Both the position numbers and the translations under genes were made by a program. A stretch of 60,923 bases of DNA from the NCBI GenBank assembly GCA_041658665.1, contig JBAZZR010000004.1, forward strand, positions 1-60,923. Reading direction: 5' to 3'. This DNA comes from Patescibacteria group bacterium (lineage in GTDB: Bacteria > Patescibacteriota > Patescibacteriia > Patescibacteriales > UBA12465). Position 1 is the stretch's first letter; each line of letters begins with the position of its first letter. Positions 1 through 60,923 of this stretch are shown one piece after another. Under the pieces are notes generated by a model that saw only the letters and a list, made by a program, of their open reading frames with translations, searched no databases and was not told the DNA's origin.

Positions 1-735
1 TTAACCAATTTAAGCATCGCTAATTTAACCATTGCCTCTGAAGCTCAGGGCGATATTGTCTATCGCAATGGTTCTGGCTGGACTAGATTACCGGCTGGCT
101 CCTCTGGTCAAGTTTTACAAACTCAAGGTGGGTCAGCTAACCCAACATGGGCAACCTCTACCGGCATTCCTTCCAATATTCAGGTATTTACCTCAAATGG
201 GACCTGGATTAAACCAGCTAATATTTCAATAGTTTACGTCCAAGTTTGGGGCGGTGGAGCCGGAGGAATTTCAGGAACTAACAATGTTAGCGGTGGCGGT
301 GGTGGAGCCGGCAGTTACAGTGCTGGTCTGGTAAATGTTTCTGGCAATGTTCCTGTAACCGTGGGCAGCGGCGGGGGAGCCAATTCGAACGGTGGGAATA
401 GCAGTTTTGCTGGCAATTCAACCTTAACTGCCGATGGAGGAGCAACTGGATCTGGGGCAACAGCCGGACTTGGAGGCACAGCTTCGGGCGGAACAATTAA
501 TCTTAGCGGAGCAAACGGAAGTAATTCAAAAGCATCTGATGGTGCCAACGGAGGCACTGGCGGCGGCAGCCCATTTGGAGGCAGTGGCGGTGGTGGCGGA
601 GCCGGCGGAAATGCCGCTAATCCAAGCGTGGTGGGCGGTTCTGGCACCCGACCCGGAGGCGGTGGCGGCGGCGGCAGTGAAAATGCCGGGACTGGCGGTT
701 CTGGTGCCGCTGGATTGGTAATTGTAAGTTATTAA
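1..735 (+). CDS. Glycine-rich, phage tail-fibre-like protein (5' truncated by window edge)
   Basis: Frame 1 is open from base 1: ...AQGDIVYRNGSGWTRLPAGSSGQVLQTQGGSANPTW...QVFTSNGTWIKPANISIVYVQVWGGGAGG... ending GAAGLVIVSY. This is a fibre-type repeat plus a Gly-rich C-terminal domain. The listed 361..735 ORF is only its tail. Confidence 0.75.
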   Translation, partial: LTNLSIANLTIASEAQGDIVYRNGSGWTRLPAGSSGQVLQTQGGSANPTWATSTGIPSNIQVFTSNGTWIKPANISIVYVQVWGGGAGGISGTNNVSGGGGGAGSYSAGLVNVSGNVPVTVGSGGGANSNGGNSSFAGNSTLTADGGATGSGATAGLGGTASGGTINLSGANGSNSKASDGANGGTGGGSPFGGSGGGGGAGGNAANPSVVGGSGTRPGGGGGGGSENAGTGGSGAAGLVIVSY

Positions 736-749
736 TAATCTAAAAAAGA

Positions 750-1604
750 ATGAAATATAAATTTGCAGTCATGGCCTGTACCTTAATTTTGTGCAGCAGT
801 ATGGCTATGGCAGCGGCTAGAAGCTCAAATTATCTTATTTCTACTGAAGTCTTTGACGTTGGAGGAACAACTGCCCGCTCAAACTCGTATGTCCTTGCCG
901 GTAAACTGCGTGATAAACAAACCGGAACATTAACCAATGCCAATCATTCGCTCTTCGAAGGTTTTATGCGTAGTGTATATTCATTTTTTCGACCAACCCC
1001 ACAACCACCTGCCCTGGCCGCTATCCAGCCAAAAAATGGATTTAATGACCAATCAATTTCGGCAACCATAACCGGCGCCAATTTTAGGAGCGGAATAATC
1101 ACCAAACTCACAAAAAGTGGCGAAAGCGATATTTTGGCCAGCAATATTATTGTAAATTCAGCTACCAGACTATCCTGCCAATTTAACCTTACAGGTAAAA
1201 CAATTGGTTATTGGGACCTTACAGTAACAAATGATGACGGAAAAACGGCCACTCTTCCACAAGCCTTTTCTATCCAGTCTCCCTCCATTACTGTTACTAA
1301 ACCAGTATCCAACACTCCTAATCCTTTTAATCCGCAAGCTGGGGCAACTACAATCAAATATTCTCTCAGCAAAGATGCGGATATAATCATTTACCTCTAT
1401 AATATACGCGGTGAACGTATCTGGCAGTATGTGGCTAGTGCGGGCCAAACCGGCGGAAAACTAGGGGAAAACGAAGTTCTCTGGGATGGAATTACAACAT
1501 TTAAACAGATCGCTAGTTCAGGAGTATATATTGTAACGGTTAATGTTCAGGATGGCGCCAATGTAAGAACCTTAAGCAAATCAAAGATTGCAATTATAAA
1601 ATGA
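750..1604 (+). CDS. Secreted protein with IPT/TIG-like Ig domain and C-terminal FlgD-Ig/T9SS-CTD-like domain
   Basis: Signal peptide. C-terminal NTPNPFNP...IKYSL...IYLYNIRGE...WDG...SSGVYIV motif. Confidence 0.75.
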   Translation: MKYKFAVMACTLILCSSMAMAAARSSNYLISTEVFDVGGTTARSNSYVLAGKLRDKQTGTLTNANHSLFEGFMRSVYSFFRPTPQPPALAAIQPKNGFNDQSISATITGANFRSGIITKLTKSGESDILASNIIVNSATRLSCQFNLTGKTIGYWDLTVTNDDGKTATLPQAFSIQSPSITVTKPVSNTPNPFNPQAGATTIKYSLSKDADIIIYLYNIRGERIWQYVASAGQTGGKLGENEVLWDGITTFKQIASSGVYIVTVNVQDGANVRTLSKSKIAIIK

Positions 1605-2590
1605 AAAAATTATTACTGTTTCTTATAATCCTTATAATTATTACTTTTGCAAATCAAGCCTTTGCCGCGGTAGTAGGCAGCACTGACGACCCAATGTCCG
1701 TCGGAGGCGGTGCAAGACCGCTCGGAATGGGACGCGCTTTTACTGCGATTGCCGACGACGCTGACGCACCATTTATAAATCCTGCAGGATTGGCCGGCTT
1801 GAAAGGCCCACAAGGCATGACAATGTTTACTAATCTTATGGGCGAAGTATATTACACTGAACTTTGCGGATCGATTCCATCAGAATATGGAGCTGTGGGG
1901 GCGGGATTAATCATGACCGGTGTAAACGGAATTCCTACCGACACCGGGCCTCTAGCGGATTACTATGACTCCCTTTTTCTTTTATCTTACAGCACTCCCC
2001 TTGCCCGTTTTTTTCAATATGCCAACAACGTCTTTGTAGGTGGCAATATCAAATTTTTTAGCCGCGGGTTTTCTGGCGGAATCTCACAATACGCTTCCGG
2101 CACCAGCGCTGACATTGGACTGAAATATATTTTTAGTCCAAATCTAAGCTTTGGAATATGTAGGCAAAACTTTTTGCCGGTCTCTTTTGGCGGAGTATTA
2201 AGAATAAGCGGGGGAGCTGAAGAATCCATTGCTGGTATTACCAAAATTGGATTTGCAGCTCGCCCAGTACCTTTTGGCAAAGACCTTTTACTGGCATTTG
2301 ACACCGATCTTCCAGCACAAAGCGGACGTCCTATTACCTTTCATTTTGGAACCGAATGGAAACAAAGCGAATATCTTACCCTGCGGGGAGGACTAGACCA
2401 AAGCCTTGACGCCGCTACAGATAGTCACGCCAGCACCAATTGGACCTGCGGATTATCACTTGGTTACGCCGGATTTAGGGTAGACTACGCTTATCATCCG
2501 TACTATAATGATCCAAGTTTAGCGACAAATTATCTTTCGCTTTCGTATCAAGCGGAACCGTGGTTTGCTCTAAAGGGAAGAACAGAATAA
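1601..2590 (+). CDS. PorV/PorQ-like (FadL-type) outer-membrane beta-barrel
   Basis: Signal peptide, GGGARPLGMGRAF...DDADAPFINPAGL plug motif, amphipathic strands, DYAYHPY near the end. ATGA-type coupling to upstream gene region. Confidence 0.75.
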   Translation: MKKLLLFLIILIIITFANQAFAAVVGSTDDPMSVGGGARPLGMGRAFTAIADDADAPFINPAGLAGLKGPQGMTMFTNLMGEVYYTELCGSIPSEYGAVGAGLIMTGVNGIPTDTGPLADYYDSLFLLSYSTPLARFFQYANNVFVGGNIKFFSRGFSGGISQYASGTSADIGLKYIFSPNLSFGICRQNFLPVSFGGVLRISGGAEESIAGITKIGFAARPVPFGKDLLLAFDTDLPAQSGRPITFHFGTEWKQSEYLTLRGGLDQSLDAATDSHASTNWTCGLSLGYAGFRVDYAYHPYYNDPSLATNYLSLSYQAEPWFALKGRTE

Positions 2591-2593
2591 AAA

Positions 2594-4084
2594 ATGACAA
2601 GAAAAATATTCCTGGTTATTTTGGCGATAACTTTTATTATTACCGCTGTATCAATTGCCCAAGCAATCCCCAAAGAATATCTACCGGGCGATTTTGTTCA
2701 TATTATTGTTGAATCCCCAATCGATACCGCCCAAATCACTGCCACTTTGCCGGATGGTAAGATTTTGAGTTTGTTACATGAGCGCCGCAGCAATGTTTGG
2801 CGTGGAATCTGGGAAGTACCGGTTGGATTTAAGCGAGGAAACTATTTCGCCAAATTATCAGCTGTAGATATCTCTGGGAATGTTTTTGAAGGAAAATCAG
2901 ATTCTTTTACGGTGGGAGAGATTGCAATGATTCTGCTGGTTGGAAAAGCTACTCCAGAAACCACCAGGGTTCCTCTCCAACAAAAAATTAGCCTTCCACC
3001 CCCACCCGCCGGACTGACCGAAAAAGAACTTATGAGCGCAATCCGCAAACTGATATTAGAAAAACCAACTGGTCCTGAACCAGCAATCCAAGCCGTAGAA
3101 AAATCCATGCTGATTCAACAAAATATCGATAATGGAACAAACAGTCTTGAGAATAAACGTTATTCCGAGGCGGCTGGTTATTTTAGAGTTGCTCTTTTTC
3201 TTGACCCCAAAAACAAAGAGGCCGGCCAAAAGTTAGCACAAGCAAATCAACGTTACTCCAGGGAAAAGAATTTAAATATTTTCGTATATGCTTCAATAGC
3301 AGTTGCTATCATATTACTAGTAACAGTTCTCTTGTTTATTTATAATAAATTTAAACCACAAGTCTGTCCCCCTACTGTCCCAGCCTCGGTTATCCCAGTA
3401 AAAGAAAGAGAAGCACTTTTCTTTAGCCAACTTGGTTGGAAAAATAATCCCTTTGTCCTAGAAGCCCCAATTCCATTTAGCGAAGAAGGAAAACTCTCTT
3501 TGAGTGGATTACACGCTTTTATTAAAGGGCGGATTACTACAGTTGGCGGAAAAGATCTTTCCCCATTTACTGATATTTCTCTTGAGGAAATCCATAAATT
3601 ATCAAATGGCAATCCCAAAACCGCCCTTTTAATCTGTAAATGGGCGCTAGAAGAAACCATTAGAAAGAACGAAAATAAAATCACAGCTGAAATAGTTAAG
3701 GCTTACGAATCAATTGCTCCCAAGAGCATTTTGATTGCAGATGATGAAGAGATGATTGTACATAGTTTAAGCACCATCTTAAAAAAAGGCGGTGGCTACC
3801 TAACCGATACCGCCCAAGATGGCGAAGAAGCCCTCAATAAAATCCGATCAAACCGCTATTCCGCCGTTTTGCTGGATATTGAAATGCCCAAATTAAATGG
3901 CTATGAGATATTAAAACAAGCTAGGGCAATTTATCCTTCATTGCCAATTATATTCGTCACCGGAAAAGGAGACCCCAAGAAAACGATCGAAAGTATAAGC
4001 CAGTATGACCTTACCGGTTATATAGAAAAGCCATTTACACCTGAAAAAGTGCTAGATGCAGTAGCAAGAGCCTTAAATATCTAG
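2594..4084 (+). CDS. Membrane-anchored multidomain response regulator (Ig-like, TPR, TM, ExeA-like helical remnant, REC)
   Basis: Signal peptide, TPR (EAAGYFRVALFLDPKNKEA), TM helix, C-terminal receiver (ILIADDE...LLDIEMP...FVTG...EKPF). Confidence 0.7.
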   Translation: MTRKIFLVILAITFIITAVSIAQAIPKEYLPGDFVHIIVESPIDTAQITATLPDGKILSLLHERRSNVWRGIWEVPVGFKRGNYFAKLSAVDISGNVFEGKSDSFTVGEIAMILLVGKATPETTRVPLQQKISLPPPPAGLTEKELMSAIRKLILEKPTGPEPAIQAVEKSMLIQQNIDNGTNSLENKRYSEAAGYFRVALFLDPKNKEAGQKLAQANQRYSREKNLNIFVYASIAVAIILLVTVLLFIYNKFKPQVCPPTVPASVIPVKEREALFFSQLGWKNNPFVLEAPIPFSEEGKLSLSGLHAFIKGRITTVGGKDLSPFTDISLEEIHKLSNGNPKTALLICKWALEETIRKNENKITAEIVKAYESIAPKSILIADDEEMIVHSLSTILKKGGGYLTDTAQDGEEALNKIRSNRYSAVLLDIEMPKLNGYEILKQARAIYPSLPIIFVTGKGDPKKTIESISQYDLTGYIEKPFTPEKVLDAVARALNI

Positions 4085-4449
4085 TCTACTTTAATAACGT
4101 CACGAAGAATCCGAAGAACCGTCTCCCCATTAAAAGGTTTTTCGACAAATCCGTTTAGCTTATATTTTGTCACACTTTCTACTACTTTATCTGCTTTGGC
4201 CGTCCCGGTTAAAAAAATCACTGGCAAAGAGGGCATAATATCTCTAATTTTTTTAAGTAGAGTATAACCATCCATAGTTGGAAGAGCTATATCTAGCAAA
4301 ACAGCATCGTATTTATTTTGCCTTATCTTTTGCATAATTTCTTCCCCATCAAAAGCACAATCGGACTCAAATACTCCGGTAGTTTTTAATATATTTTTCA
4401 TCGACTCGCAAATCATAATATCATCATCGGCAACCAATATTTTCTTCAT
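4081..4449 (-). CDS. Single-domain response regulator (REC)
   Basis: ILVADDD, LLDIALP, FLTG and EKPF receiver motifs. Confidence 0.9.
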   Translation of the reverse strand: MKKILVADDDIMICESMKNILKTTGVFESDCAFDGEEIMQKIRQNKYDAVLLDIALPTMDGYTLLKKIRDIMPSLPVIFLTGTAKADKVVESVTKYKLNGFVEKPFNGETVLRILRDVIKVD

Positions 4450-4464
4450 GCAGATTCTCCTTCT

Positions 4465-5142
4465 TTATTTCGGAAGAGTAAAAAAATAGCGCATTCCTTC
4501 ACCCTTCTTTCTTTCTTCAATGCCTATCTTACCACCATGTGCTTCTACCGCCAAGCGGCAAAAATAAAAACCCAACCCAATTCCCGCACGGGATCGCATT
4601 TCTGGATAATCTACTCGAAAGTTTTTATCAAAGGCTTTTTCATGCAGCGGACCTGGAAGAGGTTCACTTTGGTCGATAATTTCAAATAATATATTATCTA
4701 TTTCGATTCCTACTTTAAAAAGTACAATATTTCCAGTCCTTGATTGCTTAATAGAGTTTAAGAGAAGATTCAATAGTATTCTTTTTAACATCTCAGGATC
4801 TGCCTTAATTTCAAATGTTGGATCGAATTGAGTTTTCAGGCTTTTTTGAACCTTTTGGGCATACTTTTCAATCCAAGACAACGAATGATAGATTTGGCCA
4901 ATGGTGTAAGTAGTTTTTTCGATCTTTGTCCTTCCTTCTTCGAAAAACACTATATCCCTTAAGTCGGCAATAATCGAAGTAAGTAAAATTGCACTAAGAT
5001 TGATATTTTCTAATATTTCTGTTTGATCTTTGGTAAGGGAACCAAGTAAACCATCAAGAAAAAGGCCGGCTCCCGCCGTTATCCCTGAGAGTGAATTAGC
5101 CATGTCATGCAGAATTACTCTTTCAACCAGTGGATCTAGCAT
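4465..5142 (-). CDS. Histidine kinase core without sensor domain (HisKA-HATPase)
   Basis: H-box LHDMANSL, N-box NLLLNSIK, G2 GIGLGFY, HGGKI. Confidence 0.8.
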   Translation of the reverse strand: MLDPLVERVILHDMANSLSGITAGAGLFLDGLLGSLTKDQTEILENINLSAILLTSIIADLRDIVFFEEGRTKIEKTTYTIGQIYHSLSWIEKYAQKVQKSLKTQFDPTFEIKADPEMLKRILLNLLLNSIKQSRTGNIVLFKVGIEIDNILFEIIDQSEPLPGPLHEKAFDKNFRVDYPEMRSRAGIGLGFYFCRLAVEAHGGKIGIEERKKGEGMRYFFTLPK

Positions 5143-7463
5143 ACAGGTTTAGCTCCCTTGGGAATAGTAAAAGTAAAGGTCGATCCTTTACCCAATTCGC
5201 TTTCAGCCCAAATTTTTCCGCCAAGCAACTCAACCAGGCCTTTTGAAATTGCCAGCCCTAGCCCAGTCCCTTTGGCCCCCGGCCCAATTGTTCGGTCAAA
5301 TTGTTCAAATTTTGCAAATAAACGCGAAAAATCTTCTTTTGCAATCCCTTTACCATTATCATGAGTGCTTATTTCAACAAAAGTATCTTTTTCAACTATT
5401 TCGACCCATACTTTTCCTTGCTCACTAGTAAACTTAATAGCATTAGATAACAAATTGTTAAATATCTCATTTAATTTATCTGGGTCAATGCATAGATTTA
5501 ACTCTTTTTCTGGCTTAAGTGTTAATGAGAGGTTAATTTTCTTCATTTGGGCTTGCGGCTGAAGCGTTTTAATAATATCTTCAATTGTCTTTATGAGATC
5601 AATCGATTGCGGCTGGCTAACAACTTTACGGGATTCAATTTTAGAGATATTTAAAAGATCATTAATCAAACGCGTTAAACGATCAACATTTATTTGTGCA
5701 GTTTCTAATATTTCTTTTTGTTTTGGATTGATTGGACCAGAAAGTTGCTCTAGCACCAAACTAACTCCTTGTTCAATAATGGCGAGTGGAGTTCGCAATT
5801 CATGAGAGGCCATTGCCAAAAATTCATTTTTCAACTCATTTACTTGTTTTAATTCTTCGATTTTTAAATTATTTTCTTCGATTATCCGTTGCACAGTTTT
5901 ATCCCTTACAAGTGCGGTTAAATAGGTTTTTCCCCTCTCATCAATTTTTGATAATATGACTTCAGCGTCAAATACTTCTCCATTCAACCGTTTATGCTTC
6001 CAGTCAAAACGATTGGATCCTTCACGCATAGCCGTTTCAATCATTTCAATGGCTTTTTTAGTAGAATTTTGTCCGTCGGGCTGCAATTCAGGAGATAACC
6101 TCCAGGGTTCGTATGAAATAAACTCAAGTTCATCTTTTACTCTAAACATAGCAACAGTAGCAGGATTACCCGATGTAAATCTCCAAGACGGAGGCTCAAG
6201 AGTCATAATAGCATCGCTGGATGACATAATAATACTGCGAAATTTGCTTTCGCTTTCTAAAAGCAGTTTCTCTTTTAATAAACGATCGGTATTGTCATGA
6301 AAAATACCCAGCAAATATTTTTTTCCACCAAAACTAATCGGTGCCGCACTTACATCTGCAAAGAAAAGCGAGCCATCTTTTCTCTTAACCGGGAGATCTT
6401 TGGCTGTGACAATCTCTCCTCTAGCCTGTTTTCCAAATTGCTCTAACACATAGGAGACATCTTTTTCGGGGTGAATATCCTTTATTCCTAATTTTTTAAT
6501 TTCTTCTTGGCTATACCCCAGCATTTGGCAAATTGTTTTGTTCCCCATAAAAAACTTTTCGGCACTCAACTCGGACAACAAAAGGCCATCTCCAACACTG
6601 TTAAATAGATGATTAATATTATCTTCATTGGTTCGAGCCAATTCGGTTTCCAATTGCTTGCGCTCGGTAATATCAACAATGCTGGATAAAACATAAAGAC
6701 CTTGTTCTAGTTTAATCATTTGCGCAGAAAACAAGGCAGTTATAATTTTTCCATTCTTCACCTTAAATAAATATTCTCGGCTCAGTACCGGCTGTCCGGT
6801 TTTAAGATCCGAAACAACCTGCTTTCGATCATCTACATTTACCCACATATTTAACATAATCGAAGAAGAGGCTAACGCCTCTTCCCTGGTATAACCAGAT
6901 ATTTCGGTAAAAGCAGAATTGATTTCGACAAAAGACCCATCTTCAGACCGGGTAATTGTAATGGCATAGGGAAAAGCATTAAAAGCTTTTAAAAATTTAT
7001 CTTCGCTTTTCCGCAAAGTATCTAACAACTTAATGCGTTCCGAAACATCAATCCCAATAGAAAGGACGCCCAGAACGTTATCATTAGTATCCTTCAAAGT
7101 CTTACTATTCCATTCGATAATTATTTCATGGCCATCTTTAGCCACAATTGGATTAATAATCCCTTTGGTTGCAACTCCCTTGATAGATTTCTTAAATACT
7201 TCTCTTATCTTGTCGTAATCCCCTTTGGGTAAAAAAGTTGTGAACCAATCCTTACCTTTTGCTTCTTTTAACCAATAGCCAGAAATTTCCTCCATATAGG
7301 GATTATAGGTAACGATTTTTCCTTCTGGGTCGAGCACAAGAACAATTGCTTGCGCCGTATTCACAAGAGCCTCAAAATAATTAAACATATTGGAATTTGC
7401 GGATCGTTTTTTTAGAAGATTATTGATTACCGTTACTCTTTGTTTTTTTTTCTTTGGTTTCAT
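5136..7463 (-). CDS. Cytoplasmic multi-PAS sensor histidine kinase
   Basis: Four PAS/PAC repeats, SHELRTPL H-box, NLLSNAIKFT, DNGKGI, GTGLGLAI. No TM segment. Confidence 0.92.
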   Translation of the reverse strand: MKPKKKKQRVTVINNLLKKRSANSNMFNYFEALVNTAQAIVLVLDPEGKIVTYNPYMEEISGYWLKEAKGKDWFTTFLPKGDYDKIREVFKKSIKGVATKGIINPIVAKDGHEIIIEWNSKTLKDTNDNVLGVLSIGIDVSERIKLLDTLRKSEDKFLKAFNAFPYAITITRSEDGSFVEINSAFTEISGYTREEALASSSIMLNMWVNVDDRKQVVSDLKTGQPVLSREYLFKVKNGKIITALFSAQMIKLEQGLYVLSSIVDITERKQLETELARTNEDNINHLFNSVGDGLLLSELSAEKFFMGNKTICQMLGYSQEEIKKLGIKDIHPEKDVSYVLEQFGKQARGEIVTAKDLPVKRKDGSLFFADVSAAPISFGGKKYLLGIFHDNTDRLLKEKLLLESESKFRSIIMSSSDAIMTLEPPSWRFTSGNPATVAMFRVKDELEFISYEPWRLSPELQPDGQNSTKKAIEMIETAMREGSNRFDWKHKRLNGEVFDAEVILSKIDERGKTYLTALVRDKTVQRIIEENNLKIEELKQVNELKNEFLAMASHELRTPLAIIEQGVSLVLEQLSGPINPKQKEILETAQINVDRLTRLINDLLNISKIESRKVVSQPQSIDLIKTIEDIIKTLQPQAQMKKINLSLTLKPEKELNLCIDPDKLNEIFNNLLSNAIKFTSEQGKVWVEIVEKDTFVEISTHDNGKGIAKEDFSRLFAKFEQFDRTIGPGAKGTGLGLAISKGLVELLGGKIWAESELGKGSTFTFTIPKGAKPVC

Positions 7464-7616
7464 TTAGCCCCTATTTGGCTAAATTATAGACATATAATAT
7501 ACCAAAAGCAAGAAAAAACAGTAATAATTTGACTTATAAGACTGCTAATAAAAGAAATTTCCAAACTCTAGTAAAATATATGATATAATCGAAAACAATC
7601 TAATTTGGAGGATGTT

Positions 7617-7898
7617 ATGAAAAAATATTATTCTGTGGCTTTCACTTTCATTCTTTTGTTACTTGTTTCTTGCTACTTGTTTCTTGCTACTGGCTGCGGT
7701 TCAGAAACCTCAACCACCACGACCATTGCAACTACTACCACAACTACCACTTCTACTACGACCACCTCCACGGATACTTCGACATCAACCACGGATACTT
7801 CAACCTCCACTACTGACACAACCACCTCGACTACGGACACATCAACTTCCACCACTGATACATCTACTACCACTGATACGACAACTACAACAGCTTAA
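7617..7898 (+). CDS. Small lipoprotein made almost entirely of Thr/Ser/Asp repeats
   Basis: GGAGG RBS before ATG 7617. MKKYY-hydrophobic-LATGC lipobox, then poly-Thr and TTDTSTS-like heptads. Confidence 0.7.
   Translation: MKKYYSVAFTFILLLLVSCYLFLATGCGSETSTTTTIATTTTTTTSTTTTSTDTSTSTTDTSTSTTDTTTSTTDTSTSTTDTSTTTDTTTTTA
7720..7895 (+). repeat. Coding poly-Thr tract and degenerate 21-bp (TTDTSTS) tandem repeats
   Basis: About five heptapeptide units with synonymous codon variation (ACGGATACTTC, ACTGACACA, ACGGACACA, ACTGATACA). Confidence 0.8.
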
Positions 7899-7926
7899 AA
7901 CAAACTTGTTTTCATAGGAGAATAAA

Positions 7927-9321
7927 ATGACAAAAAAAAGAATAGCGCTTATTGCCGCACTCTTTCTTGTTTCCGGTGTTTGTTTCTTCAATGGCTGTGG
8001 AGGAGGTAACTCTCCGGCTCCTACTCCAGTTACCAATTACACGATTAGTGGGCAAGTGGGAACAGTTACTGCCAGCGGAGTACATGGCACTGCCATTCTC
8101 CCCGTCACCGATGTTATTGCCATTGGAGCTAACGCCCAACATTATTTGGCCACTTACAATACAACAACTGGGAGTTTTGAAGTCAAAATTGTCAGTGGGT
8201 GTCCATATGCCGTAGGGTTTTATAATAAAACTGGTTCAACTATTACCTTGCTGGGATATCTAAGGCAAGAACAAGTTAATTGGCATTCTTTGCCGTTAAT
8301 GGATCCTACCGGCGAAGTAACAAACTTAGGTACAGTTGAAATCGATATGGTGAGCATTGAAGCAATCCCTTCAATATCGCTCGATGATATCCTCTCACAA
8401 ACTAATATGGATGCTGCTGCCGCCAATCTTTACGGTCAGGTTGACGGTGTAATGTCAATTTTTACAAATGTAGATGTTGACAGTAACGGGGTTTATGATT
8501 TCCTAGAAAGCAAAGCCTATTTGCTTCAAATCACTATTGGAACTGGTCTTAGCTCTACAGAAGGGATGCCTACCGGTGAAGTAGACAGAATGCTCAATCA
8601 ATTTAACGAAACGTATTATCCGGTTCCCAACGCGTACCAAATCATTTTTCATGCCATTGATGCTCCCAACCCTTCGGTCGGAACACTTGGAACAATTTAT
8701 TTCCCTGTGCCAATTACAGGCGTTGATGGAATACCTCGAACTAGTTTGGTCGGTGACGTTTGGGGAGGTGTTTCTGGACATATATGGAATTTCATGCTTG
8801 CTTCAACCCACTCGGTTGTTGAGGGTGAATTGATTTATCCTACTGTAGTTCCTTCAGGAACTTACACTTTCGAAGTTGCCGGTAAGGGGACTTATACATT
8901 CAACAACGTAACTGGTTCTCCATTAGCAGCTGTGGGAACCACCGAAAGCCTAATTTTCCCAGTTTTCAAAATGGTAACTAATGAAGCAGGTTATGTCACC
9001 ACCATTCATTACAAATGGATGATTCGCGAAGATGGTGTTACCCGCGAAGCCACCGCCAGCGAAGTAAAAGCGGTAATTGTTGATACTGCTATGAGCAGCA
9101 ATGGGACTTTGGTCGAAGCCAGCCCAAGTCTTGGAATAGTTGAGGGTTCTTACCCTCCTCCAGATCCGGATCCCAACTATCATGCTCCAAAAAAAATTGC
9201 TCGGGACAGCAGTTACGTTGATATCTCCGATTGGAACGTTAGATTTGAAAACATTGCCCTGTTTAGCTGCAATTACAAGTTAAATAGTGATATAAGTTTA
9301 TCCTTTATGTTCTTAAAATAG
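7927..9321 (+). CDS. Uncharacterised lipoprotein
   Basis: AGGAG RBS, lipobox-like FNGC-GGG, 464 aa beta-rich ORF. Confidence 0.7.
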   Translation: MTKKRIALIAALFLVSGVCFFNGCGGGNSPAPTPVTNYTISGQVGTVTASGVHGTAILPVTDVIAIGANAQHYLATYNTTTGSFEVKIVSGCPYAVGFYNKTGSTITLLGYLRQEQVNWHSLPLMDPTGEVTNLGTVEIDMVSIEAIPSISLDDILSQTNMDAAAANLYGQVDGVMSIFTNVDVDSNGVYDFLESKAYLLQITIGTGLSSTEGMPTGEVDRMLNQFNETYYPVPNAYQIIFHAIDAPNPSVGTLGTIYFPVPITGVDGIPRTSLVGDVWGGVSGHIWNFMLASTHSVVEGELIYPTVVPSGTYTFEVAGKGTYTFNNVTGSPLAAVGTTESLIFPVFKMVTNEAGYVTTIHYKWMIREDGVTREATASEVKAVIVDTAMSSNGTLVEASPSLGIVEGSYPPPDPDPNYHAPKKIARDSSYVDISDWNVRFENIALFSCNYKLNSDISLSFMFLK

Positions 9322-9333
9322 CAGCCGGATAAT

Positions 9334-10356
9334 ATGAGTAAAAATCAAATCATACGCTCATTGGCATTAATTGGATTTGTTATCTTAGTCTGCCTCATTC
9401 GCAATGTATTACTACCGATTGTAATCGGAATATTACTATACTATGTTCTGCATCCTCTGGTGTGTAAACTGGCGGATAAACGTCCGAAAGGACTGGGAAT
9501 TAATCGCATTCTGGCCATTATTATTGCTTTCTTAGTTTCTATTGCTGTATTCTCAATCGCCATAATCTTTATTCTCCCCTCCTTTACGGCTGAATTTGCG
9601 CTGTTAATCAACAACACTCCGCACTACCTCAGCCAAATAAAAGGCCTATTTGATTCGGTCCAGAAATGGCATGCGGTAGCAAATCTACCCAATAGTATTG
9701 ATAACATCGCCCTTAATGTAATGCAAAATCTTTTAAATTTGGTTTCTCTCTTTTCGCAGCAAATTGTAAATATTTCCTTGGCCATACTATCACGTTTGAT
9801 TTATATAGTGATTATCCCTTTAATCACTTTTTTCATGCTAAAAGATGACGAGTATCTGTCAAAAGGATTGATTAATCTTGCCCCCAAAGAACAACAAGCT
9901 TTCTGCTCAATCGTTTTGGACAAGATTGATGCTATTTTAAAAAATTATGTAATTGGGCAAACAATTCTTTGTACCATCGTTGGGTTATTAACCAGCCTGG
10001 TTTTATATTTTCTGGGGATCAAATTTTACGTCATCTTAGGTTTAGTCGCCGCAGTCTCCCAATTAATCCCCAATATCGGCCCATTTATTGGAGCTGCCCC
10101 AACTTTGCTTATCTCCCTAATCATCTCCCCGCTCCTGGCGTTAAAGGTTTTACTTTTTTATCTTATCTTAAACGTTTTAATTGTGGCAGTCCTAGCCCCC
10201 AAAATATTAGGAGACAAACTAAATCTTCATCCATTAACCATTGTCATCTCGGTGTTAGTCTTAGGGGAAATTGCCGGATTATGGGGCCTCTTTTTTGCTC
10301 CACCGATTGTAGCCATTCTAAAAGTGCTGTATCTTGAATTGCAGAAAACTGACTAA
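9334..10356 (+). CDS. AI-2E family transporter
   Basis: Multi-TM protein with IPNIGPFIG, PKILGDKLNLHP and GLWGLFFAPP motifs. Confidence 0.9.
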   Translation: MSKNQIIRSLALIGFVILVCLIRNVLLPIVIGILLYYVLHPLVCKLADKRPKGLGINRILAIIIAFLVSIAVFSIAIIFILPSFTAEFALLINNTPHYLSQIKGLFDSVQKWHAVANLPNSIDNIALNVMQNLLNLVSLFSQQIVNISLAILSRLIYIVIIPLITFFMLKDDEYLSKGLINLAPKEQQAFCSIVLDKIDAILKNYVIGQTILCTIVGLLTSLVLYFLGIKFYVILGLVAAVSQLIPNIGPFIGAAPTLLISLIISPLLALKVLLFYLILNVLIVAVLAPKILGDKLNLHPLTIVISVLVLGEIAGLWGLFFAPPIVAILKVLYLELQKTD

Positions 10357-10382
10357 ATCTTTGGGGTAAAAGCAATAAAACA

Positions 10383-11444
10383 GTGATGTTTAAAAAAGTT
10401 CTATTGGTTACTTTGGGGGCTTGGGTTTTGGTCTGGGGGATTGTAGCTGGTTGCGGAGGTGGAACGCCAGTAAACACTACAACCACGGCAGCTCCAACAA
10501 TTACAATTACGACAACAACTTTTATAGCAACCACTACAACCACAATTACAACAACCAGCACCGTTGCAACAACAACTACTACTACGACAACGACAACTTC
10601 TAGTACTACCATAACAACCACCACTTCCTCAACCACCACCACCCTCGGCTGGATAGAGCAAGCCATCACATTTTCAGGAACGCCAGAACCAGTAACTTCG
10701 ACCTCAACCATTATTACCCCTGAGGGAACTTATCGGCAATATTTTACCGGTCCGGGTGGCATTTGGACTATGACTTCTCCCGATGGTCTTAACTGGTCGA
10801 TCCCTGTCATGACTGGAGTAAATGATCAACATTCTACCAACCCCGCAGTTATCGGTTTACATGATGGGACTTTTTTGATGATCTACGGGATCCAGACTAG
10901 TTCACCTCTGACCGAGCGGCTCTACCGGGCAATATCTAACAATGGTATCAACTTTATAAAACAACCCGCTGAAGCAGTCTTGACAGGAGAAGTGGATAAC
11001 TTTGTTTCGGTTCCGGATATTATCTATAGCAATAGCACAACTTTGCGCATGTATTTTGTTAACGGTAACACCAACAGCCGTATCCATACCGCTACCTCGA
11101 CGGATAACGGCCTGACCTGGATAAAGGAAGGACAGATAACACTAACCGGCACATACGGGGGACAGACAAATGACCCTGATGTTATTTTGCTTGCTGACAG
11201 CAGCTACCGGCTGTTTTTTGTTACTCCGCCGTCGGGGACTCCTCTCGACTCGTTGCGTCTTAGATCCGCAGCATCAACTGACGGCCGAAATTTTACGGTA
11301 GAATCAGGCGATATTATTGATCCATCTGGATCGGTTTCGTCAATTCTCGATCCGGACGCGGTTCCGGTTGCTGGAACTTCAAAATACCTTCTTTATTACG
11401 GTACCGAACCGGCCGGAAGTTTGCATGCAATATTGTCACCTTAG
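10383..11444 (+). CDS. Lipoprotein with poly-Thr linker and Asp-box beta-propeller (sialidase/GH-like)
   Basis: VAGC lipobox, long Thr stretch, Asp boxes SPDGLNW, SNNGINF, STDNGLTW, STDGRNF. Confidence 0.75.
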   Translation: MMFKKVLLVTLGAWVLVWGIVAGCGGGTPVNTTTTAAPTITITTTTFIATTTTTITTTSTVATTTTTTTTTTSSTTITTTTSSTTTTLGWIEQAITFSGTPEPVTSTSTIITPEGTYRQYFTGPGGIWTMTSPDGLNWSIPVMTGVNDQHSTNPAVIGLHDGTFLMIYGIQTSSPLTERLYRAISNNGINFIKQPAEAVLTGEVDNFVSVPDIIYSNSTTLRMYFVNGNTNSRIHTATSTDNGLTWIKEGQITLTGTYGGQTNDPDVILLADSSYRLFFVTPPSGTPLDSLRLRSAASTDGRNFTVESGDIIDPSGSVSSILDPDAVPVAGTSKYLLYYGTEPAGSLHAILSP

Positions 11445-11452
11445 TTACGTGA

Positions 11453-12079
11453 TCATAAATTTCCTTTTCTTGGCTCTTCATAAATGAATTGCTTCAGTTG
11501 CCGATAGTAAGGACTAGTTTTTAACCCACCAATCACTCCAGCATGAGACCCATTACTAATTACCGCCCGATAAGCTTCCGCTGATGTGTAACCTTTTACT
11601 TCTACTAAATAGCGGCCAATAATTGCCCCCGTACGATCCGCTCCCCATTTGCAATGGATATAAACTGGCTGTTCAAAAGCTGTCATTATTTGCTGCCATT
11701 CCGCTTTATTGGGAGTTTTAATATAGTGCATTGGGATATGAATTCGTTTAATCCCCTGTTTATCAAGAAGCAATTGATATCTTTTTTGAATACTACGCGT
11801 GTTTTCAAGATCAATAACCGTTTTCACATCTTTACTTATTAAATACTTTAATATTGATTCTGTTTGCTCATCAGTATTGCCAAAATTATTTGTTGGATTC
11901 ATTGGATGACCGCCCGCATGGATGTGGTTATCGATTATTCTATAATTATAAGGATATGGCCCTCGACCGCCAACTTCAGCAGCTGGGAATTTAATTACCA
12001 AAATAACATCTGCCCATAAAGAGATCGAGAAATAGCATAAAAACCCAAACAAAATTACAATTAGTTTTCTTACATTCAT
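11453..12079 (-). CDS. Exported dual-specificity/tyrosine phosphatase family protein
   Basis: CX5R motif HCKWGADRTG and a signal peptide. Confidence 0.85.
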   Translation of the reverse strand: MNVRKLIVILFGFLCYFSISLWADVILVIKFPAAEVGGRGPYPYNYRIIDNHIHAGGHPMNPTNNFGNTDEQTESILKYLISKDVKTVIDLENTRSIQKRYQLLLDKQGIKRIHIPMHYIKTPNKAEWQQIMTAFEQPVYIHCKWGADRTGAIIGRYLVEVKGYTSAEAYRAVISNGSHAGVIGGLKTSPYYRQLKQFIYEEPRKGNL

Positions 12080-12171
12080 TTGTCCAATTCTATATTATAA
12101 TTTACTAAATGCAAAACACTACTATTCCTGTTATAATCTAATCGATCCAGCAAAAACATGGAGAGTTATAC

Positions 12172-13881
12172 ATGAAAAACAAGTTAAACTTTGGGTTAAT
12201 TGGATTGCTACTCGCCCTTTTACCAATAGCATTGCTTGCCTGTAGCTCTTCGGGCGGTGGCACTCCCGCGACAACTACCACTGTTTCAACCAGTACAACT
12301 TCCACTTCCACGACAACAACATCCTCAACCACTACCACCCTTCATTCAGGCGTCACTATCCTTAGCCGGGATCCTGGAACCTTTGCCGAACGTATAATTT
12401 GCAGCACACCAATTACCGTCGTTTTTAGTGGGGATCTTGATTCATCAAGCGTGAACACCTCCACTTTTCTGCTAAACATTTCTGGCGGTTCAGCTGTTAC
12501 CGGCAGCGTAAGTTATGCCAATAGAGTAGCAACTTTTGAACCTACCTCCATCCTAACTTATAATGCAACTTATGAAATTTCCTTGCAAGGAATTAAAGAC
12601 GCGGAAGGAATAAGCCTCGAAAGCACTTCCTGGAACTTTACAACTGGAAGGGTTTTACGCTCTTTTTACAAGGGAGAAGGACATTACTATCACAACCCTC
12701 CCACTTTATACAACAATTATTTATATGTTGGAACTGATAATACCCTAGTTAATACCCATAATTGCTTTTTCTTTAAATTAGATACAAACCTAACCAAGAT
12801 CTGGGAATATTCTCTTGGCACTAATCCGGTAGCAGGGGCAGGCGTTGTGGATGTAAACAACAATGTTTATTTTATTTACAACAAAGCCAACGAATTTGGA
12901 GGATCCACCGCCTATCTGTGCACCCTCGACCAAAATGGGACATTCCGCTGGGAAAAAGAATTGGGAACCCCTACCGGCTTTGGAATGATGACTCCTGCTC
13001 TCTCCGCCGATAAATCTGTTATCTATGCCGGTGCCTGGGGCCGGGGAAATTACTTGTATGCTTTTTCTTGCGACAGCGCTGACGGAACCCCCCTCTGGAC
13101 ATATGCGCAGGGAGGCATGGTTCCAGTAATTGATAACAACGGAAGGATATATGTGACCGCTAAAAACGCCGATGATTATGAAGTGGTACATTGTGTCTCC
13201 TCTAGCGGATCATCAGAATGGATCTCGGATCAGCTTTCTTTTGAAGTAACCTATAGCGGACCTGAACTAGTAAATTCACCGGTCTTTAGTAAGGATTGGT
13301 TGCATCTATATGTGACTGACGGTCCGACTTTAAACTGTATTAATACAACGACAGGAACGCTTGAATGGTCATTTGCTATCGATCTGATAGCGGGAGATGA
13401 TATTAGGATTCGCTGTTCTCCTGCCGTTGACGAAGAAGGAAATATCTTTTTTGGCACAAAGAGTACCAGCAATACGACGGGAAGCATGTATGCTCTTAAT
13501 GCGGACGGAACACTAAAATGGCACAACACCACTAATACCCATGACCATTATTCTAGCCCAGCCATTGGCAATGATGGGGTACTTTATCAAGGAACCGAAG
13601 GCATGATTTTTGAAGCCATCCATAAAGATGATGGGACAAACCATTGGTCAACGTCCACTCCTTCCGGCATGGGAGGAGACATTACCTGGAGTTCACCGGC
13701 AATTGATTCAGATGGCATCGCTTATGTCGGTAATATCTGGGGGACCAATCCCAGCGGCGAAGCAGCCTATGGCGGCTATTTATTTGCCATTCAAACTGAT
13801 TGTACTGGCTTAAAAATCAATTGTGGTTCACCCAAATATCACGGGGGCAACGCAAATACCGGACGGCGTTATGACGAATGA
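12172..13881 (+). CDS. Lipoprotein with Thr linker, Big_5-like Ig domain and PQQ-type beta-propeller
   Basis: LLAC lipobox, TPITVVFSGDLD Ig motif, repeated SSPAI..DG..Y.G and G..W blades. Confidence 0.8.
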   Translation: MKNKLNFGLIGLLLALLPIALLACSSSGGGTPATTTTVSTSTTSTSTTTTSSTTTTLHSGVTILSRDPGTFAERIICSTPITVVFSGDLDSSSVNTSTFLLNISGGSAVTGSVSYANRVATFEPTSILTYNATYEISLQGIKDAEGISLESTSWNFTTGRVLRSFYKGEGHYYHNPPTLYNNYLYVGTDNTLVNTHNCFFFKLDTNLTKIWEYSLGTNPVAGAGVVDVNNNVYFIYNKANEFGGSTAYLCTLDQNGTFRWEKELGTPTGFGMMTPALSADKSVIYAGAWGRGNYLYAFSCDSADGTPLWTYAQGGMVPVIDNNGRIYVTAKNADDYEVVHCVSSSGSSEWISDQLSFEVTYSGPELVNSPVFSKDWLHLYVTDGPTLNCINTTTGTLEWSFAIDLIAGDDIRIRCSPAVDEEGNIFFGTKSTSNTTGSMYALNADGTLKWHNTTNTHDHYSSPAIGNDGVLYQGTEGMIFEAIHKDDGTNHWSTSTPSGMGGDITWSSPAIDSDGIAYVGNIWGTNPSGEAAYGGYLFAIQTDCTGLKINCGSPKYHGGNANTGRRYDE

Positions 13882-13956
13882 GATTAAACATTTAAGGAAC
13901 CATTTTTGCCCAGTAGTTGTCTAAGTCTATATTGAGATCTTTGCAAGGAGAACAGA

Positions 13957-15036
13957 ATGAAAAAATCATCTAGGCTCATCTGCTCAATTACTTTAGCGCT
14001 GGTAATTTTTGTTTCCATTTCGCAAGCTGAAACTACCATTATTACTACAACTGTAACCACCACCGCTGCAACTCTAGCAACCGAGCCGGCACTAGTTGTT
14101 TCAACTCCCAACCGTTCATTAGCCATGGTTGCCGGAATCGGAGGTGGACTATATTATTTATCCCCCAAAGACCCCCAAATTCAAGATTATTATAGTAATG
14201 CCTTGAATTGGCGGGGATTTTTAGAATTAAAAGCGGATAGTGGTTTGTCGGTTGGTGGCGATATCAGCATGTATAACGAAGCTAATCGTTCCTCAATCGC
14301 TCCCGCTGGAACTTCACTAACCATCATCCCCATTACCGCCTATATGTCCTACCACTTCTTCAAAGATAGTGCCATCTCACCCTACCTGGGTGGTGGAATT
14401 GGGATATATCACATCAATGAGAGTGATCCGGATTTTAATTATTTAAACACCAATGCATTTGGCAAACATATTTTTGTCGGAATCGATACATATATATTCC
14501 CTGACACTTTACTGCGGGCAGAATTAAGGCAGGCCTTTATTGACCCAGTCAATTCCTCTCTTTATTATCAAGCTAATTTTAGTGGGCTTACTGCAACTGT
14601 TGCCTTAGCCATTGAATGGCCACTGCGTGGCCCAGAAACCGACATGTCACCCGAAGAAAGAGCCCTTGCCCGCGAGCAAAGACTCTACGAAGAACAACTG
14701 CGAAATTATCAGCGGCATCTTAATGAGATGGAAACCTATTATCGTCAACCCCAGTGGGATCCTTCTGTTCATCGCCGCTGGAAAGACAAACAAGTATTGC
14801 AGCAAGAAATCATAAAAACACAGAGCCAAATGAACGATGAAAAAGCCAAAGCAGATCAGCTAAAAAGAGAGCAAGAAATCAAACGCCAACAATATTTGCA
14901 GCAAAAACAGCAGAAACGGGAAGAAAAAAAAGAAGAAATAATTCAGCAAAACCCAACAAATCCACCCAGCAATAATCCATATTTAGAACAAAAACAGCAA
15001 AAGATGGAAGAAAAGAAAGAGCTGGTTCAACCATAA
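13957..15036 (+). CDS. OmpW/OmpA-like 8-stranded beta-barrel with C-terminal Q/E/K coiled coil
   Basis: Signal peptide, Thr-rich start, ISPYLGGGIG strand, about 130 aa charged helical tail. Confidence 0.65.
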   Translation: MKKSSRLICSITLALVIFVSISQAETTIITTTVTTTAATLATEPALVVSTPNRSLAMVAGIGGGLYYLSPKDPQIQDYYSNALNWRGFLELKADSGLSVGGDISMYNEANRSSIAPAGTSLTIIPITAYMSYHFFKDSAISPYLGGGIGIYHINESDPDFNYLNTNAFGKHIFVGIDTYIFPDTLLRAELRQAFIDPVNSSLYYQANFSGLTATVALAIEWPLRGPETDMSPEERALAREQRLYEEQLRNYQRHLNEMETYYRQPQWDPSVHRRWKDKQVLQQEIIKTQSQMNDEKAKADQLKREQEIKRQQYLQQKQQKREEKKEEIIQQNPTNPPSNNPYLEQKQQKMEEKKELVQP

Positions 15037-15195
15037 AAGAGAAGTGGGGTGAATAGAATGCGATGTGGGGTAATTGGAAATGGGATGTAAGAAAAGAAGT
15101 GGGAAGTTGGAAGTTGGAAAGAAACGGCATCTCATTTCAAACATCTCACTTCATAACCCACTTCTCAAATCCAATTACCCCACTTCTCCCCTTTC
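15037..15195. repeat. Long imperfect inverted repeat built from heptamer-like units
   Basis: G-rich arm (AGAAGTGGGGT, GTGGGGTAATTGGA, GAAGTTGGAAGTTGG) mirrored by a C-rich arm (TCCAATTACCCCACTTCT, CCCACTTCT). Confidence 0.7.
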
Positions 15196-15273
15196 ATTTT
15201 ATACTCAAAGAAGTGCTATAATACAGCTATCTTAAATTAGCCAGTGTGCTATAGAAGGGAAATATAAAGTATT

Positions 15274-17100
15274 TTGCTAGGTTCAGCGTGTCCCTTACTG
15301 CTAGATCCGCTTTCACTCTTTTTTGGAATAACTATATTCACCCTCGCCATTCCGACATTTATCTACTCATTTGGCTACCTAAGAGGTCACTATTCTCTTA
15401 GTAAAATATGGATGGGACAAATTCTTTTTGTCATCTTTATACTATCGATGCTGGCAGTAGTTACAGTTGGCAATGCTTTTGCTTTCCTGATTGTATGGGA
15501 AATAATGTCACTGTCTTCCTATTTTCTGGTGGTCTTTGACAGTACCAACAAAAAATCAATTGAAGCCGGAACCATTTATCTCGTTATGACCCATATCGGG
15601 ACAGCCCTACTAACCATTGCTTTTCTATTAATGTACAAGCACTGCGGCTCATTTGATTTTAGTGTTCTGCATAATGCCTTAATTTCGCTACCCGAAAGGC
15701 AAAAAGATATTATCTTTCTATTATTATTGTTTGGCTTTGGAACCAAAGCTGGCATCGTTCCCCTGCATATCTGGCTACCATACGCCCATCCCCAAGCTCC
15801 CAGCCACATTTCAAGCCTTATGTCTGGCGTAATGATTAAAACCGCTCTGTACGGCATTATTCGTTTCATCATTTTGATTTTGGGAGTCAACTCACTCTGG
15901 TGGGGAGAATTGGTGATTGTTTTGGCTTGCATCTCATGTTTGGTAGGAGTAATTTACGCTTTGATGGAACAGGATATTAAAACTTTACTTGCCTATTCTA
16001 GTGTGGAAAATATCGGCATAATTTTATTGGGGATTGGAAGTTCTATGCTTTTTTTAAAGCTGGGCGCTTCCACCCTTGCCATTCTTGCCATGACTGCCGG
16101 CCTCTACCATTTGATTAATCATGCTGTTTTTAAAGGTTTACTTTTCCTTGGGGCAGGCAGCATTTACAATGCTACCGGAACACGCAACATTGAAAAACTG
16201 GGCGGTTTAATCAAAAGCATGCCTTGGACCGCCGCCTATTTTCTGATCGGCTCGATGGCCATTTCCGCGCTCCCCCCCATTAATGGATTCATTAGCGAAT
16301 GGCTAACCCTTATTATGCTTTTCCTGGGAGCACTAACTTATACCGGAGGAATGAAAATATTTTTATGTTTCACCGCAGCCATACTGGCCTTAACCGGCGG
16401 GCTGGCTGCCGCCTGTTTTACCAAAGCCTTTGGTATCACTTTTCTGGCGCAACCCAGAAGCGCTAGAGCCCAAGATGCGAAAGAAAGTTCTTTAAGTATG
16501 AATATCGGCATGGGAATTTTAGCCTTCTTTTGTATTGCTTTAGGCTTGGGCGCCGCCTACTTTATTGCGCTTATCAGTTCAGTAGCTAACTTTGCAACAG
16601 GTCTCAATATGGCAAAGATAAATTTTTCGCTCAACCCTTTTGTTGTTGCTCCCCACCCCCACATTTTTCTTTCCCCCCTCCTTCTTTCCGGCATTTTGAT
16701 TATCATTGCCGCCTTCTTTACTTTGGGCCTACGCCTCTTTTTTGGCAAAGCCAAAGTCACCATCGGGCCTACCTGGGACTGCGGTTATTACAAATTAACC
16801 CATCGAAACGAATATACCGCCACCGGCTTTTCTAAGCCTTTTCGCTTGGCTTTTAGTTTTTTCTTATTCCCTTTTCATAAAGTTCAAAAAATTAAAGAAT
16901 CACGCTATCACATAAAATCATTTGCTTATGAAACCCATACCACTAAGATATTTCTTGAATATTTTTATAAGAACTTTATTGCCGGAATATTTGGCACCGG
17001 CAAATACATGCGCAACATCCAGGCTGGCAGCATCCATATTTATCTGGGATATATCTGCCTGACCATATTACTGCTTTTAGTCTTTATAGGATGGTTTTAA
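15274..17100 (+). CDS. hyfB: Ehr/hydrogenase-4 antiporter-like membrane subunit B
   Basis: WEIMSLSSYFLV, GTKAGIVPLHIWLPYAHPQAPSHISSLMSGVMIK, TWDCGY. Start codon uncertain. Confidence 0.88.
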   Translation: MLGSACPLLLDPLSLFFGITIFTLAIPTFIYSFGYLRGHYSLSKIWMGQILFVIFILSMLAVVTVGNAFAFLIVWEIMSLSSYFLVVFDSTNKKSIEAGTIYLVMTHIGTALLTIAFLLMYKHCGSFDFSVLHNALISLPERQKDIIFLLLLFGFGTKAGIVPLHIWLPYAHPQAPSHISSLMSGVMIKTALYGIIRFIILILGVNSLWWGELVIVLACISCLVGVIYALMEQDIKTLLAYSSVENIGIILLGIGSSMLFLKLGASTLAILAMTAGLYHLINHAVFKGLLFLGAGSIYNATGTRNIEKLGGLIKSMPWTAAYFLIGSMAISALPPINGFISEWLTLIMLFLGALTYTGGMKIFLCFTAAILALTGGLAAACFTKAFGITFLAQPRSARAQDAKESSLSMNIGMGILAFFCIALGLGAAYFIALISSVANFATGLNMAKINFSLNPFVVAPHPHIFLSPLLLSGILIIIAAFFTLGLRLFFGKAKVTIGPTWDCGYYKLTHRNEYTATGFSKPFRLAFSFFLFPFHKVQKIKESRYHIKSFAYETHTTKIFLEYFYKNFIAGIFGTGKYMRNIQAGSIHIYLGYICLTILLLLVFIGWF

Positions 17101-17103
17101 CCG

Positions 17104-17994
17104 ATGCCAAATGCATTACACTTTTTCTTTCAGGTCTTAGTGTTATTTGTTTGTGCTCCGCTACTTTCTGGCATCATCACTAAAATAAAAAACAATTTGC
17201 GCTTTCGCCGCGGACCGTCAATCTTTCAACCCTATTTCAACCTGCTAAAATATTTTTCTAAAGACGAAGTTGTTTCCGTACATGCTTCATGGATCTTTAA
17301 AATTACTCCCTATATTGTTATTACTTCAACAACGACGGCCCTTCTTATGCTTCCGGTTCTTTTTTATGGCCGTCCCTTAATTTTTATGGGCGACTTTCTG
17401 GTTATCATCTTTTTACTTTCTCTCGGACGCTTTTTCCTGATATTAGCCGGACTTGATCCCGCCACCACTTTTGGCGGAATGGGATCCTCCAGAGAAATGT
17501 TTATTGCCAGCTTTGTCGAACCAGTTGCAATGCTTGCCATCTTTGCTATTGCTTTGGTAGCAGGATCGACCAACTTACAAACGATTGCGCAGACATCAAC
17601 CATAAACACCTCCACCATCATGGCCAGCGTAGCACTCTTTTTAGTCGCCTTAGCAGAAACCTCCCGCATCCCCGTCGACAACCAGGAAACTCATCTTGAA
17701 CTAACGATGATTCACGAAGCCATGCTACTCGAATATTCCGGAAGGTCATTGGGATTACTAGAACTGGCAGCTCACCTAAAGCAAATCCTGTTTTTGGGGA
17801 TTATTTCCTTAGTCGCTTTTCCAGCCTTTGTTGGAATTCAATTTTTTATCCTTAAAATTCTGTTGCTTTGTTTGATTATGGCGTTAACCGAATTATCGAT
17901 GGCTAAAATGCGCTTATTTAGGGCGGTTGATTTCATTGCATTTGCCGGTATATTATCAATTATGGCCATTATTGCATTGGCATTGGGAGTATAA
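17104..17994 (+). CDS. hyfC: NuoH-like membrane subunit
   Basis: RRGPSIFQPY, GGMGSSRE, ETSRIPVDNQETHLELTMIHEAMLLEYSG. Confidence 0.9.
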   Translation: MPNALHFFFQVLVLFVCAPLLSGIITKIKNNLRFRRGPSIFQPYFNLLKYFSKDEVVSVHASWIFKITPYIVITSTTTALLMLPVLFYGRPLIFMGDFLVIIFLLSLGRFFLILAGLDPATTFGGMGSSREMFIASFVEPVAMLAIFAIALVAGSTNLQTIAQTSTINTSTIMASVALFLVALAETSRIPVDNQETHLELTMIHEAMLLEYSGRSLGLLELAAHLKQILFLGIISLVAFPAFVGIQFFILKILLLCLIMALTELSMAKMRLFRAVDFIAFAGILSIMAIIALALGV

Positions 17995-18630
17995 ATGGAA
18001 ACATTTTTGGTTTTAGGTCTGCTAGGATCAACTTTCGCGATGGTTTTTTCAAAACGCATTAGTGCCCTGATCGGCAATTTTGCTTTGCAATCTTTTTTTC
18101 TTTGCCTCTTTTCTTTTATGGAAGCGCTTAAGGGGAACCACCTCGGCCTTTATCTTATATCGGGCTTGATCTTAGTGCTAAAAGTTATTCTTATCCCACA
18201 AATCATTCGTTATGTTGCCGTTAATATCAAGTCAGACGAGAATCTCGGCTTTTTCATTAGCCCGCAACTCTCTCTCGTCTGCGCTTTAGTTTTAACCTAT
18301 TTAGCGTGGCTCCTTGCCTCCACGGTTTTTATGGGGCAGCCAATCTTAATCAGGATATTTGGTGCCACAGCCTTTTCCATGGTCTCATTGGGGATATTTC
18401 TGATGATTTTTAGAATCATAGCTTTGGCACAAGTTATCGGACTATTGGCGATGGAAAATGGGATTTTTCTGCTTGCCTCCGCAGTATCCGGTGGAATGCC
18501 ATTTATAGTTGAAATGGCGATTTTCTTTGATATTTTTGTGGGCGTGGTCATCCTGGGAATTTTTATTTTTAGAATCAATAAACTTTTTGTGGGAATTGAC
18601 GTCAGCAAATTAAACAGTTTAAAAGGATAA
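17995..18630 (+). CDS. hyfE: Hydrogenase-4 membrane subunit E
   Basis: Hydrophobic protein with QVIGLLAMENGI motif, in the expected operon position. Confidence 0.85.
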   Translation: METFLVLGLLGSTFAMVFSKRISALIGNFALQSFFLCLFSFMEALKGNHLGLYLISGLILVLKVILIPQIIRYVAVNIKSDENLGFFISPQLSLVCALVLTYLAWLLASTVFMGQPILIRIFGATAFSMVSLGIFLMIFRIIALAQVIGLLAMENGIFLLASAVSGGMPFIVEMAIFFDIFVGVVILGIFIFRINKLFVGIDVSKLNSLKG

Positions 18631-18633
18631 TAA

Positions 18634-20094
18634 ATGTTGTTACTAGTTATAATAAGTATCCCATTGTTGCTGGCCATAGTGGCGGGACTAATCAATAAAA
18701 CAAGGCTAGTCTCTTCTTTAATTGTCCTGGGCTATTTAATTGGATTGGTTTTAAGCATTGCTTTGGCATATCATTTTTTAGCTTCTCCACAGCCAATTTC
18801 TCTTTTTAATATTTTCTACGCCGATGCTCTCAGCATATTTTTTGTCTTCACTTCTTCAATTATTGTTTTTGCCGCTGCCTTATATTCAAAAGGTTTTATC
18901 GAACTGGGATTAGAGACTGGTCAACTAAGCCAAAGGCAGGCAAAAGTCTATTTCATTTTATTTAATATATTTATTTTTTCAATTTTATTGGTAACGATTG
19001 TTAGCAATTTGGGCTTAATGTGGGTTGCCATTGAAATTACCACCCTGGTTTCAGCTTTCTTGGTCGGCTTTTATAACAACAAAAACGCAATTGAAGCCGC
19101 CTGGAAGTACCTAATTATCTGTTCAGTAGGTATTATTCTAGCTCTGCTGGGCACTATTCTTTTTTCCTATGCTCTGCTCTTTTCCACCGGGATCAGAAGC
19201 CTCGACTGGAATGACTTTATTACGGTAGCCCATCAATTAGACCCTAACATCATCAAGGTGGCTTTTATCTTTATTTTGGTGGGTTATGGGACAAAAGCTG
19301 GGTTAGCCCCCATGCATACCTGGCTGCCCGATGCCCACAGCCAAGCTATTTCTCCGATCAGTGCCTTGCTTTCCGGGGTTCTACTCAAAACTTCCCTCTA
19401 CGCAATTTTACGCTACAGCTTAATCATTAACCTTTGTATAGGTAAGAGTTTTTCTTCGCATTTATTTATTTTCTTTGGCCTATTATCATTATTGGTTGCT
19501 GCTGGACTAATCTTAGTTCAAAAAGATATCAAACGTCTCCTAGCCTATTCGAGCATTGAACATGTTGGAATAATTCTATTTGGTTTTGGGGTTGGCGGAA
19601 AAATTGGTCTTTATGGAGCGCTTCTTCATATCTTTAATCACGCGGTAACAAAATCACTTCTCTTTTTTGGTGCCGGTAATTTAGTAGAAGTTTTTGCCAG
19701 CCACCGTTTGGAGAAAATTCGCGGCTGCCTCCGAGTCCTGCCCTTTACTGGGAGCATGGTCTTACTAGGCATTTTTGCCTTAGCTGGCTTTCCGCCCTTT
19801 TCCATCTTTTTTAGTGAATTTACTATTCTTATTGCAGCATTTACCGGGGGTTATGCCATTTGGGGAAGTCTTCTTCTGCTGCTCATCATAATTACATTTG
19901 GAGCAATTCTGTTTCATTTTAGCAATGTATTACTAGGAGAAAAACCCGAAAATCTAAAGGTTTCTCCAGAGCCCTGGAGTATCAAGTTAGCCTTTATCTT
20001 TCTTTTGTTTTTCGTCATCTTTGGAGGAATGGCATTGCCGGGACTTTTCGATGGACTGTTTCGCTCAATCATTGGGGTATTTGGAGCAAGTTAA
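18634..20094 (+). CDS. hyfF: Hydrogenase-4 antiporter-like subunit F
   Basis: WVAIEITTL, EAAWKYLIICSVG, GTKAGLAPMHTWLPDAHSQA. Confidence 0.9.
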   Translation: MLLLVIISIPLLLAIVAGLINKTRLVSSLIVLGYLIGLVLSIALAYHFLASPQPISLFNIFYADALSIFFVFTSSIIVFAAALYSKGFIELGLETGQLSQRQAKVYFILFNIFIFSILLVTIVSNLGLMWVAIEITTLVSAFLVGFYNNKNAIEAAWKYLIICSVGIILALLGTILFSYALLFSTGIRSLDWNDFITVAHQLDPNIIKVAFIFILVGYGTKAGLAPMHTWLPDAHSQAISPISALLSGVLLKTSLYAILRYSLIINLCIGKSFSSHLFIFFGLLSLLVAAGLILVQKDIKRLLAYSSIEHVGIILFGFGVGGKIGLYGALLHIFNHAVTKSLLFFGAGNLVEVFASHRLEKIRGCLRVLPFTGSMVLLGIFALAGFPPFSIFFSEFTILIAAFTGGYAIWGSLLLLLIIITFGAILFHFSNVLLGEKPENLKVSPEPWSIKLAFIFLLFFVIFGGMALPGLFDGLFRSIIGVFGAS

Positions 20095-21666
20095 ATGGCA
20101 TATAAACAATTTTTAAACGAAATTCAAAGTAAATATAGTTTAGCATCAGATCGAATTGAAGAGCTAAATGGCAATGAAATCTATATTCACGTAAAGCCTG
20201 ATGATTTCTTTAATTATTGTTTTGCCCTTCACGAAGAACTTCCTTCCACCGTTATGGCCTTGTTTGCCAAAGAGGAAGGAAGTATATTTCGCATCTATTG
20301 CTCTTTTATCGGCATAAAACTTAAAAAATGGTTTTGGGTAACCATTGACATTGCAAAAGACCATCCCCATTTTAACTCAATCGCCAAAAAGATTTATTCT
20401 GCTAACCTCTTTGAGCGGGAAATACGGGAGATGTTTGGAATCGAATCAATTGGCAATCCCGATATACGTCGCCTGCATCTGCATGAAGAAGTATGGCCCT
20501 CTGGCGCATATCCATTACGTAAAGATTTTATTGCTCCCAAAACTATTAAAGGCTCTGGGGAATATGAATTCACCAAAGTTGAAGGCGAAGGAATCTTTGA
20601 AGTGCCAGTTGGCCCAGTTCATGCTGGAATTATTGGCCCGGGACACTTTCGTTTTAGTGTGGCCGGAGAACCAATTATTAACCTTGAAATACGGCTGGGG
20701 TTTACCCACCGCGGCATAGAGAAGCTAATGGAAAATAAATTGCCAGCTGAAGCACTTTTACTAGCCGAATGCACCGCAGGAGATGCCGCTTTTTCCCATA
20801 GCCTTGCCTTTTGCCAAGCCATTGAAAGGATATGCAAAATATCGGTTCCTGATAGATCAGAAAAGATTAGGGCTCTTTTCCTAGAACTGGAAAGAATGTA
20901 TAACCATGTTGCTGATATCGGAGGAATTGCCCTGGATGTTGGTTTTTCCCAACCGGCCGCCCTGGCTTCAATTATCAAAGAATCAATTCAACAATTAAAT
21001 GATAAATTAACCGGCAATCGCTTTTTAAAAGGAGTAAATTGTATTGGTGGGATAAACAAAGATATTAACTTTGACCAAGAAAAAATAATTATTGATACTT
21101 TGGCTTTGGTCCGACATGATTTTGAAACTTTAAAAAAGATGTTACTTTCCAGTGTATCATTTCTTGATCGAGTGGATACGACCGGAGTTCTCAAGAAAAA
21201 AACGGCCGAAGATTTTGGCGTATTAGGCCCTGCTGGCCGTGCCTCTGGCATAGATCAAGACCTTAGAGCCGATTTTCCAGGAATATATGCTGATTTGGCA
21301 TTTAAGAAATTGATCTTGGGATCAGGGGATGTTTTGGCTCGGTTAAACATCAGAATTCATGAATTTGAACAAGCCGATAATCTTATTTGTGAAATATTAA
21401 CCAAACTCCCCATTAACAAAAAGCTCACATTCATCCCCGAAAAATGCCCAGCCGGCTTTGCTCTCGGCTATGTTGAAAGTTGGCGCGGTTCCGTTCTTTA
21501 TTGGATCAATATTAATCATGATGGCAAAATTGATCGCTGTAAAATAGTCGACCCCTCCTTTAGAAACTGGCAGGGGTTGGCCTATGCGGTTTACGAAAAC
21601 ATCATCCCGGATTTTCCGGTTTGCAACAAAAGCTTTAATCTCTCTTATGCGGGGAATGACTTATGA
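20095..21666 (+). CDS. hyfG: Ehr large subunit (NuoCD/HyfG-like) lacking NiFe-binding CxxC motifs
   Basis: GPVHAGIIGPGHFRF. L1 position reads ECTAGDAAFSH and the C-terminus reads DFPVCNKSFNLSYAGNDL (no DPCxxC). Confidence 0.88.
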   Translation: MAYKQFLNEIQSKYSLASDRIEELNGNEIYIHVKPDDFFNYCFALHEELPSTVMALFAKEEGSIFRIYCSFIGIKLKKWFWVTIDIAKDHPHFNSIAKKIYSANLFEREIREMFGIESIGNPDIRRLHLHEEVWPSGAYPLRKDFIAPKTIKGSGEYEFTKVEGEGIFEVPVGPVHAGIIGPGHFRFSVAGEPIINLEIRLGFTHRGIEKLMENKLPAEALLLAECTAGDAAFSHSLAFCQAIERICKISVPDRSEKIRALFLELERMYNHVADIGGIALDVGFSQPAALASIIKESIQQLNDKLTGNRFLKGVNCIGGINKDINFDQEKIIIDTLALVRHDFETLKKMLLSSVSFLDRVDTTGVLKKKTAEDFGVLGPAGRASGIDQDLRADFPGIYADLAFKKLILGSGDVLARLNIRIHEFEQADNLICEILTKLPINKKLTFIPEKCPAGFALGYVESWRGSVLYWININHDGKIDRCKIVDPSFRNWQGLAYAVYENIIPDFPVCNKSFNLSYAGNDL

Positions 21667-22175
21667 GCACTTTTGATAAAATGCTGCTTTGCAGCCTGCA
21701 AAAAGGCATTGTAACCTCTACCATTGATAAACAAAAACTGGAACAGGTCGGCTTAGAATTAAAGAAAATCATTGCTAGAAGGTTTTCGCGCTCGTTTAAT
21801 ATCCGGGAAGTTGATACCGGTTCATGCGGGGCCTGTGAATCTGAAATTATCGCCGCCAATAATCCCATTTATGATATTTCGCGTTTTGGCGTTAATTTTG
21901 TCGCCTCACCTCGGCATGCCGATGCCTTGCTTGTAACCGGACCAGTTTCTCTTAATATGGTTCTAGCCCTGCAAAAGACATATGCGGCAATGCCTGAGCC
22001 CAAATTAGTTATTACCGCTGGAGACTGTGCAAAAGACGGCGGGCTATTTAAAGCTTCATATTATGTTAAAGGCGGGGTTAATTCGGTTCTGCCGGTGGCC
22101 ATCCACATCCCCGGTTGTCCACCTACTCCGCTAACCATAATAAAGTATTTGTTGGGATTATTAAAGAGTCTATAA
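21663..22175 (+). CDS. hyfI: Ehr small subunit (NuoB/HyfI-like, Fe-S)
   Basis: GSCGACESE, SPRHADALLVTG, GDCA and PGCPP motifs. Confidence 0.9.
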   Translation: MSTFDKMLLCSLQKGIVTSTIDKQKLEQVGLELKKIIARRFSRSFNIREVDTGSCGACESEIIAANNPIYDISRFGVNFVASPRHADALLVTGPVSLNMVLALQKTYAAMPEPKLVITAGDCAKDGGLFKASYYVKGGVNSVLPVAIHIPGCPPTPLTIIKYLLGLLKSL

Positions 22176-22180
22176 AAAAA

Positions 22181-22253
22181 TGGAGCGGAGGGGAGTTGAA
22201 CCCCTGACCTCCAGAATGCAAATCTGGCGTTCTCCCAACTGAACTACCGCCCC
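22181..22253 (-). tRNA. tRNA-Ala(TGC), CCA not encoded
   Basis: GGGGCGGTAGTTCAGTTGGGAGAACGCCAGATTTGCATTCTGGAGGTCAGGGGTTCAACTCCCCTCCGCTCCA folds as a cloverleaf with G3:U70 and anticodon TGC. Confidence 0.97.
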
Positions 22254-22345
22254 ATGATCGCTTCGCGATAAGCACCAAGCATCAAATAACAAGTGACAAA
22301 ACAAGGAACATAGAGATTATAACATTAATATTATCTGAAGCCAAT

Positions 22346-23194
22346 TTACTGGTGTTTGAGTTTCTTCAAGGTTAATTCTCGATTAATTTTAGCATTATTA
22401 TCTTTGGGAGAAATGTTTAAAACTTTATCAAAACAAGCCAGAGCTTCACCATACTCTCCAATTTTATAGAGCATAGCTCCCTTGTTATTTAACGCTTCAA
22501 TGTCCTTTGGATTAATTGCTAAAGCTTTATCAAAGCACACAATCGCTTCTTCATATCTATTTAAACCTCCCAAAATCGTAGCTTGGTTATACCACCCCGC
22601 TAAAAATCGGGGATTAAGTCGTGTAGATTGAGCATAATTGATAACTGCTTCTTCCATCTTCCCCTGCCGTACTAAAAAATTGCCCTTATGATACCAGGCC
22701 ATTGGTTCGGCTGAACAATACTTGATCGCTTCATTCAGACAATCCAGTGCCGCATCAACTTTTCCAGAATCCGACAATATGATCGCCCGGTTATTCCAAG
22801 CATTGTAATAAGTTGGATCAACTTCGTTGGCTTTTTCATAGAATGTTAATGCTTCTTGGCTACGGCCTTGCTGGGTAAAGATTATGGCTTTATTGCTCCA
22901 GGCAGCGGCATCTTGGGGATCAAGAGCCACCACTTTATCAAAGCAATACAAAGCATTGCCATAGCTCTTCCAATAACTATAAATTGTCCCTTTGCGAAAC
23001 CAAGCTCCCGAAGATGTAGGATCAATTTCCAACACCGCCTCATAAGTAGCAAAGGCAGTTTTGTATTGCTTAGCATCAAAATATGCATTAGCTTTTTCAA
23101 TCAAGCTTTGCGCATCCTGCGCCTCAACCGCAAAAAAAAGCATTAAGCATATAACAAATATAAAATATATTCTTTTAAACATTATTTTGCTCAA
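22346..23194 (-). CDS. Exported TPR-repeat protein
   Basis: Signal peptide and about 7 TPR repeats (AW.NKG/A...FDKAL.I.P). Confidence 0.9.
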   Translation of the reverse strand: MSKIMFKRIYFIFVICLMLFFAVEAQDAQSLIEKANAYFDAKQYKTAFATYEAVLEIDPTSSGAWFRKGTIYSYWKSYGNALYCFDKVVALDPQDAAAWSNKAIIFTQQGRSQEALTFYEKANEVDPTYYNAWNNRAIILSDSGKVDAALDCLNEAIKYCSAEPMAWYHKGNFLVRQGKMEEAVINYAQSTRLNPRFLAGWYNQATILGGLNRYEEAIVCFDKALAINPKDIEALNNKGAMLYKIGEYGEALACFDKVLNISPKDNNAKINRELTLKKLKHQ

Positions 23195-23356
23195 TTAGAC
23201 AATTTATACCCTAGAAAGAATCAATTTGCAACCAAGCAGACCCAAAATTCCCCTTGCATCATCTCGCAGTTATGCTAAAATACTTTTGCTAATAAAAACA
23301 TCATTGTGAAGGGGGTGACAATCCGTTTCTTTTCAATTATTTTAAAGGAGGATAAA

Positions 23357-23947
23357 ATGAAAAAATTTAGTCTAATTGCTTTATTTATTTTTATTGTTAT
23401 GACTGGAGCTACGTTTGCCAATGAAGACTCTTATGGGTACATTGGAGATACTAATGCAGCCGGTGATGCAGATATTTTACGTCCTGAATTTAAAAATACT
23501 GATGACTATGCAACCTATCTCCCTAATAGTAAATTTATCAATTATGCAAAACAAAACTTTCAAAAACCAGTAAAAGCGGCCGGCTTTCCAGCAATTGAAG
23601 CTTTTTATGTAAAAAGCCATGAAGGTTACAGATATCAGGCCGCTTCTTGGCAACAACCCGATAAGGTTAATGGCAATTTGATTGCAATAACCAAAAAGCT
23701 TGCTGATGGAACCCGCTATATGTTCAATTGCAAGGTTGCCTTTATAAGTCAGCCGGGCAGCACCAGCTTCAAAGTTTATTCTCAAGATAGCAGCATTGAT
23801 GTGGAAAATAAACACGTAATTGCCGCTGATGGTACCGACCTTACTCAAAAAGCTATTATGGATCAACAAGCTGTAGAACAACAACAAATTGATGCACAGC
23901 AGCAACAAAACCAACCCGCTGCTGATGGAAAATACTACAACAAATAG
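23357..23947 (+). CDS. Hypothetical secreted protein with Gln-rich tail
   Basis: AAGGAGG RBS before ATG 23357, MKKF signal peptide, terminator downstream. Confidence 0.75.
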   Translation: MKKFSLIALFIFIVMTGATFANEDSYGYIGDTNAAGDADILRPEFKNTDDYATYLPNSKFINYAKQNFQKPVKAAGFPAIEAFYVKSHEGYRYQAASWQQPDKVNGNLIAITKKLADGTRYMFNCKVAFISQPGSTSFKVYSQDSSIDVENKHVIAADGTDLTQKAIMDQQAVEQQQIDAQQQQNQPAADGKYYNK

Positions 23948-23967
23948 TATTTTTAATTCATAAAATT

Positions 23968-24000
23968 AAAGGCAGGAAGTATTCTTCCTGCCTTTTTTTA
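23968..24000 (+). terminator. Rho-independent terminator
   Basis: AAGGCAGGAAG-tatt-CTTCCTGCCTT followed by a T run, between convergent genes. Confidence 0.85.
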
Positions 24001-24022
24001 TGGCTAATTTAGAGGATAAAAA

Positions 24023-25372
24023 TTATATTTTGGGAACTTTCTTCAGGGCTTCTTTGACCAACTCTACCGGGTATTCAAAGTTTTCTAGTTTCCCCGATAG
24101 ATACGCATCATAAGCAGTAAGATCAAAATGACCGTGGCCGCTTAAGTTAAAAAGAATCACATCCCCTTCTTTGGCTTTCTTGGCTTCTACTACAGCAGAA
24201 TGAATGGCGTGCGAGCTCTCGGGAGCCGGCACAATCCCTTCTGTCCGCGCAAACAAAACCGCTGAGGCAAAACAATCAAGTTGGTGATAGGCATGCGCTT
24301 CAACCACCTTATCTTTGACTAAATTACTAACTAGCGGAGCCATCCCGTGATAGCGCAATCCACCCGCATGAATTCCGGGAGGAATAAAATCATGGCCCAA
24401 AGTATACATTTTAACAAGTGGAGTCATTCCGGCAGTATCTCCAAAGTCATATTCAAATAAACCCTTGGTTAAGGTTGGACAAGACATGGGTTCAACCGCG
24501 ATCACTTTGGGATTGGTTTTGCCTTTTAACTTATCTTTTAAGAACGGAAAAGCTAGGCCAGCAAAATTACTGCCGCCGCCAACACAACCAATAATTACAT
24601 CCGGTGTTTTTTCGCCAATTTGTTTTAGTTGGTCAATAGCCTCTAAGCCAATTACCGTTTGATGCAGCATGACATGATTTAATACTGATCCTAATGAATA
24701 ATGAGTATCATCTCTACCTACGGCATCTTCCACCGCCTCGGAAATTGCCATGCCAAGACTGCCGGTAGTTTTGGGATCAGATGCCAATACCGCCCGACCG
24801 TATTTGGTCAGTTCGCTGGGAGAAGCCACTACTTTTCCACCCCAGGTTTGCATTAAAAGTTTGCGATAAGGTTTCTGGTCATAACTAACTCTTACCATAT
24901 AGACTTGGCATTCAAGACCAAATAAAGAGCAGGCAAATGAAAGAGCTGATCCCCACTGCCCCGCGCCAGTTTCGGTAGCAATCCTCTTTATTCCTTCAGC
25001 TTTATTATAGTAGACCTGAGCCACTGCGGTGTTAGGCTTGTGTGATCCAGCAGGGGAAACGCTTTCATTTTTATAATAAATGCGCGCCTTGGTGCCAATG
25101 GCAGCTTCTAATGCTAAGGCTCGGACGAGAGGAGTTGGCCGCCATAATTTTAAGATTTGAATAATTTCATCGGGAATTTCGATCCAGGGATCAAGCGATA
25201 CTTCTTGTTTAATTAATTCCATTGGGAAAAGCGGCGCCAAATCAGCAGGGCCAAGTGGCTGATGAGTGCCAGGATGAAGAGGCGGCGCCAAGGGAGTTTT
25301 TAAATCGGGGGCAATGTTGTACCACTTTTGCGGCATTTCTTTTTCGCTAAGGATTATTTTTCGATCTATCAT
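24023..25372 (-). CDS. trpB2: Tryptophan synthase beta chain 2 (TrpB2)
   Basis: [14 protein letters not shown] lysine, [27 protein letters not shown]. Confidence 0.95.
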
Positions 25373-25443
25373 ATAAATTCCTCCTATAAAATGAATGCTT
25401 AAATTCTAACAATAATTATGGAGAATAACAACAATTTCATCCG

Positions 25444-26280
25444 CTATTCATTAATCTGTTTAGTTTTATCTTGCTTTGACAAGTAATTCTCTTTGGAAAC
25501 CACCGATTTACCAAGCCTTTTTTCCAGCTTCTTCCTAGCCCCTCCTGCAATATCGCCACCGGCTTTTGCATCGTCCTTTAACTTGGGCATTCCCTTTGAG
25601 TTTTCGGTGCACGTTATTTCAGTAGTAGCCCTTTCGCCTAACATAGAGAAGATAAGCTCAAAATCGTTCATGTGATCACGCAAATTTTCGCGCTTTAGAC
25701 CCTTTAATTTTTTATACTCGTCGGGCTTAAGCCCAAAGGTAGCCTCGGATATTTCTGCAGTTAAGATAGCATAATCTCGTTCGTTTTCTGCTCCACGGTT
25801 TTGCCATTCATCGGTTAATTCCTCTCTGATAGCGATGCCCCGCATACGTTTTTCGATCCAGTCATCAGGGTAACCCTTAGCTTTATATAAGGCTCTGGTC
25901 CTTTTGGTCGCCAGTTCCGGGTCTTCAATTTCCTGAATCCTTTCATAGCCAACTTTCGCCAGCCAACGCTTGAATGGTTCGGCTTTAGGCGATGGTATTG
26001 ATTGGATTATGCGAAAAAGACCTTCGGTATTGGCGCAGTTAAGCTTTTGAGCTCCGCCTTCTGTCTTGATTGAAAGGGGGGTGGCAATTTGCCCCCACCC
26101 TTCAGCTAACTGTTCGTCGCGACGACGCATATCTTTAATATACCCTTGCGGATCGACCGAATCGGTCAATATTTCAACAACGTCCGCAATTACAAACCAC
26201 CACTCACTTTTATGGATCGTTTTTCTAACTTTTTTGCCTCTAAAAAGAGAGATATGTGTTTCTGTCATTTTATTTTTCAT
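25444..26280 (-). CDS. BRO-N domain protein (phage antirepressor-like)
   Basis: EWWFVIADVV..LTDS, LFRIIQSIPSPKAEPFKRWLAKVGYERI, ENLRDHM. Start could be 26280 or 26268. Confidence 0.88.
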   Translation of the reverse strand: MKNKMTETHISLFRGKKVRKTIHKSEWWFVIADVVEILTDSVDPQGYIKDMRRRDEQLAEGWGQIATPLSIKTEGGAQKLNCANTEGLFRIIQSIPSPKAEPFKRWLAKVGYERIQEIEDPELATKRTRALYKAKGYPDDWIEKRMRGIAIREELTDEWQNRGAENERDYAILTAEISEATFGLKPDEYKKLKGLKRENLRDHMNDFELIFSMLGERATTEITCTENSKGMPKLKDDAKAGGDIAGGARKKLEKRLGKSVVSKENYLSKQDKTKQINE

Positions 26281-26450
26281 AATTACAATTATACTGCTAC
26301 ATTTCAATAATTTTCCACTATAATCGCGCTGCGAGTGTCGATATTTCGACAGGAATATTTAGATGAATGGTTAGGCTATATTTAGCAACTTAATAGCGCA
26401 GAACAACAAGCCATAACTAGAATGTCAATCTATGCGAATTAATAAAGACA

Positions 26451-27044
26451 TTAGTCTTTCATTCCAAAAATGAAAGGCTGCTCCTTTACTGCATTAATCG
26501 ATAAAGCTAAAAAAAATACTCCGACTAGTACGAAAAGAAAAAGATACTTCACATCAAAAGAACAAATAGGATCCTTAATAAATCCAAAAAAGAAGGGAAG
26601 CCCAAATGATATGGCGGAAAATAGGGACAAGATAAAACTAAATATTTTATGCGTAATCCCCCTATAAGAATCTTTATGCAATGCCTTATTTTTTCCCGTT
26701 CTCCATTCGGGCTCTTCATTGCCACTAAGATATTTTTTAATATTTACAATCTGTTCCCAGCAATCTTTTGCGTATAAATAATTTCTTAAATATAACTGAT
26801 AAATTGAAATATTAAGAATAAATAGCGTTATACATAAAACAACCAAAAGAAACCATCGCCACTCACTTTCGATACTTTTAGCCACCCACGCTATTCCGCC
26901 ATAAGTTGCAAGATTTAAAGTCATAAAATAGCTTAATAGTGAAGTAGTTATTGTTCGGCTTGATTCGTTGATAGACATCGCAGTTTTCCAATCAATTTGA
27001 AGCAATTCTACTGTTTTTAATCTTTTCTCTTCCTGCTCGCTCAT
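26451..27044 (-). CDS. Low-GC hypothetical membrane protein (about 4 TM)
   Basis: GGAGGG RBS before ATG 27044 (MSEQEEK), with hydrophobic segments. Confidence 0.65.
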   Translation of the reverse strand: MSEQEEKRLKTVELLQIDWKTAMSINESSRTITTSLLSYFMTLNLATYGGIAWVAKSIESEWRWFLLVVLCITLFILNISIYQLYLRNYLYAKDCWEQIVNIKKYLSGNEEPEWRTGKNKALHKDSYRGITHKIFSFILSLFSAISFGLPFFFGFIKDPICSFDVKYLFLFVLVGVFFLALSINAVKEQPFIFGMKD

Positions 27045-27060
27045 AAATATTCCCTCCATT

Positions 27061-27123
27061 CCATATACAACTTGAATCTCCTCCTCCGTCAATCCACACA
27101 ATTCATAAACAAGGGTATCAATT
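27061..27123 (-). pseudogene. Relic C-terminus of a Type IIG restriction-modification/adenine methyltransferase
   Basis: Translates IDTLVYELCGLTEEEIQVVYG, matching the ID.LVY.LYGLTEEEI..V terminus of Eco57I/TaqI-like enzymes. An in-frame stop lies immediately upstream. Confidence 0.65.
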
Positions 27124-27159
27124 TATTCTATTTTACCTTCGCATTTCCAAAAAAACAAC

Positions 27160-27200
27160 AAAAAAAATCCGCCGGGCTTCTTTAGGAAACCACGGCGGAT
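27160..27200 (-). terminator. rRNA operon terminator
   Basis: ATCCGCCG...CGGCGGAT hairpin followed by a long U run on the minus strand, just after 5S. Confidence 0.85.
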
Positions 27201-27205
27201 ATATA

Positions 27206-27324
27206 ACCCGGCGATGTTCTACTCTCCCCAAAAACGAAGTAATTGAGTACCATCGACCCTGGAGGCTTTCACTTCCGTGTTCGGGATGGGAACGGGTGGG
27301 TCACCTCCGGTATGATCACCGAGA
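27206..27324 (-). rRNA. rrf: 5S rRNA
   Basis: Contains CCCATCCCGAACACGGAAGTGAA and GGGAGAGTAG, with paired termini. Ends approximate. Confidence 0.95.
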
Positions 27325-27427
27325 TTTATTATTAAATTTTAAGGTTCAAAATTAAACAGCAATGTAAGATTGTAAAGTAAAACAATCTCGCCTATGGTGG
27401 AAAGAATTCCCACAGCTAAATTGAGAA

Positions 27428-30293
<2,866 letters not shown>

Positions 30294-30295
30294 AT

Positions 30296-30416
30296 TTTTC
30301 TCAAAATTAGTCTATGGAAATTTTTTACCACCAAGGCGAAATTGTTTTACTTGTCCCGATGATCAACTAATTGATTCATCGAGAATTTTCTCGCATTGCT
30401 ATTTAATTATCAAGGT
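30296..30416. other. Upstream arm of the 23S processing stalk, complementary to 27346..27428
   Basis: TCTCGCATTGCTATTTAATT pairs with AATTAAACAGCAATGTAAGA, and GGCGAAATTGTTTTAC pairs with GTAAAACAATCTCGCC. Confidence 0.75.
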
Positions 30417-30527
30417 CCTATTTCCGGCAGCAACAAAAAACGCACATCAAGTGCGTCTCATATGCCTGATGCAAAGTAGTAATCTTTAACTATGTAGGTC
30501 TGTCTATTATCACAACTTGCTGGGTTA

Positions 30528-30557
30528 ATTATATTATGTATTGCCCAAGCTTGTCAA
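30528..30557 (-). promoter_or_regulatory. Consensus sigma-70 promoter driving 23S-5S
   Basis: TTGACA-18 nt-TATAAT on the minus strand, about 235 nt upstream of the 23S 5' end. Confidence 0.8.
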
Positions 30558-30582
30558 GCATATTTTGGCACTATTATTTCAC

Positions 30583-30618
30583 TTGACAGCTCAAAACACC
30601 TAGTATACAATCGTATAC
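30583..30618 (+). promoter_or_regulatory. lexA promoter with overlapping candidate SOS box
   Basis: TTGACA-17-TACAAT. The palindrome GTATAC-AATC-GTATAC (30603..30618) covers the -10. Confidence 0.7.
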
Positions 30619-30643
30619 CACACAAACAAGGAGGAGCCAAAAA

Positions 30644-31243
30644 ATGATCAACAATCAACAGCAAAGGATATTGGATTTTATTAAGACTTTTATCGGCGAC
30701 AATGGGTTCCCCCCTTCCATCCGCGAGATTTGCAAGGCCTTCCACTATTCATCACCCAGGGCCGGACAGAAGTATTTGGAGGCGCTAGAAAAGCAAGGGT
30801 ACATAGAACGCGGTGGAAAATCGCGCGGGATTAAAATCCTTTCCGGCCTAGATAATTTATTAAATTCTAAAATCGTCACCCTCCCCTTTTTGGGATTTAT
30901 CGCCGCCGGTTCACCGCTTGAAGTAATCGAACAAAAAGAAGAAATCGATGTCCCCACCACACTGGTCGGCCGCAAGCCCTGTTATGTCTTACAGGTTAAA
31001 GGCAACAGTATGATCGAAGACCACATTTTGAGCGGTGATTTTATAGTGGTAGAAAAATGCGAGAGCGCCGATGACGGCGAAGTAGTGGTGGCTTTAATTA
31101 ACAACTCTTCTGCTACCCTTAAGAGAATTTATCGCGAAAAAACCCGCGTGCGGCTCGAGCCAGCTAATTCAAGCATGAAACCAATTTTTGTAAAAGACGT
31201 CGCCGTGCAAGGAAAAGTCCGTGGACTATTTAGAAAATTCTAA
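30644..31243 (+). CDS. lexA: SOS repressor LexA
   Basis: GFPPSIREI HTH, IAAG cleavage site, VKGNSM catalytic Ser, ATLKR catalytic Lys. Confidence 0.96.
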   Translation: MINNQQQRILDFIKTFIGDNGFPPSIREICKAFHYSSPRAGQKYLEALEKQGYIERGGKSRGIKILSGLDNLLNSKIVTLPFLGFIAAGSPLEVIEQKEEIDVPTTLVGRKPCYVLQVKGNSMIEDHILSGDFIVVEKCESADDGEVVVALINNSSATLKRIYREKTRVRLEPANSSMKPIFVKDVAVQGKVRGLFRKF

Positions 31244-31469
31244 GCCAATCAAAGTTGGGGCTATATTTAAAGGCAGCGAAATTTTACCCAAATGGTTTAT
31301 TTGGGAGAGTCGCAAATACAGTATAGAAGAAGTTAATTATGTTTGGCTCGAGAAGAAAGGACATGAAAAAGTACATTACTTTTCCGTTACCGACAAAGTT
31401 AATAATTATGAGATCTCATTTAACTCAGAGCAAACCACCTGGTCATTAAACAAGATTTATAGCAACTAA
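31221..31469 (+). CDS. Small beta-rich protein between lexA and dinB (DUF6504-like)
   Basis: PKWFIWESRKYSIEEV..W pattern. Overlaps the lexA end and lies 6 nt before dinB. Confidence 0.7.
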   Translation: MDYLENSKPIKVGAIFKGSEILPKWFIWESRKYSIEEVNYVWLEKKGHEKVHYFSVTDKVNNYEISFNSEQTTWSLNKIYSN

Positions 31470-31475
31470 ACCGCT

Positions 31476-32735
31476 ATGCGCCACATAATGCACGTCGACA
31501 TGAACGCCTATTTTGCTTCGGTGGAGCAAGCCAGCAATCCCTTTTTACGTGGCAAGCCGATCGCCGTAGGCGGCGGAGTAAGCGGAAAAAGAGGAATTGT
31601 GGCAGCGGCTTCTTACGAGGCCAAAGCTAGAGGCATTAAAACGGCTATGCCCGCCTGGGAAGCCCTTAAACTTTGCCCCGAATTAATTATTGTTCCCGGC
31701 GACATGGATAAATATATTTATACTTCTTGCGAGATCATGGACATACTGAGAGAATTTACTCCACTGGTTGAAGTGTTTTCAATCGATGAAGCTTTTATGG
31801 ACGTAACCAACACCGAACAGCATTTTGGCGGAGTGATCAACATTGCCAAAAGCATTAAACGCAAAATCAGAGAACGCTTTCACCTCACTTGCTCAATTGG
31901 GATTGGTCCTAACAAATTACTCGCCAAACTGGCTGGGGAGCTTAAAAAACCAGACGGGTTGCTGGAAATTTATTTAGAGGATTTTCCTGGAACAATTAAA
32001 GACACTCCCGTTGCCAAATTGTGCGGCGTGGGCAGAAAAATTGAAAAATATTTGGCCGAGCTAAGAATTAATACACTGGGAGATTTAAATAGTTATCCGC
32101 GTGAAAGACTGGTAAAAAGATTTGGCACGGTTTGCGGCGAGCACTTATGGCAAATGGGACAAGGCAAAGACAATTCGCCGGTCGCACCATCAGAGCGTGA
32201 AGTTTTTGCCAAATCAATGGGGCACTCACACACACTTCCAAAAGCTACTCAAGACATTGACGAAGTAAAAGGATATCTTTTGCGCTTATCCGAACAAGTG
32301 GGACGCAGACTGCGCCAAGGCGGCTATCGCGGCAATGTCGTACATACTGCACTAGGTTTTAGTGATCTTAAATTTTGGGGCAAGCAAAAAAAAGTCGCCG
32401 ATTACTTAGACGACGGCTACGAAATATATCAGGTAGCGGAAAAACTCTTACACCCACAAATCACTCCCCACAACCAAACTCACTCCCATCCCCCTCACCC
32501 CACTCCTATTCGCTTTGTAAGCGTCTCCGTCACCAATTTTATCCATAATATCGATCAGATCAGTTTACTCCCCGAAAACGAAGCCCGCAAAAAAGTTTCA
32601 AAAGCAGTGGACACAATCAATGATCGCTATGGTGAATCAACTATTGAACGGGCAGGAATCATGCAGACTGTTTTACACGAAAAAACTGGAATGGTGGCTA
32701 GGAATTTATATTCAAGCCTGCCAAAGCCCATGTAA
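31476..32735 (+). CDS. dinB: Y-family DNA polymerase IV
   Basis: [24 protein letters not shown], clamp-binding QISLL, C-terminal [14 protein letters not shown] motif. Confidence 0.95.
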
Positions 32736-33089
32736 ATTACAGTAAGCCCGAGCAGTTATCTGTCTGGGCTTGCAGCAAAAGAAGGCTTCGGGTTTATCGC
32801 CCGGTTTTAAAAATATGCGTTCAGCATTCCCATCCGCCACAACTTCAATCCATTCGATATAATGTTTATCTTCCATCGGATGAGGGATCGCTCCAATTTT
32901 CACCAATACCCCTTTATCGTTTATTTCGATCACCGGAACATGTTTTTCTTTAGAAGCATCAACCGTATTCGCCACTTGCAAGATCATCGGCTTACCACAA
33001 CAAACCAATTCCCCTCCCCCAACGTGCACTACTTCAACCATATTCCCGCAAACCGAACATTTGTAAACTTCCAGTCTATCTTTTACCAT
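32712..33089 (-). CDS. dfx: Desulfoferrodoxin (superoxide reductase)
   Basis: CSVCGN...CCG centre [22 protein letters not shown] centre II. Confidence 0.95.
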
Positions 33090-33281
33090 TTTAAATCCTC
33101 CTATTGGGAATGTGGGATTATTCTATCAGATTAACAAGCCAGTAGCCACAGCACAATCTTGTCCTCATCACATTTCTTGCTCTCCCTTGCCCTCTCCTCC
33201 CCTAAAGATCCACACAAGTTATATTCTCGTTATCACGATAATACTAGTGCAAGTCTGTTAATTTGTTTCATGGGAGTAAAG

Positions 33282-36200
33282 ATGTCCAATCGAGACGTAA
33301 ATAAAAGGACCGGCCTAATTGCCTCCCTCATTTGCATTATCATATTTTCTTTTGCTTCGCCCGTTCTTGCCACCTGGCCCATGTTTCGCCATGATGCCCA
33401 AAATAGCGGACAGTTAACCATCCCCACAACGAGCACGCCAAATACCCCCCTAAATAAATATCAAGAAGTGTGGAGCAAGTCGGTAGTCAATGAAATTATT
33501 GGCTTACCAGTATCAGATAATAATAACGATATCTATTACGTGGAAAAAGCCGCCAATTCAGATACCGCAGTCCTTATTAAACGCGATTATAATACCGGAG
33601 AACAACTTTGGGCTAAATCATTTAATTCTCAATCAACTACCAATCTTTTTTCTGCCGGACATGCTCCATTAATATTGGGAGATTGCGTGTATGTAATAGG
33701 AACATCAATTGAAGATTTGAACGATACACAAACCCCCTTTATAAGCCTTTATGCATTTAACATCTCTGATGGGACACAGCAATCATTTAATGCAACCGAT
33801 GGGACTCGAATGACCATCCCGATTGGAATCAATTATGGCGCAACTGGATATGTTGGAGAAGTTGAATTCACACAATACTATTCTCCGCTAATGGGGATCA
33901 CAACCAATCATGGAAAACATACTCTGATAATCCAACAACAATTAACTGCCAGTTTAGGCCAACTGACTTATTCAATCGGCGGACTTACTGCCATCGAGCA
34001 CAACACCACGACTGCCAGTATCGATGGCTGGGGAAAAGTAAGCACCAGTGAATCAGCTCCAATTATTTTTAATAACCAATACGTCATCACGGGAGACAAT
34101 TACGGGTCAATAAAAGTATTTGACTTAGACGGAAACGAGGTAGTTTCCGACCATTCATTCAATTCCAGCATAAAATATTTATTGGCTGATTCTGAAAATA
34201 TTTATGTCTTCTTTGCCGATGGTTACTCCTGTTATAAGTTTTTTACAGAAACCAATGGAATAAGACTGGAATTACAAACACTTGGCAATGGTTCGACAAA
34301 AAATTCATCGGTTTTGCCATCAACCTATCCGACTCTCAATGACAACAAGATAATTTACCAACAATCTATTAGTGTGCCAGGCGGCACAAACATCCTGAAT
34401 ACTTTATCCATGGATACTTCTGCAACCAACAGCTCGATAGCAACAATAAGCTACCGCTCTTCCTATGCACCAAGCGTTGTTGACAATCAACAAAATAGTT
34501 TTGGATCAGTTGATAAAACCATTGGCAGCTATGACCAATCCCTACATGAATTATGTACCCAGGAGATTATTTCCTTTAAGGACAATTCTGACAATATAAA
34601 ATATGTTATCCCCACCAATAACGCCCTAATTTTAAGTGGTTCAAATACAATAGTTAGACTTTCTGGAGCAAGGGATATCAATTTAGCCCCATCGGCTGAA
34701 GCTGGAACAAACCAAACAACAATAGAAGGATCAACCGTTCAATTAGACGGCAGCCAATCAACTGATGCGGAGAGAGACTATCCATTGACTTATCTGTGGA
34801 CGGGTTCAAATGGAATTACCATATCAAACACAACCGCAGAATCCCCCATTTTTGTTGCACCGGAGATATCAGAGATATCGGTTTATTCCTTTACATTACA
34901 AGTAACCGATAGTTACGGGGCAGCTTCTATAGATACCGTGGAGGTTACAGTTATTCCTAGAGCAGAAACACCGCCAGCAACACCAATCCTTGCTAAAGAT
35001 GCCTCCATTACCGTTAATGAAGACTCTTCTGTTGCTATAAATCTTGAAAGCCTAATTACTAATCCTGACGATAGAAAAATAACGATTACAATTGCCCGCA
35101 ATGCTAAGAAAGGTGTCCTCTCACAATCTGAAAATATTGTCACCTACCAGCCCGAAAACAACTATTTTGGTGAAGATTCTTTTTACTACCAAGTTGCTGA
35201 CAATTCACACAATCTATTAACTGCCGAGGTAAGCGTTACAATTATACCGATTAACGATCCGCCTACTACTAAAGATGGGACTGCGTCAACAAACCAAAAC
35301 ACTCCTGTGACAATCGCTCTAAATAGTGATGATGTAGATTCTACGGTGCTATCCTACTCAATCAGCGAACAGCCCCTACATGGCACCTTGATCCTGGGAA
35401 CGAACGAAGCCATTTATACGCCCAATACGGACTACTCTGGTTCGGATAATTTTTCCTATTATGCAACCGACGGCAGTCAAACCAATGGAACTTCATTCCC
35501 AGCCATCGTTTCTATCTCTGTCTGTGCAGTTGATGATGAAAATCCAATTGCTAGCTTATCGGTTTATGGGAACCAAACAAACGGCTGGTATACCGGAACA
35601 GCCGCAGTGTTAATTGAAGCCGAAGATGATACGGCTATTGCTGAAATCAATTATTCAATCGATGGTTCCCCAGTAAAGGTGGCAGGCAATGGAAATACAT
35701 TCTTACAAACTGCCTTTAATCTATCTTCCAATGGCAATCACACCATCCTCTACCAGGCTATCGATAATGCCGGTAATTGCAGCATCAATTATTCTGCCAA
35801 TCTGCAAATCGATGCCGCCGCTCCTACCATTGATAACATTCAAATGACGGCCACTGCCAGCACACTTTCTATCACCAATGGTGAAACGGTTGATTCGGGC
35901 ATTCTGGCCAGTGAAATCCAAAACATCAGCGCCCGGATTTATGATAATGAGGGAGGATCCGGGATTGTTCCTGCAAACCTAGAAGTAAAAATTAACGGGA
36001 GTATAATTAATTCAAACAAAATCAACTGCTCAGCTTCTCCCACAACCCAAGGCGTAGCAGCCTATACTGTCAGCTGCTCAAGTGCCGACCAACTACTAAC
36101 TGGAAATAACCAAATTGAGATTGAAGCCACTGATCTGGCAGGCAATAAAACCAACCAATCGTTTACCCTAAAAACCGCTAGCTTAATCTCCAGCGGTTAT

Positions 36201-36479
36201 TGCTATCCTAATCCTTGGGATCCAAATACAACTAGCCTTAAGTTTGCTTTCTCGGTTAGCCAAACCACCCAAGCCAAAATCTATATCATTGATGAAGCCT
36301 ATCAACCAGTTAAAACTATTAATCGCGAAGTATCAGCCGGCAATGTTTTAGTTGAGTGGGATGGGATTAACGATTTTGGTTCCCTCGTCAACAATGGACT
36401 TTATCTTTATCGGGTGATTGATGCAGCAAACCAGCAAACCATTGTAAAAGGTAAATTAGTCGTCATAAGGAGCAGATAA
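33282..36479 (+). CDS. Large surface protein: PQQ-like propeller, PKD and cadherin-like Ig repeats, C-terminal FlgD/T9SS-CTD-like domain
   Basis: GGGAG RBS before ATG 33282, WPMFRHDAQNSG, LDGSQSTD..LTYLW, VNEDS/NDPP repeats, CYPNPWDP...WDGINDFG..VNNGLYLY. Confidence 0.8.
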   Translation: MSNRDVNKRTGLIASLICIIIFSFASPVLATWPMFRHDAQNSGQLTIPTTSTPNTPLNKYQEVWSKSVVNEIIGLPVSDNNNDIYYVEKAANSDTAVLIKRDYNTGEQLWAKSFNSQSTTNLFSAGHAPLILGDCVYVIGTSIEDLNDTQTPFISLYAFNISDGTQQSFNATDGTRMTIPIGINYGATGYVGEVEFTQYYSPLMGITTNHGKHTLIIQQQLTASLGQLTYSIGGLTAIEHNTTTASIDGWGKVSTSESAPIIFNNQYVITGDNYGSIKVFDLDGNEVVSDHSFNSSIKYLLADSENIYVFFADGYSCYKFFTETNGIRLELQTLGNGSTKNSSVLPSTYPTLNDNKIIYQQSISVPGGTNILNTLSMDTSATNSSIATISYRSSYAPSVVDNQQNSFGSVDKTIGSYDQSLHELCTQEIISFKDNSDNIKYVIPTNNALILSGSNTIVRLSGARDINLAPSAEAGTNQTTIEGSTVQLDGSQSTDAERDYPLTYLWTGSNGITISNTTAESPIFVAPEISEISVYSFTLQVTDSYGAASIDTVEVTVIPRAETPPATPILAKDASITVNEDSSVAINLESLITNPDDRKITITIARNAKKGVLSQSENIVTYQPENNYFGEDSFYYQVADNSHNLLTAEVSVTIIPINDPPTTKDGTASTNQNTPVTIALNSDDVDSTVLSYSISEQPLHGTLILGTNEAIYTPNTDYSGSDNFSYYATDGSQTNGTSFPAIVSISVCAVDDENPIASLSVYGNQTNGWYTGTAAVLIEAEDDTAIAEINYSIDGSPVKVAGNGNTFLQTAFNLSSNGNHTILYQAIDNAGNCSINYSANLQIDAAAPTIDNIQMTATASTLSITNGETVDSGILASEIQNISARIYDNEGGSGIVPANLEVKINGSIINSNKINCSASPTTQGVAAYTVSCSSADQLLTGNNQIEIEATDLAGNKTNQSFTLKTASLISSGYCYPNPWDPNTTSLKFAFSVSQTTQAKIYIIDEAYQPVKTINREVSAGNVLVEWDGINDFGSLVNNGLYLYRVIDAANQQTIVKGKLVVIRSR

Positions 36480-36482
36480 TAA

Positions 36483-38390
36483 ATGAGAACTAAAATACTT
36501 TTCATATTAACCTTATTGGTTTGTCTAAACTTATCTGCTTTAGCCTTGGTTGATCCAACTACGGTCGGAGTAGGCGCTAAAGCTCTCAGTCTAGGGAGAG
36601 CTTACGTTGGCTACACCGATGATGGAGATACTATCTTCACTAATCCGGCTGGCCTGGGAAGAATTGATACACTGAAATTAACCAGCATGCAAACTCAGCA
36701 AAGCAGTGATCTTAATTATTTGGTCTTAGGTGGAGTCTACCCGATCAGTGAGGGCCAAGCCATTGGTATCGGGTATGCCAGCTTAGGAACGGGCGGTATT
36801 GACCTAAGAGATGATAATGGAACATCCCTCGGAAGCGGGAATTATTCAAATTCGGTTTATCTCCTCTCATATGGGATAAATGCTAAAAGAATTCTTCCTT
36901 TTGCCTCAGATAAACTCTCTTTAGGAACCAACCTGAAATACTTTAGCTATGTATTAAATGGTTCTGCCCAGATGGAGCAAGGTAGTGGCAGCGGCATGGA
37001 CATGGATGCCAGCTTAGTCTACGAAGCAAAACCTTGGTTAACTTTAGGTTATACCCAGCAGAATTGCCTTCCTTCCAGCCTTGGCGGAAAAATTTCTTTT
37101 GCCAATGGCTACGAAGAAGGTTTAGCTACAGTTACTAAATTAGGAGGTAAAATTCAAATCTTGGGGGATAAGGATGAATCCATTCAATCATCTCCATATA
37201 AATTATCTCTCGGGCTGGAATCTGATTTTTATCCTACCCAAAATAAAGCCGCCACCATGCACGTGGGCAGTGAATTTTGGCCCAGTGAGGTATTGGCTTT
37301 GCGTGTGGGCATGGACCAAAACTCCTCATCGGATAACACGATGGTAACCAACCTTTCCGCCGGTGTTGGCTTGCGCTATGCTGGTTTTGAATTTGCTTAT
37401 GCGTATCATCCCTATTCTGAATTTTCCGATGACACCGCTCATTACATATCAATCTCCTATGTTGGCATTAACAAATCAGACTATAGTATTGTCATAAAAT
37501 CTCCATCTGATAAATTAATCACCAAAGATCATGCCACAAAAGTTGAAGGCATAATTATTGGAAAAGTTGGCAATCTTCAATCAGTAAATATTAATGGAAA
37601 TATTGTTACATTAAAAACAGACAATTCATTTTCAACCAATCTACCTCTTATCTCCGGCAAAAACTCAATTAGAGTCCAAGCTTCCAAGCCAGATGGCACC
37701 AAAGATGAAAAAGTCGTTCGGGTCTTGCGCATCCAGGAATTCGCCGACGTTAATGAAAAGACTTTGGCTGCAAAAGAAATTGAATATCTTGGCACTTTGG
37801 GTTTGGCTGAAGGATACAAAGACAGCACTTTTAAACCGGACACCATTCTTAGTCGCGCTGAATTAACCACTTTCCTAGTTCGATCTACTGGCTTAAAAAC
37901 CCCTACTGTTTATGGAAATATTTTTAAAGATGTGCCTGAACGCCACTGGGCTAATAGTTATTTAAAGCTGGCAAAAAGATATGAACTGGTGGAGGGTTAT
38001 CCTGATCGAACCTTTAAACCGTCATTATCTATCAACCGGACTGAAGCCGCCGTCATCATAACCCGGTTTGACAATGAAATTGCTGTTCCTTCACGGGTTA
38101 CTACCGCCCCTTACTCTGATATTAAAACTTCTAACTGGGCAGCGGGAGCTATCTCCAAAGCTAAAGAAGCAGGGATGCTTAAGTTTGCCAATGATAACAT
38201 CTTAAATGGTAAAAAGGGAGTTAATCGCGCCCAGTTTGTGTTTATGCTTTCAAAAACATGCATCGGACAGCAACTAATTGCTAATCTACTAGATTTTAAT
38301 ACTGGCTATGATAAGCCAGAAATCCCTATTGTTTATATACCTAATAAAACCAAACAAGCTTCAATTCAACGTTTAATAAATAATTATTAA
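36483..38390 (+). CDS. PorV-like beta-barrel fused to an Ig domain and three SLH domains
   Basis: GVGAKALSLGRAY...IFTNPAGL, AYAYHPY, then SLH repeats (FADV...GYKDSTFKPD..LSRAE, FKDVPERHWA...GYPDRTFKP, YSDIKTSNWA). Confidence 0.85.
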   Translation: MRTKILFILTLLVCLNLSALALVDPTTVGVGAKALSLGRAYVGYTDDGDTIFTNPAGLGRIDTLKLTSMQTQQSSDLNYLVLGGVYPISEGQAIGIGYASLGTGGIDLRDDNGTSLGSGNYSNSVYLLSYGINAKRILPFASDKLSLGTNLKYFSYVLNGSAQMEQGSGSGMDMDASLVYEAKPWLTLGYTQQNCLPSSLGGKISFANGYEEGLATVTKLGGKIQILGDKDESIQSSPYKLSLGLESDFYPTQNKAATMHVGSEFWPSEVLALRVGMDQNSSSDNTMVTNLSAGVGLRYAGFEFAYAYHPYSEFSDDTAHYISISYVGINKSDYSIVIKSPSDKLITKDHATKVEGIIIGKVGNLQSVNINGNIVTLKTDNSFSTNLPLISGKNSIRVQASKPDGTKDEKVVRVLRIQEFADVNEKTLAAKEIEYLGTLGLAEGYKDSTFKPDTILSRAELTTFLVRSTGLKTPTVYGNIFKDVPERHWANSYLKLAKRYELVEGYPDRTFKPSLSINRTEAAVIITRFDNEIAVPSRVTTAPYSDIKTSNWAAGAISKAKEAGMLKFANDNILNGKKGVNRAQFVFMLSKTCIGQQLIANLLDFNTGYDKPEIPIVYIPNKTKQASIQRLINNY

Positions 38391-38398
38391 AATGGAGT

Positions 38399-40786
38399 TC
38401 ATCGCATTACTGTAATATAACCCTTAGCAATTCTTTCTGATCCTGCAATAAGCTGAACAACATACACCCCATTCCCAACACAATTACCGCTAGGGTTTTT
38501 CCCATCCCAATTAATTTCGTTATACCCAATCCTGCCACCATTACTTCCGGCAGCATATTGGTTATTAAAAACAATTGTTCCACTGCTGCTAAAAATAACC
38601 AAGCGGGTTGCTTGATCGGCCGTTAATCTATAGGCCATTCTAAGTGGATTGGTTCTATTCCAGACCACCGGATTAACCACAATTTGACCACCGGGCAGTA
38701 AAATCGCTCGGGTAGTTGTGGTGGTACTAGTTGTCGTGGTTGTTATGGTTGAGGTATTAGTAGTTGTTGTTGCTGTGGTGGTGGTGGCAGTTGTAGTAGT
38801 TGTTGTCGTTGTGGTGGTCGAATAAGACAATTCTGCATTCGATAATCCGCCATAATACCCCATATTAATACGGCTTCCATTGGGATCGGGTTCCATTGAC
38901 CAATCATCTGATGGATTTCCAGCATCGATACAGGGTGACTGATTAGCTTGCCCCTCCGGTATCGATTGTAAGCGCCAGAGCCCCCCAGTTGAACTTACAT
39001 AATAAGGATCAATGACCACATTGCCAGCCCCTTCAGCTGATATGGGGATATTATAATTGTTAGTATTCCCATACGCATCATTATATTGGCAAAGGGAATA
39101 AATATCTGATAAACCAATTTTTATTCCTACCCCAGAATTTGTTGTTATGTTGTTTTTGACTAAAAGCGGAAAAACATTCTCTTCTTTTTCAATGCAATAT
39201 TGAGTTATCTGGTCAATTGTATTATTGCTAATAACCGCCGCCGTGGTGGTTTGTGTAGTGGAAGGCAATAAACTGATCCCGTTTGTGCAACGGGCTATTA
39301 AATTATTGTTAATTCTCAGGTTGGTTGTTATACCGGGATTCGGAAGTTCCACGATAACAGCATTATCCAAATTAGCCACCTGCCCAACATTCCCAATAAT
39401 ATTGTTATTTTGGCAGTGTGCACAAAGGACAGCGGTATCACCTGGACAGCTAATTCTTATTGCAGCCTGGGCAGAGCTATTCTCTTTTAGCTTTATGGTA
39501 AAACCCTCAACCGTTACTGGCTGCCTGCTGTACATATAGACAATGGATCCCAAATCCGAGCCATCAGCTAAACTGGCTTCAATTGTTGCGCTCTCCCCTT
39601 CACCCGAAAGGAGAATGCCAGTTGCAATAGTTAGAGGGAAAGTTTCTCCATTTACTACCCGGTCATAGGTACCACCCGAAACAAAAACTGAGTCGCCGGT
39701 ACTAACTTTTGTTAGGGCATAAGTAATAGTTTTCCATGGATAACTAGGATGCAGGCCAATATTGGTATTATTCCCGTTTTCGGCACTCACATAATAAGTT
39801 TTAGGCCCCGGGTAACTCAACTCAGCCGAAGTTTTATTTCCATTCCAACCCATATTTATTCTGCTCCCATTGGGGGATGGTTCTTGACTATAAATTGAGG
39901 TGGGGTCTCCCCCATCAATTGCATAGGAATGATTGGCATATCCTTCAGTCTTAGACTGCAGACGAAAGCCATCAAAATCAACAAAACTCGGATCAAGCGT
40001 AAATTCGCCAGTACTTTCGGGAGTAGTATTACTATCTACATTGGCATAATAATTATTATATGTATGCAGACAATCTCCAACGAAATCATTTTCAAGGAGA
40101 AGAGCTTGTTGATTATACGCCAGGATTGAATTCATAATGATCCCCGTCGAGGATAGCCTAAGGGAGATCCCGGTCCCTTCATTACTGGCTATCGTACAAT
40201 TTACTACTTCAAAACTGCAATTATCAGTATAAGACATTCCGTTACCAAGACAATTTACAATACAAGCATTCCTTATTTTTAGCCAAGCGTATGCTTCTAA
40301 AAAAACACCAATTCTAGCCGTTTTTTGTCCATCGATGTACACATTGCTGACAATAGCCGGAGATGATGGGCGAGTAAGGGCAAAATATCCTATGGCGCTG
40401 GATCCAGTTAATGCTCCCACTCCGTCAATCCTCAAGTTTTCTATTCTTACCCCTCCAGAGCTTATTTTTATGGCAATTTGTGCGACTGATGGATCGGAAC
40501 GAATAATAGAAGCAGAAGCCCCAAGCAAGCCAGACCCTTCCAAAGTCACAGGAAGATTCATATCCAAAGGAAAAGTTTCTCCAGAGGCCATACTATAGGT
40601 TCCACTAGCCAGATGAATCGTATCTCCCCCAGCTACAGAAGATAAGGCAAAAGTAATGGTTTTCCAAGGGTTATCAGAAGATAGACCAGTGTTGGTATTA
40701 TTACCAGAATTGCTAACATAATAAGTGGTGGCATAGACAGAACTAGTAAAGAAGAACAGGCAAAATATTACGAATATCTTACGCAT
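38399..40786 (-). CDS. Secreted tandem beta-helix (DUF1565-like) protein with poly-Thr linker and CTD-like C-terminus
   Basis: Two copies of YYVS..G.N.N.GL....PWKTIT.AL and of D.G.P....EP.PNGSRINMG. Ends WDGKNPSG..VGNGVYVVQL. Confidence 0.8.
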   Translation of the reverse strand: MRKIFVIFCLFFFTSSVYATTYYVSNSGNNTNTGLSSDNPWKTITFALSSVAGGDTIHLASGTYSMASGETFPLDMNLPVTLEGSGLLGASASIIRSDPSVAQIAIKISSGGVRIENLRIDGVGALTGSSAIGYFALTRPSSPAIVSNVYIDGQKTARIGVFLEAYAWLKIRNACIVNCLGNGMSYTDNCSFEVVNCTIASNEGTGISLRLSSTGIIMNSILAYNQQALLLENDFVGDCLHTYNNYYANVDSNTTPESTGEFTLDPSFVDFDGFRLQSKTEGYANHSYAIDGGDPTSIYSQEPSPNGSRINMGWNGNKTSAELSYPGPKTYYVSAENGNNTNIGLHPSYPWKTITYALTKVSTGDSVFVSGGTYDRVVNGETFPLTIATGILLSGEGESATIEASLADGSDLGSIVYMYSRQPVTVEGFTIKLKENSSAQAAIRISCPGDTAVLCAHCQNNNIIGNVGQVANLDNAVIVELPNPGITTNLRINNNLIARCTNGISLLPSTTQTTTAAVISNNTIDQITQYCIEKEENVFPLLVKNNITTNSGVGIKIGLSDIYSLCQYNDAYGNTNNYNIPISAEGAGNVVIDPYYVSSTGGLWRLQSIPEGQANQSPCIDAGNPSDDWSMEPDPNGSRINMGYYGGLSNAELSYSTTTTTTTTTTATTTTATTTTNTSTITTTTTSTTTTTRAILLPGGQIVVNPVVWNRTNPLRMAYRLTADQATRLVIFSSSGTIVFNNQYAAGSNGGRIGYNEINWDGKNPSGNCVGNGVYVVQLIAGSERIAKGYITVMR

Positions 40787-40849
40787 TTTATCCCAGAATT
40801 ATAGCATGTAAATAACAACAAGAGACACATATGCTAGAATAAATATGGA

Positions 40850-41269
40850 ATGATAAATATTCGACTATTTACGCCCAAAGATCTTCCTGCAATAAAAAAA
40901 GTGCTTGCTGAAGCTGATCTATCATATCCAAACATTGAATATCGAGATTTTTGGGTAGCAGAACAGGACAATCAAATTGTTGGTGTCCTTCAGCTGGAAA
41001 ATAAAATTAATTATTCATTTTTAAGCTCTTTGGGAGTATTCACACAAAACCAGAACCAGGGGATTGCTTCAAAAATGCTACAAAACTTAATGGATAATGC
41101 TTCCAAAGATGTTTACTTATATACTATCATCCCCCGCTTCTTTGAAAAGCACGGCTTCAAAATTGCCCTTCCCCCACCATTTATCCCTCCTCGCTCAAGG
41201 TTTGACTGCATGAATTGCGAAAGAGAAAAATGCGTTTGCATGGTAAAAAAAGCAAAGGACAAGTTATGA
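40850..41269 (+). CDS. GNAT N-acetyltransferase (ArgA/ArsN-like)
   Basis: QNQGIAS acetyl-CoA motif, YLYT...FFEKHGF, Cys-rich tail. Confidence 0.8.
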   Translation: MINIRLFTPKDLPAIKKVLAEADLSYPNIEYRDFWVAEQDNQIVGVLQLENKINYSFLSSLGVFTQNQNQGIASKMLQNLMDNASKDVYLYTIIPRFFEKHGFKIALPPPFIPPRSRFDCMNCEREKCVCMVKKAKDKL

Positions 41270-42150
41270 TTCCAATTTACCCTCAATTTAAAGATATTTC
41301 TATTGATGATTTTCAGGACATTGCTAAAAAACTTGCACCTTATCATCCAACCATTTGCGAACTGAACCCAGCCAACCTAATCATCTGGCAAGAATTTGAT
41401 CAACCTAAAATAACGATGATCAATAACAATCTTTGCATCTTAATTTGCGCAATAAATGACGATTGTTTCTTTCTAGAGCCTATTGGGAAAAATGAAACCA
41501 TGGCTACCATTGACACTTGCCTTAAGCATTGTCATAAAATGTCCCGCCTATCAGAACAATTTGTCAGCCAACTACCAGCGGATAAATACAAATTAAAGGA
41601 ACTATCCGACCAAAATGATTACACTTATAAAGTAAAAGATTTAGCCGAGCTAAAAGGTAGAAACTTTGATGGCAAAAGGAATCATATTAACAGTTTTAAA
41701 AAAAGACATCCAAACTATGAATACGCAAATCTACTAAAAAGCGATCAACAGGCAGCCTATACCTTATTTGATCAATGGTTTGGTCCCAAAAAAGAAACCA
41801 TACTTGTTCCACAAGTTGCATATTCTGCCCAAAAAAGCGCTCTTTTAAATGCATTTAAATACTTCTCAGAACTAAAACTATCAGGAGCAAAGATAACCAT
41901 TGAGGAAAAACCAATCGGCTTTATTCTTGGCAGCCAACTCAACCAAAACACCTTTAACGCCCACTTTCAATATTCTGATCCGGAATACAAAGGCACATCT
42001 CAAGTGTTATTGTGGGAAGCCTGCAATAAAACGATCGGACATTATGAAAGGGTAAATCTAGAGCAGGATTTAGGAATAGCTGGTCTTAGAAAAGCAAAAT
42101 TATCCTATTATCCTGATAAGATTGAAAAGAAGTTTGAGATAATTTTATGA
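41266..42150 (+). CDS. DUF2156 / aminoacyl-tRNA-dependent transferase domain protein
   Basis: LAELKGRNFDGKRNHINSF, VNLEQDLGIAGLRKAKLSYYP. ATGA overlap with the GNAT gene. Confidence 0.88.
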   Translation: MIPIYPQFKDISIDDFQDIAKKLAPYHPTICELNPANLIIWQEFDQPKITMINNNLCILICAINDDCFFLEPIGKNETMATIDTCLKHCHKMSRLSEQFVSQLPADKYKLKELSDQNDYTYKVKDLAELKGRNFDGKRNHINSFKKRHPNYEYANLLKSDQQAAYTLFDQWFGPKKETILVPQVAYSAQKSALLNAFKYFSELKLSGAKITIEEKPIGFILGSQLNQNTFNAHFQYSDPEYKGTSQVLLWEACNKTIGHYERVNLEQDLGIAGLRKAKLSYYPDKIEKKFEIIL

Positions 42151-42151
42151 T

Positions 42152-42172
42152 GCCACCCCTGAGAGGGGTGGC
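42152..42172. terminator. GC-rich hairpin between convergent genes
   Basis: GCCACCCCT-GAG-AGGGGTGGC perfect 9-bp stem. Confidence 0.65.
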
Positions 42173-42188
42173 TACGCGGTGAGATTTG

Positions 42189-42617
42189 TTATGCGTGGTC
42201 CTCGTGTTCGCTACGCGGTTGCCAGCCAGGAAGGCCTTTGCCGGTTTTTTTCTTCAAATAATCATCAATCGCACTTTTGAGAGCATCTTCGCCTAAAACC
42301 GAACAGTGCCTTTTAACCGGAGGAAGCCCTCCCAGTGCATCAATCACATCTTGATTGGTAATTTTTAAAGCCTCTTCAATCGTTTTACCTTTAACCAGTT
42401 CTGTGACGATTGAACTGCTGGCAATAGCCGCTCCACAACCAAAAGTTTTAAATTTAACATCCGTCAGGATATTATTTTCAACTTTAATTTGCATCTCCAT
42501 AATATCACCACAGGTAGGATTGCCAACTCGCCCTACTCCATCCGGGTTTTCAATATCACCCACATTGCGCGGATGACGAAAATGTTCCATCACAACTTCA
42601 TTATAAACCGAAGCCAT
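42189..42617 (-). CDS. iscU: Fe-S cluster scaffold IscU/NifU
   Basis: HFRHPRNVG, GNPTCGD, FGCGAAIASSS, KRHCSVL. Confidence 0.95.
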   Translation of the reverse strand: MASVYNEVVMEHFRHPRNVGDIENPDGVGRVGNPTCGDIMEMQIKVENNILTDVKFKTFGCGAAIASSSIVTELVKGKTIEEALKITNQDVIDALGGLPPVKRHCSVLGEDALKSAIDDYLKKKTGKGLPGWQPRSEHEDHA

Positions 42618-42619
42618 AC

Positions 42620-43288
42620 TTATTCTTTCCCTCCACTATGTTTTAAGACTTTGCCTTCAACCATAAAAGCAATATCTTCAGCAATATTGGTGGCATGGTC
42701 ACTGATTCTCTCCAAATGACGCGAGATGAGCAATAAGGGCAAAGCTCGCGGGACGGTGGTAGAATCACTGGCCATAATTTGACTAAGCTCAACGTGAATT
42801 AAATCGCGCAAGCGATCAGTTTCTTTTTCTTTTTCCCAAACCAATTTTGCCTTTTGTGGGTCTCTATTAATAAATGCTTCCAGAGCTAACCCAACTGACT
42901 CTTGAGCTATACGAGCCATTTTAGGAATATCAATCAGAGGTTTAAGGAGAGGATATTGCATTAATTCAATCGCCCTTTCAGCAATATCTTCGGATAAATC
43001 GCCAATTCTTTCTAAATCGTTAGCAATCCGCATACCAGTCATGAGAAAACGCAGATCCGAAGCTTCTGGTTGACGCAATGCCACTAACTGGACAACCGTT
43101 TCATCCACTTCTAATTCTAATTGATCCACTTTCTCGTCTTCTACTATTACCTCTTCGGCCATTTTACGATCCATATTTTTTAGGGCTTCAACTGACTTAA
43201 AGATTAACCCTTGTACCATAACCCCCATCTTAAGGATTTTATCTTTTAATTCAGCCAATTCTTGATCAAACACTCGTTGGTGTTCCAT
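42620..43288 (-). CDS. phoU: Phosphate signalling protein PhoU
   Basis: QPEASDLR, DLERIGDL, HLERISDHATNIAE. Confidence 0.96.
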   Translation of the reverse strand: MEHQRVFDQELAELKDKILKMGVMVQGLIFKSVEALKNMDRKMAEEVIVEDEKVDQLELEVDETVVQLVALRQPEASDLRFLMTGMRIANDLERIGDLSEDIAERAIELMQYPLLKPLIDIPKMARIAQESVGLALEAFINRDPQKAKLVWEKEKETDRLRDLIHVELSQIMASDSTTVPRALPLLLISRHLERISDHATNIAEDIAFMVEGKVLKHSGGKE

Positions 43289-44115
43289 TATCCAAACCTC
43301 CCTGTTATATAATCATCCGTTCTTTTATCTTTTGGAGCAGTAAACAATCGCTTGGTATCTCCAAATTCAACTAACTCACCCAGCAGCATGTAGCCGCACT
43401 CACCTGAAACCCGGGCGGCTTGCTGCATATTGTGGGTTACAACCACAATAGTATAACTCTTTTTTAGCTCCGCCATCAACTCCTCAATACGCATAGTGGA
43501 GAGAGGATCCAGGGCAGAACAAGGTTCGTCCATTAAAATAATGTCGGGGGTAACCGCCAAAAGACGGGCAATACATAGACGCTGCTGTTGTTCCAGGGTT
43601 AAGGTTAAAGCATTGGAATTTAATTTATCTTTTAAATCGTCAAAGAGTAATACTGCAGAAAGAGCCTGTTCAACTGCTTTTTCTAGTTCCCGGCGATTCC
43701 TCTCCCGGCGAATACGTAGTCCAAAAGCCACATTCTCAAAGACAGAAAGCGGAAACGGATTGGGACGTTGAAAAACCATCCCGACTTTTTTGCGCACATC
43801 AATTAAGTTAACATCATTACTTAATATTTCTAGGCCATCTATTCGCACACTACCGGATGTTCTTACCCCTTCGATCAGGTCATTCATGCGGTTAAAAACC
43901 CTTAGCAAAGTTGATTTTCCACAGCCGGATGGGCCAATTAGTGCCGTAATAGTATTCGCGGTAATTTCCATATTGATTTTTTTTAGAGCATGAAAATCTG
44001 TATAAAATAAATCTAAATCATCAACATGGATTTTAAATTTTTCATCCCTCGATTTCTCTCGGGATAGCTGAGATAGCGAGCCTGTCGAGCTATTTTTCAT
44101 TAAGTCATTTTCCAT
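43288..44115 (-). CDS. pstB: Phosphate ABC ATPase, copy 2 (degenerate signature motif)
   Basis: GPSGCGKST, VFQRPNPFP, MDEPCSALDP, VTHNMQQA are intact. Signature position reads LTLEQQQ. Confidence 0.93.
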   Translation of the reverse strand: MENDLMKNSSTGSLSQLSREKSRDEKFKIHVDDLDLFYTDFHALKKINMEITANTITALIGPSGCGKSTLLRVFNRMNDLIEGVRTSGSVRIDGLEILSNDVNLIDVRKKVGMVFQRPNPFPLSVFENVAFGLRIRRERNRRELEKAVEQALSAVLLFDDLKDKLNSNALTLTLEQQQRLCIARLLAVTPDIILMDEPCSALDPLSTMRIEELMAELKKSYTIVVVTHNMQQAARVSGECGYMLLGELVEFGDTKRLFTAPKDKRTDDYITGRFG

Positions 44116-44120
44116 TTATC

Positions 44121-44885
44121 CTATCCAAACCTTCCCGTAATATAATCTTCAGTTCTTTTATCTCTCGGGGTCGTGAAGACTTGCCTTGTTTCTCCTAGTT
44201 CAACCAGTTCGCCCATCAGGAAAAAGGCTGTTCTGTCAGAAATACGCGCGGCTTGTTTTACATTATTTGTCACCAGAATTTGCGTATATTTATTCTTTAG
44301 TTCTCGCATAGCGTCTTCCACCTTGTGGGTAGAAATAGGATCAAGACCGGAACAAGGCTCATCGTACAAAATAACCTCTGGTTCAACCGCCAGAGTCCGT
44401 CCGATACACAAGCGTTGTTGTTGGCCCCCGGATAATTTGAAAGCAGATTTATGGAGACGATCTTTAACTTCATCCCAAATAGCCGCAGCGGTTAAAGACT
44501 CCTCTACAATTTGATCTAATTTTTGTTTCTTTTTTATGCCGTGTAAGCGAGGACCATAGGCAACATTATCATAGATGGATAAAGGCAAAGGCAGAGGCAA
44601 AGCAAACACCACCCCCATTCTTTTACGCAACATTTGAATGTTAACCGAACGAATATTTTCTCCATCCAGCAAAATTTCGCCATCCATTCTAAAGCCAGGA
44701 TAAAGCTCATTAAGGCGATTAAGCGTCCGCAAAAATGAAGTTTTGCCACTATTGGATGGTCCAATTACACCTAAAATCTCATGCTCCTCTACAGCAAACG
44801 ACACTTCTTTAACCGCGTGTACCTTGTCATACCAAACATGCAAATTTGTAACTTGTATCTTGTTTCTTGTATCTTTGCTCACCAT
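44121..44885 (-). CDS. pstB: Phosphate ABC ATPase, copy 1 (degenerate Q-loop and H-switch)
   Basis: GPSNSGKTS, LSGGQQQRL, YDEPCSGLDP. Q-loop reads VFALPLP and H-switch reads VTNNVKQ. Confidence 0.93.
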   Translation of the reverse strand: MVSKDTRNKIQVTNLHVWYDKVHAVKEVSFAVEEHEILGVIGPSNSGKTSFLRTLNRLNELYPGFRMDGEILLDGENIRSVNIQMLRKRMGVVFALPLPLPLSIYDNVAYGPRLHGIKKKQKLDQIVEESLTAAAIWDEVKDRLHKSAFKLSGGQQQRLCIGRTLAVEPEVILYDEPCSGLDPISTHKVEDAMRELKNKYTQILVTNNVKQAARISDRTAFFLMGELVELGETRQVFTTPRDKRTEDYITGRFG

Positions 44886-45727
44886 GTTTTGCGTTTCCTT
44901 AATTTAGCCCTAAACAAAGAGGCAATGATATTCATAAGAAAGATCATGCCAACTAGTACCAAAACGGTCCCGTATTGTATCCCTTCACTTACATTAGGAA
45001 CTTGGGTTGAAAGAACATAAATGTGATAGGGCAAAGCCATTACCTGATCATAAACCGATTGGGGGAGCGATGGCAGGTAAAAAGCTGCCACGGTAAAAAG
45101 GATCGGCGCTGTTTCTCCAGCCGCTCGCGACAAACCCAATATAGTCCCGGTGATGATTCCGGGAATAGCATTAGGCAGTACCGCATAACGAACTGTCTGC
45201 CAGCGGGATGCTCCTAAAGAAAAACTAACTTCCCTAAAGTTTTTGGGAACAGTATTTAGAGCTTCGCGGGTAGCAGTAATAATTACCGGCAAGGTCATAA
45301 TGGCAAGCGTTAACGAACCTGCCAAAATTGAAGCGCCAAGTTGGATAAACGTTACAAAGAGTCCCAGGCCAAATAAGCCATACACGATTGATGGAACCCC
45401 TGCCAGATTGATAATTGAGAGTTCAATGGCCCGCGATAACCAATTCTTATGCGCATATTCATTTAAATAAATAGCAGCCAAAACACCAAAAGGGACCGCA
45501 AAAACAGCTGTCCCCAGCATCAGACAAATTGTCCCAACAATGGCAGGAAAAATGCCACCGGCTCGCATACCATCGCGCGGCATTTCAAAGATAAAAGTGG
45601 GAGTAATCGCTGGCAAGCCTTTCACTAAAATTAAAATAAAAATTAAAGCTACTGGTAAAATCACAATTATTGTTGCCAGAAATAACAGTCCAAAGGCTAA
45701 TTTTTCGGTTTGTTCGGGTTTAATCAT
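44879..45727 (-). CDS. pstA: Phosphate ABC permease PstA
   Basis: NLAGVPSIVYGLFG, RAAGETAPI. Confidence 0.95.
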   Translation of the reverse strand: MIKPEQTEKLAFGLLFLATIIVILPVALIFILILVKGLPAITPTFIFEMPRDGMRAGGIFPAIVGTICLMLGTAVFAVPFGVLAAIYLNEYAHKNWLSRAIELSIINLAGVPSIVYGLFGLGLFVTFIQLGASILAGSLTLAIMTLPVIITATREALNTVPKNFREVSFSLGASRWQTVRYAVLPNAIPGIITGTILGLSRAAGETAPILFTVAAFYLPSLPQSVYDQVMALPYHIYVLSTQVPNVSEGIQYGTVLVLVGMIFLMNIIASLFRAKLRKRKTW

Positions 45728-46590
45728 TTTACCTTCCTATGCATAAACCAATCAGCCGTTAAATTTATAATAAAGCTGATGATAAATAAAATAATCCCAA
45801 TGGCAAATAATGAATAATAATGCGGGCTGCCAGAAACCGCCTCACCCATTTCGGCCGCAATAGTCGCCGTCAAGGTTCTAACCGGCTGTAGAATACTATT
45901 TGGCATAACCGCCGCATTTCCAGTAATCATTAATACCGCCATAGTCTCGCCAATTACCCTTCCAATCCCCAGCATAATTGCCGCTAAAATACCGGAAGCA
46001 GCCGCGGGAAGAATAACTCGATAAATTGCTTGCCAATGAGTAGCTCCCATGGCCAATGCCCCTTCTTTATAACTTTTTGGCACCGAGACGATTGCATCTT
46101 CTATAATCGAAACAATGGTCGGCATAGCCATGAAAGCTAACATAATTGAACCGGCAAGAGCGGTCAGCCCACTGGACAAATGAAAGACATTTTTTAAAAA
46201 TGGGGCTAAGGTTACAATCCCTATAAAACCTAAAACAATACTGGGAATAGCGGCTAACAATTCTATGGCTGTCTTTAGAATATCGCGCAGCCAAAGGGGG
46301 GCAACTTCAGCCACATAAATAGCGGCAGCAATTCCCAGAGGCACTGCAATGACAGTTGCCCCTAGCGTAACTAAAAGTGAACCTAAAATTAAGGGCAGAA
46401 TGCCAAACAGCGGCGGATCCGAGATCGGAAACCACTTTTGGCCAAAGAGAAAAGAAGGGACTGAAGTAAACTGAAAAAGAGCTAAACCTTCTTTGAGTAA
46501 AAAGACAAAGATTAATATCACAAAAACAATTGAGGCTATGCCCGATAACAAGATAGCTTTTTCAATTATAAATTCAAACAGTTTTTTCAT
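45724..46590 (-). CDS. pstC: Phosphate ABC permease PstC
   Basis: ELLAAIPSIVLG, GRVIGETMAV. Confidence 0.95.
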   Translation of the reverse strand: MKKLFEFIIEKAILLSGIASIVFVILIFVFLLKEGLALFQFTSVPSFLFGQKWFPISDPPLFGILPLILGSLLVTLGATVIAVPLGIAAAIYVAEVAPLWLRDILKTAIELLAAIPSIVLGFIGIVTLAPFLKNVFHLSSGLTALAGSIMLAFMAMPTIVSIIEDAIVSVPKSYKEGALAMGATHWQAIYRVILPAAASGILAAIMLGIGRVIGETMAVLMITGNAAVMPNSILQPVRTLTATIAAEMGEAVSGSPHYYSLFAIGIILFIISFIINLTADWFMHRKVK

Positions 46591-46608
46591 GGAACTTTAC
46601 TCCGATCC

Positions 46609-47475
46609 TCACCTCACCGGGACAAAATCCATTTTTAACACCAACTGCTGACCTTCTTTGCTGAGCACAAAATCAACAAAAGACTTAACTTCTCCACTAG
46701 GTGCACCGTTGGTATAGAAAAGTAAAGTGCGGGAAATCGGATAAGTCTTATCTAAAACCGTTTTAACTGAAGGACTGACAAAAGGAGAACCGGCCACTTT
46801 GGAAACTGCTATAGCTTTCTGTCTATCATTTAAATATCCAAGACCAATATAACCAATAGCCGACGGATTAGCAATAATTTCTTCAACAATAGCTTGCGAA
46901 GAGGGCATCATCAGGACTGAACAAGCAAATTCGTTAGGGTTCTTTTTATTTCCCATTTTAACAACATGCTCGACAAAGAAAACATGTGTTCCAGAATTCC
47001 TCTCCCTAGACAGAGCTACAATCATGCAATCTTTCCCGCCCACCTCTTTCCAGTTATTTATTTTTCCGGTATAGATATCCGATATTTGCTGCATAGTTAG
47101 TTTGCTAACTGGATTGGAAGGATTAACTACTACCGAAATCCCATCATTAGCAACATGGATTTCTTGAGGATTAATACCACGCTTATTAGCCATTTCGATT
47201 TCTTTTGGCTCCATGTTGCGGGAACTTTGGGCAATATTGGTTGAGCCAGCAATCAAAGCAGCAATACCTGTCCCTGATCCACCGCCCGTCACCGCAATCG
47301 CAGTTTTTGGATTGATCTTCATAAAATCAGCCGCCCATGACTGCCCCAGATTGACCATGGTATCCGAACCTTTGATTTGCAAAGCTTTTCGACCTCCACC
47401 ACAACCAAGGGAAAGAAACAAGATACAAGAAACAAGTAACAAACCGATTAGACCAAGTACATTCAATTTTCGCAC
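46609..47475 (-). CDS. pstS: Phosphate-binding lipoprotein PstS
   Basis: LGC lipobox, KGSDTM, GGGSGTG, RERNSGT. Confidence 0.95.
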   Translation of the reverse strand: MRKLNVLGLIGLLLVSCILFLSLGCGGGRKALQIKGSDTMVNLGQSWAADFMKINPKTAIAVTGGGSGTGIAALIAGSTNIAQSSRNMEPKEIEMANKRGINPQEIHVANDGISVVVNPSNPVSKLTMQQISDIYTGKINNWKEVGGKDCMIVALSRERNSGTHVFFVEHVVKMGNKKNPNEFACSVLMMPSSQAIVEEIIANPSAIGYIGLGYLNDRQKAIAVSKVAGSPFVSPSVKTVLDKTYPISRTLLFYTNGAPSGEVKSFVDFVLSKEGQQLVLKMDFVPVR

Positions 47476-47496
47476 TTTATTCTCCTTTTGTTTAAT

Positions 47497-48648
47497 TTAA
47501 AAATTCACCAAACTATGCAAATAGAAAGCACTGGTTACCGCTCCATTCCCCACCTTGGCATTTTGCACATCGGCGGATAAACGGATATCTTTGCTCCAAT
47601 CGTAAATCACCCCATAAAAGGTTTTTTCGCGAGTATCATTATCGATAGATGTATCTGGGTCGTAACTATCAGCCCGAGCAAAGATTTGCAAATCTGGCCA
47701 TAAGACTTTAAATACGCCACCAATGCTATAACCAGAGATGCTAGCATTGCTTTTTGTGCCGGTTACGTATTCAAAAAAGATATCGCGCAATTCATGTTTA
47801 AATCCAATTCCAATCCCGGCCTGATGGTTGCCCGCTCCCAAATTAAAAGTAGAATTGACCGATTCGCTATTAGAATAAGCCCCTAAAATAAATTTACCAA
47901 CTTGGGGATTTTCGAGCAGAGTGGAATTAAGGCGTAGAGATAAACTTTTAGAAGAATCAGTCTCAGCGGTAGCATAACCTGTACCATTCATCGCTGAAGC
48001 TTGATATTCGATGGCCGGCCAATTATACAAATTAATTTTTCCATAGGCACTTACACCCAAATCAGAAGAAGACATAATATTTTCGTTGTCAGTTAAACTT
48101 TTGGCAATCCAGCGCAGGCTCAACATTTTGTCTGTCCAGTCAATCCAGATTGTTTGCTGCATACCAAGCTTGGCATTAACGTTTACCATATCAGTAGAAC
48201 GATTAAGCGGCATTTCAAAATAGGCATATTTTAGATAATCAAACAAATTTTGCCGGGCAGCTCCCGGAATTCGGGCTGCATCTAGAGTTACACGAGCCAC
48301 AGCTCCACGCTCCAATTTTTTAAACACCTCAAAATAGGCTCGGTCGATATCAAAGTTATTAGGAACAGTGCCATTTAATAAATATTTTTGCCAACGAAAG
48401 AAGATTTGGCCCCCAACCTTAAAACTGCTATCTGCTGCCGGTCTTTTGGTGGTTAAAGCGCTTGGTTGGTTACCGGCTTGGGGAATAACTGGAGATGACA
48501 TTGGTGCTCTTGGAACATTTAAGGCACTAGGAATTGCTGACTTAGGGATTTTCTTTTTTACTGTATCATCAGCAGCAAAGGAAACTACAGAAGAAGATAC
48601 AAGTAACAAGAAAACAATAACCAATTTGGATTTTAGATTTTCTTTCAT
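47497..48648 (-). CDS. Probable phosphate-selective outer-membrane porin (OprO/OprP-like)
   Basis: Signal peptide, FDIDRAY, YLKYAY, terminal Phe. First gene downstream of the Pho box. Confidence 0.7.
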   Translation of the reverse strand: MKENLKSKLVIVFLLLVSSSVVSFAADDTVKKKIPKSAIPSALNVPRAPMSSPVIPQAGNQPSALTTKRPAADSSFKVGGQIFFRWQKYLLNGTVPNNFDIDRAYFEVFKKLERGAVARVTLDAARIPGAARQNLFDYLKYAYFEMPLNRSTDMVNVNAKLGMQQTIWIDWTDKMLSLRWIAKSLTDNENIMSSSDLGVSAYGKINLYNWPAIEYQASAMNGTGYATAETDSSKSLSLRLNSTLLENPQVGKFILGAYSNSESVNSTFNLGAGNHQAGIGIGFKHELRDIFFEYVTGTKSNASISGYSIGGVFKVLWPDLQIFARADSYDPDTSIDNDTREKTFYGVIYDWSKDIRLSADVQNAKVGNGAVTSAFYLHSLVNF

Positions 48649-48672
48649 TACAACGTAAGCATAGAGTTAAAT

Positions 48673-48712
48673 AGTTAACAGATAATTACGTTAATGTTAC
48701 GGGAAGGTTAAC
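48673..48712 (-). promoter_or_regulatory. Pho box: four direct repeats at 11-bp period
   Basis: GTTAACC-ttcc-CGTAACA-ttaa-CGTAATT-atct-GTTAACT upstream of porin-pstS. Confidence 0.75.
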
Positions 48713-48768
48713 TTTTTCTTTGAGTCTTCGAGCCTTTGAGGCAATTTTAAATATTAGCCTCCAAGACT

Positions 48769-49911
48769 CTAAGACTCTAAGGGGAAAAATAAAGTAAACC
48801 TCGCCCCTTTACCAGATTCACTCTCTAAAGTAACGGATCCATTATGCAGATGCATGACATGTTTAACAATCGCAAGGCCCAATCCGGTTCCGCCTAGATC
48901 CCTCGATCGAGCTTTATCAACGCGATAGAAGCGCTCAAATATCCGATGGTGATGTTCCGCTGGAATCCCAATTCCAGTATCGGCAATGTGAATAGCATAC
49001 TGACCTTCTTTCTTCTCACAGGATATTTCTATCGTTCCACCATCACCAGTATAATTGACAGCATTATCGAGCAAATTTAAAATTGCCCGAAAGATATGTT
49101 CCTCAATGCCATTGATTTTGTGTTCGGATTGGTCGCATTTGGTAATCAGTTTGATTTTTTTCTTCTCAATTTTGGGCATGACCGTCTCAATCGCCTTTTT
49201 CATAATTTTACCCAAATCAACTTCAGAAAAGGCTCCCAATTCTTTTTTGGATTCCAGATGGGACAATTCCAAAATATCGCTAATTAAATCGGTAAGACTA
49301 ATGGCATATTTATCAATTTTTTGCAGGAATTCGATATTATGCTCTTTATCTTCGATAGCACCGTTTAGCAACGTTTCCACATAATTGCGAATCACAGTTA
49401 ATGGGGTTTTAAGTTCGTGAGAAATATTGGCAATGAATTCTGAGCGATAAGTTTCAAGCTTCTTTAATTCGGATATATCGTGTAATACACAAACCAAACC
49501 GGCAATCTGCCCATCACTATCCGTCATGGGGCTTGCATGAGCCACAAAAGAAGCCTCAAAAGGCACAACAATATTGATCTCACTGGAAACTTTTTTACCT
49601 TCCCGCAGAGCTCCCTCCACCAAAGCAGCAATTTCGTTATTGCGGGTAGCTTCACGCACTGATTTTCCGATAACTTCGGGTTGGGTAATAGTAAACATTT
49701 TTTCAATCATCGGATTGGCGAGAATGATTTTACCGGAAGCATCAACGGCTAAAACCCCTTCCGCCATACTCCGCAGAGTAGCATCGGCAATTCCTCTTTG
49801 AGCTTCGAGTAATTCAGCCGTTTCAGAAAATTTCCTTTCAGCCGAATGGGTAGCATCTTGCAATTCTTTTAATTTGGATCCAGATAATATGTGAAAAGGA
49901 AAATCAGGCAT
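48769..49911 (-). CDS. phoR: Phosphate sensor kinase PhoR (PAS-HisKA-HATPase, no evident TM)
   Basis: SHELKTPL, NLLDNAVNY, IFERFYRVDKARSR..GGTGLGLAIVKH. Confidence 0.93.
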   Translation of the reverse strand: MPDFPFHILSGSKLKELQDATHSAERKFSETAELLEAQRGIADATLRSMAEGVLAVDASGKIILANPMIEKMFTITQPEVIGKSVREATRNNEIAALVEGALREGKKVSSEINIVVPFEASFVAHASPMTDSDGQIAGLVCVLHDISELKKLETYRSEFIANISHELKTPLTVIRNYVETLLNGAIEDKEHNIEFLQKIDKYAISLTDLISDILELSHLESKKELGAFSEVDLGKIMKKAIETVMPKIEKKKIKLITKCDQSEHKINGIEEHIFRAILNLLDNAVNYTGDGGTIEISCEKKEGQYAIHIADTGIGIPAEHHHRIFERFYRVDKARSRDLGGTGLGLAIVKHVMHLHNGSVTLESESGKGARFTLFFPLES

Positions 49912-50587
49912 GGAATTTGTACCCCACCCCTCTTAAAGTTTGGATATACTTGCCAGCCTTGCCCAGTTTTTCTCTAAGCCTTCTTACATGAACGTCGACT
50001 GTGCGGGTTTCGATCGCTACCTCTACCCCCCAAACCGTATCGAGCAACTTTTCGCGACTATAGACTTTATCTTTATTTTCGGCCAAATAAAGCAGGAGCG
50101 CAAATTCTTTGGCAGTTAATTCAACAATTCGGTTTCCAACTTTCACTTCATGTCTTTCTGTATCGATCTCAAGCTCTTGTATTTTTATATTAACTGGCTG
50201 AATCTTGTCCGTTTTTACTCCGTATCGTTTCAGTATTGTTTTAATCCGTGCGATCAGTTCTCGCATACTAAAAGGCTTAGTGATGTAGTCATCAGCCCCC
50301 AATTCAAGGCCAACGATTTTATCCACTTCTGAACTTTTAGCGGTGAGCATAATGATAGGGAGACTGGCCGTTTTCGGATCATTTTTTAAGATGCGGCAAA
50401 CATCTAAGCCACTAATGCCAGGCAGCATTAAATCAAGCAAAAGGATGGAAGGTTTTTTGTCTTTGGCCATCTTAAGGCCGGTATTGCCGTCAAAGGCTTT
50501 GGAAACGGAAAAGCCTTCTTTTTCGAGGTTATATTCGATACTTTCGGCGATGTCACGCTCGTCATCGATGATCAGTACATCTGGCAT
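49904..50587 (-). CDS. phoB: Response regulator PhoB/PhoP
   Basis: REC plus OmpR winged helix, TRTVDVHVRRLREKL, adjacent to phoR. Confidence 0.93.
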   Translation of the reverse strand: MPDVLIIDDERDIAESIEYNLEKEGFSVSKAFDGNTGLKMAKDKKPSILLLDLMLPGISGLDVCRILKNDPKTASLPIIMLTAKSSEVDKIVGLELGADDYITKPFSMRELIARIKTILKRYGVKTDKIQPVNIKIQELEIDTERHEVKVGNRIVELTAKEFALLLYLAENKDKVYSREKLLDTVWGVEVAIETRTVDVHVRRLREKLGKAGKYIQTLRGVGYKFHA

Positions 50588-50590
50588 TGT

Positions 50591-52075
50591 CTAAATTATA
50601 GCCCCTTTTTTAAAGAACTTAAAGTAGCGGGCAGAGGGATTAGCTGGATTGTTGGTAATACCAGCTATAGCCCAAACATCAGGACTTTCCATGCACAAAT
50701 AAACATAAACGTCTTTCGAGTGTTGTCTAATTGCTTGGAACATAGTTTGAAAGATTTCTACCCGAATGGGCTTAAAGTAACGCATTTTATTATCCTCACC
50801 AATATCTAATTCGCCTAAGCAAATGCGAGAATGCGGAAAACGTTCTTCGATAATTTCTTTTAATTGCGGTTGATAACGTAAAGCTCCCAAGCTGATCCAA
50901 GCAATATCTTCCCCCTTAACCGCTTTAAATATTTCGGCCACTACTTTCGCATAATCCTTATCCCAGCCTTTATAGAAAATAATCGGATCAAAATGGAACC
51001 CAACTTTATAGCCGGAAGCCACAGCTCGCTTCGCTGCTTTTAATCTCTCTTTCAAACTCCTAGCTCCGTACTCCTGACTCCGAACTATCCCCTCAGGATT
51101 GACGGACCAGGCAAAGACGGTTTTACCGCGATGATCACAACCTAGCAAATGATCGATCTCTGTGCTCTTGGTCTTTAACTCCAGTAAATGATTCTCTTGC
51201 CCGGCAAACAGTTCAATCAATTTGGTAGCTAGTCCGGTTGGTTCATCCAGAGCCAAGCTATCCGTAAATTCTCCCGTTCCAATTCTAAAATGTTCATTTA
51301 TATGTTCATCCATAAACTGTTTTAATTCCGCAATCAACTCATCGATATTGGCATAGATGGTGATTACTTTATTATTGAGGTAGGTTTGCAGGTAACAATA
51401 AGTGCAATCAAACGGACAATTGATGGCATTGTTCACTACTAGATAATTACAGCAGAGATGTTCTCTTGTTCCCGGACAACGTTCCAGCCAGCGACCTTTT
51501 TGTTTTGCCAGGGTGACGATTTGCTTTCCTTCGCCGAAGTGCTGATACTTTTTAATAACTTCTTTAATTGAATCAATATACTTTACTGGGGTTTTCTTGA
51601 AGTGCTCTAAGACCTTATTCGTCACTTCAAAATCTTGAACTTCTTTTTCAACATAGATCGTTTTAATCTTTAAGCCTTCTGCCTTCCTCGCCCTCTTCTC
51701 CCTCATAAGCCCCATCCCTCCTCCTGCCTTCACGGGCCCCCACGGGCCTTCTTCCCCCCCATAGAAATATGGGTAACGTTTTTGTCTCAAAGCTTCTCGC
51801 AACAGATCCATTCTTCTAGAATAGGCTAATTTATTCTCTTTAAAAATTTGAATTACAGTTGGATCTTTGAGTTGTTTGCTAATCGTCACCCCATCACGGC
51901 GGGAAATATCAATTAGGTAGTCAACAAACTCTCTGGCATAGTTGATGCCTAAACGGAAATCTCGGATAAATTTTAGCAGAGCATTTTGATCAGCCTTGGG
52001 AAGCCTTTCAATCTTCGCAGCCGTCTTTGTATAAAGCTTTTGGGTTGAAACTAATTGCTCAAGTTGCCAGCACAT
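50591..52075 (-). CDS. Radical SAM spore-photoproduct-lyase family protein with extra N-terminal helical domain
   Basis: NCPFDCTYCYLQ, RIGTGEFTDSLALD, LELKTKS, FHFDPI, YLCMES. Confidence 0.85.
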   Translation of the reverse strand: MCWQLEQLVSTQKLYTKTAAKIERLPKADQNALLKFIRDFRLGINYAREFVDYLIDISRRDGVTISKQLKDPTVIQIFKENKLAYSRRMDLLREALRQKRYPYFYGGEEGPWGPVKAGGGMGLMREKRARKAEGLKIKTIYVEKEVQDFEVTNKVLEHFKKTPVKYIDSIKEVIKKYQHFGEGKQIVTLAKQKGRWLERCPGTREHLCCNYLVVNNAINCPFDCTYCYLQTYLNNKVITIYANIDELIAELKQFMDEHINEHFRIGTGEFTDSLALDEPTGLATKLIELFAGQENHLLELKTKSTEIDHLLGCDHRGKTVFAWSVNPEGIVRSQEYGARSLKERLKAAKRAVASGYKVGFHFDPIIFYKGWDKDYAKVVAEIFKAVKGEDIAWISLGALRYQPQLKEIIEERFPHSRICLGELDIGEDNKMRYFKPIRVEIFQTMFQAIRQHSKDVYVYLCMESPDVWAIAGITNNPANPSARYFKFFKKGAII

Positions 52076-52128
52076 TATGCTATTTTACAACAAACCATAT
52101 TAAATAGGGCAAAAAGCTTGGTTCCCAC

Positions 52129-52157
52129 TGAAATTTATTGTTCTATTTTTTGATAAA
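52129..52157 (+). promoter_or_regulatory. Sigma-28-like promoter motif, copy 1
   Basis: TGAAATTT-14 nt-TGATAAA, 5 nt before ATG 52163, no RBS. Confidence 0.55.
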
Positions 52158-52162
52158 TAGTC

Positions 52163-60923: not shown

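Follow-up and report, generated by a model that had tools for sequence, protein, structure and literature searches.

Margulisbacteria may hold surface proteins on dedicated PorV-type barrels, one of them fused to SLH repeats, with no recognisable T9SS motor or sortase

Does a lineage outside the FCB group display proteins on its surface with T9SS-like parts? To our knowledge, every T9SS on record to date comes from Bacteroidota or their allies. The question is raised by a window of 60,923 nucleotides (the whole stretch of DNA analysed; contig JBAZZR010000004.1), for which the original prediction had proposed a barrel-cargo export or anchoring system in a non-FCB lineage. The named homologues of the window proteins came from Margulisbacteria, Saganbacteria or WOR-1, and the 23S rRNA gene, suggested at the outset as a taxonomic check, was 85.4% identical to that of the WOR-1 genome G151 and shared ~72% identity with its counterpart on contig C1 of this assembly. 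The non-FCB assignment was thus upheld, and FCB membership was not borne out. Margulisbacteria are an uncultured sister group of Cyanobacteria, not members of FCB. The contig is likely a Margulisbacteria (WOR-1) piece misfiled in the MAG of another phylum; since it looks misbinned, the profile scan of the filed genome proposed originally would mislead, and genomes of relatives were chosen for testing.

All five open reading frames of the prediction were found (Table 1), and the gene order stood as well. Two CTD proteins are encoded directly 5′ of PorV-like barrels, the stop of protein 1 and the start of barrel 1 sharing a 4-nt ATGA overlap (1601-1604) and a 3-nt gap (36479/36483) separating protein 2 from barrel 2, while the third gene converges on barrel 2 across 8 nt (38390/38399) and has no barrel of its own downstream. 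The start of secreted protein 2 (33282) is an ATG at codon 42 of a longer frame, 33159..36479, and yields a signal-peptide-like N-terminus. This protein is matched by Pfam Big_9, Cadherin_4/5, PKD and FlgD_ig, and secreted protein 3 by DUF1565 (E 2.8e-26) and FlgD_ig (E 1.2e-5); a TIG match (E 5e-4) was seen in L183, an orthologue of secreted protein 1. The conserved gene 2594..4084 is linked to barrel 1: the N-terminal 230 aa of its product match the gene directly 3′ of barrel-1 orthologues in 30 of 40 cases. The truncated gene at the contig end possibly encodes a cargo presented via secreted protein 1; of the 49 closest loci, many of them too short to show it, at least 6 have a gene with >15% Gly directly 5′ of the CTD gene.

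Table 1. Features of the window
Feature	Position	Strand	Description
Glycine-rich, fibre-like gene, 3′ part	1..735	+	Cut by contig end; Pfam Gly_rich_2 E 1.8e-9
Secreted protein 1, 284 aa	750..1604	+	Signal peptide, short beta-repeat N-terminus, IPT/TIG-like domain, CTD
CTD of secreted protein 1	about 1296..1601	+	C-terminal
Barrel 1, 329 aa	1601..2590	+	PorV/PorQ-family outer-membrane barrel without SLH
Downstream gene, 496 aa	2594..4084	+	Exported N-terminal part, membrane helix, C-terminal receiver domain (Response_reg E 4e-25)
23S rRNA gene	27428..30293	-	Rfam RF02541; taxonomic anchor, outside the system
Secreted protein 2, 1065 aa	33282..36479	+	PQQ-propeller-like N-terminus, PKD and cadherin-like Ig stalk, CTD
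CTD of secreted protein 2	about 36192..36470	+	C-terminal
Barrel 2, 635 aa	36483..38390	+	Plug and 14-strand PorV/PorQ-family barrel, Ig-like spacer, three SLH
Plug and barrel of barrel 2	about 36552..37460	+	14 strands in AlphaFold2 model
Ig-like spacer of barrel 2	about 37488..37724	+	Glucodextran_B domain
Three SLH repeats of barrel 2	37740..38237	+	All over cut-off
Secreted protein 3, 795 aa	38399..40786	-	Two DUF1565 beta-helix units, Thr-rich linker, CTD
CTD of secreted protein 3	about 38405..38677	-	C-terminal

The C-terminal module said to be shared by the three secreted proteins was recovered independently. With the window sequences left out of its construction, a CTD profile searched against the 1361 ORFs of the assembly gave five matches: the three window proteins (E-values 1.5e-27, 1.1e-20 for protein 1 and 1e-17 for protein 3), in which the match ends two residues or fewer from the C-terminus, plus two further, unrelated proteins encoded on contigs C1 and C2. 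Against the NCBIfam type A model TIGR04183 (cut-off 23 bits), the 750..1604 protein scored 26 bits and the 33159 frame 21.3 bits when whole and 28.5 bits over its last 100 aa, while protein 3 stayed below the cut-off at 16.7 bits at most and gave no match in another run. A type A CTD on a Sec-exported protein was thus found for proteins 1 and 2, and for protein 3 by the custom profile only. TIGR04183 matches 48 of 54 CTDs of relatives at E<=0.01. The PDB sequences best matched by the CTD profile were the C-termini of PorU (5e-11) and PorZ/PG93 (7e-8), and secreted protein 1 itself matches the PorU C-terminus (E 1.4e-7). These profile comparisons confirmed a type-A-like T9SS sorting domain at the C-terminus of all three secreted proteins.

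The FadL barrel has 14 strands, as does barrel 2 in its AlphaFold2 model (pLDDT 90.7; strands counted by hand from the DSSP list). Both window barrels were nevertheless rejected as FadL/OmpP1/TodX channels, in line with the original prediction, since PorV ranks ahead of FadL by profile and, for barrel 2, by fold. A barrel profile found PorV among PDB sequences (E 3.7e-7) and no FadL; the best fold match of barrel 2 was PorV (8gl6_F, E 1.5e-11; 6h3i_F, rmsd 4.5), with rmsd values of 4.5-5.2 for PorV versus 8-13 for FadL/TodX, the next matches. NF033709, the PorV/PorQ family model (cut-off 90 bits), gave 94.7 bits for barrel 2 and 64.5 bits, under the cut-off, for barrel 1, and matches 54 of 54 barrels of relatives at E<=1e-3. 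Two other assignments were discarded: barrel 2 as a PorV or PorQ orthologue (33.6 and 38.7 bits versus 250 for NF033710 and 220 for NF033711), and the barrels as PorP/SprF, for which TIGR03519 matches weakly in 2 of 54 cases and the accompanying type B CTD (TIGR04131) weakly in 3 of 54.

The SLH domains predicted on barrel 2 were recovered with motifs intact, the RAE and HWA core being conserved across 68 aligned homologues. Since the repeats and the Ig-like spacer both follow strand 14 of the barrel model, they would lie in the periplasm, opposite the CTD site, where the SLH module would bind the cell wall; of 5 WOR-1 genomes, 4 have a csaB match over the model's cut-off. OmpM has been reported in Saganbacteria and Margulisbacteria (excerpts of bioRxiv 10.1101/2021.05.31.446380). 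Barrel 2 was rejected as an OmpM, its SLH being C-terminal on a PorV-type barrel versus N-terminal SLH plus porin in OmpM; G151 holds three N-terminal-SLH, OmpM-like porins besides its C-terminal-SLH, PorV-type barrels.

Modelling also yielded the CTD-barrel interface looked for. The complex of the protein 2 CTD with barrel 2 scored 0.88, versus 0.00 for the best of three controls; the score mark used is reached by 116 of 157 solved pairs and 2 of 215 mismatched pairs. Runs agreed in at least 93% of contacts, with a partner pLDDT of at least 85. The CTD is predicted to dock on extracellular loops of the barrel, through contacts that include its near-terminal lysine and, on barrel 2, the plug and loops placed outside by the model. 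Because PorV-CTD complexes have already been solved (8GL6), the score may reflect memory; the prediction speaks to PorV-CTD likeness rather than to binding or partner choice.

The pairing of barrel and CTD genes is phylum-wide. PorV-family barrels were found in 140 of 146 Margulisbacteria genomes and CTDs in 51 of 51. Of the 79 barrels for which an upstream gene is visible, 52 have a co-oriented CTD gene directly 5′, versus only 6 of 81 with a CTD gene directly 3′, which bears out the proposed barrel-cargo coupling; CTD genes account for 63 of the 741 non-barrel genes in those loci, and 52 of these 63 are directly followed by a barrel. For the barrel-1 family the corresponding figures are 36/39 upstream (upstream gene in view) and 0/40 downstream. 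In G151, a single contig with 17 CTD genes among 1520, 8 of 16 barrels are paired versus ~0.2 expected, half of the barrels and about half of the CTD genes being unpaired. Barrel and CTD distances covary (Mantel rho 0.725, versus 0.306 as the highest null value among 2000 permutations), nearest neighbours agree in 33 of 54 cases versus 3.1 expected, and rho is 0.37 among the 507 comparisons whose passengers lack BLAST similarity. Co-divergence of this kind is expected from plain gene linkage too, and the loci are related, some near-identical.

The canonical SprA/Sov translocon is a 36-strand barrel with a lateral opening. The search for SprA called for originally had a divided outcome: a long SprA-like gene occurs in 138 of 146 Margulisbacteria genomes, mostly as one match each, while none lies in the window and the TIGR04189 (SprA) cut-off was passed in 0 of 146 genomes (best 51 of 200 bits), the weak matches covering model positions about 555-717 only. 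Neither SprA-like profile found SprA among PDB sequences. The long family has a shorter homologous paralogue (799 columns at hhalign 99.9%), and the model of that paralogue, a barrel with about 40 strands, aligns with SprA end to end (692-699 residues, Z 18). By query TM, SprA (0.38-0.39) leads the other structures (<=0.26); by Foldseek E-value SlpA, FimD and MtrB come ahead of it, and by Z it is tied with FimD and a porin. In sequence the large gene is weakly linked to SprA; in fold the link is moderate, the fold being that of the short paralogue.

A canonical T9SS, the outcome set against the original prediction, was not recovered with sequence models run without a T9SS-positive among the 14 control genomes: GldM passed its cut-off in 0 of 146 genomes (3 marginal matches), GldL in 0 of 5, GldK and GldN in 0 of 5 (one weak GldK-model match, in G240) and PorU in 0 of 61. 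PorU-model matches in 40 genomes fall at positions 833-1095, the C-terminal part, except for one at 341-540, and peptidase C25 was found in none of 5 genomes. MotA/ExbB was detected in 0 of 5 WOR-1 genomes versus 9 of 14 control genomes.

We lean modestly towards a reading in which dedicated, single-use carrier and anchor barrels keep CTD cargo on the surface, using a SprA-like pore and no recognisable T9SS motor or sortase, with the SLH forms tied to the wall. Sec would carry both cargo and barrel through the inner membrane (signal peptides are seen). The barrel would then dock at the giant SprA-like barrel encoded elsewhere and collect the CTD, by analogy with PorV in Flavobacterium (excerpts of PMC10994853), and the barrel-CTD complex would exit sideways, never to be recycled. 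With no PorU to cut the CTD, the cargo would stay bound; PorU stays on PorV, and PorZ on PorQ (excerpts of PMC5562754). In the periplasm, the SLH repeats of barrel 2 would likely bind pyruvylated wall polymer, and barrel 2 may be a single chain doing the job of Porphyromonas PorP plus PorE (excerpts of PMC9143113). If each cargo had a carrier of its own, it would be clear why the genes are so tightly coupled and why each genome of 1.5-1.7 Mb has so many barrel paralogues; a CTD gene with no barrel next to it, such as 38399..40786, would rely on a barrel that is shared or unlinked.

Removal of the motor in F. johnsoniae traps cargo on the translocon, the motor being needed for release (excerpts of PMC10994853), so a motor-less cycle would require another driving force. 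That need favours a complete but very divergent T9SS, with the same cargo, carrier and pore and a motor invisible to the Gld models (diverged GldLM, borrowed ExbBD/TonB, or other). The SprA-like proteins score so far below the SprA cut-off that Gld homologues could match them in divergence, the control-free Gld searches fit the same idea, and MotA/ExbB is present in 80 of the 146 Margulisbacteria genomes; an energiser might also go undetected, as G151 gives no MotA/ExbB match although it has genes of the flagellar basal body and a TonB-dependent receptor. We nonetheless regard a hidden motor as unlikely, though worth serious thought: the PorV and CTD models still find their homologues while GldM leaves only its marginal matches, the genomes richest in barrels mostly lack MotA/ExbB, and among 140 hand-picked secreted proteins of G151 (265 flagged) no T9SS accessory family appeared, except that a lytic transglycosylase matched PorW/SprE over its TPR part only.

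It is also rather improbable that the CTD-barrel pair serves as an anchor only, with export by a secretin of the type II secretion or type IV pilus kind, or together with Bam insertion, and the giant barrels doing other work. G151 does have two secretins, the SprA sequence link comes down to one small domain that also matches Pfam DUF2460, the long family has housekeeping genes for neighbours and, across 22 loci, never a barrel gene within 3 genes, and relatives of the short family are present in Zixibacteria, Latescibacterota and Gemmatimonadota, in which it may serve another purpose as a SprA paralogue. Against this stand the end-to-end alignment of the short family with SprA and its position near barrels and cargo in loci L174-L177 and L189, the CTD gene abutting the long family in 9 of the 22 loci, and a spread of the long family about as wide as that of the barrels. 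We give very little credence to non-secretory roles, whereby the barrels would be FadL-type hydrophobic channels or OmpM-like tethers and the tail an Ig domain of the general FlgD type, carried by periplasmic or lid proteins. The rank of FadL/TodX behind PorV in fold, the weak Pfam Toluene_X/FadL matches to 16 of 54 relatives' barrels (versus 2 of 54 for Pfam PorV, and with neither window barrel matched by Toluene_X), the flagellar likeness of the CTDs (FlgD_ig matches 44 of 54) and the OmpM-like design of SLH plus barrel all point that way. They are opposed by the lead of PorV in both fold and profile, by the C-terminal placement of the domain in 63/63 locus cases and 17/17 G151 cases on mutually unrelated passengers of up to 9113 aa, by the predicted interface on the outer face, and by the OmpM-like porins that G151 already has, with SLH at the other end.

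Taking dedicated carriers as the preferred reading, we tentatively picture, with somewhat less than even confidence, a stripped-down T9SS in Margulisbacteria: a SprA-like pore, numerous PorV-type carriers that are used once and have each a cargo of their own (up to 9000 residues), neither proton-driven motor nor sortase, and SLH fusions by which cargo, outer membrane and wall are fastened to one another. If true, current ideas would by far underrate the age or the mobility of the T9SS core, and the Gld motor would have been added later. No published account of such motor-less, wall-tethered PorV-CTD pairs was found in the literature.

Compared with known systems, the parts resemble the SprA/Sov-PorV-type A CTD core of Flavobacterium johnsoniae (6H3I, 8GL6; excerpts of PMC10994853) in the 14-strand PorV-family barrel, in a CTD with a near-terminal lysine predicted on extracellular loops and in the SprA-aligning giant barrel of relatives. 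They differ in having many dedicated, cargo-coupled barrels versus one recycled shuttle, SprA-like proteins of ~1000 and 1300-1900 aa in two paralogous families versus the 2319 positions of the SprA model, no GldK/L/M/N or PorU detected, and a host related to Cyanobacteria rather than to FCB. FadL/TodX/OmpP1 channels (1T16, 3BRY) share a barrel with an N-terminal plug, but fit the fold worse, lack a PDB sequence match and have no counterpart to the fixed pairing with a CTD gene. The PorU-PorV couple and the PorZ-PorQ couple of P. gingivalis (6ZA2, 5M11; excerpts of PMC5562754) likewise join one surface protein to one PorV/PorQ barrel, and their PorU and PorZ C-termini are the closest to the CTD profile; those pairs are sortase machinery, whereas here the passengers are unrelated adhesin-, enzyme- or fibre-like proteins, and no sortase domain was found. 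As in the PorP/SprF carriers (PorE-PorP-PG1035, SprF-SprB; excerpts of PMC9143113), multiple cognate barrels would anchor cargo, some tied to peptidoglycan, but the barrels here are of the PorV/PorQ family and the CTDs type-A-like, and tethering to the wall would fall to a fused SLH module, versus the separate OmpA-domain lipoprotein PorE. Finally, an outer-membrane barrel with SLH wall binding recalls OmpM/SlpA of diderm Terrabacteria (excerpts of bioRxiv 10.1101/2021.05.31.446380), with the difference that the OmpM-like porins of G151 carry SLH at the N-terminus and barrel 2 carries three SLH at the C-terminus of a PorV-type barrel.

The five open reading frames of the original prediction were all found at the positions it gave (see the table), and the C-terminal module it had assigned to three secreted proteins proved to be common to them: a profile of the C-terminal T9SS-type sorting domain (CTD), made from other genomes only and run on the 1361 ORFs of the assembly, matched all three (E = 1.5e-27, 1.1e-20 and 1e-17), each at its extreme C-terminus, and just two other ORFs. 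At the sequence level, curated models support the CTD assignment in part: with TIGR04183 (cut-off, 23 bits), protein 1 scored 26 bits and the last 100 residues of protein 2 scored 28.5 bits, both above the cut-off, and protein 3 scored 16.7 bits, below it. When PDB sequences were searched with the CTD profile, the C-termini of PorU and PorZ were the best matches and flagellar FlgD came next. A FlgD origin of the tail was rejected, since the domain stands at the C-terminus in every case, on secreted proteins unrelated to one another, and PorU/PorZ are the top matches; relevant to such an origin, flagellar basal-body genes are present in G151, a single-contig WOR-1 (Margulisbacteria) genome.

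Coordinates of the features discussed (G151 and G000, the latter being the assembly that holds the window, are followed by contig; L-numbers are loci of relatives)
Sequence	Position	Strand	Feature
Window	1..1604		Small CTD protein (short beta-repeat N-terminus) beside CTD-less fibre-like/giant gene
Window	750..1604		Protein 1
Window	1601..2590		Barrel 1
Window	2594..4084	+	Directly after barrel 1; exported N-terminal part, membrane helix, receiver domain
Window	7927..9321	+	Lipoprotein-like exported protein, no CTD, no Pfam match
Window	12172..13881	+	Lipoprotein-like exported protein, no CTD, Big_5 and PQQ-propeller domains
Window	15274..22175	+	Putative six-gene complex I / hydrogenase-4-like cluster (Proton_antipo_M x2, NADHdh, fused 30/49 kDa, 20 kDa)
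Window	27206..30293	-	23S and 5S rRNA genes, no 16S gene upstream, lexA next on the other strand at 30644; unlinked rRNA operon
Window	33282..36479		Protein 2
Window	36483..38390		Barrel 2
Window	38399..40786		Protein 3
G000:C1	260143-261585	-	Secreted protein ending in textbook type A T9SS CTD
G000:C2	156551-158350	-	Secreted protein ending in textbook type A T9SS CTD
L039	9654-9983		~109-aa protein, signal peptide and CTD only, before small barrel
L078	4700-5029		As for L039
G151:C1	1433171-1433497		As for L039
G151:C1	1657026-1665501		As for window 1..1604
G151:C1	309951-339394		As for window 1..1604
G151:C1	572918-582000 and 1340288-1342629		Flagellar basal-body/export genes; TonB-dependent receptor with TonB-like neighbour

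The two barrels predicted to be PorV-like scored 64.5 bits (barrel 1) and 94.7 bits (barrel 2) with NF033709 (PorV/PorQ family), below and above its cut-off of 90 bits, respectively. Some proteins of this kind already carry the NCBI label 'PorV/PorQ family', so the family assignment is already public. The cargo genes lie immediately upstream of the barrels, as had been claimed, the junctions being a 4-nt overlap (protein 1/barrel 1) and a 3-nt gap (protein 2/barrel 2); protein 3 is an orphan, with no barrel gene after its own. The SLH-bearing barrel of the prediction is barrel 2, in which an Ig-like domain and then three SLH (wall-binding) repeats follow the barrel part. In its AlphaFold2 model (pLDDT 90.7), a plug is followed by 14 barrel strands (counted by hand) and then by the Ig and SLH domains, which, coming after the last strand, would lie on the periplasmic side.

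The window, contig C4, belongs to an assembly of 1.03 Mb and six contigs (C1–C6), listed as 96.9% complete and 0.73% contaminated. In tetranucleotide composition it is an outlier (r = 0.83–0.85 against C1–C3, which reach 0.997–0.998 among themselves and have end sequences in common); C5 and C6 resemble neither C1–C3 nor C4. The assembly has its own 23S gene on C1, ~72% identical to that of the window, and the window's 23S, to which the original prediction had looked for the taxonomy, was 85.4% identical to that of G151; plasmid sequences gave matches of 73–75% and no useful taxon. Of the 43 window proteins, 31 scored higher in G151 than in C1–C3, none showed the reverse, and 12 matched neither; the proteins of the complex I-like cluster are 55–70% identical to those of G151. 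For either barrel, most named homologues belong to Margulisbacteria, Saganbacteria or WOR-1 (a few records bear other labels or no name), and a PorV-family gene was found in 0/150 other genomes of the assembly's phylum. Given this composition, 23S and protein affinity, C4 very likely comes from Margulisbacteria and was misbinned; it adds to an assembly of another phylum a further 23S, WOR-1-like proteins and outer-membrane genes, and the latter would be assigned to the wrong lineage if it were left in that MAG. As the contig appears to be foreign, the lack of a SprA match in the window's own assembly and the absence of PorV from that phylum are uninformative, and tests were moved to Margulisbacteria relatives. 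The two CTD proteins on the host's own C1 and C2 gave TIGR04183 matches of 45.8 and 50.6 bits, and no PorV-family gene was found on these contigs; they are possibly acquired genes, or proteins docking on another cell's PorV.

PorV-family genes were found in 140/146 Margulisbacteria genomes (102 above the cut-off), and CTDs in 51/51 genomes, at 4–25 per genome; five WOR-1 genomes gave 13–21 PorV-family matches each, some of them partial. A locus search with the single barrel 2 sequence returned no match, and the relatives' loci were found by an alignment-based search. Among barrel-2 relatives (79 loci; 89/90 barrel matches mapped; counts made only where the neighbouring gene was in view), a co-oriented CTD gene lay directly upstream in 52/79 cases and directly downstream in 6/81, the background in these loci being 63 CTD genes among 741 non-barrel genes. 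For barrel-1 orthologues, some of whose loci are near-identical, the corresponding values were 36/39 and 0/40. In G151, 8/16 barrels come directly after a CTD gene (~0.2 expected), while the remaining half of the barrels and of the CTD genes are unpaired; SLH repeats are present on 7/16, and cargo sizes reach 3389, 4408 and 9113 residues. Cargo–barrel pairing is real and phylum-wide in Margulisbacteria. Barrel and CTD distances were correlated (Mantel rho 0.725; null maximum, 0.306; rho 0.37 among pairs with unrelated passengers), which fits co-evolution but also plain gene linkage.

Some neighbouring genes may have other roles. Might the ~109-aa proteins serve to cap or plug the barrel, and not as cargo? 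The small CTD proteins beside CTD-less genes may be adaptors that hold tail-less proteins on the barrel. The receiver-domain protein encoded after barrel 1 may connect the surface module with signalling; in 30/40 cases a barrel-1 orthologue is followed by its N-terminal part, within proteins of very different lengths.

The CTD–barrel interface expected by the original prediction was obtained when barrel 2 was modelled together with the CTD of protein 2 (score 0.88; best of three controls, 0.00; the score mark is reached by 116/157 solved pairs and 2/215 mismatched pairs). Runs share at least 93% of contacts, with a partner pLDDT of at least 85. The contacts are made by the plug and by loops that the model places outside the cell, on the side away from the SLH end, and a lysine near the CTD end takes part in them; PMC10994853 describes a conserved lysine near the CTD end that contacts PorV in solved complexes. 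As PorV–CTD complexes have already been solved, the predicted complex shows likeness and may be a reproduction of those structures. The CTD of protein 2 is thus predicted to sit on the outer face of barrel 2, with the SLH domain inside. For P. gingivalis, PMC5562754 suggests that PorV and PorQ hold PorU and PorZ at the surface, as 1:1 pairs.

With the SprA model, 0/146 Margulisbacteria genomes scored over the cut-off (best, 51 of 200 bits); weak matches to one short stretch of the model were found in 133/146, in ORFs of ~1000 and 1300–1900 residues. Homology between these short and long families was shown by hhalign (99.9%, 799 columns). In loci L174–L177 and L189, barrels and cargo are encoded close to the short gene. 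Its relatives form 4194 clusters, of which 20 were examined and 3 carry a taxon name: Zixibacteria, Latescibacterota and Gemmatimonadota. As a candidate for the core pore it was nevertheless placed second: the family is patchy, with full-length copies in ~40 genomes and a count of 115/146 inflated by cross-matches to the long family. With so few full-length matches, the long family was taken as the better candidate; it was found in 138/146 genomes (22 training rows were drawn from the same genomes), mostly as a single copy among housekeeping genes, with a CTD gene adjoining in 9/22 loci and a barrel gene near in 0/22. The G151 member of the long family is encoded at C1 1230064-1234137, on the minus strand. 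In L172, L174, L176 and L177, the short gene has a ~325-aa gene close by, NHL-propeller-like in G151, which is a candidate accessory or plug.

On balance we lean towards a system in which single-use PorV-type carriers anchor their cargo without motor or sortase. It builds on what was observed: the domain architecture, the close coupling of the genes, their pairing across the phylum and the PorV-type fold. Cargo would be exported through a SprA-like barrel and would stay on its carrier permanently and non-covalently, the SLH part of barrel 2 would bind the wall, and the cycle would run without a motor. Carriers used once would explain both the expansion of barrel paralogues and the missing sortase. 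SLH motifs are conserved, and csaB, the gene responsible for the usual SLH ligand, was over the cut-off in 4/5 genomes. That a hidden or borrowed motor powers the system is distinctly less probable, at perhaps one chance in several. According to PMC10994853, the motor is required to detach the carrier with its cargo from the pore, and its loss in F. johnsoniae traps the carrier–cargo complex there. MotA/ExbB matches were found in 9/14 control genomes and 80/146 Margulisbacteria, and in 0/5 WOR-1 genomes including G151, which has flagellar and TonB-related genes (see the table) yet no MotA/ExbB-family gene. GldM was over the cut-off in 0/146 genomes and PorU in 0/61, where all matches but one fall in its C-terminal part; GldL, GldN, GldK and peptidase C25 were over it in 0/5. 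The 14 control genomes gave none either, so that these searches had no positive control. None of the SprA, PorK/L/M/N (GldK/L/M/N) and PorU components proposed for a search by the original prediction was over its cut-off in the relatives searched. Among 140 of the 265 flagged secreted proteins of G151, no T9SS accessory family was found beyond one TPR match.

The barrels might instead only anchor cargo that crosses by another export route, which we consider a little less likely still than a concealed motor. The short stretch behind the SprA-model matches also matches Pfam DUF2460, which counts against the SprA reading, and SprA was not found when both families were compared with the PDB by sequence and profile searches; the scan of G151 secreted proteins returned two secretins, three OmpM-like porins and one TonB-dependent receptor. 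In favour of the SprA reading, the short SprA-like protein of G151, when folded (pLDDT 87), gave a barrel of ~40 strands (hand count from the DSSP list) that aligns with SprA end to end (692–699 residues, Z 18.0–18.1, rmsd 8.7–9.5), with a TM by query of 0.38–0.39 for SprA and at most 0.26 for other barrels; against it, FimD and a porin equal SprA in Z over 290–360 residues, and SlpA is best by Foldseek E-value. Atlas clusters for this protein were automatically named outer-membrane clusters only (0.90–0.92), and one SprA-like member bears the automatic UniRef name 'SprA N-terminal domain-containing protein'. A FadL- or OmpM-like role of the barrels is very unlikely. Pfam is less clear on the 54 paired barrels (Toluene_X 16/54, PorV 2/54, all weak), but NF033709 matches 54/54, and their profile matched PorV and not FadL among PDB sequences. 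As the original prediction implied, Foldseek ranked barrel 2 with PorV (8gl6_F first, E 1.5e-11, rmsd 5.2; 6h3i_F, rmsd 4.5) above FadL and TodX, which came next (rmsd 8–13).

The T9SS is said, in the abstracts of PMC5445135 and PMC12398890, to be confined to Bacteroidota or the FCB group. No literature was found on PorV or type IX secretion in Margulisbacteria, or on PorV with S-layer homology, and nothing describing this system was found by title or abstract in the wider literature, subscription papers and supplements lying outside the scope of both searches; the main text of the Margulisbacteria/Saganbacteria genome paper PMC6349859 is without 'secretion', 'S-layer' or 'outer membrane'. The system itself seems undescribed. 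If the proposal is true, a phylum-wide version of the T9SS near Cyanobacteria, with pore, carriers and tails and no recognisable motor or sortase, would bear on the origin of the T9SS and on the purpose of its energy input, and the SLH–PorV fusion would be a new means of fastening proteins of the cell surface to the wall. Such a system of two or three components might be reassembled in a laboratory host, and the many natural CTD–barrel pairs could be used for studies of partner specificity and for orthogonal surface display.

Set against a canonical T9SS, motor, ring and sortase were not recognised here and the SprA matches are weak in sequence; the system likely works like the outer-membrane half of a T9SS and is not a canonical one. 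Its anchoring logic is like that of PorE–PorP–PG1035 and of the ten cognate PorP-like carriers of F. johnsoniae, as presented in PMC9143113; in contrast to those PorP carriers and PorE, it uses barrels of the PorV type, tails resembling type A and an SLH tether fused to the barrel.
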